Shown here piece after piece: positions 1 to 64,000 of a DNA stretch of 64,000 nt (the stretch's first letter is position 1; every line of letters starts with the position of its first letter). The position numbers were made by a program, and so were the translations under genes. The stretch lies in IMG/VR virus record IMGVR_UViG_2821091796_000001, positions 1 to 64,000 of that record; one strand, given 5' to 3'. The notes beneath the pieces were generated by a model. The model did not search any database, had not been told where the DNA came from, and worked only from the letters and a program-made list of their open reading frames with translations. The DNA is from a virus (taxonomy: Duplodnaviria; Heunggongvirae; Uroviricota; Caudoviricetes).

Positions 1-143
1 GCCATGCAAATCTCCAGTTAGTCCTGGAAACCTTCTCGCACACGCAGCAAGCCTCAAAATATAGCCAATCCAATGGGGCGGAGACGGCGCTTACGATAAT
101 CACAACCAAGCTCCAAGAGGAAAAACTTCGCAAGGCCGGCGCA

Positions 144-698
144 GTGAACGTGGCGGAAGAAATTGTCAGGCGTCTTCAGAAGCTTGGGAAGATTCGAGAG
201 GTCCAGTATGGACTTGCCGTGCAGGATCGCGCATTCGTTATCGGCGCTTTCGCACGCTGGGCAAGCAGTGTTGGTGACGTAGCGCTAGAGCTGGCAAACC
301 TTCATTCGGACATTGCGAAAACCATCTTTCCGGATCGCGTAACGATTGGCGAAATATGGAAAGAAGCACGCCAGCTCATCCACATTCTTAGAGTGTTTCC
401 CGGTGGGCAAGAATTGCAGTTGCCGAACGGCTTCGTCGATCCGCTAGAGGTCGTCGTTCAGATTGGAACTGCAGCTCAAAAGACTTTCGGGCATTTATTT
501 GTCAGACAGATCGAAGCAGACAAAAAGTTTGCTTATCTGTCCCTCCTCGTCGGTTCCAGCTGGCTCGAAAACAAATCTCTCTTGGATGAAGAAAAGCGAG
601 CAAAGCTGATCGGGGTAATTCGCTATTTGCAGCGCTCAAACAGTAAATCAAAATTGACTTATGCGGCGAGTGCCGCCGTCATGAAGGAGGCAGCATGA
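144..698 (+). CDS. hypothetical protein
   Basis: 184 aa ORF, coding-like, stop overlaps next start (ATGA); no motif recognised. Confidence 0.45.
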   Translation: MNVAEEIVRRLQKLGKIREVQYGLAVQDRAFVIGAFARWASSVGDVALELANLHSDIAKTIFPDRVTIGEIWKEARQLIHILRVFPGGQELQLPNGFVDPLEVVVQIGTAAQKTFGHLFVRQIEADKKFAYLSLLVGSSWLENKSLLDEEKRAKLIGVIRYLQRSNSKSKLTYAASAAVMKEAA

Positions 699-2170
699 AC
701 AAGACCATTGTAGTTATCGTTGGCGCGATAGCCGGCGCCAAGGGCATTACGCTCTACCATGAGGATGGCCGCGAAACGAACCTTGCGCTCGACAGTTGGC
801 GCACAAAGCAAATCATGGACAAGGTGACGCCCTACATTGCGCGCCACGAGAAAGTCGAGATTGACCTAGCGACCTTCGATGTTCACGCGCACTTGGAACA
901 GAAGACGGGCGGATTCATCCGTTTTGTTCGCGAGAAAGTTGCTTCTGTTCGTCAGTGGTTCCGCCCATCTGCGGAAGACGATGCGTCCAAGAATGTTGAA
1001 GCTTTCGCGGAAACTAGCGTTGTGGACGGTCACAGATACGGTGTTCCGGCGGCTAATCCCGAAGCGGACACCATCGTTGCCATCATCGGCGGATCGAAAG
1101 TGCCGGGCATTGAGGCGCTCGAAAAGCATATTGAGCACGCAATCAATTCGGGCGACACCGAAGGGGTCGAGAACTTCATGAAGCGGATCGCATCCGTCAT
1201 TGATAAGCGCGGCCACTCTGTTCAAGAACTTCTGCATTTCATGCAGAAAGGCGACCTTCCTATCGCAAAGGATGGCTCGATCATTGCTTACAAGGTTCTC
1301 ACGAATACATCCGACCACCAAATCGTAGATTGTCATTCTCGCAAGGTCATACAGAAAGTCGGTTCGCGCGTTGTTATGGATGAACATCTCGTTGATCCGA
1401 GCCGCCGAACTCAATGCTCGTCTGGGCTTCATATTGCTCGACGCGGTTATCTGCATGGTTTTAGCGGCGACGTTATCATGATGGTGAAAATCGCGCCGGA
1501 AGAAGTCATAGCCGTTCCACTTGGCGAACCCAACAAGATGCGCGTTGCCGCTTATCATATCGTCGGTGAAATTCCCAAAACGGTTCACGATCTTCTTCGC
1601 TCGAACCAGCCGATGACAAAGGATGATGCCGCGAGCCGGCTCTTGGCTGATGTTATCGCGGGAAATCACGTCGGAGTGCTGGAAGAGGTTCGGATCACAG
1701 GCCCCAAAGGCGATGGGCTGAAGATAACTTCGCTTATTGAAAACGCACCTGGAATTGTTCACGGCGTAAATGGTGCGGCCAAAGCGCTCGATGACGGCGC
1801 TGAGAAGCCGTCAATTACGGTGCAGGCGCTCCGCGAGGCAGCCAAAGCTGCTGCTCCAACTGTCCCCGCACAAGTGGCGGAAATCACAACGCAACACGTC
1901 CAGATGATTAACGGCGACCTGCATGTGGACGGGAAATTGATCGAAAGCGAAACCACAAAGGAGCGCGGCGCACGTTTGAAGCGTGAAAGTCGCGCCGCAT
2001 TAACAAAGAAGCCAACGCCGGCTCCCGTAAAGACAACGAATGCCGAGCAGCTTTCGGAACGTCATGCAAAGGCTCTCAAACTGCACGCAGGTGGAATGTC
2101 GCTGCGCAAGATCGAGAAGGAACTCAAAATCTGCCGCAAGACCGTTCGGCGTCTGATCGACAAAGCGTAA
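695..2170 (+). CDS. hypothetical protein with C-terminal helix-turn-helix
   Basis: 491 aa ORF; C-terminal ...GGMSLRKIEKELKICRKTVRRLIDKA resembles sigma70-region4/resolvase-type HTH; rest unrecognised. Confidence 0.5.
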   Translation: MNKTIVVIVGAIAGAKGITLYHEDGRETNLALDSWRTKQIMDKVTPYIARHEKVEIDLATFDVHAHLEQKTGGFIRFVREKVASVRQWFRPSAEDDASKNVEAFAETSVVDGHRYGVPAANPEADTIVAIIGGSKVPGIEALEKHIEHAINSGDTEGVENFMKRIASVIDKRGHSVQELLHFMQKGDLPIAKDGSIIAYKVLTNTSDHQIVDCHSRKVIQKVGSRVVMDEHLVDPSRRTQCSSGLHIARRGYLHGFSGDVIMMVKIAPEEVIAVPLGEPNKMRVAAYHIVGEIPKTVHDLLRSNQPMTKDDAASRLLADVIAGNHVGVLEEVRITGPKGDGLKITSLIENAPGIVHGVNGAAKALDDGAEKPSITVQALREAAKAAAPTVPAQVAEITTQHVQMINGDLHVDGKLIESETTKERGARLKRESRAALTKKPTPAPVKTTNAEQLSERHAKALKLHAGGMSLRKIEKELKICRKTVRRLIDKA

Positions 2171-2925
2171 TGGAGAGTGAAATGACCATTGTTCACAAAC
2201 ACACAAGCATCAACGGTCCAAAGGAGACCGTCACCGTGCGCCGGCATACGGATTTCAGCACGAATGATGGCACCGAGTTCTTCCAGGTTGAAGTGCCGGC
2301 CCGCAAGGGTCGCTACATGCACACCTCGAACGGTCGCAAATATTACCCACTCGATCCTCGGCCGGACGAAGTTGATCCGCAGGTTGTCGCTCATCACCTC
2401 GCAACGCGCTGCCGCTACAACGGCGCAACACAGCATCCGATATTCCGCACCAAAATCTTCTACTCGGTTGCAGAACATTCGGTCTATGTTTCGCTCTACC
2501 TGGAAAAGGAGCTCGGCCTGCCGCAATACGCACTCGAAGGACTCTTCCACGACGGCTCCGAAGCTTACAATGGCGATCTGATCCGGCCGCTCAAATATGA
2601 CGAGCTGTTCCGCGCTCCGTTCAAGATCGTCGAGGATTTGAATGAACATGCCGGCGCTGAGGCTCTCAATCTGATCTACCCGTATCCAAAAGAGATCAAA
2701 ATCGCTGACGAGGCAGTTACTGCGGCCGAAGTGATCCAGATTGTGCCCAAGGATCCCACTGAAGAGTGGGGAAGTGGAAAACTTCACGACGACACCCGAG
2801 TTGCTCCCTACGAGATTAAGATGATGGATCCGTGGGAAGCGAAGAACTTCTTTCTTGATCGCTATGAGGAGGTCATTGCAAAACGATCGAAATACCGAGA
2901 GCTACCCAAACGATTTACGCTATAA
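2170..2925 (+). CDS. HD-domain phosphohydrolase (YfbR-like 5'-deoxynucleotidase family)
   Basis: motifs AEHSVYV ... LFHDGSEAYNGD typical of HD-domain H..HD..E..GD metal site. Confidence 0.55.
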   Translation: MESEMTIVHKHTSINGPKETVTVRRHTDFSTNDGTEFFQVEVPARKGRYMHTSNGRKYYPLDPRPDEVDPQVVAHHLATRCRYNGATQHPIFRTKIFYSVAEHSVYVSLYLEKELGLPQYALEGLFHDGSEAYNGDLIRPLKYDELFRAPFKIVEDLNEHAGAEALNLIYPYPKEIKIADEAVTAAEVIQIVPKDPTEEWGSGKLHDDTRVAPYEIKMMDPWEAKNFFLDRYEEVIAKRSKYRELPKRFTL

Positions 2926-2943
2926 AGTAAATCAATGATGACT
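2924..2943. promoter_or_regulatory. palindromic motif copy (degenerate right arm), overlaps start codon of 2935 gene
   Basis: aaagtaaatcaATGatgact. Confidence 0.4.
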
Positions 2944-3192
2944 GATACTCACACAAATGATGCAACGGAATGGCCGAGCTTCGCACAGGAGCTCGGTCGC
3001 AAATCGCTCGAGACCGTCGAGACGTGGGTGAAACGCTACAACGCCAGAAAGATTACGGCGCGTGAGCTCTTCATCCTGGTCAGCGCGATCTACGACAGCG
3101 TTTCCGGACTGGTCCCGCGTGATGATCTTGACGTGATTGGCGCTGTCCACGAGGAACTGCGTCAAGCTTCGAAGAAGGCAAAAGCGAAATGA
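2935..3192 (+). CDS. hypothetical small protein
   Basis: 85 aa ORF; start codon lies inside a copy of the palindromic motif. Confidence 0.35.
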   Translation: MMTDTHTNDATEWPSFAQELGRKSLETVETWVKRYNARKITARELFILVSAIYDSVSGLVPRDDLDVIGAVHEELRQASKKAKAK

Positions 3193-3740
3193 CACCAGAG
3201 GAGAAGAACGCATGGATTTTATCCGCTATCAACGCTGGATACATCATTCCGCAAAAAGATGGCTCGATCTATCGGCGCAGCTATGCATCGAAGGACGGGA
3301 CGACAGTGGGTGGGGATCTGCGTCTGGTCAAATACACAGTGCAGAAAAAGTCCGGTCGCGTCTTCTTCAATATGACGTGGTTGGGCATCACGAAATCCGT
3401 TCTCGTGAACCGCGTTATCGCCCTCGCGTTTCTGCCAAACCCTCTCAATCTACCGCAGGTTAATCACATCGACGGCAATAAGGAGAATAACGCGCTCTAC
3501 CAGGCGGACGGCACTTATCAGCTCGAATGGTCCACTGGCCGCGATAACGAGAAGCACGCGCATAACACAGGCCTCAAGACCGGACGCGGTTCAGCGAACT
3601 CGAATGCCAAGCTGTCGAGTGCCGACGTTATAGCGATCCGCGAGTCCCACAAGAGCATTTCCGAAATCGCGGCAGAGCGAGGCGTTGCAAGATCAACGAT
3701 CGCCAACATTCTGGCGCGGAAAACCTGGATTCACTTATGA
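3189..3740 (+). CDS. HNH homing endonuclease
   Basis: NHIDGNKENN ... LEWSTGRDNEKHAHN HNH motif plus C-terminal HTH (STIANILARKTW). Confidence 0.7.
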   Translation: MTPEEKNAWILSAINAGYIIPQKDGSIYRRSYASKDGTTVGGDLRLVKYTVQKKSGRVFFNMTWLGITKSVLVNRVIALAFLPNPLNLPQVNHIDGNKENNALYQADGTYQLEWSTGRDNEKHAHNTGLKTGRGSANSNAKLSSADVIAIRESHKSISEIAAERGVARSTIANILARKTWIHL

Positions 3741-3955
3741 GCGAAGTAAGCTGGAAATCACCTACCCTGAACAAGGGCAAGAGCATGTTTCGCCAGAGCG
3801 GCGACATCACGATGACCGTCGATCACGTGGATCGCGTAATCGATCCGTATCTTGCAGGTGTCATGCACAAGGGGCGGATCGTGTATTCCGGTCTTCATGC
3901 CAGCCTTTCGGAAGCGCGAGCCGAATGTGAGCAAAAAGCTAAGGATCTTTCCTGA
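3737..3955 (+). CDS. hypothetical protein
   Basis: 72 aa ORF translationally coupled. Confidence 0.35.
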   Translation: MSEVSWKSPTLNKGKSMFRQSGDITMTVDHVDRVIDPYLAGVMHKGRIVYSGLHASLSEARAECEQKAKDLS

Positions 3956-4242
3956 TGGCATTTGCATCACGCAATGAAAGCGGCACCTGGCGTCTGTGTC
4001 TGCGAATGGGAAAAACCATCACGCATATTAACGCCGCACAGCTTCCTGGAGTCGAAATCGGGTTCTCTTCGCAGGCTACAGCCAAAAAGTGCGCCGACGC
4101 ACTGAATGAGCGCTTCTGGAAGGAATACGACCGGCATGAGCGCCTGGCTACCGGCCAGCCCTCGCCGCTCGAGAACGACATCATCGAACTGATCCACCAG
4201 ATGGGCGGCATCAGCAAAGCAGATTATGAAAGGTTGCAGTAA
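3955..4242 (+). CDS. hypothetical protein
   Basis: 95 aa ORF coupled to flanking genes. Confidence 0.35.
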   Translation: MAFASRNESGTWRLCLRMGKTITHINAAQLPGVEIGFSSQATAKKCADALNERFWKEYDRHERLATGQPSPLENDIIELIHQMGGISKADYERLQ

Positions 4243-4796
4243 TGCCAATTGAAGCGGGTATCGATATTGAAACGACCGGCTTGGAGAAGGGTGATCATCG
4301 GATCATCGAGGTCTACGCCGGCCTGTGGTCCAACGGCATACTTAAATACGAGTTCAACCAACGTGTTGATCCGCAGCGCTCGATCGCCGCCGACGCCCAG
4401 CGTGTCCATGGAATCTCGTCAGCTGACCTAATGGGCAAGCCTACCTGGGACGCGATCGCGCCGAGTTTGATCAAGGTTGTCGAGAAGGCTGATTTGATCG
4501 TCTGGCACAATGGCGACTGGTTCGATGGCCCATTCCTTGCATACGAATGCTCGCGTGTTGGTCTCGTCTTTCCGAAGAAGCCAACTCTCGACACGATGGC
4601 GGCTGGAATATGGGCAACTCCGGACGGCAAGAAGCCGTCGCTGAAGGAGCTCGCCTTTGCAATGAACGTTCCCTACGACACCGCCCTCGCACATGCCGCG
4701 GACTACGACGTGAAGGTCATGATGGAGTGCTACTTCCGCGCCAAGCAAGAAGGTTACTTCCAGCCCACTGATGATGACGTTTCAATCGCAGCTTAA
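4242..4796 (+). CDS. DnaQ-like 3'-5' exonuclease (DEDDh)
   Basis: Exo I IDIETTGL, Exo II HNGDWFDGPFL, Exo III HAADYDV motifs. Confidence 0.7.
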   Translation: MPIEAGIDIETTGLEKGDHRIIEVYAGLWSNGILKYEFNQRVDPQRSIAADAQRVHGISSADLMGKPTWDAIAPSLIKVVEKADLIVWHNGDWFDGPFLAYECSRVGLVFPKKPTLDTMAAGIWATPDGKKPSLKELAFAMNVPYDTALAHAADYDVKVMMECYFRAKQEGYFQPTDDDVSIAA

Positions 4797-4831
4797 TATC
4801 CATCCTCTTACCATTAGTGTCCCTAAATATC

Positions 4832-5647
4832 ATGCGCTATAAAGACAATGTAAGCAAAAACAATGACTTATCGGACATTGCAGAGGAGATTATTGACATG
4901 CCCGAGACACAGAATGCGACTGCTGGAATAACGGAGGCCGATCAGGAAGCGATCGGCGCATTGCTTGACGACTTGGATCTTGGCGATGATGAAATCATCG
5001 AAACCAGTGCCGTCGAGGACGACCTGCTCGGTGAGCTTTCGATCGAAGATACCGAGATCAATGAAAGCGAGGAAGCAGCTGCTCTGCGCGCAATCGACCG
5101 CGAGGCGCATTACGAGGAGCAGGAATCCGAAATCGCCGTCGATACATTGGCTGAAAAAGCCGACAAGACGGCAAAGAAAGCGAAAGCTCCAAAGACCCCG
5201 CGCGCTCCGAAGGCGCCAGCCGTGCCACGCACGCCGCGTGACCTTGCGTCGATCGACCCTTCAGCCTTCGTGCTGGAAGGAGCGCCAGAAGACCTTGATG
5301 CGAATAAAGCGACTGTCATGGCGGCCGTTCCATCCCAGAAGAAAATCGCGGAGAAATTCGAGAATATCTTCGCCGCAATCAGCGTCGGAAAACAACCGTC
5401 CGTCTACGTCGTTCAGGCCTTCAAACTTCTGGATGATCGCAAGGAGCTTACCGCGAGCGACCTGACGAGCTCCTTCAAGCTTCGCTACAAGCAGGGCACG
5501 GCGATGAGCCAGTCCGGCCAGATCATGAAGCTCTTCGAAGTTCTCAAGATCGCCACCCGCGACAAGAACAAGCTGACCTTGAATGCAAACTCGGTCATCG
5601 CGTCCAAGCTTCGCGACATTCTTACCCCTGCGCCGGCAGCCGCCTAA
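4832..5647 (+). CDS. acidic hypothetical protein
   Basis: Asp/Glu-rich N-terminus, Lys/Pro-rich linker; start at internal ATG of track ORF 4817. Confidence 0.4.
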   Translation: MRYKDNVSKNNDLSDIAEEIIDMPETQNATAGITEADQEAIGALLDDLDLGDDEIIETSAVEDDLLGELSIEDTEINESEEAAALRAIDREAHYEEQESEIAVDTLAEKADKTAKKAKAPKTPRAPKAPAVPRTPRDLASIDPSAFVLEGAPEDLDANKATVMAAVPSQKKIAEKFENIFAAISVGKQPSVYVVQAFKLLDDRKELTASDLTSSFKLRYKQGTAMSQSGQIMKLFEVLKIATRDKNKLTLNANSVIASKLRDILTPAPAAA

Positions 5648-5720
5648 GCAGAACACAATTCATCGGCGAGTCCCAGGCACGCCAATATCAATCAATTATG
5701 ATTTATCCCAAGGAGGGATC

Positions 5721-5981
5721 ATGAAATACAAGCTATTCACTGCAATCACAGCCGTTTCTCTGCTTGCCATTACAGGCTGCAGCACGACCGGCACATTCGA
5801 GGCTCACGACAAATACGAGTATGTCGCCGGCTACGCGTTCAAGACTAATCTTTCATGCGAGCGTAAGACGCCCAAGGATCAGTTCGATCGCAAGTGTGAC
5901 TATCCTCGCCTCGGCTTTAAGGGCTTCTCGCCTGATCCAGGCTTCAGCGTCGGTAGCGCTGGTGCTGGAACCGGTCCGTAA
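5721..5981 (+). CDS. putative lipoprotein
   Basis: SD aaggagg, signal peptide MKYKLFTAITAVSLLAITGC with lipobox. Confidence 0.5.
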   Translation: MKYKLFTAITAVSLLAITGCSTTGTFEAHDKYEYVAGYAFKTNLSCERKTPKDQFDRKCDYPRLGFKGFSPDPGFSVGSAGAGTGP

Positions 5982-5998
5982 GACCTAACAATCCCATC

Positions 5999-6033
5999 GG
6001 CGCGCTCTTAGGGGCGCGCCTATTCTTTTCGTT
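5999..6033 (+). terminator. rho-independent terminator-like hairpin
   Basis: ggcgcgc-tcttagg-ggcgcgcc followed by T-rich tract. Confidence 0.45.
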
Positions 6034-6051
6034 TGATGGTGGAGAATACTG

Positions 6052-6297
6052 ATGCTTGATCCGCTTTATCGCGCCGGCGATCGTCTGGAACTCGTTCACA
6101 TGCCTGATGACCCGTCCCCTATTCCAGTGGGCACAAAGGGCACAGTTGCCATGGACTCGACACATATCGGTAAAGGCAGATGGCAGACAGCGATGAAGTG
6201 GGACAACGGTCGCACCCTGTCGATTGTCTCTCCGGAAGACAAAGTTCGAATCCTTCCGAATGACGAAGATTCCTCTGTCGCTCCTAACGATATTTGA
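6052..6297 (+). CDS. hypothetical protein
   Basis: 81 aa ORF. Confidence 0.35.
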   Translation: MLDPLYRAGDRLELVHMPDDPSPIPVGTKGTVAMDSTHIGKGRWQTAMKWDNGRTLSIVSPEDKVRILPNDEDSSVAPNDI

Positions 6298-6306
6298 TAT
6301 AAATTT

Positions 6307-6328
6307 AGTCAATCATCATTGATTTACT
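6307..6328. promoter_or_regulatory. palindromic motif copy
   Basis: agtcaatcatcattgatttact, 17 nt before ATG 6346. Confidence 0.55.
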
Positions 6329-6345
6329 TTTGAGGACACACAGAG

Positions 6346-6741
6346 ATGCCGCGTTTTATCGTAGAGAAGCTGCAGGACGCATATGTGCGCTATCAGACCG
6401 TCGTTGATGCGGACAATGCACAGGACGCCAAAGACAAGGTCAAAGCCTGGACATTCGTCGGCCAATGGGTGCCAACCGGACATGTCGATGAGTATGACCA
6501 TTTCGATATCTCGGACAATGATCCGGAGAAGGTCGAGGACGATCACGTCATTGCAGAGGATGTTGCAATCAGCGTCTCCGAGCAGGCTCGTGACATCATC
6601 ATTGCCGCGCTTCGGCTATGGCAGCGGCTTGATACATTCAGCATTCCACACTCCATCGAGGAGCTCGCTCGTAACGGTCGCGCATCCTACTTATCAAATG
6701 AAGAAATTGATGAGTTGGTGGAGTCAGTCAATCATGATTGA
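6346..6741 (+). CDS. hypothetical protein
   Basis: 131 aa acidic ORF preceded by palindromic motif. Confidence 0.4.
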   Translation: MPRFIVEKLQDAYVRYQTVVDADNAQDAKDKVKAWTFVGQWVPTGHVDEYDHFDISDNDPEKVEDDHVIAEDVAISVSEQARDIIIAALRLWQRLDTFSIPHSIEELARNGRASYLSNEEIDELVESVNHD

Positions 6742-6982
6742 TCTTTACCACGTGCACGAACGCTACAGTGACGACGACAATTCGCTCCTCGTGCGCGCAT
6801 CTTCCCCGGAAGAGGCCGCGAAACTCTGGTGGGAATATTACGAGTATGAACCGGATCCGATGATGGGTGAGATCGCCATCTCGCTTTGCATGGCTGACCT
6901 CAACGTAATTGGCGCAATTCCTTGGAACCAGACTCTTGGCATGTTCGAGGTCGGCGCAAAGAAGATCGAGGACTGGCTCTGA
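6734..6982 (+). CDS. hypothetical protein
   Basis: 82 aa ORF from internal ATG of track ORF 6383, overlaps neighbours. Confidence 0.3.
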   Translation: MIDLYHVHERYSDDDNSLLVRASSPEEAAKLWWEYYEYEPDPMMGEIAISLCMADLNVIGAIPWNQTLGMFEVGAKKIEDWL

Positions 6983-7440
6983 TGTGGATCAACTTTGACG
7001 ATAAGCAGCTCGAATACGTTAAAGCAGCAATGATTGCCTTTGCGGACGGCAACGAGCGCGATGCCAAGTTATTTTGGCTCGAAGAGCTTCGCGACTTACG
7101 TGAACGTCTGGAACAAGAAGCCAAGGACTATCGCTCAATCGCCGCAAAGATCGATGAGAGCAAGGCCAACTTTGATCCGAACGATCCGTATCTCGCTGCG
7201 GCAAGGGAAGCCGCCAATCACGAGCTCGAAATCGATGAAGATGCCGCCGTTTCACCTGGTGCTGATCCGGGCGCATGGGTTCAGGCCTGGATTTGGGTAT
7301 CGAACGAAGCAGCAGGTCTCGATGTCGAAGATACCTGTCGGGATTGCTTAGAGGAGTATGCGGAAGGCGGAGACGGTTACAACGGTCGCTGTCCGGATTG
7401 TGCCGACGCCGCAGAGGCCAGAGGAGATTCCGATGACTAA
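6982..7440 (+). CDS. hypothetical protein with C-terminal Cys4 zinc ribbon
   Basis: CRDC...CPDC near C-terminus. Confidence 0.35.
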   Translation: MWINFDDKQLEYVKAAMIAFADGNERDAKLFWLEELRDLRERLEQEAKDYRSIAAKIDESKANFDPNDPYLAAAREAANHELEIDEDAAVSPGADPGAWVQAWIWVSNEAAGLDVEDTCRDCLEEYAEGGDGYNGRCPDCADAAEARGDSDD

Positions 7441-7603
7441 TAACCACGAAGCCATCGACAAGATTGCCAACGCAATAATTGACAGCCGCCCCGATCTTGA
7501 GCCGTTAAGTCTCGATGAGTGGTTACTTGAGCATTCGGAAAAACTGTCGCTGCGCGAGACGGATGCGGCTATCGCAATCCTTCGTCTCTATGACGAACAA
7601 TAG
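7433..7603 (+). CDS. hypothetical small protein
   Basis: 56 aa from internal ATG. Confidence 0.3.
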   Translation: MTNNHEAIDKIANAIIDSRPDLEPLSLDEWLLEHSEKLSLRETDAAIAILRLYDEQ

Positions 7604-7612
7604 GAGAATAAC

Positions 7613-8998
7613 TTGATTGATGGTTTCAAGCTGATCTCGTGGGGCTTTCCTACGGGCAAATGGTTCGGCTCTGCACTGGAAGAGGCTCAGAACATGGAGC
7701 GTCTCGGAGCGAGCGAACAGGAAATTTTCGACGCGCTTAAGGATCACGTTCCGGTTGAGATCGGCATGCGCACAAACTCCATTCCCTACAGCGTCTTCCT
7801 TGAGCCGGAGAACGACGAAGAGCGTGCAAATCTGGCTTCGGTCAACGCACATATGGACGCTCTTTTGCGAGTTCCTACGATTGTTTCTGGCGCTATCATG
7901 CCGGACGCCTGTCCTGCTGGCTCGCAGCTTGGAACGATCCCGGTAGGCGGTGTCGTTGCGACAAAGGATGCGATTCATCCTGGCTTTCATTCAGCGGATA
8001 TTTGCTGCTCGATGTTCATGACAGTCTTCAATCGTCAGGACGATCTGAAGCGGATCTTGGATATCGCAATGAAGGTTACGCATTTCGGACCTGGCGGCCG
8101 GGAAGACTTTAATATGAGCCCAGCGCTCCATGCTCAGTTCGATCAGAACCACTTCCTAAAGGGTCTGAACAATATCGGTGATTATGCGATGGGAACACAG
8201 GGCGACGGCAATCACTTCCTTTACGTCGGCACGCTCGAATCTACAGGACAGCCAGCGATCGTCACGCATCACGGTTCGCGCAATGTCGGCGCCCAGCTTT
8301 ACAAGCGAGGCATGGCTGCAGCAAAACGGCACACTTCGATTGTGGCACCGCGGATCCCATCGCACAATGCTTGGATCGATGCGAATAGCGCCGATGGCGA
8401 GTCCTATTGGGAGGCACTCCAGATTGTGCGCGAGTGGACGAAGGCCAATCACGCCATAATTCACGATACGATTGCGCGAATCCTCGGTAACAAGGTCGTC
8501 GGGCAAATGTGGAACGAACACAACTTTGTCTTCCGGCGGACAGATGGGCTTTTCTATCACGGAAAAGGCGCAACGCCGTCTTTCAAGGGCTTTGCGGCGG
8601 ACGAAACAGGACGGACTTTGATCCCATTGAATATGAGCGAGCCAATCCTGATCGCTGAACCAACAGATAAGAAAGAAGCCCTTGGCTTTGCGCCGCATGG
8701 TGCCGGACGAAACACTGGACGCAAGAATTATCTGCGCGGTCTAGCCGCGAAGTTTGGAGATCCGGAAGGTCTGTCTCCAATCATGGAGAAAGCAATCTTT
8801 GAAGATCAGACGGAGGGTCTAGACATTCGCTCCTACTCCGGAACGCCAGATTTGTCAGAACTACCTGGCGCTTACAAGAACGCAGCCGCTGTCACGCAGC
8901 AAATCCACAAATTCGGTCTCGCCAATCTGGTGGACTCGGTAATTCCCTACGGCTCAATCATGGCTGGCGAACAGAAGTGGGATAGAGGCAGAAAATGA
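7613..8998 (+). CDS. rtcB: RtcB-family RNA 3'-phosphate ligase
   Basis: GTQGDGNHF, NEHNFVFR, PHGAGRN motifs of RtcB; TTG start after aggaga SD. Confidence 0.75.
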   Translation: MIDGFKLISWGFPTGKWFGSALEEAQNMERLGASEQEIFDALKDHVPVEIGMRTNSIPYSVFLEPENDEERANLASVNAHMDALLRVPTIVSGAIMPDACPAGSQLGTIPVGGVVATKDAIHPGFHSADICCSMFMTVFNRQDDLKRILDIAMKVTHFGPGGREDFNMSPALHAQFDQNHFLKGLNNIGDYAMGTQGDGNHFLYVGTLESTGQPAIVTHHGSRNVGAQLYKRGMAAAKRHTSIVAPRIPSHNAWIDANSADGESYWEALQIVREWTKANHAIIHDTIARILGNKVVGQMWNEHNFVFRRTDGLFYHGKGATPSFKGFAADETGRTLIPLNMSEPILIAEPTDKKEALGFAPHGAGRNTGRKNYLRGLAAKFGDPEGLSPIMEKAIFEDQTEGLDIRSYSGTPDLSELPGAYKNAAAVTQQIHKFGLANLVDSVIPYGSIMAGEQKWDRGRK

Positions 8999-9186
8999 GT
9001 GAAGACCTCCGCCGGGAGATTGCTGAAATCCTGGAGATCATCGCCAAGGATGGTCTGCCAGGTCCACGCGATCTGGACGTTGCGCTTGACGCCATCGAGT
9101 GCAGTATTAGGGCGCATAATAAACTGTCTGATCAGGAATCTACATAATCCAGATGCAGCCCTGATCAGCTTTGCTATAACTGCAAC

Positions 9187-9206
9187 AGTCAATCAATTTT
9201 GACTTA
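9187..9206. promoter_or_regulatory. palindromic motif copy
   Basis: agtcaatcaattttgactta, 23 nt before ATG 9230; TTGCTATAAC box just upstream (approx 9166-9176). Confidence 0.55.
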
Positions 9207-9229
9207 TCTTTAAGAGAGAGAGAACAAAT

Positions 9230-9583
9230 ATGAACCTTTCAAATATTGAACTCGGCACGAAGCTTGCTGGCGAACTCACGGTTTTACGTCGCCGCGCACG
9301 AAACATTCGCGACGGAGGTATGAGCATTAGCGTCGGTCGTGAAGGCTGGACGCCAAGCGAAACTGTTCGTGAACGCACTGCTCAACTGATGCTGGAAGAG
9401 CTCGCCGGCCAAGAACGCAAGATACTTGAAGAACTCAGCCATATCGGCATCTACGACGATGGCAAAAGCCGGCCGGCTGCAGTGGGCGAAAGCAAGTCCG
9501 CCGATGAGTGCGGATTCACCCACATCGGCGATGTTATCATTCCCGGCTTTGGCTCAGTGCCGGGCTTCGCATTCCGATCGTAG
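9230..9583 (+). CDS. hypothetical protein
   Basis: 117 aa ORF preceded by TTGCTATAAC promoter-like box and palindromic motif. Confidence 0.4.
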   Translation: MNLSNIELGTKLAGELTVLRRRARNIRDGGMSISVGREGWTPSETVRERTAQLMLEELAGQERKILEELSHIGIYDDGKSRPAAVGESKSADECGFTHIGDVIIPGFGSVPGFAFRS

Positions 9584-9744
9584 CCCCCAGCAACTCTTCG
9601 GAGTGATCATCCTTCCAACCGAGCGAGAAGCATCATGCAATTTTTCCTGGCCAGTCTCGGGTTCGCAGTCATTGCCCTGCTCTTGGGCTACGGCGTCTAC
9701 AAACTGATCGGCGACGTCCGGTTCAATTCCCACAACAAACGCAA

Positions 9745-10597
9745 ATGAGGTTTACCTTGCGTCCAATTCACATTCTATCCGGTATCGTCTTTCTCGCCCT
9801 GGCGTTTCTCAGCGTCACTTCGTTCTACACGGTCGATGAAGGCGAACGAGCGGTGATTATCACTCAAGGAAAGATCGTCGGCGTGTCCGAACCTGGTTTT
9901 CATTGGAAGTGGCCATTCATTACTGAAGCTCATACCGTTTCGCTTCGCGATGGTCTCGCCCAGTATGAGAACATAGAGGCCTATACCCGCGATGCGCAGA
10001 CGGCGACGATTCACAAGGTATCGCGTGAAGGCTGAAACGAAGTCAATCCTTGAGGTCTACACCCGCTACGGCACGGCAGAGAATGCCGTTCGCCAGATGA
10101 TTGATCGCAGGATCTCCGAGAGCCTTGAGCGTGTCTTCGGTCAGTTCACAGCTGATACTGCCATCCAGAAACGTGCTGAGCTGGGCGCGCAGTTCTCCGC
10201 GCAGATCAGGGACGCTATAGGTCCGGTCGAGATTGTGAGTGTCCAGATCGAGAACTTCTCGTTCTCCGATGGCTACGAAAAGAACGTAGCCGAGAAGATG
10301 ACGCAGGAGGTAGAGGTCAAGAAGCTTGAGCAGAAAGCTCTGCAGGCCAAAATCACCGCCGATATCACCGTGACCAATGCGAGGGCCGAGGCTGACGCTA
10401 ATCTTGCCCGCGCAACGGCATCTGCTGAAGGTGTGCGTCTGCAGGGTGAAGCCGAGGCCAGTGCGATTAAAGCGAAGTCTGACGCTCTGCGCGAAAGCCC
10501 GAACCTGGTTGAACTGACCAAAGCCGAGCGATGGGATGGAAAACTGCCGACGAGCTTCGTGCCTGGCTCAACAATTCCCTTCGTCAACATCAAGTAA
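9745..10597 (+). CDS. SPFH/Band-7 (prohibitin/HflKC-like) membrane protein, reading frame interrupted (+1 change near 9992-10035)
   Basis: N-terminal TM helix; SPFH core spans two overlapping track ORFs (9745..10035 and 9992..10597) in different frames; C-terminal coiled coil. Confidence 0.55.
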
Positions 10598-10621
10598 CAG
10601 TCCTCCCAGGCTGAAACGAAA

Positions 10622-10648
10622 GGGCGTGCTGCGGCACGCCCTTTTTCG
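10622..10648 (+). terminator. rho-independent terminator
   Basis: gggcgtgc-tgcg-gcacgccc followed by TTTTT. Confidence 0.6.
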
Positions 10649-10749
10649 TTGTCTACAGCGTGCCACGGCTGATCCCATGCGCATTTACCAGCCGATCGCC
10701 ATTTCAGCGCGTGCGAGTATCAATCATCGCAACACGAAGGAGACGCGCG

Positions 10750-11028
10750 ATGGCTTTGATTTACGATGAGAACAACAAATCAGACTTCACTGGCTCGATT
10801 GATCGCATCAACGGCACGAACGCTTATCTGCGCCATTACGCAAACTACCTCTATTTAACTTTTATCCTTGCCAATGGCACGCGCGTCGAAAAGCAGGACG
10901 CATCCAAGGAACTGATCATATGCGAGCGCAAGATGAAGTTCTGGCAAAGACACCCTCGCTACGTCCACGAAGATGCAATGCGTGGCATCGAGCAGCTCAA
11001 GCGAGATTGGGACTCAAAGGCAGCATAG
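10750..11028 (+). CDS. hypothetical protein
   Basis: 92 aa ORF. Confidence 0.4.
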   Translation: MALIYDENNKSDFTGSIDRINGTNAYLRHYANYLYLTFILANGTRVEKQDASKELIICERKMKFWQRHPRYVHEDAMRGIEQLKRDWDSKAA

Positions 11029-11135
11029 ATACCCGATTTCAACCCAAAGTGCTTCGTGAGATAGTAACGATATGACGATTTCGTTATTTCGTTCTCTGAA
11101 CTACAATGCGCTTTCACGCACAAGGAGACGATATA

Positions 11136-11300
11136 ATGAAACGAAATCCGATTGCTCGGGCGCTGGCGTCCGGACACCTCAAACAGCAGAAGATCCGCCC
11201 GAAGAAAGGGAAAGGATCATTTAGACGCAAAAAGGATGACACGGATGCAGATCGACAAGTTCGACAAGATCGCCTACGCGAATATCACACACGCCATTAG
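11136..11300 (+). CDS. ArfA-like (alternative ribosome-rescue factor A family) small protein
   Basis: MKRNPIARALASGHLKQQKIRPKKGKGSFRRKK resembles ArfA core ...LFRQRVEKNKKGKGSYMRK; overlaps next gene in another frame. Confidence 0.4.
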   Translation: MKRNPIARALASGHLKQQKIRPKKGKGSFRRKKDDTDADRQVRQDRLREYHTRH

Positions 11301-11658
11301 CCTTGCTCTCAAAGAAGTTGGCGATCGCTTCGGCGTTGATTTCAGACCAAATGGCGGACAGACCGGTGTTTCGCAGGGTCGCATTGACCTTCAGGTCAAT
11401 GTTCGCAAGCCATCAGACGGACTCCGCCCAGGCGAGAAGAAGTTCCGAATTGACGCAGGCTACTTCGGACTGCCCAATGAAGCCTTTCACACCATTCTCA
11501 CGCACAAAGGTCGCCGCTTTCGAGTTGTGGGCCTCAATTCCAACGCTCCCGTTTATCCGGTCGAGTGTGAAGCACTGAGTGGCGGGCGCGGCTGCAGGTT
11601 CCCTATTCACACTTTACGGAATGCACTTGAAATGGCAAAAGTGGCCAAAGCTGCCTAA
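11236..11658 (+). CDS. hypothetical protein
   Basis: 141 aa ORF. Confidence 0.4.
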   Translation: MTRMQIDKFDKIAYANITHAISLALKEVGDRFGVDFRPNGGQTGVSQGRIDLQVNVRKPSDGLRPGEKKFRIDAGYFGLPNEAFHTILTHKGRRFRVVGLNSNAPVYPVECEALSGGRGCRFPIHTLRNALEMAKVAKAA

Positions 11659-11686
11659 GCCCAATTCACTTGCATACGGAGACGTG

Positions 11687-11929
11687 ATGATCCTTGAAAT
11701 GATGGTTGTTGTTAAAGTCCTCGGTGGCGCTCCTGGCCCCGAGGTCGTCGTTCATACAGGATCCATCACGGAGCGGGATGTATGTCAGAGCCGGATCGTC
11801 AAGATGAATGCTGCGGAACCGATCGATAAGTTCGATTCCAAGGGACGCCCTATTCTGTCGCAGACCTATAAGTGCCTTCCTATCAGTAACAGCGACATTG
11901 AGGACGCCTATAAAGTTCTCCACAAATAA
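11687..11929 (+). CDS. hypothetical protein
   Basis: 80 aa ORF. Confidence 0.35.
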   Translation: MILEMMVVVKVLGGAPGPEVVVHTGSITERDVCQSRIVKMNAAEPIDKFDSKGRPILSQTYKCLPISNSDIEDAYKVLHK

Positions 11930-11932
11930 CAA

Positions 11933-11957
11933 AAAGCCCGCCGAAAGCGGGCTAAAC
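11933..11957 (-). terminator. rho-independent terminator for minus-strand gene
   Basis: A-run then agcccgc-cgaa-agcgggct on + strand = hairpin plus U-tract on minus strand. Confidence 0.55.
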
Positions 11958-11962
11958 TCTAC

Positions 11963-12190
11963 CTAAGCAGCCTTATCGGCTGAATGCGCGCTCTCATCAT
12001 CGCTGATTGGAAACGTATCTGCGCCAAAGTGCGTTAGGTCGCGTGAAACATCCTCAAGGTTCACGGACTTGTAGGCGTTAAAGTCGTCCAGATTGAAGCT
12101 AATTTTGCGCTCCGCGAAAAACTTCGCGGCGGCGTATTCAATCGCGGTTGTCAGTTGGCAGATGAGGACGGCATACTCAGCATGGCGCAT
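11963..12190 (-). CDS. hypothetical protein (divergently transcribed)
   Basis: 75 aa ORF on minus strand followed by AT-rich divergent promoter region 12191-12433 containing TATAAT. Confidence 0.4.
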   Translation of the reverse strand: MRHAEYAVLICQLTTAIEYAAAKFFAERKISFNLDDFNAYKSVNLEDVSRDLTHFGADTFPISDDESAHSADKAA

Positions 12191-12433
12191 CTTTTGTTAT
12201 CTTTCTTTGGCATGATACTCGGTGATTTCTAGGATTGAATTCCTATCATTAATCTCCCACAAGGGCAATATAGAGTCTGTGCAGGAACGGTCAATTATGA
12301 CCAAAGGGTAAAATATCCGGGTCAGGTGCGACATTCTGTCATCTAGTGGAATTTCGTGCAGCCCACCGAAATTTAGCTATAATGAATAGAAGAATGAACA
12401 ACATTAATAATTTAAATCAAGGAGTTAGTTTTT

Positions 12434-12754
12434 ATGTCGTGCAACGCGCCGAACCTGTTCAAGGAAGTAAAGAGTGAATCTCTGCCTGTGGATAAAGTGT
12501 TTGGTGAAATCAATTGTGGCATAATCATGGCACCCGATGGTTCATCAAAGGTGTTCTCCCACGGAGTAAATCAGGAAGGGTTGCTTAAGCGAGTTGAGGA
12601 CATGACCAAGGACGAGCTCGCGATCTATTGGATGGGACAGAAACTGTTCGCTTTGAACCTTGCTCTTAACAATGAGCAATTGATGGCTATTCTGCTCGAC
12701 GCAGCTACCAATCTTGAAGGTGTCAACGCGGATCCACACCATGCCATCCAATAA
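12434..12754 (+). CDS. hypothetical protein
   Basis: 106 aa ORF with SD aaggag. Confidence 0.4.
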   Translation: MSCNAPNLFKEVKSESLPVDKVFGEINCGIIMAPDGSSKVFSHGVNQEGLLKRVEDMTKDELAIYWMGQKLFALNLALNNEQLMAILLDAATNLEGVNADPHHAIQ

Positions 12755-13163
12755 TTCTCTCGAAGCCATGATCAATGAAATGATCGCCACAGGCATTGGC
12801 GCCAATGGCGGATCAGTCATTGCGTCCATTCGCAACCGGTTGATCAAGGATCCTGAGCTTATTGAGCAGATCGTTCCTGGCAAAAAGCTAGTGGACCGGA
12901 AGATGACGCCGGTTGAACGCAGCAAGATTGCTACGAAAGCGGCCTCTGAACTCCGGAGCCAGGAGGCGGAAAAGCGCGACCAGACGGTATTGCCAATACT
13001 TCGCGAAGCAATCGCGGCAAATCCCGCTATATCACTTCGTGAATTGGCAGCAATTCTGAACAAGAGCGGCATCTATCCACTGCGCGCAAAGAGCTGGTCG
13101 CCTGTCGTAGTCAACAACATACTTTTGAGATCGGAAATCTTTCGTGAACCGTCAGAGAATTGA
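12741..13163 (+). CDS. hypothetical protein
   Basis: 140 aa ORF. Confidence 0.4.
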   Translation: MPSNNSLEAMINEMIATGIGANGGSVIASIRNRLIKDPELIEQIVPGKKLVDRKMTPVERSKIATKAASELRSQEAEKRDQTVLPILREAIAANPAISLRELAAILNKSGIYPLRAKSWSPVVVNNILLRSEIFREPSEN

Positions 13164-13392
13164 ATATGCAACCGAGGGCTTTCTTTCAGCGATGCGTCGT
13201 GAGTTCTTGAAACTGCATCCGGCGGATCCCTGTCCCATCAAGCGGCTGGCTGACTACTCGCCGGCACATCGCAGCGCCTTGATGAATGCAATCGGCATTT
13301 CAATGCGGTTTGGCGAGAAGGAGCGCGACAAGGATTTTGATGCATGGATGAAGAAGCGCGCTGAGGATGTAGCCGCAGCGAACGACGCTTAA
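13144..13392 (+). CDS. hypothetical protein
   Basis: 82 aa ORF. Confidence 0.35.
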   Translation: MNRQRIEYATEGFLSAMRREFLKLHPADPCPIKRLADYSPAHRSALMNAIGISMRFGEKERDKDFDAWMKKRAEDVAAANDA

Positions 13393-13430
13393 CTAAACCG
13401 CCCGACACCCGTTGTCGATTCCGTTAATAA

Positions 13431-13450
13431 GTAAGTCAATAATGATTGAC
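13431..13450. promoter_or_regulatory. palindromic motif copy
   Basis: gtaagtcaataatgattgac. Confidence 0.55.
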
Positions 13451-13463
13451 ATTGGAGAGCCGC

Positions 13464-13631
13464 ATGCTCTACACAATCCTCGTCAACGCAGCGCTGCAAG
13501 ACGGAAAAATGCGCGTTCAGCAGGTTTCAGAAGATGAATTCAAGCTTCAAGTCGGAGTCTTAGGCGCCTGGATAACGATCCAGCGTGCCAAGATCGAACG
13601 ACCAAAGTCAAAACTAGAGGTGGTCGCATGA
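13464..13631 (+). CDS. hypothetical small protein
   Basis: 55 aa; palindromic motif 14 nt upstream. Confidence 0.3.
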   Translation: MLYTILVNAALQDGKMRVQQVSEDEFKLQVGVLGAWITIQRAKIERPKSKLEVVA

Positions 13632-13864
13632 GTGCGATGAAACGGATCATCGCGGCGATCTCGCGGGAAGCCAGGGGCGACCAAGATATTGGCCCCCGCA
13701 AGCTTGAGAGTGTTATTTTATACCTGCGCTGCGGCGAGCGCATTGAAGGCGAGTTATTGCCGGTTACAGATGACAGTTTCGTCCGGATTCTGAGCAGCGG
13801 CGGCATTGTTGAATATGTGCCAAATGACGCGATTGATCTTGCGAGGCCGGTATGGCGGAACTAA
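13628..13864 (+). CDS. hypothetical protein
   Basis: 78 aa ORF. Confidence 0.35.
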   Translation: MSAMKRIIAAISREARGDQDIGPRKLESVILYLRCGERIEGELLPVTDDSFVRILSSGGIVEYVPNDAIDLARPVWRN

Positions 13865-14439
13865 CCCTTACCGAAATTATTAGCGACGGCGTCGTCATGG
13901 TTGAGCCCAAAGCAGACGTTACGGCTTTTCAGAAAATCATGGCTGAGTCCATGAAGAAGATGGCGAGCGAGATAGCCGCCAACTATCTGCTGACGCCGCT
14001 GACCGGCCAGCCCACCGGCACGACATTAACTGCCGAAGCAATGTCATGGGCAATCGGCGGTGCGTATCGTGGCGGTAAGAGCGCCATGCGGGACCTTATT
14101 TACGGAATGAAGATGGAGATGGAGCCTCCTGAGAGGATTGAAGTCATCAAGCCTCGAACCATGGACACATTTCACCATCTATACACGCAGAAATGGTCGG
14201 AAGCGCCAATCACCAAAACGGATATGCCCGTAGCGAAATACGAGACTGAGGGATATCCGTCAGCGACGGTGAAGGTGTTTAAGGAAACCATGGATCCGCG
14301 CGACCCTCTCAATCCGAATCCATCGGCCAAAGGCGGCGTTATCAATTATGTCATCAAATGTGGAGACCGGCGCCTCGGAAGATACCACGCAGAGCCGATT
14401 GCAAATTCAGGCGAAGACGTTTCACGAACGTCTCTGTAA
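13852..14439 (+). CDS. hypothetical protein
   Basis: 195 aa ORF. Confidence 0.4.
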   Translation: MAELTLTEIISDGVVMVEPKADVTAFQKIMAESMKKMASEIAANYLLTPLTGQPTGTTLTAEAMSWAIGGAYRGGKSAMRDLIYGMKMEMEPPERIEVIKPRTMDTFHHLYTQKWSEAPITKTDMPVAKYETEGYPSATVKVFKETMDPRDPLNPNPSAKGGVINYVIKCGDRRLGRYHAEPIANSGEDVSRTSL

Positions 14440-14540
14440 AGGACTCGATGAGAGAAACCATCAGATTAAGGTGGAAAAGCAAAAGAGAAATCCGAACTTC
14501 GGACGTTTCTAACCTGGACTTACCGTCCGCGATCCAACGC

Positions 14541-14569
14541 GAATATTGATATCAATCATTATTGATTGA
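14541..14569. promoter_or_regulatory. palindromic motif copy (composite, two overlapping palindromes)
   Basis: gaatattgatatcaatcattattgattga. Confidence 0.55.
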
Positions 14570-14586
14570 ACACACGGAGAGGACAA

Positions 14587-14868
14587 ATGAACACCACAAT
14601 GGAGTCAGCCGTCACGTTGAATTGGCGTCAAGGCTTCCGCGACCGCGGCATGGAACTATATGAGTTCAACGACGCAACGACTGTTCGCACCATGCTGCGT
14701 TTCGGGCGGGAGTGGATTAGGGACGACGATGCAGTTGTCGCCCTGCTCTGCGGTTTTCCGGACGATCAGGCGGAATGGATTGCGGATACGAAGCCGACGC
14801 GGGACAAGCTCATCACAGTGATCGAGGAATTAGAAGGCTGGCTCGAGTGCAAAGGGCTCGTCGAATGA
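14587..14868 (+). CDS. hypothetical protein
   Basis: 93 aa; SD ggagagga; palindromic motif upstream. Confidence 0.35.
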   Translation: MNTTMESAVTLNWRQGFRDRGMELYEFNDATTVRTMLRFGREWIRDDDAVVALLCGFPDDQAEWIADTKPTRDKLITVIEELEGWLECKGLVE

Positions 14869-15131
14869 GTCTCACCGTCCTCAAACCAGTCGTGATCAAG
14901 CCTGCTCCGGTTCAAACTCCGCAGTGCTGCATCGAAGTTCCCGCACCTGGCCACAACCAGACCTGGCGCAATCGCTACAGGAACAAGCGTCCGCATCTTG
15001 ATCCAGACCTCTGTCAGCACGCTTCGACCGTCAAGATTGACGGCAAGCATTACTGCACACCCCATGCCGGCCAGTTGGCACTCAAGAAGTGGCTCGCGGG
15101 TGAATTAATTGAGAAGGAAAAGAAACAATGA
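14865..15131 (+). CDS. hypothetical Cys-containing protein
   Basis: 88 aa, ATGA overlap with upstream gene. Confidence 0.35.
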   Translation: MSLTVLKPVVIKPAPVQTPQCCIEVPAPGHNQTWRNRYRNKRPHLDPDLCQHASTVKIDGKHYCTPHAGQLALKKWLAGELIEKEKKQ

Positions 15132-15610
15132 GACAAATCGCAAGGTATATGTTTGACGCCCTGGATGCCGAAGCTTTCCGCGGCGTCAGAGGCATTCAAG
15201 ATGGTGCTTGGCATGTGAACTGGTCTGTTCGCTCCTACAGGATCAACGACAAGGTAGAAGACAATGTTCTAGTCATCCATGCGATAGAGATTGCTGAGCA
15301 ATACCGTCGTCAGGGATACCTGACCGAAGTGTTTCAAGCAATAATCGACCAAGGTGAGATCGGACAGCAAAAGTTCAACTTTATCCTGTTCGAGAACTGC
15401 GGCGAACACCTTCTTGAGTGCCTTCGAACCAAGCTGATGTTCTCCATAACAGATCCTACCTGGCGTCGACTTGCTCATCGGGAAATCGCTCCGTTTCTGC
15501 CATTCGCCAATCGCGATATAGAAGCGCAGCAGAAGCGTTCGGGATCCCAAGCGCGCATTCCCTCGGAAACGTTGATGGATCGCGTGAGTGACGAACCTCG
15601 CGAATCCTGA
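15128..15610 (+). CDS. hypothetical protein
   Basis: 160 aa ORF. Confidence 0.4.
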   Translation: MRQIARYMFDALDAEAFRGVRGIQDGAWHVNWSVRSYRINDKVEDNVLVIHAIEIAEQYRRQGYLTEVFQAIIDQGEIGQQKFNFILFENCGEHLLECLRTKLMFSITDPTWRRLAHREIAPFLPFANRDIEAQQKRSGSQARIPSETLMDRVSDEPRES

Positions 15611-15675
15611 TCTACCCAATCGCTCCCCTGCGCGCATCTGCTATATTGAATAATGTAAGCAGTTAACGAAAAATA

Positions 15676-15695
15676 GTAAGTCATAATTGATTGAC
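15676..15695. promoter_or_regulatory. palindromic motif copy upstream of tRNA cluster
   Basis: gtaagtcataattgattgac, ~170 nt before tRNA-Met. Confidence 0.5.
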
Positions 15696-15863
15696 ATTTG
15701 GTCCCAGAAATGCGAGGAGATAGACATGAAGTTGTAAGCGTAATTGTCCTGGTAACATCACAAAAGCGCCAACCGCAATAAGCGGGACTTTCTGAGGGAT
15801 GCCTATCTCTCGTGCCTGCTCCGGGGCCTAATCCGGAGCAACCAATTCGCCGAAAGGCAACAT

Positions 15864-15941
15864 TGCGGAGTAGAGAAGTGGTCTATCTCGTCTGGCTCAT
15901 AACCAGAAGATCGTCGGTTCGAATCCGACCTTTCGCAACCA
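15864..15941 (+). tRNA. tRNA-Met (anticodon CAT; could be Ile2/initiator type)
   Basis: hand-folded cloverleaf: acceptor tgcggag/tttcgca (2 GU pairs), D-arm gaga-agtggtcta-tctc, anticodon arm tctgg-ctCATaa-ccaga, T-arm gtcgg-ttcgaat-ccgac with one extra nt before acceptor, encoded CCA. Confidence 0.6.
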
Positions 15942-15978
15942 AATTGGCTGGCGCTGAACAGCGACGGCAACGAACTAC

Positions 15979-16054
15979 GGTGTGGTAGCGGAATGGTTAC
16001 GCAGCAGACTGCAACTCTGCATGGATGCTGGTTCGAGCCCAGCCCACACCTCCA
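15979..16054 (+). tRNA. tRNA-Cys (anticodon GCA)
   Basis: acceptor ggtgtgg/ccacacc, anticodon arm gcaga-ctGCAac-tctgc, T-arm gctgg-ttcgagc-ccagc, discriminator T, encoded CCA. Confidence 0.7.
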
Positions 16055-16247
16055 GAGCACCAACGGGGCGGCTGCAGCCAGAGCCCGTTGCGTAAACGTC
16101 AGCGTAGGCGTGACAGTCGGGAGAGATCCGGCACATTGGTCCCGCCGCTCGAAGACTAAAGGATGGATAGTTCGAAACGTCCTTCTGGTGTCAGGGGTGG
16201 CCCTAGAGAGAGCAAGTGGTCAAGGTCGTGCGCAAGACCAAGATCCA

Positions 16248-16275
16248 AGAGGTTCGACTCCTCGGCGGGGCTCCA
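16248..16275 (+). ncRNA. tRNA-like 3' element (T-arm + acceptor strand + CCA); full tRNA not resolved by hand
   Basis: gagg-ttcgact-cctc then gcggggc-t-cca; no canonical 5' acceptor within 90 nt (possible partner gtcccgc at 16139 would give a 137-nt RNA). Confidence 0.3.
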
Positions 16276-16603
16276 AATTCGCCCGAAAGGGCAACCGAGA
16301 GTGGTCCGGTTCGATCCCGGCTCGTTGACCGAGATCTGGTGAGAAAAGCAGGTTCAACTCCTCGCCTCGCGAATGAGGTTCTCTGATCCATGTGGTGATG
16401 GATGGTCTGACAGCTCGGAAAGACGGCACGATATTCGAATGCTCTTGGGGCTCATTGCAGCCGAGGACTTTTCACAGCGGTAGGTGAAGATAGTCTCAAG
16501 AGCTTTGCAGGGCGCGGTTTGCGCATTCGGGAAGCCCCCTAGCTAGGGGCCGAGAGTTTGGCGGCAGATAGGTTCGCGGCCTCCGAGGTGATCGCCGGAG
16601 GCG

Positions 16604-16631
16604 TGAGGTTCAATTCCTCACCCATGCGCCA
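16604..16631 (+). ncRNA. tRNA-like 3' element (T-arm + acceptor strand + CCA); full tRNA not resolved by hand
   Basis: tgagg-ttcaatt-cctca then cccatgc-g-cca; upstream 7-bp hairpin gcctccg...cggaggc; no matching 5' acceptor found. Confidence 0.3.
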
Positions 16632-16648
16632 TTTCTTCGCGCAGTTTC

Positions 16649-16668
16649 GTCAATCAATGGTGATTGAC
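16649..16668. promoter_or_regulatory. palindromic motif copy
   Basis: gtcaatcaatggtgattgac. Confidence 0.55.
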
Positions 16669-16685
16669 TTCGAGGGGAACCACAA

Positions 16686-16829
16686 ATGCTCGATGACCTA
16701 GATACAGGATTCTTCCATACCAAGCCGCGCAAGAAGGAGCTTGGTGTCGTGACAGCGATTCTTGCCATCACCGTCGCGGCCGGCATCGTTGCGCTGCTAA
16801 CCGTCGTGGTCGACTTTATCCAGAACTAA
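16686..16829 (+). CDS. small hydrophobic membrane protein (47 aa, not in ORF track)
   Basis: MLDDLDTGFFHTKPRKKELGVVTAILAITVAAGIVALLTVVVDFIQN; palindromic motif 17 nt upstream. Confidence 0.35.
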   Translation: MLDDLDTGFFHTKPRKKELGVVTAILAITVAAGIVALLTVVVDFIQN

Positions 16830-16889
16830 CCAGCCGATCGCCTGCTCTGTTCGTGAGAAAAACGAGCATGTGCAACTCATGAGAGAAGC

Positions 16890-17174
16890 GTGATGAAACA
16901 ACAGTATAACGAAGCGGAAATAGCGGCGCGGTTCATCTGCGTAGATTGCTCGGTCGATACGTGTGAGAGCAATGAATACTACATGGTGCAGGATGCTGTT
17001 TGGAAAGAGGCAGGTATGACGCCGGATGGTGGAATGCTGTGCCTCGGCTGTCTCGAAGACAGGCTAAAACGCCAGCTCAAGCCGCATGACTTTCCCGACT
17101 ATCCTATCAATCACGGCGTATTCCCACGCTTCGATCGCATGATGAATCGGCTCGGCTATAGAAGAGCTGCATAA
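16890..17174 (+). CDS. hypothetical Cys-rich (zinc-finger-like) protein
   Basis: CVDC...CLGC pairs. Confidence 0.35.
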   Translation: MMKQQYNEAEIAARFICVDCSVDTCESNEYYMVQDAVWKEAGMTPDGGMLCLGCLEDRLKRQLKPHDFPDYPINHGVFPRFDRMMNRLGYRRAA

Positions 17175-17422
17175 TGAGTGAACGCTCTCGTCGATACGAG
17201 GTGCAGCTCTGCGCCATGAAAACCGATGCCGAGGGCTGCCTCACTTATTGCGACGCTACGGTCGAAACTCCGGAGCTCTATTGTGTCTACGTCAAGGAAT
17301 ACTCCGACAACGATGAGACTGAGATCCACGAGGACGAAGACTACGAATCCAAGATCGATGCGTTGGCTCGCGCTGACGAGCTGATCAAGAAATACCACAA
17401 CTGCCCGTTTGAGGAGTATTGA
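17174..17422 (+). CDS. acidic hypothetical protein
   Basis: 82 aa, ATGA overlap. Confidence 0.35.
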   Translation: MSERSRRYEVQLCAMKTDAEGCLTYCDATVETPELYCVYVKEYSDNDETEIHEDEDYESKIDALARADELIKKYHNCPFEEY

Positions 17423-17425
17423 TCC

Positions 17426-17650
17426 ATGTTTTCACTCTACGCCCTCGCCCGCTTCTTCAAGTGGCTCTTTCGCCCTGAGTTTCACCCTCGGTGTGCATAT
17501 ACGCGTGGCTACTATTCGGCGATTTCGCAGCAAGACTTTCACTCATATCCCAGTCCCAATCCGTTCATACCCGGATCTGATGAGTTCCGGGACTGGAATG
17601 CTGGGTTTGCCGACGGTCTTTGCGAAGTTCTGGACAGCACATCGTCGTGA
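17426..17650 (+). CDS. hypothetical protein
   Basis: 74 aa ORF. Confidence 0.3.
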   Translation: MFSLYALARFFKWLFRPEFHPRCAYTRGYYSAISQQDFHSYPSPNPFIPGSDEFRDWNAGFADGLCEVLDSTSS

Positions 17651-17804
17651 TTCGAACATGTGAGGTGTGGACGGAGGAATTGGGAACTCAGTTTTGCCTA
17701 TTCAAGACCGCAATTTAGACATTTTTGGACCGCGTTGCATTTGAGCAACAACGAGCCAATATCGCCTTAAATTCGATGATTTTGACCCTAATCCTTTTGG
17801 GTTA

Positions 17805-17820
17805 GCGTCAAATTTGATCC
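17805..17820. promoter_or_regulatory. palindromic motif copy (core only) upstream of OMP gene
   Basis: gcgtcaaatttgatcc; additional half-sites ttttgaccc, atcaaaattg nearby. Confidence 0.35.
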
Positions 17821-18000
17821 CTTTAACCATCAAAATTGGGCAAAAATGCCATAATTCGTCGCATGCGCGAACTTGGTAATGTCTTACGCTTGCGTCAAAG
17901 TTTGTTGCAGGTTTTCTGAGGTTCGTTACCTATAGAAATTCGTAAGGATTTGGCGAACACTATCGCCTAATCAGAGGTTTTCAGGTCTGGGGAGGACTTA

Positions 18001-19296
18001 ATGACAAAGACTATTTCCACAATTATCGGTGGGGCGCTTCTTCTAACCAGTGTCGCTACGGCAGCTCAGGCAGGTGGCCTTGAGCGCGGTGGTTACAACT
18101 GGGATCTCCTCTTCAGTGAAGAGCGTTTTGCGACCGAGGGCGGCGTGATCTATGTAATGCCTGATCGCAAGATCAAGAATGCCAAGGATACCTCCACAAA
18201 TCCGCGCCTTGGTCAGGACAATGAGAATTACAAAAAGTCCACAGCCAGTGAAACACCAGACTACTCGGTTTATAAGTTTGGTGCCAAGGTTGGCATCACC
18301 CCGGATTTGGACTGCCTTGGCTCCTACAGCCAGCCATGGGGCGTTCACACGAAGCCAGGTGCCAATTGGGCTGGTGACAATTCGAACATTGAAACGAAGA
18401 TCAGCTCCGACGATTGGGGCCTGACGTGCTCTTACAAATTCCAAGTTACTGAAAAAGGTTCGTTCCGAGTAATCGGCGGCGTTTCCTATCAGGAAGTCGA
18501 GGGTTTCAAGACACGCATGGTCAATGGCGGCATTCCTCTTTCACCTTACGGTAAAGCGGGTTTTGACGGCACCGGTCGTCTGGAACTTAAAGGCGACGGT
18601 GTAGGTTGGCGCATCGGTGGTGCATACGAAATTCCAGAAATCGCGCTCCGTGCCAGCGTCATGTATAATGCGGCCGTGGATCTCGGAGAAGTCGGCGGAA
18701 CTCTCGACCTGAGAGAAATTCCTGGTGCGTTGGCAACTCCTTCAAACCCACTTCCTGGCCGGATTACCGACGTTTATGGCCACGCGAAAATGCCACAGTC
18801 CGTTGAAATCAAACTTCAGAGCGGTTTTGCTCCAGGTTGGCTTGCTTACGGTTCGGTTAAGTGGGTCGACTGGAGTGTGCTGGACGTTATCGCGTTTTGC
18901 CCTGTTGCAACCAAGCCCAGAGGCGGTTGTTCTGCGAGTTCTTCAAATCGTGCAACATCGCTTGACCTGATGTTCCAGGATGGCTGGACGGTAACCGCAG
19001 GCGTCGGTCACAAATTCAACGACCATTGGAGCGGTCAGCTTCAAGTTAGCTGGGACAAGGGCACCACAACGGGTTTGACCACACAGACAGACACCTATCT
19101 GCTCTCGTCCGGTATCGCGTATTCACCAAACAAGAATGTTGAAATTCGTCTTGGCGGCGCAATCGGTTGGCTCTCGTCAGGATCCTACGGCCCAACAAAG
19201 TGCACTGGCAACCAGCCATGCGGCACAGATGTGTCCTATGACTTCGGTGATGACCTCGTGACCGCCGTATCATTGTCTGGCAAGATGAAGTTCTAA
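18001..19296 (+). CDS. FadL/OMPP1/TodX-family outer-membrane beta-barrel protein
   Basis: signal peptide ending AAQA, Gly/aromatic-rich beta-strand pattern, C-terminal ...SLSGKMKF ending in Phe; SD ggggagga. Confidence 0.6.
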   Translation: MTKTISTIIGGALLLTSVATAAQAGGLERGGYNWDLLFSEERFATEGGVIYVMPDRKIKNAKDTSTNPRLGQDNENYKKSTASETPDYSVYKFGAKVGITPDLDCLGSYSQPWGVHTKPGANWAGDNSNIETKISSDDWGLTCSYKFQVTEKGSFRVIGGVSYQEVEGFKTRMVNGGIPLSPYGKAGFDGTGRLELKGDGVGWRIGGAYEIPEIALRASVMYNAAVDLGEVGGTLDLREIPGALATPSNPLPGRITDVYGHAKMPQSVEIKLQSGFAPGWLAYGSVKWVDWSVLDVIAFCPVATKPRGGCSASSSNRATSLDLMFQDGWTVTAGVGHKFNDHWSGQLQVSWDKGTTTGLTTQTDTYLLSSGIAYSPNKNVEIRLGGAIGWLSSGSYGPTKCTGNQPCGTDVSYDFGDDLVTAVSLSGKMKF

Positions 19297-19319
19297 TTCA
19301 TCTATCGACTGCTCAAACA

Positions 19320-19352
19320 GAAAAGCCCGGTATCACTACCGGGCTTTTCTGT
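19320..19352 (+). terminator. rho-independent terminator
   Basis: aaaagcccggt-atcact-accgggctttt ctgtattt. Confidence 0.7.
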
Positions 19353-19372
19353 ATTTATCCTCTGTTCCACGC

Positions 19373-19849
19373 TTAGGACTTGAACGGAACCTTCGCCTCA
19401 TAGAGAATTTTTCGAATGCTGGCATTCGAACAATGATGCCGATGCGCAAGCTCATCTGGGGTAAAGCCTTCCTTGGCATCAGCTATCACCGCTTCGCGGT
19501 AAATCACTCCTGATGTCGGCAAGCTGATTCCACGCTTCTCCAGGGCAGTCCGGATCGTCGCATAGTTGCGGCCGCCAAATGCAATACCGATGTCCGTAAG
19601 GCTAAGATCACGCCGCCTGGAATACACTTCCACAATCGCATCTACCCGCACTTCGGCAATATCCGCGCGTCGTTTGTGGCTTATGATATCTTCCGAAGCA
19701 AATCGATTTTTGTCCGCATGGTGATTGATAATGCTCTCGATCGAAGGGCGCTTGCTGGTGTAATCGAGCGCTTCTTTATTGACGTCGTTATTTAGTGAAT
19801 CTGCCATGGTAAAATGAATCTTCTCGTGAGCTGGATGCTGCCGAACCAA
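19373..19849 (-). CDS. DnaA domain IV-like DNA-binding protein (C-terminal domain only)
   Basis: DIISHKRRADIAEVR ... SLTDIGIAFGGRNYATIRTALEK closely parallels DnaA C-terminal DLLSKRRSRSVARPRQ ... [20 protein letters not shown]. Confidence 0.55.
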   Translation of the reverse strand: MVRQHPAHEKIHFTMADSLNNDVNKEALDYTSKRPSIESIINHHADKNRFASEDIISHKRRADIAEVRVDAIVEVYSRRRDLSLTDIGIAFGGRNYATIRTALEKRGISLPTSGVIYREAVIADAKEGFTPDELAHRHHCSNASIRKILYEAKVPFKS

Positions 19850-19900
19850 TATCTACTCGGCCCAGAATTGTATACGCCTCGCCGTGTCGATGGTGCTGAG

Positions 19901-20485
19901 CTAGCGAAAAATCTTGTTAAATTTATTCCTTAGCCAATCGGGTGTAGGACGTGCACCCTTTGCGAGATCCAAAGATACTAGAAATTCCCACCAGTGATTC
20001 AGCAGCTGTTCGAATGTGTTGAAAGCAAAAGGGCTTGCGACCTCACCTGGCGTGATATGGTATAAAGCAAAACCCGGGGGAATGTCCTCGTCACCCTCTT
20101 CCCAGAATATTGATACTGTCCCGCCGAGCCAATTTTTCTCTTGAAACTTTGAATGTTTAGCCGTGTTAGCCACGTCCGAGCAAATTGATTGCTCTGGCAC
20201 TGATGCTAGGAGGAGACTGTTAAATTCTGGCTCGCCAATAACTTGTCCCTTATCGCGAAGGCTTCTTATTCCAATTGTTCTCGTCCAATCTTCAAGGCTT
20301 TTGGCGCATATACAAACATTGATCGCTGCATAAACCAATGGCTGAACTTCAGCTGGATAAGAGCGTTGGATATCCTGAAAGACATCTACATCCCACGCCA
20401 ATTTCTCCCACATCGCCACGGGATCCCCGATCGTGACGGTATGAGTCTCGGGGCCTTTGTTCGGATGGTTTTTGTTTCGTGACAT
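19901..20485 (-). CDS. hypothetical protein
   Basis: 194 aa ORF in AT-richer island. Confidence 0.4.
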   Translation of the reverse strand: MSRNKNHPNKGPETHTVTIGDPVAMWEKLAWDVDVFQDIQRSYPAEVQPLVYAAINVCICAKSLEDWTRTIGIRSLRDKGQVIGEPEFNSLLLASVPEQSICSDVANTAKHSKFQEKNWLGGTVSIFWEEGDEDIPPGFALYHITPGEVASPFAFNTFEQLLNHWWEFLVSLDLAKGARPTPDWLRNKFNKIFR

Positions 20486-21394
20486 ACCTTATGGCTAATC
20501 CAGAAATTGTGGATTTGCAAAATAGAATTCCGATTTCGCCGAATGACCCATACGAGCCGTTCCACATCTGTTCCATCCCTATCCACAAGCACTTTTTACT
20601 TGATCGCAAATGTGTGGGATATTGGAATTGGCAAACTGGAGTCGGAAGGAGAGTTGAAGGGTCACTTCGGGGTGGCGCAAAACGCCGGATTCAGTGGGGT
20701 CGTTCTGCTAAAACGACAATCCAACCCAGCCACTCAGAAAGGAGATCCTCATGTTCTTTGAAACAGTGATCTTAGTTTTGACGATACCGCTAGCGGTTGA
20801 CGCACTACTATCAATCGCCGACCGCTTTCGTAAGCGATAAGTGATGGGGTTGGTTACCACCCGAATGGTAGCCGCTTCCATAACAAAAAACCCGCGAGTT
20901 GCTAAGGCTCGCAGGCTTTCTGTATACATTCAGTTCAAGGGATCCTTGAACATGTCTTTGAAACAATATCGACACACTACCTGTGTCATTCTGTTTTGTC
21001 AAACAAACCGGCACATACGATTCAGCCAGCCCGTTCGTTTCATCCAATTGACCTTTCGGAAAATTGCACGCGTTTCAACCTATGTAGTCGTTGCACGTTA
21101 AACATTCAACAGACCATAACCGATTGGCCTTGTAGGGAGGTCTGTTCAAACACGGAAGTCATTAGAAAACGATCGTTTGTAAATGCCGATAATTGATATT
21201 CGGCGCCATATTCATTGGGTTCGTAGCGGGCACGGCGCTCAGTCTGGCCTTCGTTTTAGCGCTTTCCAACTGCATTTGTTAGGCTTTGAATTTGCGCCCA
21301 CCCAGTAGAATCCAAGGGTATATTAGCTACGGTTAACCGAGTATTAACCAATGAAAACAAGCCTGTATTAACCAACCGATATCCACTGTCACAC

Positions 21395-21406
21395 TTGCTA
21401 TAATCG
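21395..21406 (+). promoter_or_regulatory. extended -10 promoter-like box TTGCTATAAT
   Basis: cacTTGCTATAATcg ~30 nt before ATG 21435; same box at ~9166 and ~23085. Confidence 0.4.
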
Positions 21407-21434
21407 ATCATAAGCAACATGCAGAGAGCCGATT

Positions 21435-21728
21435 ATGAGCATCCTCAAAGATCTCCTTACAGCCGCAGTCGCATCCGGGTTCACACTCACCGCATTCTAC
21501 GACGATCACACAGATCCGGACTATCGTGGTCAGGACGTATCAAAGTGCATTGAGGCTCTGGAAGCTTGCGATGAAATGACCTTAACTCTGTATGACGGCT
21601 ATGGCGTTCACCAGGGCTGGGTAGCGATCATCAACGGGCTTGACGACGAGGAGCAGATCGCCAATTACAGTGGTGATTTCATCGGTAAGTTTCACGCCGC
21701 GCTTGAAACGAGGGAACAGGACCAATGA
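21435..21728 (+). CDS. hypothetical protein
   Basis: 97 aa; preceded by TTGCTATAAT box. Confidence 0.4.
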   Translation: MSILKDLLTAAVASGFTLTAFYDDHTDPDYRGQDVSKCIEALEACDEMTLTLYDGYGVHQGWVAIINGLDDEEQIANYSGDFIGKFHAALETREQDQ

Positions 21729-21915
21729 CAAGTCGATACACGATTGGAAGCGGTGCCACGCTATATGAACAGGTGTTCGCGAGAGCCGTGCCCGAAGATG
21801 TCTATGAATTGGCGGTCGAAATCGAAAAGCATATGTTCCAAGGCTCACTCGACACCAACCAATCCACTATGGTGCGAGAATGCATGTGCAGGGCAATTCT
21901 TGTCGAAAGAGAACG

Positions 21916-22155
21916 ATGACAACCCGAAATGATGTCTACAACCACATCGCAGAGGCGCTGAACGATCATCTTCCGGAGGATGGCTCAGCTGAGCTGGGAA
22001 TGGATCACACGAAACTCTTCCTTCGTATGGGCGGTCAAGTGTTCGCGATATCTGTCGAGGAAAAGCAACAGATTGCAAAAGCGAATGATCCTGTAAGCGC
22101 CGGCAGAAACTTCATGGCTACCCTGCCCTTCTGGCCCTGGAGAAGCGAACGATGA
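21916..22155 (+). CDS. hypothetical protein
   Basis: 79 aa. Confidence 0.3.
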   Translation: MTTRNDVYNHIAEALNDHLPEDGSAELGMDHTKLFLRMGGQVFAISVEEKQQIAKANDPVSAGRNFMATLPFWPWRSER

Positions 22156-22355
22156 GCGATATCTGTTTCGCCAAGCCGCCTACCAAAGCAGAGCGGGATA
22201 CGCTAGAGCGCGTCTATCGGGAGATGCGAGAGATCGCCAAGTCACTGAATGTGGCGATTATTATCAATGGACGAGTTTACGGAGGGCTTTCGCATGACAG
22301 ATCACCTGATTGCCACTCGGATCGTGCTAAAGAGGATAAGACGCTAAATGGCTGA
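22152..22355 (+). CDS. hypothetical protein
   Basis: 67 aa, ATGA overlap. Confidence 0.3.
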   Translation: MSDICFAKPPTKAERDTLERVYREMREIAKSLNVAIIINGRVYGGLSHDRSPDCHSDRAKEDKTLNG

Positions 22356-22653
22356 CGAAAAGAGCCTCGACGAACAAGAGGACGCCTTGATCGAGGAACT
22401 GGAGACGATTGCCGTCCAGGATCATCCTCAACATAATGAGCTTATTAAATACACCGCAGCAGCGTGGGATCGGTTCTCGACGGGCTGCTTTCTAGCTGCT
22501 TTGGTTGCGTCTCCTTTTGCCTTTACAACCAACTGGGCAAATTGGGATGAAGCCATCCGCGGAACCTACCTTGCATTGTGCTTGGGTTTGTTTGTGATAG
22601 GATACTCCCTACATAGAGTGGGAATGCACACTCTTGAGAAAGGGCTGAAATGA
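22348..22653 (+). CDS. hypothetical membrane protein
   Basis: two predicted TM segments in C-terminal half. Confidence 0.35.
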   Translation: MADEKSLDEQEDALIEELETIAVQDHPQHNELIKYTAAAWDRFSTGCFLAALVASPFAFTTNWANWDEAIRGTYLALCLGLFVIGYSLHRVGMHTLEKGLK

Positions 22654-23054
22654 CAGTTCTCCTTTACGTATTTGGCTTCGGCCTGCCAATCGCAGCTCTC
22701 GCGATCGCAATGTGGGAGAGCCGCGGCTTGATAGCAAAGTCAAACGATCTGGAAGCGCGCCGGAAAGACCTGGAGAAGCGCTTGGGCGAGGTGCGCGCAA
22801 AAAAGCTTGAGACTTTGAAAGTAGAAACCCCCGATGTTTCTGCCAGACTGTCTATTTCCAAACTCCTTGAGGAGCTTACCTCGGGCCAAAATTCAGTCAG
22901 AGCCGCTGGGTTAAGAAATTTAGATGTGACAAGCCACATTCTTGCCGCTTCCAGGCGCCGCGAAAACAATCCCATTGTTTACGTTTTTGATTATCAGGGC
23001 AAGCCACGGACAATGCCCGCTGGCGGCATGATACCAACTCCGCGACTGAAATAG
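22650..23054 (+). CDS. N-terminal TM + coiled-coil protein (spanin-like architecture, speculative)
   Basis: MTVLLYVFGFGLPIAALAIAMW then charged coiled-coil region. Confidence 0.3.
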   Translation: MTVLLYVFGFGLPIAALAIAMWESRGLIAKSNDLEARRKDLEKRLGEVRAKKLETLKVETPDVSARLSISKLLEELTSGQNSVRAAGLRNLDVTSHILAASRRRENNPIVYVFDYQGKPRTMPAGGMIPTPRLK

Positions 23055-23083
23055 TCCAATAGGTTCCATCCGACTTCCTGCTT

Positions 23084-23095
23084 TCTGCTTGCTAT
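23084..23095 (+). promoter_or_regulatory. extended -10 promoter-like box TTGCTATAAC
   Basis: gcTTGCTATAACtg ~40 nt before ATG 23133. Confidence 0.4.
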
Positions 23096-23132
23096 AACTG
23101 AACATAAGCACAGCAAAACAGAGAGCAGCAAA

Positions 23133-23405
23133 ATGTCCCTTGAAATCCGTAAGTTCATCACGGTCTCCACAGCTCACGTATCATTTGAGACAGCCGCGTT
23201 ATTGAACGACAACGTCAACCGTCCGTGCTTGGGCGGCACATATGGCGACTATGGCTGGTTTCTCTATGCGAGGGACGATGATCAGGGCGAAATTCCTGAT
23301 GACCTCTGGAAGGTATTTCAGTGGGTCGTGCAACAGGGTATCGATTACGTCGTTCTTGACCGCGATGCAGATCACATCGACAGCCTTCCTACCTTTGATT
23401 GGTAA
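23133..23405 (+). CDS. hypothetical protein
   Basis: 90 aa; TTGCTATAAC box upstream. Confidence 0.4.
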   Translation: MSLEIRKFITVSTAHVSFETAALLNDNVNRPCLGGTYGDYGWFLYARDDDQGEIPDDLWKVFQWVVQQGIDYVVLDRDADHIDSLPTFDW

Positions 23406-23524
23406 CACCGACTAACAAGTAAAGGCGGCTCTCACCGTCTTTTTCTTGCAGGTGAGCTCAGCCATGGACCGCCCTGCCCTCTCGTTACCAACAGCAACCA
23501 TTTGAACGCCTCGTCAAATCGTCA

Positions 23525-23562
23525 TATAACTAAAGAACGAAAAGACGAAAGCGCGAAAGAAC
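23525..23562 (+). repeat. ACGAAA tandem-hexamer element
   Basis: aagaACGAAAagACGAAAgcgCGAAAgaACGAgaac. Confidence 0.4.
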
Positions 23563-24043
23563 GAGAACAGCAAATGACCTGGAATTACATGAGAGGGTGG
23601 CTACCTCAGATCAAATGAGCCCGGCTGAAAGAAGCGCCGACACACATACGGTAATGCTGCCATTTGGAGCAAAGTCCGATAGTCGCCCATCCGTCAGGAT
23701 TATCTGGGTGAGATCTTCTCAAACGTATGCCTCACATTGTCCGGCTCGACCGGCAGCAGGTGTTGTTACGGAACTAACCCGCTTGATTGCTCACGATCCG
23801 CACCCTTCGTTGACCTGCACCTGCGGCAGGACTCAATGGGCACTGTCAACTCGGTGCGCGATCAATGAACAATCGTGAAGACAGATATAACCAGGAACGC
23901 GCTACGGCGCGTTTTCTCGTATCTGCACGCAGCCATGGCTGACCTTGGGCGAATCCCATGGCGGCCGGCGGATTAGCGATTTTGTCACTTGCATCAATTA
24001 GGCACATCATTGAATCCTAACCTCAGCTAGTGGGAGATAATCA

Positions 24044-24427
24044 ATGCCTGAGCTTACACCACCTTTCGGACTAACCCGTCTCGAAGGCGAATACATGGGC
24101 GACTTCAGTTCTCGATATGTGGAGTTCTTTAAAGAAGCTGTAGAGGACGCCCATAATCACCATGATATCGTCTCGCTCGTCTACACCGAGGATACTGCGA
24201 TGGCCCACGGCGGATCATCGCCGGATTTCTTTAACGAGAGATTCTTCGAGTTGGGTGCGCATCGCTACAACGATCCGATTTTGCTTCTGCTTGCTGACAG
24301 GGTGATCTTCCGAACCGAATATTATCCAGAGCGCGTAGTCGTAGATCGCTCAATCGGGTTCATTTCCCCTGAATTCGAGAACTTCGCCACCCGGCCCGAG
24401 GATGACTTGGAACTCTCTCAGGACTAG
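24044..24427 (+). CDS. hypothetical protein
   Basis: 127 aa. Confidence 0.4.
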   Translation: MPELTPPFGLTRLEGEYMGDFSSRYVEFFKEAVEDAHNHHDIVSLVYTEDTAMAHGGSSPDFFNERFFELGAHRYNDPILLLLADRVIFRTEYYPERVVVDRSIGFISPEFENFATRPEDDLELSQD

Positions 24428-24479
24428 TTCCAGCGCAACCTTTTCCTGATCCACCCGTTAGACTCGCCTTAAGCACCGA

Positions 24480-24803
24480 GTGAGGCGAGTCATGATGGAC
24501 TATGCGGTAAAGGAAGTCGCCGTTGAAACAGCTCAGATTGGCCGTATGCGCGTTTTAGCGAGCGTGGGCGACTTGGCAAGGTATTTGCTGGAGGAATGGC
24601 CTGACGACGCGGGAGAGAAGCACAGGGCAGCGCGAGAAGCCTGTCTTGAAGCGCTTGCGGGCAAAATCTCTCCGGGCGTCGCGAGGATCGCATTTCTAGA
24701 GGCGGCCGAACAGGACAACGTATGGACCATGGCAACCCAGAGACCTGAATCGACCGGCAAGGTTGAGCACAGATTCAAGCGCCGTGGCGCATATCGCCGC
24801 TAA
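24480..24803 (+). CDS. hypothetical protein
   Basis: 107 aa. Confidence 0.35.
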   Translation: MRRVMMDYAVKEVAVETAQIGRMRVLASVGDLARYLLEEWPDDAGEKHRAAREACLEALAGKISPGVARIAFLEAAEQDNVWTMATQRPESTGKVEHRFKRRGAYRR

Positions 24804-25438
24804 TTCACAATCAACAGCGTGTCGTCGGGAAGCGGCTTCTGTAATTGGAGAGCCTCTTTGAAGGGTGCGGTCATCCAATGATCGACCTCCTCTGGTGTGC
24901 GCAAGATCACCGGCATTGCCTTTGGATGAATCGGCTTGACGACATTGTTTGGATCAGTCGTGAGAAAGCCAAACAGGGTGAAATCACCAGGCCCATCTTT
25001 GACGCGCCTCACGCCGGTCCACTGTGTCCACATACCGGCAAAGAAGAACAGCGGCTTGGTCTGATCCAGGGCGAAGAACACATTGGGCGTCTTTCCCGCC
25101 TCATCCTTGTAAGGGGCCGGCTCAGCAAAGCTGGTCACGGGCACGACGCACCGGTTTTCAAGCCCGTGATATTGTCTCCACCAAGGAAAATGTGAATTGC
25201 GGATATTTGACTGACCGGGATCGTAGTTCTTGCCGACCAGATGCTTAGGATCCGTGGGCAGCCCAAATTGCATAGTCGCCATCTCTCGCACACCATCGGT
25301 GCCATTACGGACGATAGGGGCAAAGGAGTTCTTGTAGACGTTGATATCGGGCTCAAGGTTGCGAGAGATATCTCGCAGAGCGCGAGTGAACAGAGTGATC
25401 TCCGCCTGATTGCTCGCCAGCTTAAAGTAGTTGCACAT
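24800..25438 (-). CDS. SRAP (SOS-response-associated peptidase, YedK/HMCES-like) abasic-site processing protein
   Basis: start MCNYF.. (Met1-Cys2 catalytic nucleophile), ~212 aa, conserved ...PIVRNGTDG ... HSHFPWW-like segments. Confidence 0.6.
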   Translation of the reverse strand: MCNYFKLASNQAEITLFTRALRDISRNLEPDINVYKNSFAPIVRNGTDGVREMATMQFGLPTDPKHLVGKNYDPGQSNIRNSHFPWWRQYHGLENRCVVPVTSFAEPAPYKDEAGKTPNVFFALDQTKPLFFFAGMWTQWTGVRRVKDGPGDFTLFGFLTTDPNNVVKPIHPKAMPVILRTPEEVDHWMTAPFKEALQLQKPLPDDTLLIVN

Positions 25439-25512
25439 CGACGTTCGCCTTCTTGACTCTTTTCCTAAATGAGAACAAATAAGGAACATATTCCGTTTTG
25501 AGCGTCAAGGAT

Positions 25513-25761
25513 ATGTCCGGACCTAAGCATTTACGCCTCGTTGCCGACGTCACCAAGTTCTCCGATTTGGACAGCTGGGAGCATCTCTATGCCTATTGCC
25601 CAGACTGTTTCAGGAAGATGCGTCTGGATAAAAATCGCCTCGGAAGAAAATATGGTTTTCACGCGAGGATCAATACGCTCAGAAAGTTCCTCGCATGCAA
25701 AAATGTGAATTGCAAAAACAAGGTGGGCAACGTGTTTGGCACCGCCAATGAGGCTCGTTAG
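25513..25761 (+). CDS. hypothetical Cys-containing small protein
   Basis: CPDC ... CKNVNC pairs. Confidence 0.3.
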   Translation: MSGPKHLRLVADVTKFSDLDSWEHLYAYCPDCFRKMRLDKNRLGRKYGFHARINTLRKFLACKNVNCKNKVGNVFGTANEAR

Positions 25762-26099
25762 GGCTTCGAACAGAATGCCTCTGTCAATGCTTTGTTGACG
25801 AGAAACCCACCAGGCTCGTGACGTTTGTCAGGATTGTTCTTCAGATACTTTGTCACAACATCCGCTACCTGCTCGCCGCTGATAGGGCTTAAAAGACACG
25901 GCTCTTTCTTTGAAAGCAAACGGATCACATCGAACGAGTCTGCAGATCCCTGCGTATAACCTAGACAGAGAATGTATTCGTCCTTCGTATTATCCTTGCA
26001 TACATTATAGAGATCGTTGCCATTATAGAAACCCGCATGTGCGGAGTTCACACTCGCAGCGCACGCAATCGCAAACAATGCAATTCTCCAGATTCTCAT
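25758..26099 (-). CDS. secreted small Cys-containing protein
   Basis: signal peptide MRIWRIALFAIACAASVNSAHA, four Cys. Confidence 0.45.
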   Translation of the reverse strand: MRIWRIALFAIACAASVNSAHAGFYNGNDLYNVCKDNTKDEYILCLGYTQGSADSFDVIRLLSKKEPCLLSPISGEQVADVVTKYLKNNPDKRHEPGGFLVNKALTEAFCSKP

Positions 26100-26141
26100 A
26101 GCCCCACCCTTCCCCAAGATTCAGTCACATTCTAGTGCAAC

Positions 26142-26483
26142 CTAAATATCAATATCATTCAGCATCAGTTCGTAGGCAGTGGAAAGACGTCTGATCGCAA
26201 GTTGAACCTCCTCCTGACCCCAGCCTGCAGCCTTCGCCTCGCTTACCAAATCGTTCCGGAGATAAGTCTCCCAGAAGATCGTCAGATCCACATTCGCAAG
26301 ATACTCGAAGAACCGCGGCTCGATCGCCTCCTCGCAATCGATGTCACGATCGGGATATGGCTCCGTTCGCTTAGGTGGCGTTACCAGAACCATATGAGCG
26401 GTCCTTCCTCCAACAGGCATTTTGTCAACATCGCGTAACATTGGGTAACGTTCTACCACACAAATGGCACGCGAAGTTGTCAA
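26142..26483 (-). CDS. hypothetical protein
   Basis: 113 aa. Confidence 0.4.
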   Translation of the reverse strand: MTTSRAICVVERYPMLRDVDKMPVGGRTAHMVLVTPPKRTEPYPDRDIDCEEAIEPRFFEYLANVDLTIFWETYLRNDLVSEAKAAGWGQEEVQLAIRRLSTAYELMLNDIDI

Positions 26484-27556
26484 AACTGTAAGCTCACCAA
26501 GTCAAAATAGGTAAATTTGATACGTGATGTTTACGTGATGTTGACAAAACCATCCCCAAAACCGGTTTTTCGGCAATCTGACAACATAGCGTAACATTTC
26601 CGGCAAGCTCTACAGAAGCTCACAGAGAGCGGCCATCAGCTAAGACGAACGAGACAACAGATCGGCAGCACGGAATACACTCAGAACTAAACCTCGAGCG
26701 AAACAGCGCAGCATACGCACCACAGAGAAAAGCTAGACCAGCGCTGCTCGGAAACATATTCGAACCAAGGCTCACTATTCGCACCAGAGCATAGAGGTCA
26801 GATATACGCATGAGCGTCTACAGAAGAGACAGAGAGGCTGCGATCAGACCTATAGAGAGCACAAAGGTCGTATAGATGCATTAGAGCAGAGAGAGGGTGG
26901 ATAGACGGCTGAAAGTGAGTGCTGAGGAACGGTTGGCGCCGCGCCATCGTTGCCTCTCACCAAACCGAACCGCCCTACCCTTCTGCCATGGCGATCCACA
27001 ACTTACCTGCACACACCATTTTCAACCCGATCGAGCCTCTGCTACAACACAGATGCAGACGTTCACTGCACACGGCGCGATTTCTTACGCGCCTCTTTCT
27101 AGTGTGTTGCATGGCACGTTGAACGCGTGCACGACTTGAGGCGGTGTCTTTGCGGATGCCGCCTCACCTTTTCGCCAGGTCGATGCCGTTTTCAGGAACC
27201 GAGCGCGTGTCTTGTCCGGAGATCCAGAAACCATGGGTTGCTCCGGAACCTTCTTTCCCTTTCACACAATTCGCCTTGCTTCGTCTATTACGTATATCTT
27301 TAGGTAGTAGAATATAGACGAACGATGGCGAAGGGAGAAAACGGGAAACCATGGACTCCGGCTCTGAACCGCGGCGTTCCAAGGTCTACCAAGGTCAACC
27401 GCGGCGGATCCCTGCGGTGCCAGTGTATTCCTTGCCGTTCCGCGTCGTCACTTGCCTATACTAGCCAGTATTATGCCAGCATTCCGTGCGATATTGTTTG
27501 AACATCGAAAGCAATCAAGCATTTCGAACAAGCAAACACACATAAGGAATACTGAC
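26484..27556. repeat. approx. 1 kb ORF-free region with short direct repeats and strand-asymmetric (T-poor) degenerate repeats; candidate origin/iteron or ncRNA region
   Basis: GTAACRTT x3, acgtgatgtt x2, TTGACAAAAC-like copies, then ~350 nt A/G/C-rich tract with spaced AGAG...GGTC/AGAC units; no ORF >=60 aa with coding character. Confidence 0.5.
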
Positions 27557-28321
27557 ATGCCCCGTAAGAATTCAAAGAATACACCCGCCGTTGAAACTGT
27601 TACTGTTGAGGAAGAGTCCGTGCTTGTGCAGGCACTTGCCGAGATCGAGTCCGATACAATCGAGGCATCGGCCGAGACCGCTGAGCCGGACGTGAAGCCC
27701 ACCTATCAGACCATTTTTGAGACCTTCGCCCAGGATGAGGCGAGCATCAACCAGACACGCATCGAGGTTGCCAATGCCTTTGATGAGCGTTCAGCCTTTC
27801 AGAAGGCGAAGAACCCGGACAATGAGAACATCCAGAAGACGCTGGCCAAGGGCCGCGCCAAGATGATCGAAGGAGCCAAGGTCGCTGGCCTGCTCTCTTC
27901 CGGCATCTCCTCAGGCTTCATCAACCGATCTGTGTCTGACGGCGAGCGCTTCAACGTCTACGCCGTCGATAAGATGATCGATATCATCAACGCACTCAAT
28001 ACCGGCTCCGAGCTGTCAAATGCCATCAACAATGCGATCTGCCGGTCGCTGTTCCGCTTCAAGAATGCCGGCGAGAAGTTCACGACGGAAATGGCGCTCG
28101 GCGCAACGTCCGACAAGATCCGCATTCAAGGCACTCTGCACAAGATGCTGGTTCGCCATACTGTCTCGGCCAACACTGCGCCGACACAGAAGTCATCCAC
28201 GATCGTCGCCCTGGAGACGCTCGGTATCATCCGCAACGCCGGCACTGGAAAAGCTGCGATCTACGAGGTGCTCGACACACCGCAGGCGCGCCGTTTGGAA
28301 GAGGTGTTGATGGCAGCATAA
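27557..28321 (+). CDS. hypothetical protein with C-terminal winged-helix-like segment (possible replication initiator/regulator; inference from context)
   Basis: 254 aa; ...LETLGIIRNAGTGKAAIYEVLD; sits directly after repeat region. Confidence 0.4.
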   Translation: MPRKNSKNTPAVETVTVEEESVLVQALAEIESDTIEASAETAEPDVKPTYQTIFETFAQDEASINQTRIEVANAFDERSAFQKAKNPDNENIQKTLAKGRAKMIEGAKVAGLLSSGISSGFINRSVSDGERFNVYAVDKMIDIINALNTGSELSNAINNAICRSLFRFKNAGEKFTTEMALGATSDKIRIQGTLHKMLVRHTVSANTAPTQKSSTIVALETLGIIRNAGTGKAAIYEVLDTPQARRLEEVLMAA

Positions 28322-28342
28322 CAGAGCAGAGCATGGAAGATT

Positions 28343-28378
28343 GATGAAGGAGACGGTTGAGGGACCGTCTCTTTTTTT
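28343..28378 (+). terminator. rho-independent terminator
   Basis: ggagacgg-ttgagggacc-gtctc followed by TTTTTTT. Confidence 0.65.
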
Positions 28379-28595
28379 CTTTGGATCAGGGCTGCCTTGG
28401 TATGCCGAGGCGGAATTAGGAACCGGTGGGCTCCATGGGAGCCGGCGTCAGGAATGGCTTGCTATTCCCTGATGATGATCCGGGAAGGCGATCCAATGCC
28501 CGGACCATGGCAAACCCGTCCCCAGGGCTGAACCGCATCGCTCTCATTGCCAGGACTTACCGTTCGATCACCTTCGTGCATTCGTTACACTCAGA

Positions 28596-28622
28596 ATAGA
28601 CGAAAACACGAAAGGACGAATT
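28596..28622 (+). repeat. ACGAAA tandem-hexamer leader element
   Basis: gACGAAAacACGAAAggACGAAttg then ATG 28625. Confidence 0.45.
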
Positions 28623-28624
28623 GA

Positions 28625-28819
28625 ATGCGCGACACCATGACAATCCGCGATTTGGAGAGGCAGTTCATGATCGACACCAGGTCCAAGACGAACCAGGCAC
28701 AGTCCAGTGAGGATGAGGCGTTCACCATCGATGGCAAGGATCTGCTCGCAGCCTTTGCCATCGCCTCCTTCATTTCCGCCGTCGCATTCATCTCCTGGAT
28801 GACCATCTACGCATTCTAG
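28625..28819 (+). CDS. small protein with C-terminal TM helix
   Basis: 64 aa; ACGAAA-repeat leader upstream. Confidence 0.4.
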   Translation: MRDTMTIRDLERQFMIDTRSKTNQAQSSEDEAFTIDGKDLLAAFAIASFISAVAFISWMTIYAF

Positions 28820-29004
28820 GCAACAAGCCAATCGCAGCGTGGGCTGCGATTGGCTTCGCACTGACCTAGCCTCGGTATGCCAAGGCACGAGGCCCCTTCC
28901 CTCTCCATGGGCTCGCCATGGCGTCAGTGCCGGTCCCTTCCCTCGTCACTTAACCTGAACAAGCCGTCCGACATCCATCAGGGCATTTGCGAATCTGTTC
29001 TTGT

Positions 29005-29040
29005 CGAAAACGACTTAACGAAATGACGAAAGGACGACTC
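29005..29040 (+). repeat. ACGAAA tandem-hexamer leader element
   Basis: aacgacttaACGAAAtgACGAAAggACGActc; near-identical copy at ~32908-32945. Confidence 0.5.
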
Positions 29041-29042
29041 AA

Positions 29043-29390
29043 ATGGCAAATCTTCTCAAGCGCGTATTCTCTCCGGCGGTTCGCAAGGCCGCAGAGGCAC
29101 TCGAGCACGCTCTGGCGCTGTCGGACTATACGCAGCAGGCGAAGATGTCGGCTGAGGAGGGCCTGAATACGCAAAAGGCAATCAATGACACAATCAAGCG
29201 TTATGCCGCGCAGCTGAAGGGCATCGGTCTTATGACGCCGGAGGAAGTCTCGACGGAGATTCAGGCATGTCTCGATCAGATGCGGCTCGAGCGTGCGAAA
29301 TCGCTCAAGGCAAAGCGCGAGGCCTGGGAGCGTCGCCAGGAGGAACGCGCGGCACTCAAGCGTGACTATCCGGAACTGGCACAGATCTAG
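29043..29390 (+). CDS. hypothetical coiled-coil protein
   Basis: 115 aa; leader nearly identical to that of 32952 gene. Confidence 0.4.
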   Translation: MANLLKRVFSPAVRKAAEALEHALALSDYTQQAKMSAEEGLNTQKAINDTIKRYAAQLKGIGLMTPEEVSTEIQACLDQMRLERAKSLKAKREAWERRQEERAALKRDYPELAQI

Positions 29391-29810
29391 ACTGGGCGGA
29401 ACTGTTAGGATCAACAGGGCGTCTCGCAAGGGGCGCCTTTTGTCTGGGGACTGGGTTGGCGTGCCAAGGCACGGTAGTTTGGGGAACGGGGCCATATTCA
29501 GGCATGGGCAGCTAGAACGCCTTGGCAGACCATCCTCCGCCGCCTCCCGCGCCAGGCGCCTTGAAATGCGCCATTTTCGCGCGAAAAGCGCGCTACAAGT
29601 AGCGCGCTAGTGCTTCAAGCGTATAGTTTGCATCGTCTCGCGTCTCGCGAATTGCATCTCTAAAGACGTTGCAGTCTGTTGTAGTATCGACTTCGATCAG
29701 TTCGCTTGCTGCATTGTCATACGCATGTGCTTGCGCGCTCAATACGTGTTTCTTCACTTTGTTCTTTTTCATGATGTTTCTCGCAAGTGTGATCGACTAG
29801 CATTCGCGCT

Positions 29811-29832
29811 AGTCAATCAATTTTGATTTACT
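29811..29832. promoter_or_regulatory. palindromic motif copy between two minus-strand genes
   Basis: agtcaatcaattttgatttact. Confidence 0.5.
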
Positions 29833-30406
29833 TTGTTTCGATAACAGAACGAAGCTTCTGCACAATTGTGCTATCTGCATTGAGCTTATATGTGTGCTTC
29901 GAAACGAGAATGATCATGTTGAGCGCTTGCAGCGACTTCAATGACATTTCAGCTTGACGCTTTGCAGCCTCAAGCATCTGCTCGCGACGTGAAATATACT
30001 GCTCATGATCTTTAGCGATTGCAAAACGCTTGTCTTTCGCGCTTGTGCAGCTTGCACATGCATCATTGAGCGTCATGTGCTTGTCAGCATCAAACAGCTT
30101 GCACGCTGTCATGAATACAGTGCGCGCATTGTCAGTGAACTTGTCTAGTGAAAGCGACTTAAGCGCGACTTGCAGATAAACGGTAGTGCGATCAATCGCT
30201 TTCATGTCGAAGAAATTCGTCGCGTTCTGCTGCTTGTTGATGAATGCAGCATCGATTGCGTTTTCTTCAAGTATTTCTGCGATAGCTGCTTGCTGAAAAT
30301 AAGCATAATTCTTTTTGAGCTTAGCAAGTGTTGCACTGCAAGCTTTGTCTTGCTCGCGTTCAATACGTGCTGCGAACATGTCTGCGATTGCGTTAGTCTG
30401 TGTCAT
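29828..30406 (-). CDS. hypothetical protein
   Basis: 192 aa in AT-richer segment; palindromic motif overlaps its stop. Confidence 0.4.
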   Translation of the reverse strand: MTQTNAIADMFAARIEREQDKACSATLAKLKKNYAYFQQAAIAEILEENAIDAAFINKQQNATNFFDMKAIDRTTVYLQVALKSLSLDKFTDNARTVFMTACKLFDADKHMTLNDACASCTSAKDKRFAIAKDHEQYISRREQMLEAAKRQAEMSLKSLQALNMIILVSKHTYKLNADSTIVQKLRSVIETK

Positions 30407-30864
30407 GATGTTTCTCTTTCTGCGTTGCTTCGAAGTCTCTTATTCGCTTCGATGATTTGACTATAAGCATTTCTCTAAGCTTGTAAAGTCACTTACTGCA
30501 AAATAGATAACTTTTCTTTCATGTGCACATTTGACTCACAGAGCGCGCTAGAGCGCGTTGACGTGTTGCTAAGTGTATGTGAACGCGAAAGAGCTAGAAC
30601 GCGCTGTGTGACGCGCTGTGTTCGAATGCGTATATGTCGCGCGAGTTATCGAGCGTGCATTGAACGAAGTCTTAGAAAATTCGCGTGGTCGCTGTATGGG
30701 ATGCCTTCTGTCGCCTGAGCACTCCGGAAACGAAGCACCTCTATTCGTGGCAGAATGGCGCTCTACGGACGATAGGACGAAGGGACGAAATAGCGAATTC
30801 GCCATTTACCGGACTCGCTGCATTTGGTAATACGCAAGTGGGGACTTGGAGGAGTTGGGGTATC

Positions 30865-31713
30865 TTGTGGCATTTCGTAGAGAATGAAGCTCCTGTCGGG
30901 CCAGTGTCCGAGCAGGAAATGATTGATCGTATTCGTGACGGCCGAATTAAACCGTCAACGCTGGTCTGGTCCGAAGGCGCTGTTGGCTGGGAACCAGCGG
31001 ATACTGTGGAAGCTTTCAACAGGGTGTTCCGCGTAACTCCGCCTCCTCTTCCCTCTGCCACAAAAGAGCCGCCTCCTGTCGTTGCATCCGCTACTGTAAA
31101 AGAAGAACCAAGAGTATCCCTTCGGCCCGAACCGCCCGTAATCGAAGTGCAGGGCTCACCATGGTCTCGCTTCGCAGCTAGAGGGCTCGACCAGGTCATA
31201 TGGTCGATTCCAATGATTTTCGTGCTGTTGATGATTGTGGCGATCACTCACAGTCAGACGTTCATCAAGCTATTGGATAATCGCGTAGCCGCGATCCTGA
31301 TGTCGCTGCCCATCTTCGGTTTGTTCAACGCGCTATCGATGTCGATATTTGGGAACACTCTCGGAAAGGCCCTTATGGGCGTAGTCGTCAAAGCCAAGGA
31401 CGGAGCCAGGGAGGGCTTTCTGTTCTATCTCATTCGCGAGCTAAATGTTCTCGTTGTTGGCTTTGGATTTGGGATTCCATTCGTTTCTCTATTCACGCAA
31501 TTGTATCAGCACAGCCAGGTGAAAACAAAAGGTCAGGCAAGCTACGATAAAGGCGTTGCTCGGGTAGAGGTATATTTCACCAGCAATGTCCGCGTGGGTG
31601 TTGTGCTTACGGCTGTCGTGCTTGCAACCGTGTATTTCAATTCACCTGCCGCGGAACCTCTCGCAATTGCGTTGGGCAAAGCCGCCGGCAGTCTGGTCGC
31701 AAGTTTTCGCTAA
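30865..31713 (+). CDS. DUF4339(GYF-like)-RDD family membrane protein
   Basis: WHFVENEAPVGPVSEQEMIDRIRDGRIKPSTLVWSEGAVGWEPA (DUF4339-like) followed by multi-TM RDD-like domain; start uncertain (TTG 30865 or GTG 30838). Confidence 0.45.
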   Translation: MWHFVENEAPVGPVSEQEMIDRIRDGRIKPSTLVWSEGAVGWEPADTVEAFNRVFRVTPPPLPSATKEPPPVVASATVKEEPRVSLRPEPPVIEVQGSPWSRFAARGLDQVIWSIPMIFVLLMIVAITHSQTFIKLLDNRVAAILMSLPIFGLFNALSMSIFGNTLGKALMGVVVKAKDGAREGFLFYLIRELNVLVVGFGFGIPFVSLFTQLYQHSQVKTKGQASYDKGVARVEVYFTSNVRVGVVLTAVVLATVYFNSPAAEPLAIALGKAAGSLVASFR

Positions 31714-31949
31714 TTAACGAAGAGACGAAATGGCGAAAGCGCGGCTTTCACGTCCAGAGAAAAACCATGTATGTCGAGAAGAGCTACGCATGGTATTTCA
31801 GCCTCCTGAGTTCCAGTCTCTGTTCCTTGTCCAGTCCGCCGTGCTTCTTCAACCAGATGAGAAGCTGTAACCGGGCCGCATTACGGCGCTGCTGAATCTC
31901 GAGGGAACGAAAGGACGATTCCAATACTTCGTTCATTCGTTCAAATGCC

Positions 31950-32480
31950 TCAGACATAGGGTTTGCCCATCCAGTAATCGCGCACGATCTTGTCGGCGCG
32001 CTGCCAAAGGCCGAAATCTCCTCCCTGCAGAACAGTCAGGAGAACTTGCTTCTCGCGCATGTAGACTTTGGCAAAATCCGGGTCGTGTGCGACGATTGTG
32101 GCTGTGTTGTCGATGAGATCGCACAGCTTGATGGTCATGGCATCGTTCGAGATTGTGGCGATCCGCTCCGTCTCAAGCTTAAACCGTGTCTTCCGATTGC
32201 CAGCGCTCATGGGAACCTTGTTGGTCAGTTCATCAACCAGCTTGCAGACACGGACATCGAAATATTCGCGCAGCAGAGCCAGGGTGACGCCGGTATCCTC
32301 GACCACGTCATGCAGGTAGGCGGCGCAGAGCATGGCATCATCATAGTTCGCTGCTTGCTTAACGAGCTGCGCCACTGCGACTGGATGAACGATATAGGGT
32401 AGTCCCGTGTATTTACGGCGTTGATCGATTGCCGCATGCGCAGCATTGGCAAATAAGAGTGCATTTCCTGGAATATTCAT
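31950..32480 (-). CDS. small alarmone hydrolase (RelA/SpoT-type HD domain, (p)ppGpp hydrolase)
   Basis: AAYLHDVVEDTGVTLALLREYFDVRVCKLVDELT matches SpoT/Mesh1 HD hydrolase core; 176 aa single domain. Confidence 0.65.
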   Translation of the reverse strand: MNIPGNALLFANAAHAAIDQRRKYTGLPYIVHPVAVAQLVKQAANYDDAMLCAAYLHDVVEDTGVTLALLREYFDVRVCKLVDELTNKVPMSAGNRKTRFKLETERIATISNDAMTIKLCDLIDNTATIVAHDPDFAKVYMREKQVLLTVLQGGDFGLWQRADKIVRDYWMGKPYV

Positions 32481-32543
32481 CGCTGTGTTCTCTCTATCGT
32501 CAAATCGTCATTTCGCTTTATAGCGAAATAGCGCTAGAATATC

Positions 32544-32560
32544 AGTCAATTTTGATTTAC
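32544..32560. promoter_or_regulatory. palindromic motif copy in divergent region
   Basis: agtcaattttgatttac. Confidence 0.5.
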
Positions 32561-32590
32561 CTTTTGGTATTCAAAACAACGGAGACAAGC

Positions 32591-32833
32591 ATGTCTGAAA
32601 GACTATCAATCAAAGGCGATGTGAGCCACTCAGCAACAGAGCGGCAGAACCTCGAGTTCGTCGGTGCAGGTGGGCCGGGAATTATGGTTTCACTCGGGAC
32701 GGCCGATAATCTGCACACAGCAATCGCCAAGACACGTCTCGGGATCCTGCAGGACCAGGCGAACGGCGTGAAAGACCGCGACTATACACTTCATGTAGAG
32801 CCGGCTGCTTCCTCATGCACGACGGGAGAATGA
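32591..32833 (+). CDS. hypothetical protein
   Basis: 80 aa. Confidence 0.35.
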   Translation: MSERLSIKGDVSHSATERQNLEFVGAGGPGIMVSLGTADNLHTAIAKTRLGILQDQANGVKDRDYTLHVEPAASSCTTGE

Positions 32834-32907
32834 TCGTGGCTTGGGTTTTGCGGAAAGTAGCGCGCTATCTCGGTTCGGCTGGCAATGAGAGCCTCGGCGC
32901 CTGGGCG

Positions 32908-32948
32908 AGCTATGAACGACTTAACGAAATGGCGAAAGGACGAAAGCT
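32908..32948 (+). repeat. ACGAAA tandem-hexamer leader element
   Basis: aacgacttaACGAAAtggCGAAAggACGAAAgct then ATG 32952. Confidence 0.5.
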
Positions 32949-32951
32949 CTG

Positions 32952-33161
32952 ATGTTCGATATCTTCAAGGGAATCTTTCAATTCCTCATCTTTCTGATCG
33001 GCTTCGTCGTCACAATCATTGCGGCTTTGCTCGGCGGCACTATTCTGACGCTATTCTGGGCTGTGCCGGTATGGATGATAGCCGTCATTTCCATTGCGCT
33101 GGCTATCATCGTTGGTGCCTTGCTGGTCGAACTGTCAGACCTGCATATCGAGATCAGATGA
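32952..33161 (+). CDS. small hydrophobic two-TM protein
   Basis: 69 aa, almost entirely hydrophobic; shares leader with 29043 gene. Confidence 0.45.
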   Translation: MFDIFKGIFQFLIFLIGFVVTIIAALLGGTILTLFWAVPVWMIAVISIALAIIVGALLVELSDLHIEIR

Positions 33162-33434
33162 TCACTTCGCCGCCTTGTGCTTTTCGACCCAGGCGGCGAA
33201 GGCCTGCTCAAGCAGATCGCGATAACTGATATCGTGCGTTGCAGCCGTCAATTTAAACACGCGTTTGAACTCCTTATCGACCTTGAAGTTCAAATTTGCA
33301 TACTCTGTTTCAGTCATATTGTTCGGAACAGAAGTCGGCGCAAAGGTCGGCACTTCTGACAAACCACCCAGAAACGACGCCCTCGCGCGTTTTGGTGCCG
33401 GAACAGGGGCCTTCGTTGTCTTTGTGTCAGCCAT
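33162..33434 (-). CDS. ParG-like ribbon-helix-helix partition protein
   Basis: 90 aa, disordered basic N-terminus then short helical C-terminus; immediately downstream of and overlapping parA. Confidence 0.45.
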   Translation of the reverse strand: MADTKTTKAPVPAPKRARASFLGGLSEVPTFAPTSVPNNMTETEYANLNFKVDKEFKRVFKLTAATHDISYRDLLEQAFAAWVEKHKAAK

Positions 33435-34074
33435 TATACTTCTCCTCTATCTCGTTAACACGTGACACGATCTCCGCGGCCAACTGGTCCGCCCGCTCGT
33501 TCAATGTGGGGAAATTCGTCTCGGCAATCGTCAAGCCAACGTTCTGCGCCATTTGGTAGCCAGTCTTATGGCCGAGATCCGTCTCTGCAACGCGGTAGAT
33601 GCTCGACAGATATTGTCTGGCCTCCTGCACCGCGAGCTTGCTGTCCGTTGTCTTGTTGAGAACAAACAGAATGGTTTCCTTATCGACACCGCGCTCCACG
33701 AGCTCGTTGGCGAAGAGAATTTGCGGCTCCAGGTCGTCCAGCGTCAGTCCGGTCGGTATAACGTTGAGCGTGGCAATCCTGGCGATCTCAAGCGAGGATT
33801 GATCACTATCTGGCGTCCCATCGGCGACGATCAGGTCGTAATTGTCGCGCCGGATTGAGCGGATCGTTGTGCAGACCTCGGCAGCAATTTCAGGCGTCGC
33901 CCCAAGCGCCATTCGACGCGCCGCCCATTTGGTCGAAGTGAGCTGATTGACGTTGAAGTCGGCGATCTTGACGCTCCAGCCCGCCGACGCGTAGGTCCGG
34001 GCGATGAGACGCGCAAACGTTGATTTGCCGACGCCGCCCTTCTGGGACAAGCACGATATGACGTTTTCGACCAT
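33427..34074 (-). CDS. parA: ParA/ParF-type partition ATPase (small type Ib)
   Basis: deviant Walker A SQKGGVGKST, 215 aa. Confidence 0.75.
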   Translation of the reverse strand: MVENVISCLSQKGGVGKSTFARLIARTYASAGWSVKIADFNVNQLTSTKWAARRMALGATPEIAAEVCTTIRSIRRDNYDLIVADGTPDSDQSSLEIARIATLNVIPTGLTLDDLEPQILFANELVERGVDKETILFVLNKTTDSKLAVQEARQYLSSIYRVAETDLGHKTGYQMAQNVGLTIAETNFPTLNERADQLAAEIVSRVNEIEEKYNG

Positions 34075-34077
34075 TAG

Positions 34078-34112
34078 TCTTTTCGCTCCTGCGTCTTTTC
34101 GTTCTTTCGTCC
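34078..34112 (-). repeat. ACGAAA tandem-hexamer leader element in parA 5' UTR
   Basis: minus-strand reads aaggACGAAAgaACGAAAagACGcagg then ggagcgaaaagacta ATG. Confidence 0.45.
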
Positions 34113-34191
34113 TTACATGATTCGTAGGGATTCTCGCAAGACACGAAAAAGGGGCCAGAAGGCCCCTTTACACTTATTCAGGTTTCGGCTG

Positions 34192-35610
34192 CTAAGCAGC
34201 GAGCTCCTCCTTCAGACGCTTCTCGGTGCGAGCACGCAGCTCAGAAAGGGAGGTTAGTGCTTCGAGATTTCCCTTCGAGTAGACCACTTTGAGCAGATTG
34301 TCTTGCAGTTCGACCTGATCTTCAGCCAGTGTTACGACCGGATAATCAATGAGCCTTGTCGCGCAGACTGCAAGACGACCCGCCTTTGACGCCTTCGTCG
34401 GATCTGTCGCCGGCCGCTTCTGAACCGGAACCCATTCGCCATTGTCGATCTGAATTGCATTTGCCTTCATAGCAAAGCGCAGGTCATCGCGCATGACGCC
34501 CTGGAGAAGTCCGCCTCCCATGCCAACAGCGATATTGTCAGCCGACCAGCCTTCAAGCAGAAGGGTGCAAAAGAGTCGGTCGATCTTCTCGAGGTCCATG
34601 CCGTCGCCCTGGATGACGCGCACCTTTGGGTTCAACACCTTGTAGCCTTTCGAATTGATCGTCCCGCCGAACTTTTCCCAAAGCGCGTGAAGGACATCAA
34701 GAGGAGTCGTTACCGGATCACCGCTATCAGGACGAACAACCAGCGTTCCGCCCATCTTGAGCACTTTTTCCTTCAATTCGCCGCCCCAGACGTTCTCGAC
34801 TGCATTCATGAGGTCGTAGCTGTCAGAAACGACCGCAACGATACCAGACCCGAACTGATCGATCATATTGCTGTAGGCATCGGCCTCGCGATCCTTGCCC
34901 CAAGAAGTGATGGTCGAATGTTCCGCGGCTGGGATTGAGAAAGCTGGCATCTCGTTGGCGCCATAGTATCGACGGGCAAATTCCAGCGCTTCCATCGTGT
35001 CAGTTCCTTTGAAATTGACCAGATGCGCGAACCCGCCAAGTGCTGCACTTTCGCTCGAAGAAACGCCCCTTGCGCCGAAATCATGCAGTTTGAAGGGTAT
35101 CTGACCATCCGGATCTTCGGAGCTTTGCAGAAGCGCCCTATAGATGATCTTTTTCACATGGTAAGAAAGCGTTGCGACAGTCGAGGGATACCAAATTGCG
35201 CGGAGCAGGGCGGTTTCGATGAAGGTCGAGAGCCAGGGAAGACGCGGATCCAGATTGCGCACCTGCACAAGCGGCGTTCCCAGCGGAACGACGGATCCTT
35301 CGGCAAGCGCCTGAATTTCGATCGGCAATCGGCCGTTATGCTCGAGCCGGATAATATCCCATCCTTCACGATTGAACGGCAGGCCATGCTCCTTGCAGAC
35401 CAGTTCGGCCTCATCGACATCAAGGCTGTCGATCTTCTCTGTGAGATACTGCTTGATGAACGCCTGCAGACCAACAAAAACGACCTCTTTGAAAATCCCG
35501 CCGGCGCGTGCTTCGACATAGGCCGAAACAGCGGTCGTCTGGGGCGGATATTGAAGGAAGTGAGACTGTTTGTAGCTATCGGTAGCAAGAATAAGATTGC
35601 GGAAAGACAT
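34192..35610 (-). CDS. nadV: nicotinamide phosphoribosyltransferase (NadV/Nampt)
   Basis: 472 aa; N-terminal ILATDSYKQSHF and overall Nampt-family layout. Confidence 0.8.
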   Translation of the reverse strand: MSFRNLILATDSYKQSHFLQYPPQTTAVSAYVEARAGGIFKEVVFVGLQAFIKQYLTEKIDSLDVDEAELVCKEHGLPFNREGWDIIRLEHNGRLPIEIQALAEGSVVPLGTPLVQVRNLDPRLPWLSTFIETALLRAIWYPSTVATLSYHVKKIIYRALLQSSEDPDGQIPFKLHDFGARGVSSSESAALGGFAHLVNFKGTDTMEALEFARRYYGANEMPAFSIPAAEHSTITSWGKDREADAYSNMIDQFGSGIVAVVSDSYDLMNAVENVWGGELKEKVLKMGGTLVVRPDSGDPVTTPLDVLHALWEKFGGTINSKGYKVLNPKVRVIQGDGMDLEKIDRLFCTLLLEGWSADNIAVGMGGGLLQGVMRDDLRFAMKANAIQIDNGEWVPVQKRPATDPTKASKAGRLAVCATRLIDYPVVTLAEDQVELQDNLLKVVYSKGNLEALTSLSELRARTEKRLKEELAA

Positions 35611-35660
35611 CGTGAACTCCTCACGTTTGAATTTTGATGGAACAGCGGACTCCCCGCTGC

Positions 35661-36719
35661 TTAGAAACCGATCATCTTCTGCAAGATTGACCAGTGATCC
35701 TCGAAGAACACCTGTGGCTCGAGGTCGCCAAGACGATACCAGTCGGCATGTTCGGCATCGTCGGAGCCCTTCACTGTGAAAAGCTCCTTTGAATCGGGTA
35801 GAACGAACCGATAGGCTGTTGTCACAATCCTACCGCGCAGTGAGCGCTTGGGGTGATCGAACAATTCGCTTCCGGTGATGAAGGATGCGAGCATCGAGGG
35901 CGGGATTTCGCCCTTTCTGTCAGAGATTTTGGTCTCTTCCTTCAGTTCACGCACCGAAGCATCGCGGATCTGCTCGTTCTCGTTGACGAAGCCGCCGGGA
36001 AGAGCGAGCAGGCCGTGACCGTATTCCTTGCCGCGACGGATCAACAGCACATGACCGGATTGTGTGACACAGGCGTCGGCCGTCAGGAACGGGCCTTTGC
36101 CATAGGTCTTGCGATAGTCGATCAGATATTGCTGCTCATACACGCGCCTCTTGAACTCTTCGGTGAGCATGTATTCTTCCAGAAAACCCGCCACCTGGTC
36201 ATCAAGACCGCGTGTAGGGATCAAGGGAAGGGGTTGAAAGTAGGCAGCACGAATGTTCGACGCATTGAATGTGCCGAACTGACTGCCGATCTGGATCGAC
36301 TCCCACTCAGGAAAGCGTTTCAGATAAAAGCCGGTAGCGTCCTTCCCGAAGCCGGCAAGAGCGACCTTGAAGTCATTGATGCCTGAAGTGTGGAAACCGT
36401 GATTGTTTCCGTATTCAAGAATGATATCGGTAATCGTGCGCTGCACGCTCGCGATCCAGGCACTATCATTGTAGAGATTATCTTCCAGCGGCTCAACGAT
36501 GAGACGTTCAGTTGCCATTTCGTGGCGAAAGACACGATGGATCATCTCCTTGCGTTCCTCGAAAGTGAACGGGTTGGCGAAGTCCCTGGCGATGTTGGAA
36601 GATCCGATCAGCACGATCACTCGCTCAGCCTGTTTTAAAGCTTCACGAATGACGTGCTGATGACCGATATGCAGTGGTTGAAATCTGCCGATGAATACGG
36701 CGAAGTGATACTTAGACAC
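35661..36719 (-). CDS. nadM: bifunctional NMN adenylyltransferase / Nudix hydrolase (NadM-Nudix)
   Basis: FIGRFQPLHIGH (H/T-x-G-H nucleotidyltransferase motif) N-terminal; C-terminal Nudix box GGFVNENEQIRDASVRELKEETKI. Confidence 0.8.
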   Translation of the reverse strand: MSKYHFAVFIGRFQPLHIGHQHVIREALKQAERVIVLIGSSNIARDFANPFTFEERKEMIHRVFRHEMATERLIVEPLEDNLYNDSAWIASVQRTITDIILEYGNNHGFHTSGINDFKVALAGFGKDATGFYLKRFPEWESIQIGSQFGTFNASNIRAAYFQPLPLIPTRGLDDQVAGFLEEYMLTEEFKRRVYEQQYLIDYRKTYGKGPFLTADACVTQSGHVLLIRRGKEYGHGLLALPGGFVNENEQIRDASVRELKEETKISDRKGEIPPSMLASFITGSELFDHPKRSLRGRIVTTAYRFVLPDSKELFTVKGSDDAEHADWYRLGDLEPQVFFEDHWSILQKMIGF

Positions 36720-36844
36720 TCGAGACTCCCTCGAACTATGTTGAATGCGCTGAACTCCTCAGCGCTCACACAGACTATTATAGCAGCGATCGTCAGGGCT
36801 ACATCGAGAAAATGCAGGAAAGTGCACGGCGGCTGATCCCGTAT

Positions 36845-36890
36845 AAGGACGAAAGGACGAAATCGCCCTTTCGTTTATTCGTTATACCCT
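36845..36890 (+). repeat. ACGAAA tandem-hexamer element with inverted partner
   Basis: aaggACGAAAggACGAAAtcgcccTTTCGTttattcgtt. Confidence 0.4.
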
Positions 36891-37358
36891 TGTATTCTCT
36901 ACCATTTTGAACTTCTTCTTGTCGCGAATGACAGAAATGAAGCCCGAGAGGAAACCGTAGTCGTGCATGACGGGACGATTCTTAAGCAAGCCCCAATTGC
37001 CTTGATGCACATCAGTGCAAAAGTCTGGCACTTGCTTGGGCACACGTTTGGCTGAAATCTCTTTTGTCCGTTCCATCACAAGAATGGATCCGCTGCGGGA
37101 GATAAAGTGGCAGGGAGCAAGCCATTGACCGGCTGGCGTGTCCTTCAACTGGTGCCAGACGTTCCATTCAGTCACATTACAGAAGTCTCGCTCCGCGTGT
37201 GGCGTCTCTATTTTGTAGACGAGATCCTCACGGCCAGGCACCGCGTAGACGTTGCGATACTTTCCTTGGCCGAGATTTCCGCCGAGCATGAAGTGATTGA
37301 ACTCTTCCTGAATCGGAGCGAGCCAGTCGTAGAGCGGAGTAGGGGTGTAATTGGTCAT
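36882..37358 (-). CDS. small protein-kinase-like fold protein
   Basis: GGNLGQGKYRNVY (Gly loop), VYKIE (beta3 Lys), DVHQGNWG (catalytic loop-like). Confidence 0.4.
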   Translation of the reverse strand: MTNYTPTPLYDWLAPIQEEFNHFMLGGNLGQGKYRNVYAVPGREDLVYKIETPHAERDFCNVTEWNVWHQLKDTPAGQWLAPCHFISRSGSILVMERTKEISAKRVPKQVPDFCTDVHQGNWGLLKNRPVMHDYGFLSGFISVIRDKKKFKMVENTRV

Positions 37359-37756
37359 GTCGGCTCAAACTCGTCTCTATCGAAGAGCTCTTCGAACACG
37401 TCGATATCGGCCCGAAGCGCGTTCCATCGAAACTCAATCTCTGTCCTGGCGGCCATATCATCGCGGAGTTCCACTATCTCGGCGTCATCCGGGACACAGT
37501 TTGCCGCACGAAACTCCAAAAGACGCAAATCACGAGACACTCGGGATGAAATATCTGCGAACTTGTCTTCCACGTAACGCACCCGACGTGGCTCAAGCCG
37601 ATAGACCGTTCTGGTGATATCGGTTGGCACTGGATCATCGGGATAAGGCAGGTCCACCGGAATTTCCCAGTTTTGAAACACGATGTCGCGCTGACCCGGT
37701 CGGAGCGGAAGGTGTAAATGTCCGACTAGCCTGTTGTCGTGATAAACCTGAATCAT
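37355..37756 (-). CDS. hypothetical protein
   Basis: 133 aa. Confidence 0.35.
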   Translation of the reverse strand: MIQVYHDNRLVGHLHLPLRPGQRDIVFQNWEIPVDLPYPDDPVPTDITRTVYRLEPRRVRYVEDKFADISSRVSRDLRLLEFRAANCVPDDAEIVELRDDMAARTEIEFRWNALRADIDVFEELFDRDEFEPT

Positions 37757-38313
37757 GCAACGCGACCTTCGATCACGTTTATCAGCTTGACTGCCAAGTC
37801 TTTGCGGGCATCTTCCTTCGAAAGACCCCGAGCAAGTCCATCATTAAGAATCTGCGCGTGCGCATGAACCGGATTGAAGGTGTCGAACTCAAACTTTGAG
37901 GGGCCGGCGAGAGGATTGACGATCTCGAGAACCAGCGCACCTTGATCTCGCCAGTATTTGCCCTGCTCACGACGGACGGAACCAAAGACCGCGGTTGCTT
38001 CCTTCGGTCTCGCGTTGTGACTCATGAGCGGAATGATGTCGCCACCGAACTTCTCTTCGAAGGCATTCCCAATCTCGCCGAGGATTTCGCGAACCTGCCA
38101 TTCCCTGCCGTTAAGCACGACGTTCTCGAGCTTGCCTTCCTGAGTGAATACCTGGTGCTGAGTGAGACCAAGGTAGTCGATGGCGATCTTGCGCAAGGGA
38201 AGTCCATCATCGGCCGTGGCGTGACCGTAGATTTCGCCGATGATTTCGGCTGCTGTGGTTTTTCCAGATGTTGGGTGACCACAAAGTGCAATGTATTGGG
38301 GGATTTCGGTCAT
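37753..38313 (-). CDS. P-loop kinase (phage dNMP kinase-like)
   Basis: Walker A GHPTSGKTTAAE near N-terminus, 186 aa. Confidence 0.5.
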   Translation of the reverse strand: MTEIPQYIALCGHPTSGKTTAAEIIGEIYGHATADDGLPLRKIAIDYLGLTQHQVFTQEGKLENVVLNGREWQVREILGEIGNAFEEKFGGDIIPLMSHNARPKEATAVFGSVRREQGKYWRDQGALVLEIVNPLAGPSKFEFDTFNPVHAHAQILNDGLARGLSKEDARKDLAVKLINVIEGRVA

Positions 38314-38328
38314 GTCTGTCTCTCATAA

Positions 38329-38349
38329 ATAAATCAATAATGATTTACT
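38329..38349. promoter_or_regulatory. palindromic motif copy upstream of minus-strand kinase gene
   Basis: ataaatcaataatgatttact, 15 nt from start 38313 (-). Confidence 0.55.
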
Positions 38350-38394
38350 TTATAGCGAGGAGAGACGGCGCTGCTCTCTACTAAGGGAGAGCAA

Positions 38395-38440
38395 CGCTAA
38401 TTCGCCTTTTCGTTACTTCGTTCTTTCGTAGTTTCGCAGC
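38395..38440 (-). repeat. ACGAAA tandem-hexamer element upstream of minus-strand kinase operon
   Basis: minus-strand reads ctACGAAAgaACGAAgtaACGAAAaggcgaa, ~60 nt upstream of palindromic motif and start. Confidence 0.45.
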
Positions 38441-38595
38441 TTCATTTCGGCAAGCCGCAGTTTGCGCTGCAATTTGGCATTCTCTTCCTGGAGCAGTTCA
38501 AGTTCGTGTTCGATCCGGTCCTCGGACAGAACCGACAGCCCTCGAGCGTTGAAAAAGTGGATTGGATCCACGAGGCGGGTTGGGGAGATGGTCAT
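38413..38595 (-). CDS. small coiled-coil protein
   Basis: 60 aa, coupled to helicase gene. Confidence 0.3.
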   Translation of the reverse strand: MTISPTRLVDPIHFFNARGLSVLSEDRIEHELELLQEENAKLQRKLRLAEMKLRNYERTK

Positions 38596-40190
38596 GCGGC
38601 TTCCTTCCGAGCAAATATAGACCAGTTGAAGTCCTGACCTTCAGGCAAGATGCCTTCAGCGAAGCCAGGTGTTTGCTGAATGATGGCGCGACGCTGCGCA
38701 TCATGCTCGCGTAGCGTCGTGTTGAGGTTGGCTGAATACATCGCGATGAACGCAAAATTCGGAATGCCTTTGGGCTTTCCACGCAAACCGCGGCCGATAC
38801 GCTGGCGTAGCGCAACTTCGGCCTTGCCGCCGCCTGCGAGCATCACCAGACCAACAGCCGGCACGTCAACGCCAACATCGAGAATGGTTGTGCCAATCAA
38901 CCCGTCTATCGTGCCATTCTTAAGAGCGGTGAGGGCGGCTTTGCGCTCCTTCTGGTTGTTCTCGCCGCGAATAAACATAATCCGCAGACCAACGCGCTTC
39001 ATCAGCTCGACCAGCGTGTCGCCATGCGACGTGTGCTGAACCAGAACCATAAAGGGCAGACCGACCTTGCGCGCCATCAGACCATCCCGGATGATGGCCT
39101 TGTGCATGTTCATGTTGTCGGTATAGCCAAGCTTATATGCGCGCTGCCAAGGCGAGGTGCGATGCAACCCCTGTGCACCCTCAACGCTCATGAACTTGAA
39201 GTGCGGTGTCGCAAGAATACCGCGCTTGATCAAAAGCTCTTCGGAGACTTTGATTAGAATCGAGCCAAAAGCTGCCATCAGACGCAGATTGTCCTGCGCA
39301 TTGGTGCGCATGAACGGCGTCGCAGTCAGTGCAACCCGGATCTGCGCATTCTTGCAGTATTTCAGAATCTCGTAATAGGAGTTGCCACCGGCCTCGTGCG
39401 CTTCCTCACCGATGACCACTTCCATCATCTCCAAGACCTTGATGATCTTGTTGCGTTTGGCCACCTTCTCATCATAGCGCTGCTTTGCCAGTTTGCCGAC
39501 ATCTTCCGGCGCAATGAACGTATCCTTCTTCTTGTTGAGGTGCTGAGATTTGGTGACTGCGCGCCGCTCTCGTGCAAGGTCAGGAACCTCGAGCGCCTGA
39601 ACAAGCGTTTGGACCATGCCAAGGTTCACGCCCTTGGTAACTTTCATCTCACCATCACCCATCAGGCCGGTGTTGAGACCGAGTGCATCAAGTTGATCCT
39701 TCATCTGATAGAGCAGAACTCCGCGCGTCGTGATGAACAGCGTCATGCGCCGGTAACGCGCCATGATCAGCTTGGCGATCTTCGACTTGCCGCCGCCGGT
39801 CGCCACTTGAATGATGCCGCGGCCGTATTTCTCCACACTTCGAAGGGCTTTGATCTGGAAATCATAGTCCGGATTGTCGTTTCCGAACTCGTCGACGATT
39901 GGACTAAACGGACCAAGTGGTTCTGGCAGAGCTTTGCGCACCAAGCGCACCTGATAGCCCTTCTTGATCAGCGTGCGCTCAACGAGGTGAACGAAGCCAG
40001 CCGGAAATGTGTGATTGGTCATCTGGTAGAAAGATGAATAGGCCGAGACCATACCCACATTGCTTGCGAAAGTGCCATCGATCGAGGAGTCGTTATAAGA
40101 CAGCAGGTCCGAAACGATCGCATCTACCGATTTGTCCGCATTCCGGATCTGGGCCGTCACAGCGTTGTGAGCCAGGATTACAGATTTCAT
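38592..40190 (-). CDS. superfamily-2 DEAD/DEAH-type helicase (type III restriction res-like/phage DNA helicase)
   Basis: motif I ATGGGKS, motif II-like VIGEEAHEAG, motif VI QRIGRGLRGK. Confidence 0.7.
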   Translation of the reverse strand: MKSVILAHNAVTAQIRNADKSVDAIVSDLLSYNDSSIDGTFASNVGMVSAYSSFYQMTNHTFPAGFVHLVERTLIKKGYQVRLVRKALPEPLGPFSPIVDEFGNDNPDYDFQIKALRSVEKYGRGIIQVATGGGKSKIAKLIMARYRRMTLFITTRGVLLYQMKDQLDALGLNTGLMGDGEMKVTKGVNLGMVQTLVQALEVPDLARERRAVTKSQHLNKKKDTFIAPEDVGKLAKQRYDEKVAKRNKIIKVLEMMEVVIGEEAHEAGGNSYYEILKYCKNAQIRVALTATPFMRTNAQDNLRLMAAFGSILIKVSEELLIKRGILATPHFKFMSVEGAQGLHRTSPWQRAYKLGYTDNMNMHKAIIRDGLMARKVGLPFMVLVQHTSHGDTLVELMKRVGLRIMFIRGENNQKERKAALTALKNGTIDGLIGTTILDVGVDVPAVGLVMLAGGGKAEVALRQRIGRGLRGKPKGIPNFAFIAMYSANLNTTLREHDAQRRAIIQQTPGFAEGILPEGQDFNWSIFARKEAA

Positions 40191-40234
40191 TCACATTCTT
40201 CCATTTGCCTATTGCCTTATTATGGCGTTATGAT

Positions 40235-40256
40235 AGTCAATCATTATTGACTTACT
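40235..40256. promoter_or_regulatory. palindromic motif copy in helicase/ParB divergent region
   Basis: agtcaatcattattgacttact. Confidence 0.55.
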
Positions 40257-40277
40257 TTTCTAACAGGGAATACCCCT

Positions 40278-40982
40278 TTGTCGCAACCGAAAACCGAACT
40301 GCTTGACCCGAATACGCTCCAGAAAAACCCCTGGAACACCAATATCACCACACCGGAGAACGACGCCAAGCTCGAGGAGTCGATTAAGAAGTTCGGCTTT
40401 ATTCGGCCAATACTCGTTCGCGAAGTAGAGGAGGGTCTTCAGATCCTTGGTGGTGAGCATCGATGGGAAATTGCCAAGAAGCTAGGAATCGACGTTCTGA
40501 TCCTCAACCTCGGCGCTCTCGATGATCCGACAGCCAAACAAGTCTCAATCCTCGACAATACGCGCTATGGAACGGATGACACGCTCGCCTTCGCCGAACT
40601 CTTGAAGGAACTCTCAGGCTACGATGACCTGCAGTATCTTCCCTACTCAGATGCCGATTTCGAAGAAATCTTCTCGACTACTCATATAGCGCTCGACGAC
40701 TTGGGTATTGAGGAGAACTTCGACAATGACGAGGAAATCGACAATACACCTCCCGAACCCAAGGCGCCAAAGACACACACTGTCATGCGCTTTAAGGTTC
40801 CCATCCTCGATGCCGAGCGCATCACGGCGAAAATCGCCGAAACTCGTCGCGATCATGATCTCAATTCCGCTGATGAACTCACCAATGCCGGCGATGCTCT
40901 TGTTCATCTTCTCGTCAGTCGATCGGCTCCTGTCGACGTTAGTGACATGGAAGAAGCCCTTCTGGCGGATCTCGACGTATGA
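40278..40982 (+). CDS. ParB-like nuclease domain protein
   Basis: FGFIRPILV ... ILGGEHRWEIAKKLG (ParB/Srx fold); TTG start. Confidence 0.6.
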   Translation: MSQPKTELLDPNTLQKNPWNTNITTPENDAKLEESIKKFGFIRPILVREVEEGLQILGGEHRWEIAKKLGIDVLILNLGALDDPTAKQVSILDNTRYGTDDTLAFAELLKELSGYDDLQYLPYSDADFEEIFSTTHIALDDLGIEENFDNDEEIDNTPPEPKAPKTHTVMRFKVPILDAERITAKIAETRRDHDLNSADELTNAGDALVHLLVSRSAPVDVSDMEEALLADLDV

Positions 40983-41164
40983 GCACCAAATTTCCTGATT
41001 GCGTATCCTGTAAATTCTACAACAAGCGCTTCGTCGGCAAACGCGCCAATCCAGTCTGCGGAGAGTGCGACAACGGTGAGTTCTATGAGGAGTGGGTGCG
41101 CAACAGGGCTCTGAACGACAATGAATTGATGTCCCTTTACGGAAAGATGCACCATGACAACTAA
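40979..41164 (+). CDS. zinc-ribbon protein
   Basis: CVSC ... CGEC. Confidence 0.4.
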   Translation: MSTKFPDCVSCKFYNKRFVGKRANPVCGECDNGEFYEEWVRNRALNDNELMSLYGKMHHDN

Positions 41165-41816
41165 GACCCCAGCTGAGACAGTTGAGCTCTGGGATATTGA
41201 CCGGATCAAGGAATACAAACTCAACGCCAAGATCCATAATGAAAAACAGGTCACTGACCTTGCAAAGTCGATTAAAGCATTCGGTTTCTCGCAACCGATC
41301 ATTGTCTGGACGGACGGCACCATCATTGCAGGTCATGGGCGTCGACTGGCTGCCATCTCACTGGGAATGAAGAAGGTTCCTGTCGTATGTCGCTCGGATC
41401 TTTCCAAGGCGGAAGCCGATGCTATGCGCCTTTCCGACAATAAGGTGACATCGGTCGAATACGATATGTCCATGCTGCAGGATGAGCTTCAGCGCCTCGT
41501 CGGCGAAGATATCGATATCGATCTGACCGGTTATTCCGACTTTGAAATCCAGTTTTCGACAGATGATATCGGAGAAATGGACGAGGGCGCCTTTGTTGGC
41601 GATATCGGCGCCGCTGTCGAGGTCCAAGCTGAAGAGAACAAAAGGGCTGCAGGCGTCGTTGATGATGTGGCTGCGCCAATCACCGATGCGCTTGGCTTCA
41701 AGCGCGTGACCATCGCCCAGTCCCGCACCATTCGGGAACTGGTCGCTCGCGTCGAAGCCAAGACCGGCAAAACTGGAGTGGATGCGCTGATAGCTGTGCT
41801 ATCGGCCGCCGCATAA
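41154..41816 (+). CDS. ParB-like nuclease domain protein
   Basis: FGFSQPIIVW ... IIAGHGRRLAAISLG. Confidence 0.6.
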   Translation: MTTKTPAETVELWDIDRIKEYKLNAKIHNEKQVTDLAKSIKAFGFSQPIIVWTDGTIIAGHGRRLAAISLGMKKVPVVCRSDLSKAEADAMRLSDNKVTSVEYDMSMLQDELQRLVGEDIDIDLTGYSDFEIQFSTDDIGEMDEGAFVGDIGAAVEVQAEENKRAAGVVDDVAAPITDALGFKRVTIAQSRTIRELVARVEAKTGKTGVDALIAVLSAAA

Positions 41817-41833
41817 ATCAACTTTGATTGACT
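41813..41833. promoter_or_regulatory. palindromic motif copy
   Basis: ataaatcaactttgattgact. Confidence 0.5.
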
Positions 41834-41845
41834 ATTGAGGCTTAT

Positions 41846-42244
41846 ATGTTCAACGACAACGTTATCTCTCTCGGCTCCCGCAAACCCCTCAGCCAAGTGA
41901 TCGAGGAGCAAAAGGCCGAAGAGAAAGAGATCGAGAAGCTAACCAAGGATTGCCTCCTTGAAATGCTCGGCAAGCTCACCAAGCTCGTCGAAACCGGTCG
42001 CTTGGAAAGCCTCATCATCGCCGGACGAGATCCTGAGTCAGGACTGTTTCTGTCTGACATGGTGTTTCCGGGCGAGACCAAGTTTAACGCGCACGCTTTT
42101 GCCTATGTCGGGCTGCTTGAGAGCCTCAAGCTTGAAATGGCCGATTGCGCCTCAATGTCGCCGGTCATCGGCCTCGATGGCAAAGAGATCAATCCGCACA
42201 TCGAATACGTCGAGGGCGAGGAGGGCGAGGAGGGCGAAAACTGA
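41846..42244 (+). CDS. hypothetical acidic protein
   Basis: 132 aa, C-terminal EGEEGEEGEN. Confidence 0.35.
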   Translation: MFNDNVISLGSRKPLSQVIEEQKAEEKEIEKLTKDCLLEMLGKLTKLVETGRLESLIIAGRDPESGLFLSDMVFPGETKFNAHAFAYVGLLESLKLEMADCASMSPVIGLDGKEINPHIEYVEGEEGEEGEN

Positions 42245-42885
42245 TGGAATACGTCATCAACCGCGCTTTCTCATCCTCTGTTGAGCGCACGCCGCGCGTG
42301 CTTGAACTTGCCGAGGGCTTCGGTCTTGGTCTGACCAACAAGGAATTCGTAATCTACGACAACCTGGCAATCAATATCGATCAGGGCGATGTCGTTTACA
42401 TCACAGGCCAATCAGGTTCCGGCAAGTCGGTTCTCCTGAAAGATCTCGCTGCGGAAATGAACAAGTCTCTTTCCGTGATGGATCTCAACCAAATCATACT
42501 CGATCCGCACCTTCCTGTGATCGATCAGGTCGGGCGCAATACGGTCGAGGCAACTGGGCTCCTGGCGAAGGCCGGTATCTCCGATGCCTGGATCTACATC
42601 CGCAAGCCAGGTGAACTCTCCGACGGACAGCGCTACCGCCTGAAGCTGGCAAAGATGATCGAAAACACCGTCGCTGATGTCTGGATCGCCGATGAATTTG
42701 GCGCCGTCCTCGACCGCGTCACGGCGAAGATCATCGCCTTCAACATGCAAAAAGTCGCTCGATCTCTCGGCAAGACACTGATGGTCGCCACGACACACAC
42801 CGACCTGGACGAGGAACTCGGCCCGGATCTTACAGTCACAAAACGCTTCCGCGAGAAGGTTGAAGTAACAGGAGAAAAGCAATGA
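42244..42885 (+). CDS. ABC-type ATPase domain protein (no TM domain)
   Basis: Walker A GQSGSGKS, signature LSDGQRYRL, Walker B IWIADEF, H-loop ATTHTD. Confidence 0.55.
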   Translation: MEYVINRAFSSSVERTPRVLELAEGFGLGLTNKEFVIYDNLAINIDQGDVVYITGQSGSGKSVLLKDLAAEMNKSLSVMDLNQIILDPHLPVIDQVGRNTVEATGLLAKAGISDAWIYIRKPGELSDGQRYRLKLAKMIENTVADVWIADEFGAVLDRVTAKIIAFNMQKVARSLGKTLMVATTHTDLDEELGPDLTVTKRFREKVEVTGEKQ

Positions 42886-43190
42886 ACTTTGGTCAAGCAA
42901 TCGAAATTGTAAAGCGCGGCGGGAAGGTCGCTCGTGAAGGCTGGAATGGAAAGCGCATGTTCGTCTTCCTACATCCCGGTTCTGCCCCGCGCGCAACCCA
43001 AGTCAAGCCGGTAAGTCCGGATTTGGATCTCATCGCCGGCATTGACAAGAACCATTTCGAAACCGGCGCCGAGGGCTCAACAATTCGCCTTCCATCTCTT
43101 GGGCTGCGGACAGTGGACGGCTCAATGCTGATCGGTTGGCTCGCCTCCCAGACGGATGTTCTGGCCGAAGACTGGCAAGAGGTTCGCTAA
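42882..43190 (+). CDS. DUF2829 family protein (Tad2-like, Thoeris anti-defence candidate)
   Basis: MNFGQAIEIVKRGGKVAREGWNGKRMFVFL opening typical of DUF2829; ~100 aa. Confidence 0.45.
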   Translation: MNFGQAIEIVKRGGKVAREGWNGKRMFVFLHPGSAPRATQVKPVSPDLDLIAGIDKNHFETGAEGSTIRLPSLGLRTVDGSMLIGWLASQTDVLAEDWQEVR

Positions 43191-43489
43191 TGCCAGACAC
43201 GATTGATCAGCATACGAGGCGCTTTCAGGTCACCAAAACCCCTCCGCAAGTTCATGACCCCGAGGGTATGACCAAGCATGATGTAAGTTGCGAAGCTTGG
43301 CGAGCATATGCGTTCAGTGACGGCTTCGAATATATGATTCAAGAGCCGAAGACGCTCTGGGTAAAGCGCAAGGACGATGGCGACAGTCACCGCATTCTCG
43401 ATGGCAAAGGTGTCATTCATTACGTCAATGCCGGTTGGCGCGCCCTGCGGTGGAAGAATCTTCCTGGTCGACCGGAAGTGTCATTTTGA
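43190..43489 (+). CDS. hypothetical protein
   Basis: 99 aa. Confidence 0.35.
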   Translation: MPDTIDQHTRRFQVTKTPPQVHDPEGMTKHDVSCEAWRAYAFSDGFEYMIQEPKTLWVKRKDDGDSHRILDGKGVIHYVNAGWRALRWKNLPGRPEVSF

Positions 43490-43812
43490 TGCTGACGGCC
43501 CTGTGGATCTATATCTATCGCGTGTTCATCGCAATCGACAGGACGGTCAACACTGTCTTGCTTGGCGACCTGGATCAGACGATCTCGTATCGGGCTGCCA
43601 CAGCATGGGCCGAAGAGCGCAAATGGGGCTGCTATCTGTGCCGGATCCTCGACTTTATCCACCGGGAGCATTGCCGCAATGTAATGCGCACTTACGGAGG
43701 AGCTCCACTAGCCGAACTCCTTCTGCCGCACTACTGCCCACACTGGAGTGATTTCAGCGGTCTTGCGCCACTGGTTCCATATCTGCCCGTCATTCTCTCG
43801 CACTACTGGTGA
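43489..43812 (+). CDS. hypothetical membrane protein
   Basis: N-terminal TM helix, Cys/His-rich. Confidence 0.3.
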   Translation: MLTALWIYIYRVFIAIDRTVNTVLLGDLDQTISYRAATAWAEERKWGCYLCRILDFIHREHCRNVMRTYGGAPLAELLLPHYCPHWSDFSGLAPLVPYLPVILSHYW

Positions 43813-43816
43813 AATC

Positions 43817-44725
43817 ATGGAAACGTCATACAGAGTCGCCGGTGAGCTTTGTGACTTCAGCGTATGTGAGACGCGCATAAGTCGAGCGGTCGCGCCCAGG
43901 GCGCGCTTCTCGCTGATAGACGACATGTTTGTCGAGCGCGGGACGATCGCAGACTGGAATCTCTTGCACGATCTGCATTACAAGGCCGAAAAACTGCCGC
44001 TGGGTCCGCGCTTCTATCGTCTCGATCTGCACGGAGAGACTATTGGCGTTCTTGTGACTGGCACTCCGAAGGGAATGCTGCGCGAAAGACATATTATCTT
44101 CCCGAAGATCAAGCCGACCGGACAGGATACCAAGCTCACCAATACCAACCGCTATCGCTATATCAACGCCAACTTTCGGGTGATCTCGCGCTTTGTAGTC
44201 GATACAATGTATCGCGGCATCGGCGCCGGCTATCGCATGATGAACTTGGTCTCGCGCATGGAGGGAAACACCTTTACAGAGATCCAGTCATCGATGTCGA
44301 AATTCAATGTTTTCGGTCAGAAGGCAGGCTTCCGCTTTGCGCCGCCCCAGAACGCCAACAAGTTCGAAGCCGGCATGAAATTCTTTCGCTCCAATTTCGT
44401 GAGCAACCCCCAAGACTTTGAAGCCATTGTAAACGAGATCCTGACGCAACCTGAAGCTCAACGTGACAAGACCGTGCAACTTTGCCGCGAGTTCTATCAG
44501 AAGAACTCAGCAATGGAAAATACGGGCGCAGCCAGAGAAAAGGCGAACGAGCGTGTTGCTGCGATGGATGTGCGATCGACCATCAAAGCGATCCAACAGG
44601 TTTCTCTCGCATCGCCGCTCTATGGCGTATGGAAATGCCCGGATCCGAAGGGATCTGTGCCCGATCGTTTGCCCTTAAGCGCATTTGACTGGCAGGGCGT
44701 CAATGAAAGGCTGCGCCTGCCATGA
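43817..44725 (+). CDS. hypothetical protein (possible GNAT-like segment)
   Basis: 302 aa; RFVVDTMYRGIGAGYRMM resembles acetyl-CoA binding motif A; weak. Confidence 0.35.
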   Translation: METSYRVAGELCDFSVCETRISRAVAPRARFSLIDDMFVERGTIADWNLLHDLHYKAEKLPLGPRFYRLDLHGETIGVLVTGTPKGMLRERHIIFPKIKPTGQDTKLTNTNRYRYINANFRVISRFVVDTMYRGIGAGYRMMNLVSRMEGNTFTEIQSSMSKFNVFGQKAGFRFAPPQNANKFEAGMKFFRSNFVSNPQDFEAIVNEILTQPEAQRDKTVQLCREFYQKNSAMENTGAAREKANERVAAMDVRSTIKAIQQVSLASPLYGVWKCPDPKGSVPDRLPLSAFDWQGVNERLRLP

Positions 44726-44967
44726 TGCTGATGCGGACGGACAAGCAGAAAGCGATCATGGAGATCATTTTCAGGCACGTGAATGCCGGCAAGTTTCTCA
44801 GCGTGCGCGAACTTCACGCGCTACTGCCATATTCCTGCGCATATGGTTCATTCCGGATGAGTTTGAAGCAACTTGAAATACACAGGATCATCGAGAAGGA
44901 GAAAGCCGGACGATCTGCTTTGGTCAAGCCTACAAAACTAGGTTACGACTGGTTCAGATCCGGATGA
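44722..44967 (+). CDS. winged-helix DNA-binding protein
   Basis: 81 aa MarR/PadR-like pattern. Confidence 0.35.
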   Translation: MMLMRTDKQKAIMEIIFRHVNAGKFLSVRELHALLPYSCAYGSFRMSLKQLEIHRIIEKEKAGRSALVKPTKLGYDWFRSG

Positions 44968-45063
44968 GCTCTTCCCTCGCCTCGTTTCGTCTATACGTAT
45001 ATGTATTCTAATAGATAATAATACACATAGACGAAGCATGGACGGGAAGAACCTTTTCATTTA

Positions 45064-45085
45064 AAGTAAATCAACATTGATTGAT
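45064..45085. promoter_or_regulatory. palindromic motif copy before terminase small subunit
   Basis: aagtaaatcaacattgattgat, 10 nt before ATG 45096. Confidence 0.55.
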
Positions 45086-45095
45086 AATTGAGACC

Positions 45096-45758
45096 ATGAG
45101 CGAAGAAGCACTCTCCGGAACTGAGCTAGGCGAAGACGCTGAAGAAGCAGGTAAGAAGTTCCGCAAACTAACACCTGCGGAACGTGCGGAAATCCGCGAG
45201 CTATATGAATTGGGTAAGGCTCGAATGACCGAACTTGCCGATAAATACGGCTGTTCACGTCAGACGCTCTCAAGATGGTTCCGGGACGAGAAGATTAAAT
45301 GGGGCTCGCGCGCCGAAGAAGTGAAGGAGGCGGCCAAGGCGGCCATCACTGCCTCGACCACTGCAACCGTAACGTCGATCGCGGAGCGGTTCCAGGATCA
45401 TCGGGCGGATTGGATCGAGGAAACGCGCGTCAATTCCTACAAAGCGTTGCGTATGGCCGAGCTCCTGGCAAAAAAAACAGTCCAGGAAGCAATGAAAGCG
45501 GCCAAGCCGCTTGCCACGATCGACGAAGAGATGAAGGCGATCCACCGCTATCAAAAAGTGCTCTTGGAGAATGCTGACGCACGTTTGCGCATCCTAAATG
45601 CAGACGACGTTGTTGCCGAAGACGATCTTCCGTCGATCCAGATTGACGATCTGACGGCTGAGGATCTAGTCCGCTTCCACCGCGAGAATGGCGTGGATGA
45701 TGAAGAGGAGATCGACGAGATCCTCAAGAATTTCGATGAGCCGGTGGTCATCGAATAA
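45096..45758 (+). CDS. terminase small subunit (putative)
   Basis: HTH near N-terminus (RMTELADKYGCSRQTLSRWF), acidic C-terminus, immediately upstream of TerL. Confidence 0.5.
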   Translation: MSEEALSGTELGEDAEEAGKKFRKLTPAERAEIRELYELGKARMTELADKYGCSRQTLSRWFRDEKIKWGSRAEEVKEAAKAAITASTTATVTSIAERFQDHRADWIEETRVNSYKALRMAELLAKKTVQEAMKAAKPLATIDEEMKAIHRYQKVLLENADARLRILNADDVVAEDDLPSIQIDDLTAEDLVRFHRENGVDDEEEIDEILKNFDEPVVIE

Positions 45759-47017
45759 TGCTGTTCCTGCATAAAGGCCAAAAGACAGTCCTGTCTGATC
45801 TGCACCGCTTCCGGGTGATCGTGGCCGGCCGTCGTTGGGGCAAGACACAGGTTAGCCGCGTCGCACTGATCAAGGCCGCTACGTCCAAGAAGAAGCAGCT
45901 CGTCTGGTATGTAGCGCCAACCTACTCAATGGCGCGCGGCATTCTCTGGGACGAATTGAAAAATTCAATTCCGCGCGCCCTTATCAAGAAGAACGGCATC
46001 AACGAAACACGCATGACCATTCGCCTGGTCAATGGCAGCCGTATCGAACTGAAAGGTGCCGATAAGCCCGACTCGCTACGCGGTGTCGGTATTCACTTCC
46101 TTGTCATCGACGAAGCCCAGGACATCCGCAAGGAGACCTGGTTCGAGGTTCTGCGTCCGACGCTCTCGACAACAGGCGGCCGAGTGCTGTTCATCGGCAC
46201 GCCAAAGGCATTCAACTGGCTCTACGATCTCTATGTTGAGGGCCAGCGCGGAGACGTTTATCTTGATGAACGCGGACGCAAGGTCGTCAATGATTGGAAG
46301 TCGTGGCAGTTCCGCACCTCGATGTCGCCATTTATTCCGCCGAGCGAAATCCGCTCTGCAAGAAAGGATCTAGATCCGCGCACGTTCCGCCAGGAATACG
46401 AAGCCTCGTTCGAGACCATGTCCGGCCGAGTCTACTACGCCTTCGACCGCCGTGTTCATACAGGTGACTATCCATTCAATGACAAGCTGCCCGTCGTCAT
46501 TGGTCTCGACTTCAACATCAATCCGATGTCGGCCATCATCATGCAGGAGCAGCCCAACGGCGAGATCTGGGTTGTCGATGAGGCCATTATGATGGGCTCC
46601 AATACGCAGGAAGTCTCCGACGAGATGGCAAAGCGGTTCTATCGCAATATGAACCAGGTCACATTCTTTCCGGATCCGGCCGGCGCATCCCGTAATCACG
46701 ACCGAGGCGAGTCCTCAATCGAGATCCTTCGAGATGCCGGCTTTAAGAAGATTTTGTTCAAGCGAAAACATCCGTTGGTTGCTGATCGCGTAAACTCGGT
46801 CAATCGTCTGCTTCTGTCGGCTGACGGCCAGAACCGTCTCAAGGTAAACCGCAACTGCAAGGGTCTCATCGATAGTCTTGAGCAGACAGTCTATAAGGAA
46901 GGCTCGCGCGACGTGGACAAGTCGGCCGGTGTTGAACATGCCACTGATGCTCTCGGCTACTATTCGGATTTCCGCCATCCCGTTGTCGTCAAGCGGGTTC
47001 ACGGCGCATCTTATTAA
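45758..47017 (+). CDS. terL: terminase large subunit
   Basis: Walker A VAGRRWGKT, Walker B LVIDEAQ, C-terminal nuclease-like region; ATGA coupling. Confidence 0.8.
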   Translation: MLFLHKGQKTVLSDLHRFRVIVAGRRWGKTQVSRVALIKAATSKKKQLVWYVAPTYSMARGILWDELKNSIPRALIKKNGINETRMTIRLVNGSRIELKGADKPDSLRGVGIHFLVIDEAQDIRKETWFEVLRPTLSTTGGRVLFIGTPKAFNWLYDLYVEGQRGDVYLDERGRKVVNDWKSWQFRTSMSPFIPPSEIRSARKDLDPRTFRQEYEASFETMSGRVYYAFDRRVHTGDYPFNDKLPVVIGLDFNINPMSAIIMQEQPNGEIWVVDEAIMMGSNTQEVSDEMAKRFYRNMNQVTFFPDPAGASRNHDRGESSIEILRDAGFKKILFKRKHPLVADRVNSVNRLLLSADGQNRLKVNRNCKGLIDSLEQTVYKEGSRDVDKSAGVEHATDALGYYSDFRHPVVVKRVHGASY

Positions 47018-47024
47018 GCTTGAT

Positions 47025-47046
47025 AGTAAATCAATATTGATTTACT
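47025..47046. promoter_or_regulatory. palindromic motif copy (perfect) before portal gene
   Basis: agtaaatcaatattgatttact. Confidence 0.6.
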
Positions 47047-47083
47047 ATTTTGGCAATAGTTCAATGAAGGTTCTGTGGCAGCG

Positions 47084-48643
47084 ATGAGTATTTCGAAAAA
47101 TGATGACCCTTTGCGCACGTTCTATGAGCGCAGGCATCCCGAATACCATCGCCTTGCCCCCGTATGGCGCTTTCTACAAGCGACCTATGATGGCGGCCGC
47201 GCTTGGTTTGCCGACAATATCTTCAAGTTCCACAAAGAAGGTCAGCAGGAGTTTAACGATCGCCTCAATCGCGCTTACCGCTTCAATCACACACGCGAGA
47301 CCGTCGATCTTGTGCAGAAGTATCTGTTCAAGGCTCCCGTATCACGCAGCGAAGACGCCCCACAGGTCGTAAAGGACTTCTGGGAAAACTCGACGCTTTC
47401 AAACCTGAATATCGACTCTCTAATGCGCATGTCCACTGCCTCCAACTCAGTGAAGGGCAGGGCGGCCATTTTCGTGGACAACAATATGCGAGAAGGCGGC
47501 ATGACAATCGCCGAGGCGCGCGCGGCCGGTATTCGCATCTATGCCTATCTCATCACGGCAACCGATCTGCTTGATTATGCCTGGGATGAAGAGGGTGATG
47601 GTGGACTGCTTTGGGTGAAGGTGCGCGAGTTCGTGCGCGACGACAAGGATCCGATTGCTTCGTGTGGTGATATCATCGAACGCGTTCGGCTCTGGACGCG
47701 CAAGGAATGGATCCTTTTTGAGGAGGTTGAGTCCGAAGTCGATCCTCTCAAACGCTCCAAGAAGAAGCAGAAAGTCATTCGTGAGATCGACCGCGGCGAG
47801 CACAATCTCGACGTGGTGCCTTGCGTCTTCGTTGATCACAATGTTGGCGATGCACCTTACGCAGTTCCGGGTCTCATCGATGATATCGGATATCTTGACC
47901 GCGCCGTTGCCAATTACCTTTCCAATCTTGATGCGATCATCCAGGACCAGACATTCTCCCAACTCGCCATGCCGGCTCAAGCAGTCATGCCAGGCGATGA
48001 CGAATACGATGCCGTTCTATCGATGGGCACCAAGCGCGTCTTCCTGTTCGACGGCGCAGGCGGCAAACCTGAATACCTTTCTCCGGATCCAAAGCAGGCA
48101 CAGATCATCCTGACGGTGATCGAAAAGATCATCAATGAAATCTACCACACTGTCGGGCTCGCCGGCGAGCGCACCAAGCAGGACAACGCGGTCGGCATCG
48201 ACAACTCGTCCGGTGTCGCTAAGGCTTACGATTTCGAGCGGGTGAACTCGCTACTCCTGTCCAAAGCGCAAAGCTGCGAGAACGCAGAAAACAAGCTTGT
48301 TCAGCTGGTCTGCAAGTGGGCGAACATCGCAATCCCAACAGACAAGCTCGTTCAGTATCCACTGACCTTCGACGTGATGCGCTTGGCTGACGAACTGTCG
48401 GTCGGCGAAGCGCTCGGCAAGCTGGCTGCTCCGAATGAAGTGCGCCGCGAGCAGATGCGTCAGATCGTCGACAAGCTTTTTCCTCGCCTCAAGAAAGACC
48501 TTCGCGAAGCAATGGAGAAAGACATCAAAACGTGGCTGGAGGGCGAAGATCTCGTTCTCAATCCACCATCAAGTTTCGGAAGCAAACCTGCAACGTCCCG
48601 ATCCCGTCAAGGCTCGGTCACAGCAAAAACGCCAACGAAATAA
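47084..48643 (+). CDS. portal protein
   Basis: ~520 aa gene directly after terminase, followed by scaffold and capsid. Confidence 0.6.
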   Translation: MSISKNDDPLRTFYERRHPEYHRLAPVWRFLQATYDGGRAWFADNIFKFHKEGQQEFNDRLNRAYRFNHTRETVDLVQKYLFKAPVSRSEDAPQVVKDFWENSTLSNLNIDSLMRMSTASNSVKGRAAIFVDNNMREGGMTIAEARAAGIRIYAYLITATDLLDYAWDEEGDGGLLWVKVREFVRDDKDPIASCGDIIERVRLWTRKEWILFEEVESEVDPLKRSKKKQKVIREIDRGEHNLDVVPCVFVDHNVGDAPYAVPGLIDDIGYLDRAVANYLSNLDAIIQDQTFSQLAMPAQAVMPGDDEYDAVLSMGTKRVFLFDGAGGKPEYLSPDPKQAQIILTVIEKIINEIYHTVGLAGERTKQDNAVGIDNSSGVAKAYDFERVNSLLLSKAQSCENAENKLVQLVCKWANIAIPTDKLVQYPLTFDVMRLADELSVGEALGKLAAPNEVRREQMRQIVDKLFPRLKKDLREAMEKDIKTWLEGEDLVLNPPSSFGSKPATSRSRQGSVTAKTPTK

Positions 48644-48725
48644 CGGGAGCATCCGCTCCGCCGAAACGACCGAGATACTGGTCAAAACTGAAGATAGGCC
48701 GAGATACTGGCCAAAGGAGAACTGA

Positions 48726-49673
48726 ATGACTACTCGTATGCCTGCATCTGTTGGTGCATCTGCTGCCCGCATTTTCGCATCCTCGCTTGGACCACGCATT
48801 GCGCTTGCCCCTGAGAACGAAGATGGCGGTGGTCAGACCCCTGAAGAGATCGCCGCGGCTACCGCCGCCGCTGCTGCTGCGACCGCCGAAGCGCTGGCTG
48901 CAGAAGAGGCTGAGACTGCACGTCTCGCCGATGAAGCTGAAGCTGAAGCTGCCCGCCTCGCAGAAGAAGAAAAGAACCTTACAGAGACTGAAAAGGCCAA
49001 CAAGAAGCTACTGCGCGAAACCATGGCGCGCAAGGCCAAGATCACCGAACTGGAAGCACTCCTCGAAACTAGCAGCAAGGAGCTGAAGAAGTTCGAGGGT
49101 ATCGATCTTACCGAAGTCCAGAAGCTTCTGAAGGAGAAGACTGAGCGAGAACGGAGCGAAGCTGAGCAACGCGGCGAATTTGAACGCGTCAAAGCCATGA
49201 TGATCGAAGAGGCCAAGAAAGATAAGGATGCGCTGCAGGCGACGATTGACGAACTGCGCGGCCAGATCGGCACTTCGGCAAAGACGATTGACGCCCTGAC
49301 TATCGGCAATGAATTTGCCACCTCGACTTTCATTCGAGAGGATCTTGTGCTCACTCCAGTCAAGGCTCGCCAGCTCTATGGTGCGCACTTTGAATTGAAG
49401 GACGGCACAATCGTTGCCTACGACAAGCCCGCTGGCGCAGAGGCACGCACGCCTTTGACTGGAGCCGATGGCAAGCAGCTTGGGTTCAACGAAGCGATGA
49501 AGAAGATTATCGACGGAGATCCGGATCGCGAATCTCTGGTCAAGGTCAAGACCAATCCGGGTGCCGCTTCGCGGACCACGAACAGTCAAACCAAGACCAA
49601 TCAGGATCTCGGACTGTCCGGCCGGAGCATCATCGTCAATGCTTTGAACAAGCGAAACAGTAACGGCAAATAA
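48726..49673 (+). CDS. scaffolding protein
   Basis: Ala/Glu-rich coiled coil between portal and capsid. Confidence 0.6.
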   Translation: MTTRMPASVGASAARIFASSLGPRIALAPENEDGGGQTPEEIAAATAAAAAATAEALAAEEAETARLADEAEAEAARLAEEEKNLTETEKANKKLLRETMARKAKITELEALLETSSKELKKFEGIDLTEVQKLLKEKTERERSEAEQRGEFERVKAMMIEEAKKDKDALQATIDELRGQIGTSAKTIDALTIGNEFATSTFIREDLVLTPVKARQLYGAHFELKDGTIVAYDKPAGAEARTPLTGADGKQLGFNEAMKKIIDGDPDRESLVKVKTNPGAASRTTNSQTKTNQDLGLSGRSIIVNALNKRNSNGK

Positions 49674-49676
49674 AAA

Positions 49677-49694
49677 AGTCAATGATTTTTGACT
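49677..49694. promoter_or_regulatory. palindromic motif copy (first of two before capsid gene)
   Basis: agtcaatgatttttgact. Confidence 0.5.
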
Positions 49695-49733
49695 TTTCTC
49701 CTTGTGAGCGTGGACTCGGTGAGTTACCATAAT

Positions 49734-49755
49734 AGTCAGTCAATATTGACTTACT
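49734..49755. promoter_or_regulatory. palindromic motif copy (second before capsid gene)
   Basis: agtcagtcaatattgacttact. Confidence 0.55.
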
Positions 49756-49784
49756 ATTTCACCGGCGCTCACAAGGAGTAGACT

Positions 49785-50684
49785 ATGCCGCTTTTGGTTG
49801 AAGAAGCCGCTAAACTGTCCCAGGAGGACATGGAACGCGGTATTATCGAGGAGATCATCGATCGCGATGAACTCTTCGCCCTCATGCCGTTCCTCCACGT
49901 GAACGACAAGGTTTACACTTACAATCGCGAGAAGGAACTCAGCTCGGCTACGTTCCTTGATCCTTACGAGGATTTCACGGAAGGCGCTGCAACGTTCGAT
50001 CCAGTATCGACTCGTCTGCGCGTTCTCGGCGGCGACATTCTTATGGACAAGTTCACCACGACTGTTCAGTCTGGTATCAATGACCAGATCGGCATTCAGC
50101 TTCAGTTGAAGGCCAAGTCGATCAACCGCGTATTCCGCAATGCTATCGTCAATGGCGACAGCGACGTGAACGCAAAGTCCTTTGACGGCATCAAGAAGCT
50201 GACACCTGCTTCCCAGACCCTTGTGGCTGGTGCAAACGGTGCTGCTGTTTCTCCGGAAATGCTGGACGAACTGAAGGACGCCGTGAAATATGGCGCCGAC
50301 GTTCTGATGATGAAGCAGGCCACTTGGCGTGCAATCCGCGCAATCCTGCGTGGTATGCCTGGCAACGCCGCTGACTCTATCACCATCAAGGATTTCGGCA
50401 CCGTGAAGGCGTATGATGGCACACCTGTCATCATCAACGACTTCCTGACGGATAACGAAGTCCAGGGAACTGCCAACGAAACTTGCTCGATCTACGCACT
50501 GCGTCTGAACGAGACCGATGGTTTCCACGGCATCTACGGCGGTCCTACCGCCGGCGTGCAGTTCGAGGACATCGGCACGCACGCTACGAAGGACGCTCAC
50601 AAGTGGCGCCTGAAGTGGTATGCCGGCACCGCACTCAAGGCCACTCACTCCGTTGCACGCCTCAAGGGCATCCTCAACATCTAA
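49785..50684 (+). CDS. major capsid protein
   Basis: 299 aa, strong SD aaggag, followed by strong terminator. Confidence 0.6.
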   Translation: MPLLVEEAAKLSQEDMERGIIEEIIDRDELFALMPFLHVNDKVYTYNREKELSSATFLDPYEDFTEGAATFDPVSTRLRVLGGDILMDKFTTTVQSGINDQIGIQLQLKAKSINRVFRNAIVNGDSDVNAKSFDGIKKLTPASQTLVAGANGAAVSPEMLDELKDAVKYGADVLMMKQATWRAIRAILRGMPGNAADSITIKDFGTVKAYDGTPVIINDFLTDNEVQGTANETCSIYALRLNETDGFHGIYGGPTAGVQFEDIGTHATKDAHKWRLKWYAGTALKATHSVARLKGILNI

Positions 50685-50692
50685 GCTTGAAT

Positions 50693-50713
50693 GTAAATCA
50701 ACATTGATTTACT
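50693..50713. promoter_or_regulatory. palindromic motif copy
   Basis: gtaaatcaacattgatttact. Confidence 0.55.
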
Positions 50714-50719
50714 ATCTGA

Positions 50720-50750
50720 GGGCGGGATTATTCCCGCCCTTTGTTTATTT
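50720..50750 (+). terminator. rho-independent terminator after capsid gene
   Basis: gggcggg-attatt-cccgccc then TTTGTTTATTT. Confidence 0.7.
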
Positions 50751-50761
50751 GTGAGGAACCG

Positions 50762-51013
50762 ATGCGCTCCATTGATGTGTATGGAAAAGAAAACTGCCGT
50801 TACTGCAAGGATGCGGTGACCCTGCTCGACCACTATGAGCTTCCATATGTCTACCGCGATGTCGCTGACGAGGCGAGCCGCCTTGAGGTCTTTCGGCGCA
50901 ATCCCGCCACCGCAACGTTCCCACAGATCTTCATTGGCGAAACCCTCATTGGCGGCTGCGATGACCTGGTTGCCACGCCGCTATCCCGACTCCAGCAAAT
51001 GATTGGTGAATAA
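50762..51013 (+). CDS. glutaredoxin-like protein
   Basis: VYGKENCRYCKDAV ... TFPQIFIGETLIGGCDDL (CxxC + TVP/GG glutaredoxin signature). Confidence 0.7.
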   Translation: MRSIDVYGKENCRYCKDAVTLLDHYELPYVYRDVADEASRLEVFRRNPATATFPQIFIGETLIGGCDDLVATPLSRLQQMIGE

Positions 51014-51978
51014 TGAACAAGGTAAAGATTACCTCGAAGGGCTGGCACACCTATTCCAGCCACCTTTGCGGTGTGAAATTTCACGACGGTGTATCAGTTG
51101 AGCCGCTCAATGACGCCACGATCAATCGCCTGGCCGCGACAATCACGATCGTCCGGCTTGATGAAGAGGGCGTTGAGTCTCCAGCCGGCGCTGCTTATGA
51201 CCTGATTGCTGCATCTGCTGCTCGCGCGCCGGTTCTTCCAAAGCTGATGCGTCAGTCCGATGCGGAAGCGGCTGCTGAAGCCAAGCGTGATCTTCTGTCG
51301 GCCGAGAAAGCACCGCACGGCAAGATGTATTCTCACGAAGAGTTGCAGGCTGTTGTTGATGCCGAGGGCTTGAAGGGTCTTCGCGTGATTGGTGATGCCT
51401 GGGGCGTCAAGCACCGCAATATCAACGTCCTCATTCAGATGATCCTGCGCGAGCAGTCTGATTTTGTGGAGAAGCGCAAGCAGCACTTCGAACGGATCAA
51501 CGACAAAATTCAGGCTGCCATTGATGAGCAGAAGATTGCGCAGGAAGCTGCCCGTAAGAAGGCAAAGGCGGAAGCTGACGAACTTGAACAGGCTGCTTCG
51601 ATCCTGCAGGGTGCCGATCACGTGGCCAAGGAATATGCCGTCGGCGAAATTATCCTGACTGGCGAAGCTGTGATCGAGGCGGCATGGAAGCGCTCCGGCA
51701 TGTCGGCTACTGGCTGGAACAAGACCAAGAGCGACCAGATCGCCGAGTTGATCGCAAACGAGCTGAAGCTGATCGGTGTCGAAGCTGCAAAGCCTGAAGT
51801 GCCAAGCATTCCAGTTGTTCCCGTCGCGCCGGTCGAAACAGTCGATGAGCGTGCTCAATTCGATGTGTCCCGTTTGCCAGCGCTTAGCGCTCAGCTTGGC
51901 TCAATCGCGGTTCACACCAACACAATTCCGGACGCAGAGCCGGTCGTGGGTGGCAATATCGAACGCGAGGGCGAGTAA
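51013..51978 (+). CDS. head-associated hypothetical protein
   Basis: 321 aa in head module. Confidence 0.35.
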   Translation: MNKVKITSKGWHTYSSHLCGVKFHDGVSVEPLNDATINRLAATITIVRLDEEGVESPAGAAYDLIAASAARAPVLPKLMRQSDAEAAAEAKRDLLSAEKAPHGKMYSHEELQAVVDAEGLKGLRVIGDAWGVKHRNINVLIQMILREQSDFVEKRKQHFERINDKIQAAIDEQKIAQEAARKKAKAEADELEQAASILQGADHVAKEYAVGEIILTGEAVIEAAWKRSGMSATGWNKTKSDQIAELIANELKLIGVEAAKPEVPSIPVVPVAPVETVDERAQFDVSRLPALSAQLGSIAVHTNTIPDAEPVVGGNIEREGE

Positions 51979-51981
51979 GTT

Positions 51982-52770
51982 ATGAAGCTCTACCCCGAGA
52001 ATTATGACGTGACGATCCGCGTTTCCTTTGTCGATCTCAATGGCGCAAAGATTACGCCATCTGAGGTTAGGGCCGTTCTGTTTAATGGCGAGGATGAAGT
52101 CGTAGTGAATTTCGGTTCGCTGCCGTTCGATCCTTTGGAGACGGGCAAGGATATAGTTATCCCGGCCGCGTTCAACATTCTCGGGGAGGGCGCTCTTAGC
52201 GAAGCGCGCATCCTCAAAGTGCAGCTCACAACCAATGCCGGCATCATTCGCTATTCATCCGTATATGCCATTGAGGGCGAGTTTCGTCTCGCCGTCATGG
52301 AGAATTCTTTCATGTCGATCGAAGCTGCAGAATTGTTGGCGCGCGACATTCCCAACTTGAAAGGCTGGTCTGAAGCAACCGAAGAGAGCCGCAACGCAGC
52401 TCTCATTAATGCCTTTGAACGGCTGATCCGGATCCCGATGAAATTCAAGCGCTACGAAGGTGTTGAAATGCGCCACTATGAGGAGACGGTCATTCCAACC
52501 GACGCCTGGCGTGAAATCACCAAGATCGAGTTCATGACCTTCCCGGCATCATTCCGCAAAGCGGTGCGCCAGGCTCAGATCGCAGAAGCCAACGAAATCC
52601 TTGAGAATGACGTGACCGCTTCCAAGCATCGCGCCGGCATTATCTCCGAAACCGTCGGAGAGTCGTCTGTCATGCTACGCGGTGGATTGCTCGAGCTCGG
52701 AATTGCCAAGCGTTCCAGCGAGTTCCTGAAGGGTCATATCTACTATCGTGCGAGACTGCTGCGCGGATGA
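51982..52770 (+). CDS. head-tail connector/adaptor candidate
   Basis: position in module. Confidence 0.35.
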   Translation: MKLYPENYDVTIRVSFVDLNGAKITPSEVRAVLFNGEDEVVVNFGSLPFDPLETGKDIVIPAAFNILGEGALSEARILKVQLTTNAGIIRYSSVYAIEGEFRLAVMENSFMSIEAAELLARDIPNLKGWSEATEESRNAALINAFERLIRIPMKFKRYEGVEMRHYEETVIPTDAWREITKIEFMTFPASFRKAVRQAQIAEANEILENDVTASKHRAGIISETVGESSVMLRGGLLELGIAKRSSEFLKGHIYYRARLLRG

Positions 52771-53540
52771 TCTCTCACACTCTCTCCGCCCATGCAGATC
52801 GCCAAGCGTTAAACTATGAGCGCCTCACTGACGCTTGGCGTTCGTTGTTCTTCAATGCACTTGGTTCCTCGAGCTTTGGCTCCCCAGCACTTGTAAACTC
52901 AATCGTCCGCCAAGCTTATGACCTGGCACAAACGTTTCTGGAAGATGTCGACGAGGACAGCGAGAACCTCGTCTTCGAAATTGCAACAGAAGCGCACACA
53001 GCGACGATTGACGAAATCATGAGTGATGCGAGCGACGAGTTAACGGTCGAAGCCCTGGAGCATCTGAATCAGACAAAGAGCTATTTAATCGACAGTCTGG
53101 GTGCGCAAATTCATCGTGACATCGCTTTGCTGCGACTAACACTGCAGCGTGTCAATCTCGAGGTCTCCCTAGCCTCGCGCTCGCGCCGTTTAAGCACAGC
53201 AAACGCCCTGATGGAATATCGCATCGGAAACAAGTCGGACTTGCAGTTCATCTTCCTCGATCGCAATTCCCGCAAGTGGCAGTCATCGAAATACATCCGC
53301 GGACTTTGGCGACATACGCTCTTGTCGGTTTACAACGAAGTCGTGCTTCACACGTTGTCCGAACACGGTCTCGAGCGCGCCCAGGTCAATCACATGAATG
53401 CCGACGCCCAGTCCCACGGCATGATCATCGCGATGGGCTCGAACGCCGACATGCCGACCTATTCGGAGATCCGCGACACAATCTTCCATCCAAATTCTAA
53501 TGCAGTCCTTTCCATGGAGACGCCGAATGTATCGTCCTAA
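52767..53540 (+). CDS. head-tail joining candidate
   Basis: position in module. Confidence 0.3.
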   Translation: MISHTLSAHADRQALNYERLTDAWRSLFFNALGSSSFGSPALVNSIVRQAYDLAQTFLEDVDEDSENLVFEIATEAHTATIDEIMSDASDELTVEALEHLNQTKSYLIDSLGAQIHRDIALLRLTLQRVNLEVSLASRSRRLSTANALMEYRIGNKSDLQFIFLDRNSRKWQSSKYIRGLWRHTLLSVYNEVVLHTLSEHGLERAQVNHMNADAQSHGMIIAMGSNADMPTYSEIRDTIFHPNSNAVLSMETPNVSS

Positions 53541-53871
53541 CCAGACCGTCAAATGGTCCAAGCGCATTGGTCGTGACGTTTACAACCGCACAAGCTTTGC
53601 CAAAGCTATCGATATCGGCTGCGCAATTGTCACCCTCCAGCGATCCTCACAGCAGACTACAGTTCGCGCTGACTCATCCGGATCGCGCGGCGCGGCTGAT
53701 GAAGTGGTCGCCAAGACCAAGATACTGGTTGGCGCGACTGCCAGGATTTCACGCGGTGATCTCTTTCTGATCAATGACGAGAACTATACCGTCATCAACC
53801 TGCATCCTCGCTTCACTGTTCACGGCAAACACGATCACACCGAAATCGACCTTGAGGCAGCAATCGCATGA
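53527..53871 (+). CDS. head closure / tail attachment candidate
   Basis: 114 aa, position. Confidence 0.3.
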   Translation: MYRPNQTVKWSKRIGRDVYNRTSFAKAIDIGCAIVTLQRSSQQTTVRADSSGSRGAADEVVAKTKILVGATARISRGDLFLINDENYTVINLHPRFTVHGKHDHTEIDLEAAIA

Positions 53872-54299
53872 TTAGGATGCGCTCGACGGGCGGCAGCCAG
53901 GTAGTTGTGGAACTGCGCAATATGGGTCAGCGGGTTGTTGAGAACGCTCGCAAGACCATGCACGCCTCTGCTGGGCGTATCGTCCAGGAGGCCAAACTCA
54001 ATACGCCCGTTGATACGCACGATCTGGAACAATCCATCCGAATTGAGAAGTCCTATGGCACCGCCGGCCGACTGCAAATCGACATCGTTGCCGGCGGAGG
54101 ACACATCGACGCTTATGCGGCTGAGGTGCATGAGAACTACAACCCCGAGCACGCAGGCGAGGGCACCAAGGAAAAGATGAGACAGAACCCCGGACGGCTC
54201 ATCGGAGAGAAGTATCTCGACCGCGCCGTCGAGGACGAGGAAGGCAAGCTCAACGCCAGAATAATTGGCGCAATTTCAAAGGTGACGACGAAGCTATGA
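53868..54299 (+). CDS. HK97 gp10-like tail-component protein
   Basis: ...ELRNMGQRVVENARKTMHASAGRIVQEAKLNTPVDTHDLEQSIRIEKS pattern of gp10 family. Confidence 0.5.
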   Translation: MIRMRSTGGSQVVVELRNMGQRVVENARKTMHASAGRIVQEAKLNTPVDTHDLEQSIRIEKSYGTAGRLQIDIVAGGGHIDAYAAEVHENYNPEHAGEGTKEKMRQNPGRLIGEKYLDRAVEDEEGKLNARIIGAISKVTTKL

Positions 54300-54706
54300 T
54301 TTGGGACATTCTTATTGCGAAGATCGAAGCGGCCGGCCTTGCAGCGGCCGGCAACGACATGTTCATCAATGACTTTCCAGCCGAAGTGGATACCGGTGTC
54401 ATGTTGAAATCGCCACTTGCTGGAATTGCTATCGATCCCAACCTGCCAGGCTACTATACGCCAAACCTTCAGATTATTGTTCGCCACAAGGATCCCGTTG
54501 AGGGTGAGAAGCTCGCGGCTAAGCTTAACCACATTCTCTATGTTGAAGCACCAGAGAGATATGAGCAGACTGCCGAGCGCGGTGCGGTTCAGATCAACAT
54601 CTTCCGGGCCCGGAGTTTGCCGATCCGGTATCCACGTCAAGAGGGCGGATCGATCGAATGGTCGCTCAACTACAGCACATCCTTCACCATTCAGGCTCGC
54701 TCATAA
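54296..54706 (+). CDS. tail completion/terminator candidate
   Basis: position before major tail gene. Confidence 0.35.
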   Translation: MIWDILIAKIEAAGLAAAGNDMFINDFPAEVDTGVMLKSPLAGIAIDPNLPGYYTPNLQIIVRHKDPVEGEKLAAKLNHILYVEAPERYEQTAERGAVQINIFRARSLPIRYPRQEGGSIEWSLNYSTSFTIQARS

Positions 54707-54726
54707 TAAATCAATATTGATTTACT
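54706..54726. promoter_or_regulatory. palindromic motif copy before major tail gene
   Basis: ataaatcaatattgatttact. Confidence 0.55.
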
Positions 54727-54790
54727 TTTTGCCGTCAGGTAAACTACTGGTCAAGTATGTCCTTTCCGCCTCTCAAGGAGTAAATCTATT

Positions 54791-55315
54791 ATGGCTGGTC
54801 CAACATCTAGCACTGAAAACGTCAAGCTTGGCGTCTGCACCGTCCTCTTTAATGCAGAGGATCTTGGTTTTACCAAGGGCGGCGTGGAAGTCGAAGTGAC
54901 GACGGATACGCACGAAGTCACCGTCGATCAGTTTGGCGATACGCCGATCGATGAACTTGTAACTGGCCGTAAGGTCACTGTTAAGGTTCCGCTCGCCGAA
55001 ACGACGCTCGACAACCTTGTCCGCATCATGCCTGGCGCAACCCTGATCGTCGATGGCACCGATCCGAAAAAGCGCCAGGTCGTTGTTGATACGGGTGTTT
55101 CCATTTCGCTTTTGTCTATTGCCAAGAAGCTCGTTCTGCGTCCGAAAGGCACAACTGGCGAAGAAGATTTCACGATTTTCAAGGCAATGACCGCCGGCGC
55201 GATTTCGTTCGCCTATCAGTCCGATACTGAACGAGTCTTCAACGTCTCCTTCAAGGGCTACGCTGACGCTACGGGAAAGCTTTTTGCCCTTGGTGATACT
55301 ACTGCAGCTGCTTAA
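54791..55315 (+). CDS. major tail protein
   Basis: 174 aa, follows palindromic motif, precedes G/T chaperones and tape measure. Confidence 0.6.
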   Translation: MAGPTSSTENVKLGVCTVLFNAEDLGFTKGGVEVEVTTDTHEVTVDQFGDTPIDELVTGRKVTVKVPLAETTLDNLVRIMPGATLIVDGTDPKKRQVVVDTGVSISLLSIAKKLVLRPKGTTGEEDFTIFKAMTAGAISFAYQSDTERVFNVSFKGYADATGKLFALGDTTAAA

Positions 55316-55336
55316 TCACTTGATTTCAAGCGCAAA

Positions 55337-55356
55337 GTAAATCAATATTGACTGAC
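55337..55356. promoter_or_regulatory. palindromic motif copy before G-like chaperone gene
   Basis: gtaaatcaatattgactgac plus downstream ctgaca...tgtcag hairpin. Confidence 0.5.
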
Positions 55357-55398
55357 ATTCTTCCGAGTGTCAGTCAATTTCATTTTCAGGGAAACACT

Positions 55399-55740
55399 AT
55401 GACGAAATACCTCAATCTGGACGAACTCTCCGCAGAGCGCGAATTCTTCATCAAGCTCAGTGGCAAAGACCATCTGGTCCAAGAGCCGACTGTTCAGGAC
55501 TTCCTCGACAATCTGAAGGAGCTCGAGGCATTGCCGATCAATGCGTCTCCGACAGAGGAACTCAATCTCACCATTAAGCAGCTTCTGCGCTCGGTGCCGA
55601 CACTGACCGACCCACAGTTGCGCAAGCTGACATTTTCTCAGGTCAAGGCAATCCACGATTTCGTTATGACCGCAGGTGGACAGAAGATTGAAACTGAAGA
55701 GACGAAGGATGGTGAAGTGGACCCCAAGCCGGCGAGCTGA
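55399..55740 (+). CDS. tail assembly chaperone (gpG-like)
   Basis: acidic 113 aa protein immediately before tape measure. Confidence 0.5.
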   Translation: MTKYLNLDELSAEREFFIKLSGKDHLVQEPTVQDFLDNLKELEALPINASPTEELNLTIKQLLRSVPTLTDPQLRKLTFSQVKAIHDFVMTAGGQKIETEETKDGEVDPKPAS

Positions 55741-55850
55741 AGTCTATAGATTTCGGATTTCTGTTCGCCAGATTAATAAAGTTCTTCCGCTTTGATCATG
55801 ATCATCTGCTCCGGTATCCGCTCAAACGGTTCTGGTTCTATCACCGGCAG

Positions 55851-56078
55851 GTGGATCGGCTCGCCGCAGAAGACGACTTGAGAATGATCAACCTGCTCGG
55901 CTCTGTTACCTCCGCCGAGTCTTACGGAAAAGCGGTAGATCAACTTCACAAGTCGATGGGTGAAATCTGGGTGATGGCCCCTAAAGCCCAAGTATTTGAT
56001 GCTGATGCGCCAGATGCGGAGTTCGACAGAACAGCATTCAAGGCGCTGAAGGCGAAAGTCCACAAAGCAAAAAGGTAA
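55851..56078 (+). CDS. gpT-like ORF in -1 frame relative to gpG-like gene (possible frameshift product)
   Basis: -1 frame stays open from ~55716, overlapping the 3' end of the G-like gene. Confidence 0.35.
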   Translation: MDRLAAEDDLRMINLLGSVTSAESYGKAVDQLHKSMGEIWVMAPKAQVFDADAPDAEFDRTAFKALKAKVHKAKR

Positions 56079-56095
56079 ATCAATAATGATTTACT
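56075..56095. promoter_or_regulatory. palindromic motif copy before tape measure gene
   Basis: gtaaatcaataatgatttact. Confidence 0.55.
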
Positions 56096-56109
56096 AGTTG
56101 AAGGAAGTC

Positions 56110-59100
56110 ATGACTGCGATCCGTGTTGAACTAGAACTTGCCGACGGTAATTTTACGACTCGCATGCTTCATGCCGGTCAATCGGTTGCTCAGTTTAATC
56201 GCGAGATCGCAGCATCTTCGCCACGTCTTCAGGCCGTCGCTAATGCAGGCGGTCAGGTGATTCGTTCCTATTCGCTTGCCGATATGAAGGCCAAGGGCTT
56301 TCTATCGACCATGCGTGACCTGTCGATTGTGCTCGGCGTCGTCGGTCTCGGTATGTCCAAGCTCGCCAATATTCAGTCGTCGTGGGTGGGCGACATCGTT
56401 CGCGTCAACATGGAGTTTCAGAAGCTCGCCTTCCAGATGAAGTCCATGAGCACAGCGCTCGATCCGATCCGGGAGGCAGCAGACAACGTAAAGTATCTAC
56501 GCGAGATGGCGATGAATGCGCCGTTCTCCATTCAGACCCTCAACAATGCCTTCGTCAAGTTGAAGGCAACCGGAATGAAGGATGTCAACGAGACGCTTCA
56601 GGCTCTCGTAGACGGCGTAGCGGCATTCGGCGGCACTGACGAAGCACTTCAGCGCATTACGCTTGGTATCAGCCAGATGGCTGGTAAGGGCGTCATCCAG
56701 ATGGAAGAGTTGCGTCAGCAGCTTGGTGAGTCCATGCCAACGGCCGTTCAGCAGATGGCGCAGGCCATGGGCATTTCCATGTCCGAGCTGATTAAGGAGA
56801 TCGGCACAGGCACCGTCGCCGCCAAGCCGGCGATTGCTGCACTTGTTGCTGAAATTGAACGTGGTTACGGCGGCCGCGCTCTATCAATGATGCAGACTTT
56901 CGAAGGTCAGTTGAAGAAGACCTATACGGCTCTTCAGACGCTTTCACTCGAGGCCGGTGGCCTGCAGAACGGATCATACACCGAAGGCGGTTTCATGAGC
57001 GAGCTGCGCAAGCAGCTACAGGATGTAAACCGGATCCTTTCTTCCGAAATCGGCACCAATCTTGCTCGTAGTCTCGGCTCCGGCCTGACTACCGCAGTTC
57101 AGTATATCCGCAAAGCCATTGATGCGCTCATCGCCTTCCGCGAGGAGGGTTTCCGCACGGCCATGATTGTTGGCAAGATCTTTGTTGCGTCGAAGATGAT
57201 CAGTGGCGTCTCCGCTATGATCGGCGGGATTGGTAGGCTGCGTCAGGCACTTGCATTGACCGGCACCGATTTCACGCGCTCCAAGCGCTCGCTCGACGTT
57301 CTGATGAATTCGTTCTCAAGCAGCGTCACCGGCATGACACGCGCTCGTCTGAGCTTTGCAACTGCTGGCAGCTTCCTGCGCGGCATTGCTGGTGCAGCTG
57401 CCGCCCTTCCTCCTGTTCTTTCCCTTATCGGCATCGGCGTTGTAGCTGTCGCTGAGTATTTCGACCTGTTCTCGAACAAGGGCAAGGATGCGATGAACAC
57501 GCTGAAGGAATTCGGCGCTGCGTCCAAAGACACGCTCGACATCGCATCGGACTACATCAAGAAGCAGGAAGAAGATTTCGCCAAGCTAACGCAGATGCGT
57601 GAAGCTTCGGCTCGCAACAGCGCCAATATGGCGCTTCCGGGTCTGGTCGCACGTTATCGCGGGATCTCTACCGAACAGGCTCGCAAAGAGCTTGAAGACG
57701 AGGCGCGCCAGGAATTCGACGTAGAGAACGACTACGCTGCAAAGTCGCTTGAGATCCAGGAGAACAAGCGTCTTCTTGCCAAACGCTCGAAGGAGCTGGA
57801 AAGCCGCGAACGCGCCGAAGCCCTCGATGAATACCGCAATCAGGTCAATGAGGAGCTGCAGCTTGAGCAGGCGGCCTATCTTCGCCGGCGTCAGCAAATC
57901 CAGGACGAGTTCGACGCTGAAGAAAAAGCGCTTGGACCTGGCAAGTCAGCAAGTGCCATTCGCGAGCGTCGCGGCAAGGCTCTGATCGAGCAGGCGGTCG
58001 AACTCTACAATACGCGCGAGCGCCTTATGAAGGAGATGCTGGCGAAGGAAGAAAAGGCGCTTGACGACTCTTCGAATGTAACGGCTCGCAAGGGCATTGA
58101 GGAGCGTATCACCTATATTCTCGATCAGATCAACCAGGTTAAGGAAGCGCGCCAGTCCGCGTCCGAACAGGAGATCGGTGCGCTTAAGTTCGAGGCTCCC
58201 CTCAATGACGAAAAGCTGTTTTCGAAAGGCGAGATTGCGCTCGAGCGTGTTCAGGCTGAGGTTAAGGGTCTGGTTGGTGAACTCTCCGGTGCGAATGCCG
58301 AAGTCGAGGAGCTGAAGGCCAAACTTGCAGCTAACCAGCCTTATGGCGACATGGGCCGCGCAGAAGTTCAGAAACTCGTAGACAAGCTGGTCGAAGCGAC
58401 CGCCGCCAAGGAGCTGTTGGACAAGCTGCTGAAGGGCAAGCGCGATCTAGCCGACGATATTGATAAGGCACGTCTCGATGCCCTCGAAGAGCAGGCAAAG
58501 CTCGAAGAGGAGCTTTCCGGCAAGACGCTCTCAACAGCCGAGAAGATCGAGCTCAAGATCAAGAACGGCGCTTACAAGGGCTTCGGTCCCGCGAAGCTGA
58601 CGCTCGACCAGTATAAGCTCATCGTTTCTGCACTCGACTTGCAGGGCAACGCTTTGACGCAGGTTGGCGATGTTGCACGCAACAATGCCTTCGGCTCTGC
58701 AACCCAGACTGCCATCCAGACAACGAACGACAAGCTTCGTGAAATGTCCGGCATCGTAACAGGGATCGGCAATGGTCTTACCGGCCTGTCATTCAATGGT
58801 CTCAACCAGTTTGCCGGGGGCGGACTTGCTCTGCCAGGCGGTAACTCCAAGAGCGCGCAGGAAGCGGCCGCGAAGGGCTTCCTGGACCTGATTGGTTATG
58901 CTGAGGGCACCGATAAGGGTCGCGGCTACAACGAGACACTCGGTTTCGGCAAGTTTACGGGCGGCGATCAGAACCTGGTGGGGATGACGCTTGATCAGAT
59001 TGACCAATTGCAATCTGCAATGCTCAAGCATCCCGACAACAATTTCAATTCTTCGGCGCTTGGCCGCTATCAGATTGTCCAGCAAACCTTGCGCGGACTG

Positions 59101-60834
59101 CGCGATGAAATGGGTTTGGGCGGTAACCAGCTCTTCTCGGCCGATCTTCAGGACTCGCTTGCGACCCGTCTGGCCTCACGTCGCGGCAATAGTGTCGCTG
59201 GTCTGCGCAATGAGTGGGAAGGTCTGCGCCGTATTGATCCGGGCCTTATTTCCAACGCCTATACAGGCGGCATCAATGCGAAAATGTCCGGGCCACGCGT
59301 TGGCAAAGCTCCGACGGTTAGTCCCGCTGCCGCACCTGCAATCCCAACCTACGCTCCCGACAAGAATGCGGTTGCCCTGCAACAGCAGATGAATGACCTG
59401 GAGGTCACTTACAAGCAGCAGATCTCCGACATCGTTAAGATCGAGCAGGAGAACGAAGGCAACAAGAAGCGCAACGATGCGGTCAAGCTTACCAAGTCTC
59501 TCAATGATGAGATTGAGGAACAGAAGAACGCAATCGATCAGGCCGACGTTGCCAACAAGCGCTACCTTGCAACCCGCCGCGCGCTCGAAAAGCGTGGCGT
59601 GGATCTCAATTCCGCTGAAGCAAAGGCCGCGCTTGCCGCAGCACGCGAGCTCGACCAGCTCACAGAGCGCTCCAAGAAGGTTTCCCAGGCGAACAACGCT
59701 GAAGAGAAGTTTAAGGAACGCCAGCTCGAGCTTAACAAGCAGCTTGAAGAAGCGCAGGCACGCATTGGTGATCCGAACAGTTTGAAGTCGTCCTCCGGCT
59801 ATCGAGCTCTACGACAAGAGCTCGAGGCGTATGTTCGCGACGTTGAAGCCGCCTACGGCAAGGAAAGCACCGCTTACTCCAACGCACAGGCCTACAAGAC
59901 CCAGATGCTTCGTCAGTTTTCAACTGTCGAGGGTATGGAAAAGGCTGCGACCTGGCGTAAGGATACGATCGAGCTGAACCGCTCGCTCGGCACTGAAATG
60001 CAGCAGCGCCGCGCAGCCCTCGATCAGCAAATTGCCGAGATCGATGCCGCGGTAGCCCAGTTCCAGGGCTCGGAAGAACAGAAGGTTGAATTCGTCCGAA
60101 TCGCCGAGGCCAAGAAGGCTGCTATCCGCGCGCAATACAACCAAGAAATGAATCCGATGCAGAAGCAGATGGCCGAATGGGGCGATATGCAGGGCAATCT
60201 GATCAAGCAATCTACGCAGTGGATGGACAATATCGCAGGCGGCATCACCGATCTCATCATGGGAACGGGAGATCTGAAGTCCGTCATCAGCAGCATCCTG
60301 AAAGACATGGTGAACATGGGCGTCAAATACATGATGTCGGGCATGTTCGGTAACAAAGGCCAGTCAGCAGGCGGCGGCGGGAAGAAAGCCGGCATGGCTG
60401 CGGGCGGCGGGGCGAAGAAAGGTGCGCCATTGATGGGTGTGGGTCTCTATCATGCCGGCGGAATGATCGGCCACACTAAGATGCACACTGCCGTAAATCC
60501 TCGTGCTTTCGTTGGCGCACAGAAGTTCCACGCCGGCGGGATCATTGGCGGCCCGAAGCTTCAGCGCGATGAAGTGCCTATTGTTACGCGCAAGGGCGAG
60601 GGGGTCTTCACCAAGGAGCAGATGGCAGCGATGGGCGCCGTCGGTGGAGCTCAGATGTATGCACCGCAGTTCAACATGCCGGTTACAGTCAATGCCAGTG
60701 GTGGATCCGCCGATCAGAACCGCGATTTGGCTCAGCAAACTAGTCGCGAACTAAAATCGATGGTGAAGTCGGTCATGGCCGAAGAGTTTCAAAACCAACG
60801 CCGCCCAGGCGGAATGATGAGTAAGACGAAATGA
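56110..60834 (+). CDS. tail tape measure protein with embedded lambda-R-like lytic transglycosylase domain
   Basis: 1570+ aa coiled-coil-rich; internal GYAEGTDKGRGYNETLGFG ... SSALGRYQI matches lambda R motif WSEGTDNGR ... TGAGRYQLL (nt ~58880-59240); Gly-rich C-terminus. Confidence 0.8.
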   Translation: MTAIRVELELADGNFTTRMLHAGQSVAQFNREIAASSPRLQAVANAGGQVIRSYSLADMKAKGFLSTMRDLSIVLGVVGLGMSKLANIQSSWVGDIVRVNMEFQKLAFQMKSMSTALDPIREAADNVKYLREMAMNAPFSIQTLNNAFVKLKATGMKDVNETLQALVDGVAAFGGTDEALQRITLGISQMAGKGVIQMEELRQQLGESMPTAVQQMAQAMGISMSELIKEIGTGTVAAKPAIAALVAEIERGYGGRALSMMQTFEGQLKKTYTALQTLSLEAGGLQNGSYTEGGFMSELRKQLQDVNRILSSEIGTNLARSLGSGLTTAVQYIRKAIDALIAFREEGFRTAMIVGKIFVASKMISGVSAMIGGIGRLRQALALTGTDFTRSKRSLDVLMNSFSSSVTGMTRARLSFATAGSFLRGIAGAAAALPPVLSLIGIGVVAVAEYFDLFSNKGKDAMNTLKEFGAASKDTLDIASDYIKKQEEDFAKLTQMREASARNSANMALPGLVARYRGISTEQARKELEDEARQEFDVENDYAAKSLEIQENKRLLAKRSKELESRERAEALDEYRNQVNEELQLEQAAYLRRRQQIQDEFDAEEKALGPGKSASAIRERRGKALIEQAVELYNTRERLMKEMLAKEEKALDDSSNVTARKGIEERITYILDQINQVKEARQSASEQEIGALKFEAPLNDEKLFSKGEIALERVQAEVKGLVGELSGANAEVEELKAKLAANQPYGDMGRAEVQKLVDKLVEATAAKELLDKLLKGKRDLADDIDKARLDALEEQAKLEEELSGKTLSTAEKIELKIKNGAYKGFGPAKLTLDQYKLIVSALDLQGNALTQVGDVARNNAFGSATQTAIQTTNDKLREMSGIVTGIGNGLTGLSFNGLNQFAGGGLALPGGNSKSAQEAAAKGFLDLIGYAEGTDKGRGYNETLGFGKFTGGDQNLVGMTLDQIDQLQSAMLKHPDNNFNSSALGRYQIVQQTLRGLRDEMGLGGNQLFSADLQDSLATRLASRRGNSVAGLRNEWEGLRRIDPGLISNAYTGGINAKMSGPRVGKAPTVSPAAAPAIPTYAPDKNAVALQQQMNDLEVTYKQQISDIVKIEQENEGNKKRNDAVKLTKSLNDEIEEQKNAIDQADVANKRYLATRRALEKRGVDLNSAEAKAALAAARELDQLTERSKKVSQANNAEEKFKERQLELNKQLEEAQARIGDPNSLKSSSGYRALRQELEAYVRDVEAAYGKESTAYSNAQAYKTQMLRQFSTVEGMEKAATWRKDTIELNRSLGTEMQQRRAALDQQIAEIDAAVAQFQGSEEQKVEFVRIAEAKKAAIRAQYNQEMNPMQKQMAEWGDMQGNLIKQSTQWMDNIAGGITDLIMGTGDLKSVISSILKDMVNMGVKYMMSGMFGNKGQSAGGGGKKAGMAAGGGAKKGAPLMGVGLYHAGGMIGHTKMHTAVNPRAFVGAQKFHAGGIIGGPKLQRDEVPIVTRKGEGVFTKEQMAAMGAVGGAQMYAPQFNMPVTVNASGGSADQNRDLAQQTSRELKSMVKSVMAEEFQNQRRPGGMMSKTK

Positions 60835-61184
60835 CCCTTCCAATCTTTGAACCAAGTGTGCCGCCTTCTAGCGGCACACGTCACAAGCCCGAGATCAAGC
60901 TTCTCGAAGCCGAGTTCGGCGACGGCTATACGCAATCGGCGCGGCGCGGAATCAATCACCTGCGCCGCACTCTTGCTCTATCTTGGGATAAACTTCTTCC
61001 ATGGCAGGAAGCTGAGATCATGGGCTTTCTCACAGAGCGAGGCGGCGATCGCCTGTTTTACTTCACACCAACCGGTGAGCGAAAAGCTTTGAAGTGGACA
61101 TGCCAGGAATTCGATAGTGCGCATAACAACGACGGCTTTCAGGTGTCAGCGACATTCAAGCAGAGCTTTAATCTGGAGAACTAA
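60831..61184 (+). CDS. minor tail protein M (lambda gpM-like)
   Basis: FGDGYTQSARRGIN ... FYFTPTGERKALKWTCQEF parallels lambda gpM FGDGYSQRA...WTPP...KVTCAKW. Confidence 0.75.
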   Translation: MTLPIFEPSVPPSSGTRHKPEIKLLEAEFGDGYTQSARRGINHLRRTLALSWDKLLPWQEAEIMGFLTERGGDRLFYFTPTGERKALKWTCQEFDSAHNNDGFQVSATFKQSFNLEN

Positions 61185-61224
61185 TTCGCTTTTTCGTCTT
61201 TTCGTTCCATACGGAGTCTGTTAA

Positions 61225-61246
61225 AGTAAATCATCATTGATTTACT
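61225..61246. promoter_or_regulatory. palindromic motif copy before gpL-like gene
   Basis: agtaaatcatcattgatttact. Confidence 0.55.
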
Positions 61247-61256
61247 TTAGGGCAAT

Positions 61257-61970
61257 ATGACCTCGTTAGCGACCACAGTTCAAACGTCTGCGCCTGGCGA
61301 ATATGTCGAGCTCTTTCGGCTCGACACATCTTCGATCGGCGGACAGGTGCTTTATTTCTGCCAATCGGCCTTTGAAACCAAAGGGCCGACATTCGGCGGC
61401 GTTTACTACACCCCTGTCGATGTTGAGTTCGAAGGCATGGAAACGAATGTCGGCGGATCTTTGCCGCGTCCGAAAGTGCGCGTCGCCAATATGAATGGCG
61501 TCTTTCAATCCATCATCAATCAGTATGGCGATCTTCTTGGCTGTCAGATCCAACGCGTTCGCACTTTCGCCCAGTATCTTGACGACGGAGCCGAAGCCGA
61601 TCCGACACAATATCGCGGACCCGATACATTCAAGATCGAGCGTAAGCTCTCCGAAAATCCCGTCTATGTAGAGTGGGAATTGTCGGCCAATATCGACCAA
61701 GAGGGCAAGCAGCTTCCGGGCCGTCAGTGTATTCGCGACACATGCCTTTGGCGCTACCGCCAATTTAATCCGGCGACCGGTAATTTCGACTACTCGAAAG
61801 CTCAGTGTCTTTACACCGGCAGTAACTATTTCGACCGCAATGGCAACCCCGTCGCCACGCGCGACAAGGACCAGTGCGGTCGCAAGCTTTCTGATTGCGA
61901 ACTGCGATTTGGCAAGGGCAATCCGCTCTATACGAGCGCCTTCCCAGGCGTCGGGCGGGTGCGCGCATGA
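61257..61970 (+). CDS. minor tail protein L (lambda gpL-like)
   Basis: 237 aa, conserved order after M, Cys cluster near C-terminus. Confidence 0.7.
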   Translation: MTSLATTVQTSAPGEYVELFRLDTSSIGGQVLYFCQSAFETKGPTFGGVYYTPVDVEFEGMETNVGGSLPRPKVRVANMNGVFQSIINQYGDLLGCQIQRVRTFAQYLDDGAEADPTQYRGPDTFKIERKLSENPVYVEWELSANIDQEGKQLPGRQCIRDTCLWRYRQFNPATGNFDYSKAQCLYTGSNYFDRNGNPVATRDKDQCGRKLSDCELRFGKGNPLYTSAFPGVGRVRA

Positions 61971-62752
61971 ACGCCTTCTTTGAAGCCTTTGAAGCCGCGA
62001 AAGCACATTCTCGAGCCGAATACCCCAAAGAGAGCTGTGGCGTTATCGCTGATGGCGTCTATGTGCCGTTCGAAAACGTCGCACTCCCTGAATTCGAGCA
62101 CGTCGCGGAAGGTAAATGCGGATGCCAGCTATGTTCCTTCGTCATCGATGGTGAGGACTATGCAGCGCGCACAGCGGGCAAGACGGTCAACTACATCGTC
62201 CATTCACATCCCGATGGTCCGCGTTATCCGTCCAAGGGTGACATGGAACAGCAAATTGCCACACAAGTTCCTTGGGCAATTATCACAACTGACGGCGAAC
62301 GCGTATCGGATCCCACGATCTGGGGTGAAGGTCAAATCGCACCGATGATCGGTCGCGAATTCATGCACGGCGTTCACGATTGCTATTCAATTATTCGAGA
62401 CACATTCCGGCTCGGCAAGGACAAACTCGCAGAACAGGACATCGAATGGCCGTTTGATCCAATCGAGCTGCCGGAAGTTCCGCGCGACGACGCCTGGTGG
62501 GAGCTTGAAGGCGAAGATCTCTACACGCAGCTATTTTCCAAGTTCGGTTTCGAGGTCATCAACATGGCGGATGCACGTCCAGGTGATGTGTTTCTGTGCG
62601 CTGTCGGCGATAGCGGCAAGCTCAATCACGGCGGTGTGCTCCTCGGTAACGACTGTCTTCTCCATCACCTGCCCAAGCGCCAGTCACGCAGAGATCCGTC
62701 CGGTCTCTGGGGTCGCTCGGCCGATCTGTGGATCCGTTACAAACATGCGTAA
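61967..62752 (+). CDS. tail assembly protein K (MPN/JAB + NlpC/P60-like)
   Basis: JAMM motif ...NYIVHSHPDGPRYPSKGD..., ATGA overlap with L. Confidence 0.7.
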   Translation: MNAFFEAFEAAKAHSRAEYPKESCGVIADGVYVPFENVALPEFEHVAEGKCGCQLCSFVIDGEDYAARTAGKTVNYIVHSHPDGPRYPSKGDMEQQIATQVPWAIITTDGERVSDPTIWGEGQIAPMIGREFMHGVHDCYSIIRDTFRLGKDKLAEQDIEWPFDPIELPEVPRDDAWWELEGEDLYTQLFSKFGFEVINMADARPGDVFLCAVGDSGKLNHGGVLLGNDCLLHHLPKRQSRRDPSGLWGRSADLWIRYKHA

Positions 62753-63335
62753 AATCTACCTTCATGGATATCTCGCCGAATTCGGCAAAGTGCACGAAAT
62801 GGAAGTGCAAACGGCTGCCGAAGCTGTGCGTGCTCTCGGGGTCTGTATTCCTGGCTTCTTTGAGCGTCTCAGAGAAGGCTCCTACAACATTGTCGTCGGA
62901 AAGAAGCGCTCAAGCGGTCGTTCTCTCTCAGAAGACGACCTCGGCGAAATCACGCTCGGACGCCAAGATCTGCACATCATGCCGGCAATTGCTGGTCGCA
63001 AACGCGGCGGTTTGCTGAAGGCCATTCTGGGCGTTGTGCTCGTTGGTGCTGCCATCTTCGGCGGTCTTGCTGCTGGCGGCCTTGGCGCTTCTTTTCTGGG
63101 AACGTCCTTCACCTACGGCAATGTCGCCATGTTCGGCGCAGCGCTCGCTCTTGCCGGCGTTTCTCAGCTCCTGGCTCCTTCCGACAAGAAGGATGACAAG
63201 GACGATTCTTCTTTCACCACATCCGGTCCCGGCAACACCTACGAGCAGGGCGGGGCCATTCCCCTTGTTTACGGCGAAGTGGTTACAGGCGGGATCATGG
63301 TCTCCGCCGGCGTTGATATCGAGAAGCTCAAATGA
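62745..63335 (+). CDS. tail assembly protein I (lambda gpI-like)
   Basis: MRKIYLHGYLAEFG ... hydrophobic Gly-rich C-terminal half. Confidence 0.65.
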   Translation: MRKIYLHGYLAEFGKVHEMEVQTAAEAVRALGVCIPGFFERLREGSYNIVVGKKRSSGRSLSEDDLGEITLGRQDLHIMPAIAGRKRGGLLKAILGVVLVGAAIFGGLAAGGLGASFLGTSFTYGNVAMFGAALALAGVSQLLAPSDKKDDKDDSSFTTSGPGNTYEQGGAIPLVYGEVVTGGIMVSAGVDIEKLK

Positions 63336-64000
63336 ATGCACATGTGAACGTCCGGAACATTTTCGGCAGCAAGAGCGGCGGTGGCGGCGGCGGAAAGAAG
63401 GGCGGCGGTTCTTCTGACGCCAAGAACACCCTGCAGTCGAAAGCACGCGCACGTCTTGTCGAAGTCTATTCGGAAGGTCCGTGCGAAGGTCTCGTCGACG
63501 GTCTGAAATCGATCTATTTCGATCAGACAGCCGTGACCGCGCCAAACGGCGAACAGAACATGAAGGGAATCACTTTCGAGGAGCGCAAAGGCACTCCCGA
63601 TCAGACCCACGTGACCGGATCTCCCTATGTCGAGACACCCGAACAGGTAGAAGCCCAGGTCACGTTCAACAACGGTCCCATCGTCCGAACCATTGTCGAA
63701 GAAAACGCCGATGCCGTGCGCGTGATCGTGCGCATCCCTTCGTTGTTCCGGCAGACAGACGAGGGCATGAAGACCAACAGTGTATCGTATGCAGTCGATG
63801 TTCGACCGTTTGATGGCGCCTGGACTGAAAAGGTCGTCAACAAGATCGAGAAAGAGAAGACGATCTCGGCCTATCAGATCGCTCACCGGATCGATCTGCC
63901 AATCAACGGCTCTCCATGGGATATCCGTGTTCGTCGCATCACTCCCGACAGTGATGATGAAAAGATCCAGAATGAAACCTGGTTTGACAGCTACGTTGTT
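63332..64000 (+). CDS. host specificity / central tail fibre protein J (N-terminal part, truncated by window end)
   Basis: MNAHVNVRNIFGSKSGGGGGGKKGGGSS...EGPCEGL..IYFD.T lambda J-like N-terminus; open to end of window. Confidence 0.7.
   Translation, partial: MNAHVNVRNIFGSKSGGGGGGKKGGGSSDAKNTLQSKARARLVEVYSEGPCEGLVDGLKSIYFDQTAVTAPNGEQNMKGITFEERKGTPDQTHVTGSPYVETPEQVEAQVTFNNGPIVRTIVEENADAVRVIVRIPSLFRQTDEGMKTNSVSYAVDVRPFDGAWTEKVVNKIEKEKTISAYQIAHRIDLPINGSPWDIRVRRITPDSDDEKIQNETWFDSYVV

Follow-up and report, generated by a model that had tools for sequence, protein, structure and literature searches.

Palindrome copies and the genes around them

The window, by which we mean the whole 64,000-nt stretch of DNA that was analysed, is part of an RHEph10/pLM21S1-type phage-plasmid of ~115 kb that is related to SSU5. 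It contains 23 strong copies (PWM 24.7-36.2 bits) of a AGTAAATCAAT|ATTGATTTACT palindrome with the 22-bp consensus AGTAAATCAATATTGATTTACT, or 26 bp when the A/T flanks are counted, in agreement with the count of at least 22 in the initial annotation, and besides these there are two weak matches, at 49677 and 54779. Twenty of the 23 strong copies lie mostly in non-coding DNA, which makes up 17% of the window (binomial P = 5e-13), so that the intergenic location first proposed for them holds for this majority but not for the copies at 642, 6722 and 2926, which are either within coding sequence or across a start codon. The placement upstream of genes was also borne out, the distance from the end of the palindrome to the next start codon being 9-48 nt for most copies. 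That nearly every transcription unit is preceded by a copy was, however, an overstatement: copies occupy 21 of the window's 54 intergenic gaps of at least 25 nt, and there is none between 16,670 and 29,810.

At the left end, the copy at 642..663 (28.6 bits) lies in the 3′ end of ORF 3-698, 31 nt before the start of 695-2170; this ORF is 37.6% identical to RHEph10 DNA 67087-67632, within a gene annotated RIIA, and the orthologous RHEph10 copy at 67618 is likewise upstream of a gene annotated RIIB. The copy at 2926..2947 (27.6 bits; orthologous to RHEph10 69991) abuts the stop codon of 2182-2925 and overlaps the ATG at 2935, while that at 5686..5707 (26.7 bits; RHEph10 73364) ends 13 nt before the ATG at 5721 and has the Shine-Dalgarno (SD) sequence AAGGAGGG directly 3′ of it. 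Similar short distances separate 6307..6328 (31.9 bits) from the ATG at 6346 (17 nt), 9187..9208 (29.2 bits) from the ATG at 9230 (21 nt) and 13430..13451 (31.0 bits; RHEph10 78347) from the ATG at 13464 (12 nt), and the copy at 6722..6743 (24.7 bits) sits at the overlap of genes 6346-6741 and 6734-6982 with the ATG at 6734 in its centre. The copy at 14550..14571 (24.9 bits), which ends 15 nt short of the ATG at 14587, shares bases with a second palindrome, ATTGATATCAAT, that is arranged tail-to-tail with it and begins at 14541; the composite site 14541-14571 noted earlier exists. Upstream of the tRNA-Met/tRNA-Cys genes (15864-16054), at a distance of 167 nt, is the copy at 15675..15696 (29.2 bits), whose left edge abuts a promoter-like TTGAAT-N17-AAAAAT. 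The copy at 16648..16669 (25.2 bits), 16 nt before the ATG at 16686, is the last before the motif-free 13-kb cargo region (16.7-29.8 kb), whose products include a FadL-like OMP, SRAP and a Rap1a-like protein.

Beyond the cargo region, the copy at 29811..29832 (33.8 bits) lies at the 3′ end of 29828-30406 on the minus strand, 38 nt upstream of 29593-29772 on the same strand. In a divergent gap, 32540..32561 (27.5 bits) is 59 nt upstream of an HD-domain gene (31950-32480, minus strand); the RHEph10 orthologue of this gene is on the opposite strand, yet upstream of it there is again a copy (79004). The copy at 38328..38349 (33.7 bits; RHEph10 104324) is 14 nt upstream of a dNMP-kinase-like gene (37753-38313, minus strand; phrog_139 match). 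Between a helicase gene on the minus strand and a ParB_N gene on the plus strand, the plus-strand feature 40205..40256 consists of a promoter-like TTGCCT-N18-TATGAT (40205-40234) with a copy (40235-40256, 32.6 bits) directly after it, which we call the "operator over +1" arrangement. The copy at 41812..41833 (27.4 bits), one of those within operons, overlaps the stop codon of 41154-41816 in a 29-nt gap and ends 12 nt before the ATG at 41846.

In the structural region, a weak TTTAAA-N17-GATAAT (45060..45088, plus strand) frames the copy at 45065-45086 (30.6 bits), which ends 9 nt short of the ATG of a terS-like gene; orthologous copies are at RHEph10 110700, L006 5826 and L016 3833. The portal gene has upstream of it a TTGATA-N17-TACTAT (47020..47048, plus strand) whose spacer is filled by a copy that matches the consensus perfectly (47025-47046, 36.2 bits), the "operator in the spacer" arrangement. 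The major capsid gene is preceded by the tandem pair described in the initial annotation, a weak copy at 49677..49698 (18.5 bits) upstream of a strong one at 49734..49755 (32.4 bits), the latter 29 nt before the ATG at 49785; tandem pairs 57-62 bp apart also occur in L004 (6988 and 6927) and L006 (1153 and 1091). Seven nucleotides after the capsid stop codon is a copy (50692-50713, 32.3 bits) that TTGAAT-N17-TACTAT frames; 4 nt beyond the copy comes a strong intrinsic terminator (50718-50741) with a T-run, and the whole spans 50687..50751 on the plus strand. The copy at 54705..54726 (35.1 bits; RHEph10 6620/6668) overlaps the stop codon of 54296-54706, 64 nt before gene 54791-55315, which is the orthologue of a RHEph10 gene annotated "protein with Ig domain" and probably encodes the major tail protein; the half-site-like match at 54779..54800 (13.5 bits, within the range of shuffled sequence), overlapping the ATG at 54791, is probably not functional. 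Downstream of the same gene, in the plus-strand feature 55336..55388, the right arm of the copy at 55336-55357 (32.4 bits) is the 5′ arm of a terminator-like hairpin (55347-55378) with a T-run, and the same holds at RHEph10 7571. The remaining copies are at 56074..56095 (32.9 bits; RHEph10 8346), where the palindrome fills a 31-nt gap within an operon before the tape-measure gene (ATG 56110), and at 61225..61246 (32.6 bits; RHEph10 13519), 10 nt before the ATG at 61257 of a minor tail gene.

A palindrome that drifts with lineage

All copies align without gaps in one 22-bp register, instead of having the variable N0-4 spacing originally described; the spacing appears variable because the centre is degenerate and the arms have a 4-nt self-similarity, which also produces secondary PWM matches at +/-4 nt. 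Invariant positions are T2, A4, T6, C7 and A8 with their mirror positions. The core pattern first described has 10 exact matches in the window versus 0.57 expected, and in 100 dinucleotide-type shuffles none reached the score of a strong copy (best 19.7 bits versus 24.7 for the weakest strong copy). Orphan half-sites are rare, with four in the window, and the DNA that flanks the copies is no repeat.

Between the two halves of the window copies there is no significant difference in composition at mirrored positions, and the arms vary independently, with no positive covariation at the variable mirrored positions (odds ratio 0.30 for pair 3/18, the others mostly ~1 or below and none significantly above). 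G·U pairs are no more frequent than A·C pairs, with 13 versus 14 in the window and 22 versus 29 in RHEph10. The RNA hairpins predicted from the copies have a mean energy of -5.1 kcal/mol, the same for the sense and antisense strands, and in 7 of the 23 copies the fold is weaker than -3 kcal/mol. The independence of the arms, the parity of G·U and A·C and the weakness of the hairpins on both strands all argue for a site in double-stranded DNA rather than an RNA element, and by its sequence signature the palindrome is best described as the recognition site of a symmetric (dimeric or tetrameric) protein. The suggestion of a dimeric regulator acting throughout the element is thus supported by the symmetric composition and independent arms and by the conserved orthologous slots described below.

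In related genomes the motif is found at orthologous slots, in forms that drift between lineages. RHEph10 has 35 copies, and 14 window copies are at slots orthologous to it despite protein identities of only 35-77%; L016 and SSU5 have copies at several of these slots too. The motif of L004 and L006 is the same as that of the window, L015, L016 and L021 have TGTAAGTAAG-NN-CTTACTTACA in the same register and slots, and the Salmonella phage SSU5 has a sister variant, TAAGTAAG-NN-CTTACTTA, with 30 pattern matches versus 1.6 expected, which reduce to 24 distinct sites. The centre of the site is TCAAT|ATTGA in the window and RHEph10 versus TAAG-NN-CTTA in L016. Hence, the palindrome is real, under purifying selection and drifting with lineage, and, as judged from these sequences, relatives from Rhizobium to Salmonella share the device.

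There are also places where the motif is absent. SSU5 has no copy at 84.2-99.8 kb, where its record annotates repressor-like genes. The syntenic Pseudomonas phage nickie has no palindrome in its whole genome and no ParA match, and the syntenic Stenotrophomonas phage BUCTxx99 has neither a palindrome nor an annotated ParA over the 41 kb examined; both phages are probably lytic, a lifestyle that their records do not state. As to whether host genomes carry the motif, a check proposed in the initial annotation, exact 20-mer copies gave three isolated matches and were otherwise absent from 185,579 species-representative genomes.

Promoters, ribosome-binding sites and terminators

The palindrome has one of two positions at conserved slots: it fills the spacer of a predicted TTGAC-N17-TACnAT promoter, or it starts 0-3 nt after a predicted -10 hexamer. 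The spacer arrangement is found at 47025 and 50692, at RHEph10 112697, 2747 and 13519, at L016 5806 and at SSU5 3543 and 55694, and the arrangement over +1 at 40235, RHEph10 106195, L006 10937 and SSU5 99797. Nine of 82 copies have TTG at offset -5, versus a mean of 1.8 at other offsets (Poisson P ~1e-4) and 0 of 82 at the mirrored position. At the terL|portal slot (C/G)TTGA(C/T)-N17-TAC(T/C/A)AT is conserved in five alphaproteobacterial-type sequences, with TTGCAG/TATCAT as the L021 variant, and the -35 and -10 are kept in register in RHEph10, L004, L006, L016 and L021. The helicase|ParB slot has TTGCCT-N18-TATGAT in the window and RHEph10, ending 0-3 nt before the palindrome, whereas L006 is shifted by one base and SSU5 has GTGCCT-N17-TATTAT. 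At two or more slots, then, the palindrome overlaps conserved core promoters, as predicted from sequence and conservation, and such an overlap is a property of a subset of the copies.

Is the palindrome itself a promoter? The initial annotation had offered a non-canonical promoter class as one possibility and had likened the TTGAC of the right arm to a -35 element, but a matching -10, 17 nt away from it, would coincide with the start codon or lie past it. It had also seen no fixed -10 partner, and there is indeed no -10 or -35 partner at a fixed distance over all window copies. The -10 hexamer lies at +18 or at -3/-6 of the palindrome, giving at least two registers, although the preference for these two is partly forced by the palindrome's own T and A positions. 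A generic promoter scan gave no enrichment over shuffles, and near about half of the copies no promoter can be recognised. In about half, an SD sequence starts 0-5 nt after the motif, with the ATG at 8-21 nt, so that transcription cannot start downstream of those copies. A sigma-70-type -35/-10 element was accordingly rejected, the motif being symmetric, in at least two registers, without a conserved partner and adjoined by SD sequences.

Some copies lie between co-transcribed genes, and several are directly followed by an intrinsic terminator, an order also found at RHEph10 469, L016 9475 and SSU5 5470 and in L004/L006. The sequence of stop codon, palindrome, terminator and next gene at several slots is awkward for a promoter-operator unit unless transcription starts inside the terminator stem, and terminators directly after copies likewise speak against a promoter class.

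Dispersed operators and their alternatives

What protein would bind the palindrome? The initial annotation had named three candidates. The 81-aa product of 44722-44967 has at most a weak winged-helix match, the product of 45096-45758 resembles a small-terminase-type HTH protein, and the product of 695-2170 shares synteny and 42% identity with that of a RHEph10 gene annotated RIIB lysis inhibitor. ParA and a ParG-like RHH protein are encoded at 33162-34074 and two ParB_N proteins at 40278-40982 and 41154-41816. No binder was found among the window proteins screened, and each recognisable DNA-binding candidate of the window has a counterpart in the motif-less nickie: both ParB_N proteins and the terS-like HTH protein have blast homologues there, and the position of the 81-aa protein is occupied by a gene. 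Nothing homologous to C1, Lxc or Coi was detected in the window.

We consider it probable, at roughly 0.6, that the palindromes are dispersed operators of one element-encoded putative global repressor that silences most of the lytic genes together; we infer the repression, the role in lysogeny and the encoding of the binder by the element. The operators would be spread over the lytic modules for nucleotide metabolism, tRNAs, packaging, head and tail. Where the palindrome is in the 17-nt spacer of a sigma-70-type promoter, bound protein would exclude or trap RNA polymerase, and where it starts 0-3 nt after the -10 and covers the transcription start the effect would be the same, while promoterless copies between co-transcribed genes are probably elongation roadblocks ("stoperators"). 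In this manner a single repressor could keep ~40-50 lytic transcription units silent during maintenance as a plasmid prophage, and expression of the cargo and maintenance genes, which have no such site, would continue. The absence of the motif from the cargo block, from SSU5 84.2-99.8 kb, from nickie and from BUCTxx99 fits a lytic-gene regulon. Several observations count against this reading. Those given above are the counterparts of all candidate binders in nickie, the many copies near which no promoter is recognised, and the slots where a terminator comes between the palindrome and the next gene. For a repressor-operator pair it is also unusual that a GTAAG core should be conserved as deeply as from alpha- to gammaproteobacterial hosts. 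RHEph10-type phages were isolated as plaque-forming and pLM21S1 could not be induced (PMC4447125), so that a lysogenic role is putative.

The alternatives have to be measured against the same observations. We regard it as unlikely that the palindrome is a promoter or activator box of a phage-specific class, at which a phage sigma factor or activator on host RNA polymerase drives every unit. Its last four bases and the next two often read TAnnnT (TACTAT, TACCAT, TACAAT, TATCAT), a subset has an in-register TTG 17 nt upstream, most lytic genes are preceded by copies, and RHEph10 encodes a protein with sigma-70 region 2 (gene 39826-40461). Yet a fully symmetric element has no polarity relative to gene direction, about half of the copies would lose the ribosome-binding site from a transcript begun beyond a right-end -10, and the two or more registers relative to the hexamers recur here as an objection; a site centred near -20 or +10 is, moreover, in a position unsuited to classical class I or class II activation. 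SSU5 has the motif, but in the SSU5 stretches examined no gene is annotated as a sigma factor, and none of the RHEph10 ORFs at its sigma-factor gene matched SSU5. An RNA hairpin acting as a processing site, weak terminator, stabiliser or translational operator would account for the position in transcribed intergenic DNA, often adjoining an SD sequence, for the folding of perfect copies to about -10 kcal/mol with flanking A and T runs and for the terminators that some copies adjoin. It is nevertheless highly improbable given the behaviour of the arms (one pair is anti-correlated), the weak, strand-independent folding and a distance to the start codon that ranges from ~0 to 130 nt across genomes; the invariant positions, too, are specific to sequence and not to pairing.

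Could the sites instead serve plasmid maintenance or belong to the host? That they are centromere-like or genome-organising sites (cf. parS/OB/sopC) bound by a ParB- or ParG-like protein, with a secondary effect on transcription, would suit a phage-plasmid with the partition proteins listed above, and ParA is present in motif-bearing genomes and absent from the motif-less nickie; dispersed sites of a partition protein with a further function in transcriptional regulation have precedents in N15 and RK2. We rejected ParB/KorB-type parS/OB sites because no HTH domain was detected in the two ParB_N proteins (in Pfam, the N-terminal domain alone) and both are retained in the motif-less nickie and BUCTxx99. 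The ParG-like protein more plausibly binds ACGA boxes with an 8-nt period directly upstream of parA than the palindrome, the ParA partners of the window and SSU5 have no detectable homology despite the common motif core, and 40-50 sites exactly at gene starts exceed the needs of partition, so this explanation is decidedly unlikely. Exploitation of a site for a host transcription factor or nucleoid protein would explain why the GTAAG...CTTAC core is conserved in elements of very different hosts and why no phage-encoded binder was found among the window candidates screened, but we think it quite improbable: lineages whose host orders are plausibly the same have different centres of the site, the exact 20-mers are nearly absent from the species-representative genomes, and syntenic Pseudomonas and Stenotrophomonas relatives lack the motif. 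By eye, against the consensus sequences (FNR/FixK TTGAT-N4-ATCAA; TyrR TGTAAA-N6-TTTACA; RcsAB TAAG-N6-CTTA), there is also no apparent fit to FNR/FixK, Fur, TyrR, IHF, CtrA, LexA or RcsAB; the half-site order here, ATCAA..TTGAT, is opposite to that of FNR and Fur, the TyrR spacing is N6 versus N10 here, and for the RcsAB box the resemblance is confined to sub-registers of the SSU5 variant. A selfish REP- or MITE-like repeat with no regulatory role, as a short multicopy palindrome confined to intergenic DNA might suggest, has hardly any likelihood in our estimation. The orthologous slots extend as far as SSU5 in genomes of such diverged proteins, the flanks are not repeated, two copies are kept inside coding sequence in the window and RHEph10 alike, and there is no RAYT-type transposase among the proteins screened from part of the window.

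A doubtful extension of repression from dispersed operators is an ancient master switch specific to SSU5-supergroup phage-plasmids and conserved between those of alpha- and gammaproteobacteria. In it one protein on ~40-50 sites would act on elongation and termination in addition to initiation, by way of the recurrent pairing of a site with the terminator directly after it or with the hairpin that shares its right arm, and this protein might also be the one that binds the centromere in partition. If true, the switch would be a genome-wide roadblock or antitermination-type device and go beyond a set of simple operators.

How do dispersed operators of the favoured kind compare with known systems? 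The likeness to Cluster A mycobacteriophage immunity (PMC6550527) would lie in tens of sites for one repressor throughout the genome, both in short intra-operon gaps and at promoters, in the silencing of lytic genes in the prophage and in site drift between sub-lineages that would define immunity groups. Dispersed copies, some within operons, are what we found: 23 in 64 kb of the window, 35 in RHEph10 and 24 distinct sites in SSU5. Cluster A stoperators, the sites of the L5/Bxb1 gp71-type immunity repressor, are asymmetric 13-14-bp sequences whose orientation follows transcription, whereas the site in the window is a symmetric palindrome of 22-26 bp, and the hosts and phage lineage are unrelated. 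The phage-plasmid P1 is likewise a plasmid prophage with scattered operators of a master repressor that overlap the promoters of lytic and accessory operons; its C1 operators are asymmetric 17-mers (ATTGCTCTAATAAATTT), 17 or more in number and some of them paired, whereas the window element has more copies, many with no recognisable promoter. In the IncP plasmid RK2 (12 KorB OB sites) and in N15 (four sopC sites), palindromes for one plasmid protein at scattered promoters tie maintenance to global repression, but they are bound by ParB-family HTH proteins, and here the ParB_N proteins have no detected HTH and persist in motif-less relatives. The closest match in form is provided by the CIRs of φC31, an integrating Streptomyces actinophage, which are GC-rich, 17 bp long and bound by c-repressor isoforms. 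They share no sequence or protein relationship with the window palindrome, but they too are conserved palindromes at intergenic loci (~18 or more in φC31), associated with promoters and terminators. With P1 C1, the mycobacteriophage stoperators and the φC31 CIRs, dispersed operators are already a known type, of which the palindrome would probably be a further case.

The palindrome and its distribution in the window

The core reported in the initial annotation, TCAAT-N0-4-ATTGA, is strongly over-represented, with 10 exact matches in the window against 0.57 expected. A search with the full consensus, mismatches allowed, showed that a single ungapped 22-bp register, AGTAAATCAAT directly followed by ATTGATTTACT, is common to all copies, and the spacing of 0-4 nt proposed for the centre must therefore be given up; that impression arises from the degenerate centre and from a 4-nt self-similarity within the arms (GTMA-RTCA), the latter giving ghost matches at +/-4 nt. 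Iterated to convergence, a symmetrised weight matrix returned 25 sites in the window, 23 of them strong (24.7-36.2 bits) and two weak (49677, 18.5 bits; 54779, 13.5 bits), compared with a top score of 19.7 bits in 100 shuffles and 0.9 matches of at least 10 bits expected. Positions T2, A4, T6, C7 and A8 are invariant, as are the mirrors T13, G14, A15, T17 and A19; variation is found at positions 3 (A/C) and 5 (A/G) and in the four central bases. Symmetry reaches beyond the 22 bp, with A at -2 and T at +23, and the site can be written as the 26-mer AAAGTAAATCAATATTGATTTACTTT. Orphan half-sites are scarce, only four having been found.

On a rough gene model in which 83% of the window is coding, 20 of the 23 copies are mostly non-coding (P = 5e-13), which bears out the reported concentration outside coding sequence. 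The claim that nearly every transcription unit is preceded by a copy was too broad, as only 21 of the 54 gaps of at least 25 nt contain one and the stretch 16,670-29,810 is empty. The motif is real and highly non-random, and it marks phage-type modules, not nearly all transcription units. The palindrome-free block (16670-29810, 13 kb), which resembles a phage-plasmid's variable cargo region, has genes on both strands and a low coding density. It encodes a FadL/TodX-like outer-membrane protein (18001-19296) and, on the minus strand, a DnaA_C-like HTH protein (19373-19849), an SRAP protein (24800-25489) and a Rap1a-like immunity protein (25758-26117).

A second dispersed repeat consists of three to four tandem 8-nt units, R-ACGA-AAR, in arrays at 23537-23575, 28600-28625, 29018-29045, 32924-32955 and 34097-34135 (minus strand, upstream of parA), with further arrays at 11079, 36849, 38408 and 61192. 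Most end a few nucleotides 5' of an ATG, and for the most part they are found where the palindrome is missing, in the cargo and maintenance regions. In plasmid TP228, ParG recognises four-base boxes that recur every 8 bp, and the layout of the arrays resembles the sites of such ribbon-helix-helix proteins; a gene for a ParG-like protein (33162-33434, minus strand) adjoins that of ParA. This arrangement suggests that there may be two separate regulons, the ACGA arrays serving maintenance and cargo genes and the palindrome lytic genes. The repeats could also be simply extended purine-rich ribosome-binding sites, and the single 7-mers are not enriched over shuffles.

An acidic 75-aa ORF with no family match (11963-12190, minus strand) stands alone among plus-strand genes, with no palindrome close by. 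Its promoter (TTGACC-N16-TATATT, 12294-12267) is the best sigma-70-like one of the region, a terminator of its own lies at 11953-11935, and opposite it is a divergent promoter-like site (12207-12235). The ORF is partly conserved in RHEph10, a Rhizobium phage, where it is unannotated.

Relatives of the element and drift of the site

The window's portal protein (47084-48643) shares 65% identity with its counterpart in RHEph10 (115 kb) and 51% with the one in Salmonella phage SSU5, and the window follows the gene order of RHEph10 from the RIIA/RIIB-annotated genes of the latter as far as the tail genes. Encoded in the window are ParA and its ParG-like ribbon-helix-helix partner, NadV/NadM, a helicase, two ParB_N proteins and a Tad2-like protein. 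RHEph10 and the Sinorhizobium plasmid-prophage pLM21S1 have been grouped in the literature as prophages that resemble plasmids and have RepC and Par functions (PMC4447125; PMC7969092). The phage, plasmid and species-representative genome collections held no close nucleotide relative of the window: phages gave no nucleotide match, the plasmid search gave a weak nucleotide match to a Shinella plasmid alone, the portal protein had no match in the species-representative genomes, and an exact 20-mer of the motif had three unrelated single matches there. As to accessory genes, NadV and NadM (34192-36719, minus strand) would serve NAD salvage and are also reported for pLM21S1, and the Tad2-like (anti-Thoeris) protein is encoded at 42882-43190.

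With the window matrix at a threshold of at least 16 bits, RHEph10 has 35 copies. The same motif is found in two 116-kb IMG/VR contigs (L004 and L006), at 6-7 copies within 11 kb of each. Fourteen copies in the window lie at slots orthologous to those of RHEph10, even though the flanking proteins are only 35-77% identical. Shared slots are found within the 3' end of ORF 3-698 (its RHEph10 homologue is annotated RIIA), just 5' of 695-2170; 5' of the terS-like, portal, tape-measure and minor-tail genes; 3' of the capsid gene and of gene 54791-55315; and between the divergently oriented helicase and ParB genes. The HD-domain gene has a copy upstream in both genomes despite lying on opposite strands; its product, an HD_4-type hydrolase (31950-32480, minus strand), is common to RHEph10 and SSU5, and Pseudomonas phage nickie is without it.

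Three further relatives with about 55-60% portal identity (L015, L016 and L021) lack matches to the window's matrix and have TGTAAGTAAG-NN-CTTACTTACA instead, in the same 22-bp register and at the same slots. In SSU5 we found 30 matches to TAAGTAAG-NN-CTTACTTA with at most four mismatches, compared with 1.6 expected in shuffles, and took 24 distinct sites from them (SSU5 form, ATAAGTAAGTACTTACTTAT); they lie between terL and the portal gene, 3' of the capsid gene and followed by a terminator, and 5' of tail genes, with no site at 84.2-99.8 kb, where repressor-like genes are annotated. Position 7 in RHEph10 is C or A, that is, between the two variants, and these intermediate sites indicate that the site has drifted gradually along the phylogeny, as would be expected if it co-evolved with a protein encoded by the element.

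Two syntenic relatives of 109-112 kb, nickie and Stenotrophomonas phage BUCTxx99, have no recurrent palindrome in the whole genome and in 41 kb around the portal gene, respectively. Nickie has no match to ParA and none is annotated in the 41-kb stretch of BUCTxx99; we infer that both are lytic, although their records are silent on lifestyle. Between terL and the portal gene of nickie (L029:9424-9482), a promoter-like TTGCAC-N17-TACCAT is kept at the same slot, within a different inverted repeat, CACTATGGT-N12-ACCATAGTG. In Microvirga arabica (Rhizobiales; L026:3833-3870, NZ_JAFBID010000006.1) there is a lone 38-bp perfect palindrome, AGATGTAAAGTAAATCAATATTGATTTACTTTACATCT, which includes the exact window consensus and has no homologue of window proteins within 8 kb.

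Placement relative to promoters and the probable binding protein

Does the palindrome act as part of a promoter, as an RNA structure or as a binding site on DNA? The initial annotation had seen no fixed -10 partner, and indeed neither a -35 nor a -10 hexamer is conserved over all copies. Generic promoter scans showed no enrichment of sigma-70-like promoters near copies over shuffles, the register histogram of promoter hexamers is about what would result from chance together with the invariant T and A bases of the motif, and the reading of the right-arm TTGAC as a -35 element is ruled out on geometry. The promoter evidence that holds is the TTG at offset -5 and syntenic conservation. That TTG occurs in 9 of 82 copies in three genomes, compared with a mean of 1.8 at other offsets and none at the mirrored position (Poisson P about 1e-4), and no copy of this spacer type is closer than 26 nt to the start codon. 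Between terL and the portal gene, the palindrome takes up the 17-nt spacer in (C/G)TTGA(C/T)-N17-TAC(T/C/A)AT in the window (47020-47048), RHEph10, L004, L006 and L016, and L021 has TTGCAG/TATCAT in the same register. In the helicase/ParB gap of the window (40205-40234) and of RHEph10, TTGCCT-N18-TATGAT ends 0-3 nt 5' of the palindrome; L006 has a variant shifted by one base and SSU5 has GTGCCT-N17-TATTAT, so that a bound protein would cover the transcription start. Among copies 8-21 nt 5' of an ATG, where the Shine-Dalgarno sequence begins 0-5 nt after the motif, -10-like nAnnnT hexamers at offsets -8 to -6 number 12 upstream of the motif, versus 2 at the mirrored position. Spacer and +1 positions are those of repressors, not of classical activators.

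For roughly half of the copies no promoter can be recognised, and some of these fill very short gaps between normally co-transcribed genes (e.g., 56074 and 41812), for which a roadblock is the simplest reading. Terminators also recur beside the palindrome. One lies directly 3' of the post-capsid palindrome in the window, RHEph10, L016, SSU5, L004 and L006, that of the window being a strong intrinsic terminator (50718-50751) 4 nt after the palindrome, and in a terminator-like hairpin at 55347-55388 the right arm of palindrome 55336 forms the 5' arm, as it does at RHEph10 7571. The tandem pair 5' of the capsid gene is likewise conserved, its two copies 57-62 bp from each other.

Were the palindrome an RNA hairpin, mirrored variable positions would be expected to covary and, on the sense strand, G·U pairs to exceed A·C pairs. 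The data show neither: pair 3/18 is anti-correlated (odds ratio 0.30), the remaining mirrored pairs have odds ratios mostly of about 1 or lower, with none significantly above 1, and G·U versus A·C counts are 13 versus 14 in the window and 22 versus 29 in RHEph10. Predicted folding is weak and equal on either strand (mean -5.1 kcal/mol, 7 of 23 copies weaker than -3), and on these results we reject the RNA reading. At each mirrored position in the window, the left half cannot be told from the right half by its composition, and such independent, equal halves, without an RNA signal, point to a symmetric protein reading two half-sites on duplex DNA. We consider it likely that the palindrome is a protein-binding site on duplex DNA that is under selection.

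Which protein, then, might read these sites? The candidates named in the initial annotation and the window's other recognisable DNA-binding proteins have counterparts in motif-less nickie. BLAST homologues are present there for the two ParB_N proteins (40278-40982 and 41154-41816) and for the HTH/terS-like protein (45096-45758), and at the position of the 81-aa winged-helix-like protein (44722-44967) nickie has a gene; the recognition helix of this 81-aa protein, compared across motif variants, mirrors only the phylogeny. The product of 37753-38313 has top identity to RHEph10 (77%), yet matches a PHROG family annotated as deoxynucleoside monophosphate kinase. Also set aside were the DnaA_C-like HTH protein (19373-19849), which has no homologue in RHEph10; 29828-30406, with no family, PDB or SSU5_120 similarity; the repressors annotated in SSU5, whose homologues are absent from the window and RHEph10; the ParG-like protein, which probably binds the ACGA repeats instead; and 3189-3740, judged by eye from its sequence to be HNH homing endonuclease-like. 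This last gene has the motif VNHIDGNKENN and a C-terminal HTH and is 59% identical to RHEph10 gp156. A profile of presence in RHEph10 and SSU5 and absence from nickie, which is blind to small, fast-evolving proteins, returned only ParA, an HD hydrolase, a kinase and tail proteins. The densest site cluster of RHEph10 (35043, 35666 and 35955) lies around gp041 and gp042 and adjoins repC, and this 0.9-kb region (35043-35976) is a possible regulatory centre for the element. Our best guess for the regulator is gp041 (35193-35594), a gene outside the window whose 133-aa product has a weak Xre-type HTH match.

Implications and comparison with known systems

We read the palindromes as the probable genome-wide operator set of a putative phage-plasmid master regulator, and we put at roughly 0.6 the probability of the full model, with repressor operators and roadblocks. 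Phage-plasmids of the SSU5 type occur commonly in Salmonella, E. coli, Klebsiella and Yersinia; our analysis places them in Rhizobiales as well, and some records bear names such as OXA48 or KPC. One conserved site at most lytic transcription units would give an immediate regulon map, and the 26-mer could be used as pull-down or DAP-seq bait for the master regulator. The two variants, TCAAT/ATTGA and TAAG-NN-CTTA, could provide a sequence-based predictor of immunity groups, and the motif may tell temperate from lytic members such as nickie and BUCTxx99, which is relevant to the choice of phages for therapy or biocontrol.

Dispersed repressor operators are already known as a principle from P1, mycobacteriophages and φC31. 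In function and layout the palindromes are like the dispersed C1 operators of the phage-plasmid P1, the sites of KorB (RK2) and SopB (N15), and the stoperators of Cluster A mycobacteriophages, although stoperators are asymmetric and the palindrome is not; nearest in form are the conserved inverted repeats of φC31, which are palindromic. ParB-type sites co-occur with an HTH ParB protein, and the palindrome does not. By sequence, it belongs to none of the P1, stoperator, φC31 or KorB/SopB families, and we found no description of the motif in the papers searched on RHEph10, pLM21S1, SSU5, Cyrano and pHCM2; immunity in Cluster A is covered in PMC6550527. Set beside these systems, what is notable here is how deeply the site is conserved, from alpha- to gammaproteobacterial hosts, together with the conserved promoter-operator architectures and the absence of the site from two syntenic, apparently lytic relatives.

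Follow-up and report, generated by a model that had tools for sequence, protein, structure and literature searches.

We analysed a 64,000-nucleotide stretch of DNA (the window), which appears to be part of a siphovirus-type phage genome and in which one block of small same-strand genes holds three separate kinds of gene predicted to support translation, namely an RtcB RNA ligase, tRNAs and an ArfA homologue. A sequence-only reading had described these genes as a translation-repair and rescue toolkit, and all three proved to be real at the positions it had assigned. All features described below lie on the plus strand. The ligase gene (7613..8998, TTG start) encodes a 461-aa RNA 3'-phosphate/2',3'-cyclic-phosphate ligase, confirmed by its match to Pfam PF01139 with an E-value of 2.4e-30 (106.5 bits, cut-off 27). 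The RtcB proteins of Rhizobium phages, including B1VFA, are about 60% identical to it over the full length. The motifs DxxC, GNHF, HxGSR, HxKGA and HGAGR align with the active site of P. horikoshii RtcB; as judged from this alignment, the active site is complete and the catalytic motifs are intact. Such an enzyme would reseal RNAs with 2',3'-cyclic-phosphate and 5'-OH ends after cutting. The PrfH-linked RtcB2 subtype was ruled out (TIGR03073, 42 bits versus a cut-off of 271.8).

ARAGORN and Rfam agreed on two tRNA genes between 15864 and 16054, as had been predicted: tRNA-Met(CAT) at 15864..15941 (56.4 bits) and tRNA-Cys(GCA), with a U73 discriminator, at 15979..16054 (60.9 bits). CCA is encoded in both, and both exceed the Rfam tRNA cut-off of 29 bits. 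Several initiator-like traits were read by eye in the CAT tRNA (A11:U24, G30:C40, G31:C39 and a weak U1:A72 pair), and its sequence suggests that it is initiator-like; the tRNA-Met genes of Caulobacter and Vibrio phages are 82-86% identical to it. No canonical tRNA beyond these two was found by ARAGORN or Rfam. The adjoining stretch (16055-16685) is non-coding and contains many T-arm motifs. The window contains five copies of GGTTCRANTCC where 0.22 would be expected, a count reached in none of 100 shuffles. Three degenerate tRNA-like elements (16179-16275, 16295-16373 and 16542-16631) were reported by relaxed ARAGORN only; they have good T-arms and two of them terminate in CCA. Rfam gave no tRNA match to these elements even at E<=10, and no similarity to other phages was found for them. 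They are probably remnants of decayed tRNA genes, or else 3' fragments of tRNAs, and the window would hold two functional tRNAs (initiator-like CAU and Cys) beside the decayed remnants of others.

The ArfA-like ORF (11136..11300) comprises 54 codons and a stop, with an ATG at 11136 and the Shine-Dalgarno sequence AAGGAG (11122..11127, read from the sequence) located 8 nt upstream. Its product is MKRNPIARALASGHLKQQKIRPKKGKGSFRRKKDDTDADRQVRQDRLREYHTRH, and the ORF was called by an independent gene caller on a public Logan contig. Conservation is confined to the core, residues 1-33 (11136-11234), and does not extend into the tail (residues 34-54). In BLASTP the product showed 41% identity to E. 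coli ArfA over 32 aa (E 3e-4); phmmer found no match to it in the PDB. The Pfam ArfA profile (PF03889) matched it with 22.2-22.6 bits, below the cut-off of 25.5, and over only 18 residues. Together with the lysine-rich composition of the motif region, most of which is removed by the BLAST low-complexity filter, this weak direct match would fit a chance frame, or an alternative upstream frame of the next gene, that resembles ArfA through low-complexity noise. However, a phage-family profile built from 43 relatives, with the window ORF excluded, matched it over its full length with 71.8 bits (E 2.9e-21), the sole match among 1854 six-frame segments of the window (next best E 0.33). Residues 1-33 are 59-65% identical to ORFs of unrelated phages, the non-basic N-terminal half included, the Shine-Dalgarno site is strong, and the local gene order is conserved in L041. 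Given these comparisons, we regard a chance origin of the match as extremely improbable and effectively refuted. A PDB search with a 44-sequence family profile matched only E. coli ArfA chains (E 7e-11), profile positions 3-39 aligning to ArfA residues 13-49, and six of the seven nearest phage ORFs pass the Pfam cut-off. On this family-level evidence, the ORF is an ArfA homologue, as had been proposed, and a clear member of a family of short phage ORFs, although its direct Pfam match falls just under the cut-off.

Upstream of the ArfA-like ORF lies an SPFH/Band_7 gene that is split in two frames (9745-10035 and 9992-10597, with Pfam Band_7 on both); its relative in L041 is an intact 282-aa ORF. 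A 92-aa gene (10750..11028), called on the public contig and without a match in Pfam or PHROG, directly precedes the ArfA-like ORF, and L041 has a 36% identical homologue at the same position, the order Band_7, 92-aa gene, ArfA being kept. Band_7 recurs upstream of ArfA-like genes and is immediately upstream in L023. On the downstream side, a 137-aa gene (11245..11658, precomputed Pfam Y4mA_C) starts inside the ArfA-like ORF in another frame. The overlap of 56 nt covers ArfA-like residues 37-54, and the ribosome-binding site of the second gene, AAGGA (11231-11235), falls in ArfA codons 32-34. No homologue of this gene was found beside other ArfA-like genes. The overlap had been proposed as a parallel to the synthesis of ArfA from a non-stop message, which our analysis does not support: neither the ORF nor the sequence after it forms a stable hairpin (z -0.32), the ORF is closed by a stop codon of its own, and its relatives stop soon after the motif (median 12 residues past it in phages and 5 in SAR11). 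The two genes seem to overlap simply through ordinary packing. Because a stop codon is present and an internal hairpin is not, the ArfA-like peptide would be made whenever the gene is transcribed, with no tmRNA restraint.

The members of the family are phage ORFs of 33-60 aa, each closed by a stop codon of its own a short way past the motif. Confirmed relatives occur in IMG/VR on at least 215 viral contigs, and reference genomes contain at least 285. Replication genes (gp44, gp45, gp59 and regA) surround the gene in T4-like marine phages. In SAR11 a short version of 35-40 aa is chromosomal and syntenic, surrounded by housekeeping genes. The N-terminal half is the best conserved part in phages and SAR11, with N4, P5 and A7 near-invariant. 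Two members are already annotated as ArfA, Citromicrobium phage RXM gp10 and pelagiphage HTVC027P gp30, the latter highly transcribed in both early and late infection (PMC12753301). The PHROGs label of the family is 'unknown function', and the literature searched yielded no functional test of any phage ArfA. The window ORF adds a member to this known short-ArfA group of phages and alphaproteobacteria, which is large and barely studied.

In E. coli, the C-terminal part of ArfA binds the mRNA entry channel via redundant basic residues, its KH motif sits in an mRNA-channel pocket, RF2 gains a beta-strand from ArfA, and the final 17-18 residues are dispensable (PMC8012679). By analogy with this protein, we infer ribosome binding, RF2 dependence and a role in infection for the window peptide. 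On a ribosome that has run to the 3' end of a cut mRNA and stalled, the basic segment K23-K33 (KKGKGSFRRKK) would occupy the vacant mRNA entry channel, and host RF2 would be the partner of the conserved N-terminal half (NPIARAL...HLKQQKI). RF2 recruited in this way would hydrolyse the peptidyl-tRNA, freeing ribosomes without ssrA tagging, and during infection the peptide would recycle ribosomes caught on mRNAs that phage or host RNases have cleaved. In Caulobacter crescentus lacking ssrA, arfB is essential (PMC4814080); the host of Caulobacter phage Cr30, which carries an ArfA-like ORF, would therefore have no ArfA-type back-up of its own.

Two features count against ArfA-type rescue. After RRKK the window tail is acidic (DDTDAD), where E. 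coli ArfA has GKH(GNR), and the net charge of the 12 residues past the motif is +1 in the window, +4 in E. coli and on average +2.8 in the phages. At the place of E. coli A18, a residue critical for RF2 activation, the phage family has K or R, and the A18T variant of ArfA still binds and recruits RF2 yet fails to activate it (PMC8012679). The peptide might thus plug the mRNA channel like ArfA without activating RF2 and serve as a blocker or decoy, keeping tmRNA-SmpB or ArfB off so that truncated phage proteins remain untagged, shutting host rescue or sequestering RF2; the lack of a KH motif and the fact that in alphaproteobacterial hosts ArfA is not known to function together with RF2 point in the same direction. 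We nevertheless consider such a role very unlikely, since the best conserved part of the family is the N-terminal half, the RF2-contacting portion in E. coli and one that mere plugging does not need, and since the same short form is syntenic on the SAR11 chromosome, where rescue is more plausible than self-inhibition.

Within the window, RtcB lies 2.1 kb from the ArfA-like ORF and the latter 4.6 kb from the tRNAs, with about 20 unrelated small genes between them. RtcB is scarce in phages (356 of 50,697 phage records at any position, about 0.7%). Besides the window, three unrelated phages pair an ArfA-like ORF with an RtcB, Rnl1 or Rnl2 ligase: the ORF of L031 follows an RNA_ligase gene and RtcB at a distance of 0.8 kb, that of Microcystis phage Mwe-JY26 follows RtcB at 0.7 kb, and that of Cr30 has an Rnl2-type ligase on one side and, 0.4 kb downstream on the other, a T4 Rnl1-type ligase. 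An RtcB or Rnl ligase is found within 4 kb of the ArfA-like gene in 4 of 52 lineages. Large arrays of 12-31 tRNAs enclose ArfA-like ORFs at four loci (three lineages), in viral contigs L009, L011, L015 and L023. These neighbourhoods give some support to a translation-maintenance theme for the ligases, tRNAs and ArfA-like genes.

The genes may also be real and their co-location meaningless, RtcB, tRNAs and the ArfA-like gene being independent accessory genes gained and lost separately. The gaps and unrelated ORFs in the window agree with this, as do the Rhizobium phages, which carry the RtcB closest to that of the window and in which no ArfA-like ORF was found, the replication-gene and housekeeping settings in T4-like marine phages and SAR11, and the 44 or 45 of 52 ArfA-like lineages in which no tRNA array and no RNA ligase within 4 kb accompany the gene. 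On the other hand, three ligase families lie 0.4-2.1 kb from ArfA-like genes in four unrelated phages despite the rarity of RtcB, the gene recurs inside tRNA arrays, and RNA ligases were the top class among the first 143 neighbour proteins, with five members, whereas any single family had at most three. We thus regard independent acquisition as possible, though clearly the less probable explanation, and somewhat favour a joint reading in which RtcB, the two tRNAs and the ArfA homologue are translation-support genes with a shared theme and no fixed operon. RtcB and the tRNAs would cover tRNA damage during infection, and the three functions would belong to a set of genes that sometimes travel together in other phages. 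The term toolkit is apt to the extent that ligases or tRNA arrays recur near some ArfA-like genes, but most lineages have neither. Of the earlier interpretation, the RtcB, the tRNAs and the ArfA homology stood; the non-stop parallel did not, nor did the view that RtcB with tRNAs is the classic answer to anticodon nucleases, for which the T4 paradigm is Pnkp and Rnl1.

Among known systems, the bacterial PrfH-RtcB2 pair combines a stalled-ribosome release factor with a ligase of the RtcB family for resealing cut RNA, in a 'rescue then repair' arrangement (PMC9304027). An ArfA-like gene and RtcB are likewise neighbours in three phages, the window counted. However, the release part of the bacterial pair is an RF2 paralogue, whereas here it is a predicted small recruiter of RF2, the window RtcB is not of the RtcB2 subtype, its gene is not adjacent to the ArfA-like ORF, and the likeness does not include a link to rRNA damage. 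As in T4 (Pnkp and Rnl1) and in phage tRNA sets directed against anticodon nucleases, the combination of phage RNA ligases with tRNAs follows a published pattern; the Cr30 ArfA-like ORF is 0.4 kb from a ligase of the T4 Rnl1 type, but the window has only two intact tRNAs. In jumbo phages, RtcB, Rnl1, Rnl2, PTH2 and tRNAs have been listed as RNA repair and ribosome rescue sets, and that survey contains no occurrence of ArfA (PMC7824862). BrfA of Bacillus and ArfT of Francisella are small RF-dependent rescue factors whose basic C-terminal region is used in the mRNA channel (PMC8012679); they are functional analogues of the window peptide only, not likened to it by sequence.

The closest comparison is with E. 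coli ArfA (YhdL, PF03889). Both are small basic peptides, the core N-x-I-x-x-x-L ... [FL]-[KR]-Q-x-x-V ... KKGKGS[YF]xRK aligns without gaps to ArfA residues 13-49, and the active truncated form of ArfA (about 54-55 aa) is similar in length to the window ORF. The window peptide begins 10 residues later and therefore lacks most of residues 1-14, the N-terminus of ArfA; it has DD in place of the KH motif, followed by the acidic tail. The bacterial protein is under non-stop-mRNA/tmRNA control, whereas the window homologue is phage-borne, scores below the Pfam cut-off, lacks an internal hairpin and has its own stop codon. RXM gp10, HTVC027P gp30 and the SAR11 gene share the family and architecture of the window ORF, which differs from them in a tail that is longer (25 residues), acidic in part and extends into the next gene, and in its position near RtcB.

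The small ORF at 11136-11300 (+), which the sequence-only reading had likened to the ribosome-rescue factor ArfA, was present as described, with an AAGGAG motif 8 nt ahead of its ATG, and it contained the ArfA core (N-x-[IV] ... L ... hydrophobic-[KR]-Q followed by KKGKGS[YF]xR[KR]). Against the Pfam ArfA profile (PF03889) it scored 22.2-22.6 bits (E 7e-5 to 1e-4), below the cut-off of 25.5. No match was found in NCBIfam or, by phmmer, in the PDB, and in a set of 5.8 billion proteins the ORF matched only itself. BLASTP aligned it to E. coli ArfA over 32 ungapped residues (ArfA 11-42) with 41% identity (E 3e-4 for this single comparison). A tblastn search of cultured phages detected similar small ORFs in six phages. 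Those of Caulobacter phage Cr30 (2950-3102 of the extracted locus L002) and Erythrobacter phage vB_EliS-L02 (2947-3117 of L006) were clearly ArfA-like and had no GenBank annotation, that of Citromicrobium phage RXM was annotated as ArfA, and further ArfA-like ORFs were present in Erythrobacter phage XM05 and Microcystis phage Mwe-JY26. In the sixth, Roseobacter phage CRP-212, the ORF (2992-3114 of L007) sits out of frame inside gp38, a CDS annotated at about 1200 amino acids, near its 3' end; this points to a nested gene or to a CDS that was annotated too long.

Six of the seven nearest phage ORFs tested passed the Pfam cut-off (27.1-36.9 bits). An alignment of 44 members gave the consensus xxKRNPxAKxL......RxVKPKKGKGSYxRK, in which A7, K24, G25, G27, S28 and R31 were invariant. 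Searched against the whole PDB, the profile of these 44 sequences retrieved E. coli ArfA chains only (E 7e-11), with profile positions 3-39 corresponding to ArfA 13-49. When the window sequence was left out, the profile scored the window ORF at 71.8 bits (E 2.9e-21) among 1854 six-frame segments of the window, the next best of which had an E of 0.33. Hence, although the direct Pfam score was sub-threshold, homology was demonstrated through intermediates and the family profile. Since its relatives pass the Pfam cut-off, the family profile matches ArfA in the PDB and the left-out sequence is recovered at 71.8 bits, the ORF is, judged by these comparisons, a genuine gene that belongs to the ArfA family, broadly defined. 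One other group of matches was rejected as ArfA, as it lacks KGKGS: in Agrobacterium phage OLIVR5 and related Rhizobium phages, an ORF at about 3001-3102 of locus L008 (MKKNPVAKALASPHLRKQIVTSKKVYSRKKK...) has the N-terminal half of ArfA, runs on the strand opposite two genes annotated as hypothetical, and matches DUF7230 and phrog_20887 weakly. It may represent a sister family (DUF7230, phrog_20887) with a different channel-binding tail.

The E. coli arfA gene has 72 codons and a stem-loop that triggers either cleavage by RNase III or an early end of transcription, so that ArfA is translated from a non-stop mRNA and held low by tmRNA (PMC8012679). The overlap of the window ORF with the next gene had been regarded as a parallel to this mode of synthesis, a view that our results do not support. 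The next gene starts at 11245 in another frame, overlaps the ORF by 56 nt and has its own AAGGA inside ArfA codons 32-34. A public Logan contig carries the same sequence, and an independent gene caller predicts the 54-aa ORF there as well as the gene overlapping it (137 aa), for which no viral relatives were found. In a hairpin search of 11100-11340, the fold z-score was -0.32 and 71 of 200 shuffles equalled the native fold; inverted repeats around the ORF were weak, and no terminator-like site was found on the + strand inside it. The ORF and its relatives terminate at ordinary stop codons, located a median of 12 residues after GS[YF] in phages and 5 residues in genomes. Because there is no hairpin and the stop codons are ordinary, this group of short ArfA genes (33-60 aa, with their own stop codon) should be made constitutively.

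The conserved core of the window protein (residues 1-33) ends ahead of the overlap, and tail residues 37-54 are encoded within it. In E. coli ArfA, the last 17-18 residues are dispensable, a protein cut to 40 residues is inactive, and a KH motif 5-6 residues past the aromatic residue sits in a pocket of the mRNA entry channel (PMC8012679). The window tail continues after RRKK with DDTDAD..., where E. coli has GKH, so that D34-D35 stand in place of KH; over its first 12 residues the tail has a net charge of +1, compared with +4 in E. coli. Among the relatives, KH was present in 6 of 83 from phages and in 1 of 80 from genomes, and the acidic tail of the window copy is unusual in the family. In the simplest reading, the tail is dispensable sequence that runs on into the next gene, not a regulatory device. 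The main functional rival to an active rescue factor is that the peptide acts as a channel blocker, binding the ribosome without activating RF2. This acidic tail would fit such a blocker, as would the position aligned with A18 of ArfA, where the phage family has K or R; an active factor would engage RF2 through the N-terminal half, which is conserved.

A scan of IMG/VR with a deliberately narrow pattern confirmed at least 215 viral relatives, the best 80 of which fell into 51 clusters; with at least 215 viral contigs, short self-terminating ArfA is common in phages. In three IMG/VR contigs (L029, L030 and L086) the gene is a fused form, with the ArfA-like segment as the N-terminal part of a lysine-rich protein of 144-166 aa and a conserved motif, GAPGQWSxRKAQ, in the C-terminal region. 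When one genome per species was scanned, at least 285 relatives were obtained. Almost all of the best 80 came from Pelagibacteraceae (SAR11; loci L089-L168), with the ORF near position 3000 and a length of 33-52 aa, typically 35-45 aa (for example MKKRNPIAKDLFTKKYKPKIVKPKKGKGSFKRKKK). Their flanking genes, conserved in 63-75 of the best 80, are housekeeping genes, among them dapB and those for endonuclease III and a PfkB kinase. Given this synteny and these conserved flanks, a short ArfA is present on SAR11 chromosomes. This finding conflicts with a survey of 15,259 genomes using DNA-level profiles, in which arfA was reported in 0 of 2,376 Alphaproteobacteria (PMC11633108).

The window gene joins an already known family, short ArfA in phages. 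Two members had been annotated as ArfA from Pfam matches: gp10 of RXM (PMC8953757) and gp30 of pelagiphage HTVC027P, which is highly transcribed both early and late in infection (PMC12753301). A survey of RNA repair and ribosome rescue in jumbo phages covered tRNAs, RtcB, Rnl1, Rnl2 and PTH2 and never named ArfA (PMC7824862). PHROGs classes the family as 'unknown function', and the literature searched yielded no functional study of a phage ArfA. In C. crescentus lacking ssrA, arfB is essential (PMC4814080), which argues that this host lacks a functioning ArfA and that Cr30 would bring it a new pathway.

The RtcB RNA ligase predicted at 7613-8998 was borne out by Pfam (PF01139, E 2.4e-30, 106.5 bits against a cut-off of 27). 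In an alignment with P. horikoshii RtcB, its metal-binding and GMP-histidine motifs appear as D-I-C-C, GNHF, HHGSR, HGKGA and PHGAGR; we take their counterparts in the P. horikoshii protein to be Asp95/Cys98, Asn202/His203, His234, His329 and His404. The closest homologs, at 58-60% identity, are from Rhizobium and Bradyrhizobium phages. Assignment to the PrfH-associated RtcB2 subtype was rejected (TIGR03073, 42.2 bits against a cut-off of 271.8), and no release-factor domain (PrfH) was detected in the part of the window's ORFs that was scanned.

The two tRNAs were likewise confirmed, with ARAGORN and Rfam RF00005 agreeing on a CAT tRNA at 15864-15941 and a GCA tRNA at 15979-16054 (Rfam scores of 56.4 bits for 15865-15937 and 60.9 bits for 15979-16051; threshold 29); both genes encode their CCA end. 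Only these two passed when 15600-16900 was searched for further tRNAs, tmRNA, group I introns and other Rfam families. The CAT tRNA (+) has A11:U24, G30:C40 and G31:C39 (two of the three anticodon-stem G:C pairs) and a weak U1:A72 pair. We read these features as initiator-like rather than elongator-like; the candidates for its identity are initiator, elongator Met and Ile2. The tRNA-Cys gene is followed by 630 nt of non-coding sequence (16055-16685, +) rich in T-arm motifs, with four or five T-arm-like hairpins; the window holds five copies of the motif against 0.22 expected. With relaxed settings, ARAGORN reported three degenerate tRNA-like elements on the + strand (16179-16275, 16295-16373 and 16542-16631), two of which end in an encoded CCA. 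None had an Rfam tRNA match even at E<=10, and they were rejected as tRNA genes as too degenerate. Some T-arms follow one another at a spacing of just 43 nt, which makes them fragments rather than complete genes; the elements look like decayed tRNA genes or tRNA 3' fragments. No similarity of 16055-16685 to other phages was found. The fifth exact T-loop motif, GGTTCAATTCC, lies at 9720-9730 (+), in a short gap directly before an SPFH/Band_7 gene, where no tRNA was predicted even under relaxed settings.

The sequence-only reading had proposed that RtcB, the tRNAs and the ArfA-like ORF form a joint set for translation repair and rescue. In the window, RtcB ends 2.1 kb ahead of the ArfA-like ORF and the tRNAs begin 4.6 kb past it, with about 20 unrelated small genes between the three. 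We compared the gene neighborhoods of 52 ArfA-like phage lineages; from the 51 cluster representatives, all ORFs of 140 aa or more that lie no further than 4 kb from the ArfA-like gene (286 proteins) were scanned with Pfam. RNA ligases were found near the ArfA-like gene in three other lineages. Contig L031 has an RNA_ligase gene at 6648-7811, RtcB at 7815-9173 and the ArfA-like ORF at 10001-10096; Mwe-JY26 has RtcB at 1097-2236 and the ArfA-like ORF at 2962-3120; and in the neighborhood of Cr30, a culturable phage with the closest homologue, a Rnl2-type ligase (6771-7847) and a T4 Rnl1-type ligase (10470-11714) flank the ArfA-like ORF (10001-10102). In four contigs (L009, L011, L015 and L023, the first two sharing one 85% cluster) the ArfA-like gene lies within arrays of 12-31 tRNAs. 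Since just 356 of 50,697 phage records have RtcB at any position, three RtcB neighbors in 52 lineages, all within about 2 kb, are well above the naive expectation in this uncontrolled comparison. Two observations speak against a fixed module: T4-like marine phages make up the other half of the lineages, and in them the ArfA-like gene lies among gp44, gp45, gp59 and regA; and by tblastn against cultured phages the Rhizobium phages with the closest RtcB had no ArfA-like ORF. The proposed set is partly supported by the ligase neighbors in three other lineages and the tRNA arrays in four contigs. We conclude that RtcB, the tRNAs and the ArfA-like gene are a thematic, loosely linked set and not an operon. 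Overall, the earlier observation was confirmed and its interpretation partly supported; the ArfA homology held, the non-stop analogy did not.

A different recurring neighbor is an SPFH/Band_7 gene, which lies a short way upstream of the ArfA-like ORF in the window and in contigs L041 and L023. In L041 it is one intact ORF of 282 aa; in the window it is split into two overlapping frames, 9745-10035 and 9992-10597 (+), by a frameshift near 10015-10030, where there is no homopolymer. The gene may be a pseudogene, or the split may stem from an assembly error or be a programmed shift. The window belongs to the genome of a tailed phage. Upstream of the RtcB/ArfA region are rIIB and an RNase T-like gene, and the large terminase, portal, capsid, a 1578-aa tape-measure protein and tail protein L are encoded at 45.7-62 kb. 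Megablast of a 9-kb region against phages matched the tRNA-Met gene alone, and the phage thus has no close sequenced relative at the DNA level. The host is likely an alphaproteobacterium, as the closest RtcB proteins are from Rhizobium and Bradyrhizobium phages and small-ORF relatives were found in phages of Caulobacter, Erythrobacter and Citromicrobium.

Elsewhere in the window, precomputed Pfam matches identified a Toluene_X/FadL-type outer-membrane beta-barrel, an unusual phage cargo, in a 431-aa ORF at 18001-19296 (+). A homologue of SRAP (SOS-response-associated peptidase) is encoded at 24800-25489 (-), a membrane protein with GYF_2 and RDD domains at 30685-31713 (+) and a ParA/MipZ-like ATPase at 33427-34074 (-). 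A nicotinamide phosphoribosyltransferase gene with NAPRTase and NAMPT_N domains (34192-35610, -) adjoins a gene for an NMN adenylyltransferase-like/NUDIX fusion (35661-36719, -). The pair presumably resembles the two-enzyme NAD+ rebuilding pathway, a phage answer to NAD+-depleting defenses. The look-up of one further protein for this mid-window annotation gave no record.

ArfA is disordered when off the ribosome. From the homology to E. coli ArfA, we infer that the window peptide may bind ribosomes, depend on RF2 and have a role in infection. In the proposed mechanism, the basic KKGKGSFRRKK segment would occupy the empty mRNA entry channel of a ribosome stalled at a cut mRNA end, and the N-terminal half would pair with RF2, which would hydrolyze the peptidyl-tRNA, freeing the ribosome without ssrA tagging. 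Cut mRNAs abound in an infected cell; their sources are phage-driven decay of host mRNA, host RNase defenses and toxins, and A-site cleavage at ribosomes starved by tRNA cutting. Unregulated ArfA would recycle the stalled ribosomes to the pool, while RtcB and the phage tRNAs would handle the tRNA side.

Ribosome rescue is usually regarded as a housekeeping function of the host, and the published range of ArfA is gamma- and some betaproteobacteria, i.e. E. coli-like bacteria. It is a rather improbable proposal at present that short ArfA is a widespread phage tool, joined with RNA ligases and tRNAs, that supplies unregulated RF2-dependent rescue to hosts lacking one, such as Caulobacter. If true, it would amount to a strategy of releasing the ribosome and then repairing or replacing the RNA, in answer to defenses that cut mRNA, tRNA or rRNA; as a corollary, since short ArfA is a core gene in SAR11, ArfA-type rescue would extend far beyond the published range. 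RNA-ligase adjacency or placement in tRNA arrays recurs in several unrelated phages. If the peptides act like ArfA, phages would actively manage stalled ribosomes during infection, which also bears on RNA-cutting defenses. The family-level picture, namely abundance in phages, a core gene in SAR11, no non-stop control, and ligase or tRNA-array neighbors, deserves experiment. RtcB ligation requires no end healing, unlike the T4-type Pnkp and Rnl1 countermeasure to anticodon nucleases, and the pathway would therefore differ from that of T4. If the improbable phage-tool proposal were true, the phage set of short ArfA with ligases and tRNAs would be a counterpart of the bacterial PrfH-RtcB2 module.

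Follow-up and report, generated by a model that had tools for sequence, protein, structure and literature searches.

The window analysed here, a 64-kb stretch of DNA, belongs to an SSU5/RHEph10-like phage-plasmid of Phyllobacterium myrsinacearum. Protein-based IMG/VR scans retrieved no close relatives, and exact-protein look-ups gave only an identical contig, in whose public record no gene is called between positions 15611 and 16685. None of the mechanical ORFs of this 1.07-kb island matches a Pfam family, in agreement with an earlier note, made from the sequence alone, that had described the region as ORF-free. The island starts with a putative -10 element, CTATAT (15641..15646, + strand); CTATAT or CTATAA also occupies the equivalent island-start position in the relatives L005 and L006 and fits the Rhizobiales sigma-70 -10 consensus. 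A generic promoter scan did not call CTATAT at this position, and generic scanning found neither a promoter nor a terminator where they would be expected for the island. Two ordinary tRNA genes with encoded CCA lie on the + strand, tRNA-Met (CAU, 15864..15941; Rfam tRNA 56.4 bits) and tRNA-Cys (GCA, 15979..16054; 60.9 bits), both also called by ARAGORN, which identifies the two clean tRNAs of the earlier note. The region of ~590 bases flagged in that note is the downstream half of the island, after these two genes. The island itself is modular and punctuated, and the hairpins of the flagged region are embedded in it. The same genome encodes RtcB 7 kb upstream and carries a weak ArfA-like ORF; no integrase or recombinase families are recorded within 10 kb on either side, and no Ro60/TROVE family within 10 kb.

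Covariance models revealed no ordinary tRNA with boundaries that a reading by eye might have missed: scanning all 4227 Rfam families at E<=10 returned nothing beyond tRNA-Met and tRNA-Cys, and ARAGORN found no further tRNA in default, intron or mitochondrial modes. At thresholds of 60-80% ARAGORN yields only mutually overlapping calls with mismatched stems, and hidden canonical tRNAs were rejected on these searches. The tmRNA models RF00023, RF01849 and RF04321 have no match in the window at E<=10, whereas the tmRNA of L006, used as positive control, scores 117 bits. A permuted tmRNA called by ARAGORN across 15962-16633 at a 70% threshold was rejected: the 3' domain of the call is the genuine tRNA-Cys, and the peptide that it proposes, VGEDSLKSFAGRGLRIREAP, does not resemble a tag. 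Examination of the reading frames detected no tag-like peptide at any frame end in the region, as had been noticed before. Likewise, the YrlA model RF02553 has no match in the window (its matches to the true tRNAs of L017, at 23-28 bits, are chance hits below the gathering score of 69), and GOLLD and ROOL have none in the window or at any double T-arm locus described below, whereas the GOLLD control, L023, in which a tRNA-like sequence abuts a GOLLD RNA, scores 316 bits.

T-loop-like sequences are nevertheless concentrated in the island. The pattern GGTTCRANNCC occurs at eight sites in the 64-kb window versus 0.95 expected, a count reached in 0/100 shuffles, and six of the eight lie within 15916-16617, all on the + strand. 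Two of these belong to tRNA-Met (15916) and tRNA-Cys (16030); the remaining four, at 16251, 16308, 16351 and 16607, are exact sites in the flagged region and the ones there that correspond to a T-arm with a 5-bp stem and a 7-nt TTCRANN loop. T-stems of 4-6 bp are formed at 16249-16263, 16304-16321 and 16603-16621, and the arm at 16348-16365 is degenerate. The earlier note had listed seven T-arm-like hairpins; these four stand, and the other three are weak: GTTCGAAAC at 16171 lies inside the 12-nt loop of a 7-bp hairpin, and neither ATTCGAATG at 16434 nor GGTTCGCGGCC at 16573 fits the T-loop pattern. As a whole, the flagged region has ordinary stability on the + strand (z = -0.07), which speaks against one large stable fold.

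The units of the island are separated by conserved punctuation consisting of an A/U-rich AAAUUC, a GNRA-type hairpin and CAAC. Three such elements were located on the + strand. Punctuation B1 (CAATTC-GCC-GAAA-GGC-AAC, 15843..15862) is 95% identical to positions 3368-3389 of the Sinorhizobium phage-plasmid pLM21S1 (L014). Punctuation A (AAATTGG-CTGGCGCTGAACAGCGACGG-CAAC, 15941..15975) is conserved with L005 and L006, at 92-96% identity between the window and either relative and 100% between the two, in genomes whose flanking protein is ~63% identical. Punctuation B2 (AAATTC-GCCC-GAAA-GGGC-AAC, 16275..16297) is unique in the window at <=3 mismatches. Variants with covarying stems (GCC/GGC, GCCC/GGGC, GCTC/GAGC and GCGC/GCGC) were found in L005, L006, L014 and L019, and matches of the punctuation-A pattern in GTDB genomes proved to be coding-sequence coincidences only (LALNSDGN). 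The punctuation hairpins also offer a sequence handle for locating similar RNA islands.

Islands that share this punctuation and are likewise ORF-free carry different cargo. That of L005, a genome that also carries ArfA, contains tRNA-Met; that of L006 contains a permuted alphaproteobacterial tmRNA (117 bits, tag ANDNVPVALAIAA) as a 329-nt unit flanked by the shared punctuation, compared with 334 nt for the corresponding unit of the window, X2; and in pLM21S1 a tRNA-Cys lies beside an island of unidentified modules. Neither L005 nor L006, the closest relatives, contains T-arm modules, so these are not needed by this phage lineage. Upstream of tRNA-Met, the earlier note had pointed out a hairpin followed by AACCA. 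This minihelix is real and spans 15817..15844 on the + strand, a stable hairpin (9 bp, -16 kcal/mol) followed by CAACCA; in L005 and L006 its position is taken by a 6-bp hairpin, CCGGTG-N8-CACCGG, that no CCA follows, so conservation extends to the hairpin and not to the AACCA.

A conserved part of the flagged region is a 67-nt double T-arm motif at 16301..16367 (+ strand). It comprises T-arm 1 (16304-16321), a near-invariant linker, TCGTTGACCGAGATCTGGTGAGA (16322-16347), and a degenerate T-arm 2 (16348-16365) with five pairs and one bulged C, or three plain pairs, and thereby follows the order of a family defined by T-arm 1, a linker TCGYTRR-CNGAG-N3-4-GG-N4-5 and T-arm 2 on the strand of the tRNAs. 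The covariance model R1 scores the window copy at 65.3 bits (E about 1e-17), a value that is partly circular because R1 was built from ten sequences including this copy; three members outside the seed score 61, 58 and 32 bits. Altogether 13 distinct copies were collected, ten of them nearly invariant in sequence, from IMG/VR contigs, one metagenome contig, the Ralstonia plasmid pRMAN01, 0.9-Mb Vibrio plasmids and the Pseudomonas phages D6 and Touem01. The family thus spans phages and plasmids of alpha-, beta- and gammaproteobacteria, megaplasmids and phage-plasmids among them, and often adjoins tRNAs, always on their strand: in L017 the motif sits inside a 10-tRNA array, starting 5 nt after an intact tRNA, and in phage D6 it follows tRNA-Leu by ~30 nt. 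No Rfam family matches it, and it is unannotated in 5/5 annotated public records that contain it. A literature search did not find the core sequence in a phage context, the 8,495 unnamed candidate RNAs from IMG/VR (Fremin et al. 2023) lying outside this comparison.

Selection on pairing is indicated in both hairpins. In an alignment that was itself fitted to the model, 96.1% of cells are paired versus <=60% in slid controls, and both sides have changed in five of the ten pairs (2/5 in helix 1, 3/5 in helix 2; 19 cells); 0/500 shuffles reach the observed score. A 10-sequence count on alignment A6, with hand-trimmed linkers, points in the same direction. T-arm 2 of the window is the most degenerate of the family, and this copy could for that reason be decaying. 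Several other readings of the motif were discarded. Protein coding is contradicted by an apparent frame, GRFDSGSLAEVW, that has no consistent stop, by changes that are not mostly synonymous, and by the L017 copy, which directly follows a tRNA. The linker resembles a tRNA 5' half (GGCTCGT-TG-GCCGAG, comparable to acceptor, U8, G9 and class-II D arm), but in Touem01 and the Vibrio plasmids its initial three nucleotides covary with T-stem 1, and no 3' partner is conserved, matches being at chance level with GCGAGCC-CCA in L020 as a suggestive exception. The tRNA-Ser(CGA) that ARAGORN calls in L020, with T-arm 1 as anticodon arm, has two mismatches in its acceptor, and L017 leaves no room for a 5' half. 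The flanks of the motif form no consistent duplex with each other, and L031 as well as tRNAs of L023 and L026 matched DNA patterns and are not family members. The sequence comparisons thus support 16301-16367 as a conserved, structured tRNA-like ncRNA with covariation in both hairpins.

Conserved RNA modules probably continue to 16426. Downstream of the motif, the stretch 16365..16426 (+ strand), common to the family members L030 and L020, comprises hairpin a (16365-16378), hairpin b (ATCCAT-GTGGTG-ATGGAT, 16386-16403) and the element M2, GGTCTGACAGCTCGGAAAGACGG (16404-16426). In L030 the modules keep this order and spacing, although their stems (CGGC/GCCG and CCGGCT-TGGGTG-AGCCGG) are wholly unlike those of the window. 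Positions 4379-4401 of L014, 7 nt before the tRNA-Cys of that plasmid, match M2 at 91% identity. Upstream, an ORF-free part of pLM21S1 (NZ_KM659098.1) matches positions 16079..16130 (+ strand) at 83% identity over 53 nt.

Two further modules, already described as T-arms followed by an acceptor strand and CCA, are present and end at 16275 and 16631. The first reads GAGG-TTCGACT-CCTC, GGCGGGGC, T and CCA. GTCCCGC at 16139 is indeed the sole perfect 7-mer partner upstream, as reported earlier, and extends to 8 bp (16139-16146 with 16264-16271, GTCCCGCC/GGCGGGGC), closing a 137-nt tRNA-like element, X1 (16139..16275, + strand), whose closing stem and T-arm both appear in the centroid fold. The T-stem of X1 has 4 bp with the loop TTCGACT (16249-16263), followed after the closing stem by U and CCA at 16272-16275. 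We estimate that ~0.2 8-mer partners, allowing G-U, are expected by chance within 200 nt, and the closing stem could have arisen in this way; the stability of X1 corresponds to z = -1.75. The resulting 8/4 split gives the 12-bp acceptor branch of an 8/4 allo-tRNA, here in a single sequence with zero covariation. The 103-nt interior of X1 folds into three hairpins with loops of 12, 4 and 8 nt that do not fit D and anticodon arms, and the anticodon arm, tRNA-Sec-like D arm and long V-arm of allo-tRNAs are absent. No homologue of its T-arm/CCA part was found.

The second module follows a hairpin GCCTCCG-N10-CGGAGGC (16579..16602, + strand; -13.4 kcal/mol) that is not conserved elsewhere. It spans 16603..16631 on the + strand and consists of T-arm 3, (G)TGAGG-TTCAATT-CCTCA(C), with a 6-bp stem and the loop TTCAATT, followed by CCCATGC, G and CCA; the CCA overlaps a further hairpin, TGCGC-N9-GCGCA, at 16625-16643. 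The best 5' partner for its acceptor reaches 6/7 at any upstream distance, and the sole one at tRNA distance 5/7, in keeping with the observation that no 5' acceptor strand lies there. Neither CCA-ended module has a homologue in the phage or plasmid collections searched or in the relatives found. The tRNA-like ends of both are supported by a single sequence, and the modules may be read as tRNA-like 3' ends or as relics of tRNAs. The earlier view of the region as a series of tRNA 3'-half-like modules thus holds for these two and not for the others, and neither of the two is conserved in the relatives found.

We base our interpretation on what is established, namely the anatomy of the island, the absence of canonical tRNA and tmRNA, the double T-arm as a conserved and covarying motif, and the shared punctuation. 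The best explanation, in which we place about even confidence, is that the island produces co-transcribed small RNAs that mimic tRNA and are matured by the host tRNA machinery. The island would be one + strand transcription unit from which not only tRNA-Met and tRNA-Cys but also at least two other structured RNAs, X1 (~16094-16275) and X2 (~16298-16631), are released as small stable molecules. The punctuation may serve as a processing site for an RNase E-type endonuclease, since A-A↓A-U-U fits the RN↓WUU preference. X1 and X2 are not tRNAs, yet they consist of tRNA parts. X2 opens with the double T-arm member, two 5-bp hairpins that carry the tRNA T-loop sequence UUCGAUU and are connected by a nearly invariant 25-30-nt linker, and each of the two RNAs terminates in a T-arm, an acceptor-like strand and NCCA. 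The most likely mechanism would be tRNA mimicry, with T-arms, possibly as 12-bp T-arm/helix stacks, allowing host tRNA enzymes to process these RNAs; candidates are 3' trimming exonucleases, the CCA-adding enzyme, RNase P, TruB and TrmA. Once mature, the RNAs may act in the interplay of the phage with the host tRNA and translation apparatus, for instance as decoys for tRNA-directed enzymes or toxins.

A more specific version joins these elements and is, as a whole, rather doubtful: the double T-arm and the modules following it would constitute a new, widespread phage and plasmid ncRNA family acting as a fold-switching decoy or sponge. The invariant UCGUUGG after T-arm 1 would pair with near and far copies of CUGGUGA, giving two alternative folds, and T-arm 1 would cap a 12-bp tRNA-like acceptor/T branch. 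The RNA would titrate host enzymes or defence toxins whose substrate recognition depends on the elbow or acceptor branch of tRNA, and would complement the RtcB, ArfA and tmRNA genes of this phage group.

Among the competing explanations, a decayed tRNA array, in which Met and Cys survive and the other genes were broken by deletion or rearrangement to leave functionless T-arms and CCA ends, is a possibility to be taken seriously, if still an improbable one. Much of the local evidence is consistent with it: no 5' halves that match the CCA-ended modules lie at tRNA distance, low-threshold ARAGORN yields only mismatched cloverleaves, the modules are absent from the nearest relatives and from phage and plasmid collections, T-arm 2 of the window is degenerate, and island cargo turns over fast between relatives. 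Moreover, U73-CCA after a T-loop TTCGACT resembles the 3' ends of E. coli tRNA-Cys or tRNA-Gly. Decay cannot, however, explain 16301-16426, whose modules recur, conserved and with compensatory changes, in unrelated phages and plasmids, nor a motif placed 5 nt after an intact tRNA in L017, without room for a 5' half, and the T-loop spacings of 36-57 nt are too short for a simple decayed array. That the island instead encodes working non-canonical tRNAs, either X1 as an 8/4 allo-tRNA-like or extra-arm tRNA or split or permuted halves joined by the phage RtcB, we consider unlikely. X1 does combine an 8-bp acceptor-like stem, a 4-bp T-stem, U73 and encoded CCA, irregular 8/4 tRNAs are known from bacteria and from alphaproteobacterial phage clusters (PMC5389517), and RtcB is encoded upstream. 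Yet 103 nt separate the 5' acceptor strand from the T-stem, versus an estimated ~58 in an allo-tRNA, no hairpin with a 7-nt anticodon loop is properly placed in X1, and neither Rfam at E<=10 nor ARAGORN in intron mode at default threshold adds anything. For split or permuted tRNAs, no complementary leader and trailer and no bulge-helix-bulge were detected, and a search for downstream partners stayed at chance level. Phage RtcB is commonly tied to tRNA repair and hence requires no split tRNA. Of the options raised earlier, those of intron-containing, permuted or split tRNAs are thus unsupported, and that of another structured tRNA-like ncRNA is favoured by the sequence comparisons for 16301-16367, probably to 16426.

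Features acting at the DNA level, such as remnants of tRNA 3' ends from site-specific integration (attP or att scars) or targets of homing endonucleases, are very unlikely to account for the region. The 3' portion of a tRNA gene is a frequent component of attP sites, the sequence of T-arm 1 and the linker is far more conserved than a plain hairpin requires, the pLM21S1 gene beside M2 and tRNA-Cys has a product that we take to be HNH-like, although its record says hypothetical, and the tRNA region of phage D6 includes a gene annotated as HNH endonuclease. Against this, the flanking 10 kb on each side has no recorded integrase or recombinase family, elements of the SSU5 type are plasmid prophages, both hairpins show compensatory changes that indicate selection for pairing in RNA, and the motif always lies on the strand of the neighbouring tRNAs. 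Least credible, to the point of being hardly tenable, is a diverged or decaying tmRNA. X2 would be the positional counterpart of the two-piece tmRNA of L006, being of nearly equal length between shared punctuation, and ARAGORN at a 70% threshold does propose a permuted tmRNA there; apart from the missing Rfam match and tag-like frame, the real tRNA-Cys reused in that call and its implausible tag, the acceptor has no G3-U70, and beyond the punctuation there is no sequence similarity to the L006 tmRNA.

The reading as co-transcribed, tRNA-mimicking small RNAs bears on how phage tRNA clusters are viewed. These are usually read as codon-supply or anti-defence sets, with the space missed by tRNA finders left blank; the island suggests that this blank space houses conserved, tRNA-derived RNAs. 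If these RNAs do mimic tRNA and thereby engage host tRNA enzymes or tRNA-targeting toxins, the conflict between phage and host over tRNA would gain an RNA-based layer, and the cultivable Pseudomonas phages D6 and Touem01, which carry the motif, make the idea testable.

Among known systems, irregular tRNAs include 8/4 and 9/3 allo-tRNAs and extra-loop tRNAs, and irregular tRNAs also occur in polycistrons (Mukai et al. 2017, PMC5389517). Bacterial irregular 8/4 tRNAs comprise forms with an extra loop or with inferred five-stem junctions, 8/4 tRNA-Ser and tRNA-His occur in tRNA clusters of alphaproteobacterial phages, and some allo-tRNA-like RNAs are thought to be non-translating and regulatory (PMC5389517). 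The island modules likewise escape or confuse standard tRNA finders, and X1 shares the 8+4 = 12-bp acceptor branch, U73 and CCA. Allo-tRNAs, in contrast, form a full cloverleaf with a long D-stem and tetraloop, an anticodon arm and a long V-arm, whereas X1 has 103 nt of other hairpins and the double T-arm motif lacks acceptor ends altogether.

GOLLD and ROOL are large ornate phage ncRNAs that typically lie beside tRNA genes, as the flagged region does; the island, however, is modular, its modules are shuffled between relatives, and the GOLLD and ROOL covariance models have no match in the window. YrlA is reportedly a bacterial Y RNA with a tRNA-like module that also comes from phages, its T-arm is said to carry GGUUCGAAUCC, and in Salmonella it is reportedly encoded beside rtcB. 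The phage studied here also encodes RtcB; YrlA differs in having one T-arm and a Ro-binding stem, and the window has neither an RF02553 match nor TROVE within 10 kb. Species 1 and 2 of T4 (rnaC and rnaD) are small stable RNAs of unknown function whose genes lie among the T4 tRNA genes; they are co-transcribed with these and mature through the tRNA-processing machinery. They are not known to contain paired T-arms or punctuation hairpins, and the Rfam scans of the window gave no hit of this type; their ~120-140 nt match the size class of X1. Although the eukaryotic mascRNA/MALAT1 belongs to another domain of life, and RNase P cleavage of island RNAs is hypothetical, it likewise has a tRNA-like element within a longer ncRNA, which recruits RNase P, RNase Z and the CCA-adding enzyme to set its ends.

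The tRNA-like modules that an earlier note described at 16055-16640 are in part real, and its view that they do not make up a longer standard tRNA cluster is correct. Across the whole window, ARAGORN and Rfam (at gathering thresholds) identify two tRNAs only, tRNA-Met(CAU) at 15864-15941 and tRNA-Cys(GCA) at 15979-16054, both on the plus strand. A permissive Rfam scan of 15600-16750 (E<=10) yielded chance matches only beyond these two genes, and ARAGORN with introns, in mitochondrial mode or in tmRNA search found nothing extra at default thresholds. Thresholds lowered to 60-80% produced cloverleaves that overlap one another and carry mismatched stems, as well as a "permuted tmRNA" with an implausible tag that reuses the real tRNA-Cys; these candidates were rejected. 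A tmRNA-like tag frame is likewise absent, none of the region's reading frames ending in a tag-like peptide, and the tmRNA model scores its positive control, the tmRNA of the related contig L006, at 117 bits. No genes are called within 15611-16685, and mechanical ORFs there have no Pfam match. The region is best read as a punctuated, probably polycistronic tRNA/ncRNA island, with non-tRNA units assembled from tRNA-derived parts. One unit is, judged by its sequence, a member of a conserved double T-arm RNA family, new to Rfam and unannotated in the records fetched.

Proteins flanking the island have 100% identical copies in Phyllobacterium myrsinacearum (118,187-bp contig), an identical 20-kb stretch was found in a public read-set assembly, and the portal protein shares 65% identity with that of Rhizobium phage RHEph10 and ~51% with that of Salmonella phage SSU5. 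Because this flanking-protein identity and portal similarity are joined in the window by typical large-tailed-phage genes (tape measure, RIIB, helicase, nicotinamide phosphoribosyltransferase and RtcB RNA ligase), the element is assigned to the SSU5/RHEph10-like phages or phage-plasmids, with a rhizobial host. No close relatives were found in IMG/VR or in a 5.8-billion-protein collection. Two contigs, L005 and L006, were recovered with an orthologue (~63% identical) of the downstream 93-aa protein; their ORF-free stretches harbor a tRNA-Met (L005) and a permuted alphaproteobacterial tmRNA with the tag ANDNVPVALAIAA (L006). A comparable island, with modules of unassigned identity, lies on Sinorhizobium phage-plasmid pLM21S1, with a tRNA-Cys ~0.5 kb beyond it, and a segment at 16079-16130 is common to the window and this plasmid at 83% identity. 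Island cargo differs among relatives, and the same short elements separate the units. Functions in RNA repair and ribosome rescue are encoded upstream of the island in this phage group: the window has RtcB (7613-8998) and a weakly ArfA-like ORF at 11106-11300 (22.6 bits against a cut-off of 25.5), L005 has RtcB and an ArfA-family ORF (1-817 and 4933-5043), and L006 has the permuted tmRNA (5957-6255) instead. A 431-aa ORF 1.4 kb downstream of the island (18001-19296) has recorded outer-membrane beta-barrel matches (Toluene_X, OMP_b-brl faint) and no PHROG match.

Punctuation type A, AAATT(C/G)G-CTGGCGCTGAAYAGCGACGG-CAAC, shows 92-96% identity when the window is compared with L005 or L006, and 100% when L005 is compared with L006. 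Type B reads WWTTYG-CC(C)-GAAW-GG(G)-CAAC. Its stems show covariation from copy to copy (GCC/GGC, GCCC/GGGC, GCTC/GAGC, GCGC/GCGC), and it is confined to these islands, setting aside chance hits that fit the search pattern more loosely. Window elements sit 3' of three CCAs, which belong to tRNA-Met, to X1 (a 137-nt tRNA-like element) and to a hairpin ending at 15844. RNase E separates polycistronic tRNAs in E. coli and prefers RN|WUU. We read both element types as putative processing punctuation, since the A-A-A-U-U immediately 3' of each of the three CCAs fits this preference. A candidate -10-like CTATAT/CTATAA opens the island in the window, L005 and L006. A mini-ORF with a strong Shine-Dalgarno, conserved in the same three, also stands at the opening (ATG AAG TTG TAA, MKL*, at 15716-15737 in the window; ATG AAG CTT TAT TAG at 8096-8110 in L005; ATG AAG CTT TAA at 5663-5674 in L006). 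In the window, pairing with 15801-15813 places its Shine-Dalgarno and start codon within a stem (11 pairs, one A-C mismatch), which came up as a chance Rfam match.

The double T-arm motif (window copy 16301-16367) was first found elsewhere by permissive blastn of the region against plasmids, as a 39-nt match at 90% in ORF-free sequence on the Ralstonia mannitolilytica plasmid pRMAN01, where a second T-loop hairpin also lies downstream. Pattern scans yielded eight more distinct copies in IMG/VR and metagenome contigs, one further metagenome match being a duplicate of the pRMAN01 copy, and consensus blastn reached copies that have diverged further, from the Pseudomonas phages D6 and Touem01 and from Vibrio plasmids of 0.9 Mb, giving 13 distinct sequences. 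The motif is without annotation in all five annotated public records that carry it, and no Rfam family matches any copy. Its core is [GCCGG-TTCGATT-CCGGC]-TCGTTGGCCGAGGTCTGGTGAGA-N2-6-[5-bp stem-TTCGAKT-stem]. When the 13 copies are aligned under the model's guidance, 96.1% of cells are paired and 5 of 10 pairs are changed on both sides (19 cells); no shuffle attains the observed score, slid partners pair at <=60%, and a 10-sequence covariation count on the linker-trimmed seed alignment points in the same direction. T-stem 1 varies as GCCGG/CCGGC, GCGGG/CCCGC, GATGG/CCATC and GTCGG/CCGGC, and eight different T-stems 2 occur among the copies. The window copy has the most degenerate T-arm 2 in the family. 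It scores 65 bits, a value that is partly circular as this copy belongs to the model's seed alignment. The motif lies 5 nt 3' of tRNA-Leu inside a ten-tRNA array in contig L017, and ~30 nt 3' of tRNA-Leu in phage D6. The window has essentially no genes in common with the other motif loci, and the motif is therefore distributed across unrelated elements. As mechanism for the island's non-tRNA units we prefer, with moderate confidence, a proposed tRNA mimicry that would serve processing, stability and contact with host tRNA-directed proteins.

Downstream of the motif, the window and contigs L030 and L020 hold, in the same order, a small hairpin, then one of 6 bp whose loop contains GGUG, then GGYCUGACAG with a GAAAGA-loop hairpin, the stems differing entirely among the three. 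The GGYCUGACAG/GAAAGA-loop element recurs in pLM21S1, 7 nt before tRNA-Cys. A 166-aa gene of this plasmid (L014 3885-4401; NZ_KM659098.1 31980-32496), HNH-like by eye and hypothetical in the record, ends within the conserved 23-nt GGTCTGACAG...GAAAGACGG element, at this 7-nt distance from tRNA-Cys; the window carries the same 23 nt as non-coding sequence (16404-16426). Downstream of the copies in L017, D6, the Vibrio plasmids and pRMAN01 come TGATTG, a variable hairpin and AAGTAACTCTGGTGAGACAAA. The invariant UCGUUGG 3' of T-stem 1 can pair with a near CUGGUGA (90% of cells paired, no double-sided change) or, in the second subfamily, with a far CUGGUGA copy instead (RNAalifold). As a lead from these predicted folds, either pairing would set a 7-bp helix under the 5-bp T-stem, for 12 bp in all, as long as a tRNA acceptor/T branch. 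In L020 (3208-3266), the GGCTCGT strand that follows T-arm 1 is perfectly complementary to a GCGAGCC, with CCA behind it, 4 nt after T-arm 2; this pairing, absent from all other members, would make an anticodon-less mini-tRNA of 59 nt.

Contig L019 suggests that other proteobacterial phages have multi-RNA islands of this kind, because a Proteo-phage-1 RNA (7600-7679; 55 bits, Rfam gathering score 42) lies ~350 nt upstream of its motif, with no ORF >=70 aa on the motif strand between them. In the phage contig L023, too, a large ncRNA directly adjoins a tRNA-like element: a GOLLD RNA (8554-9050, minus strand; 316 bits) is directly followed by a tRNA-like sequence ending GGTTCGATTCCGGCTCGTTGC, with a tmRNA 0.9 kb from the pair.

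T-loop enrichment in the window is genuine, GGTTCRANNCC occurring 8 times versus 0.95 expected, with six copies, all on the plus strand, within 15916-16617. Another exact GGTTCAATTCC, at 9720-9730 inside a 37-aa membrane-peptide-like ORF (9635-9748), has no T-stem and was judged a chance match. Four of the seven T-arm-like hairpins noted earlier hold exact T-loops (16251, 16308, 16351, 16607); the other three are weak, the 16171 site having GTTCGAAAC within a 12-nt loop, and 16434 and 16573 falling outside the pattern. The full 586 nt is of unremarkable stability (z = -0.07). Both CCA-ended modules are present as described, and either could be the tRNA-like 3' end of a stable RNA or what is left of a tRNA gene. 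In the one ending at 16631, the T-arm is good, the CCA overlaps a hairpin, and there is no perfect 5' partner. For the module ending at 16275, the possible partner at 16139, GTCCCGC(C), matches GGCGGGGC (16264-16271) in an 8-bp stem that would close the 137-nt X1 (16139-16275; z = -1.75), and the centroid fold keeps this stem and the T-arm. Its T-arm/CCA end has no homologue by blastn in phage and plasmid collections. X1 has the 8/4 acceptor-branch geometry of irregular tRNAs, which include 8/4 tRNA-Ser and tRNA-His from alphaproteobacterial phage tRNA clusters (PMC5389517), and differs from them in its 103-nt interior, which forms neither D nor anticodon arm.
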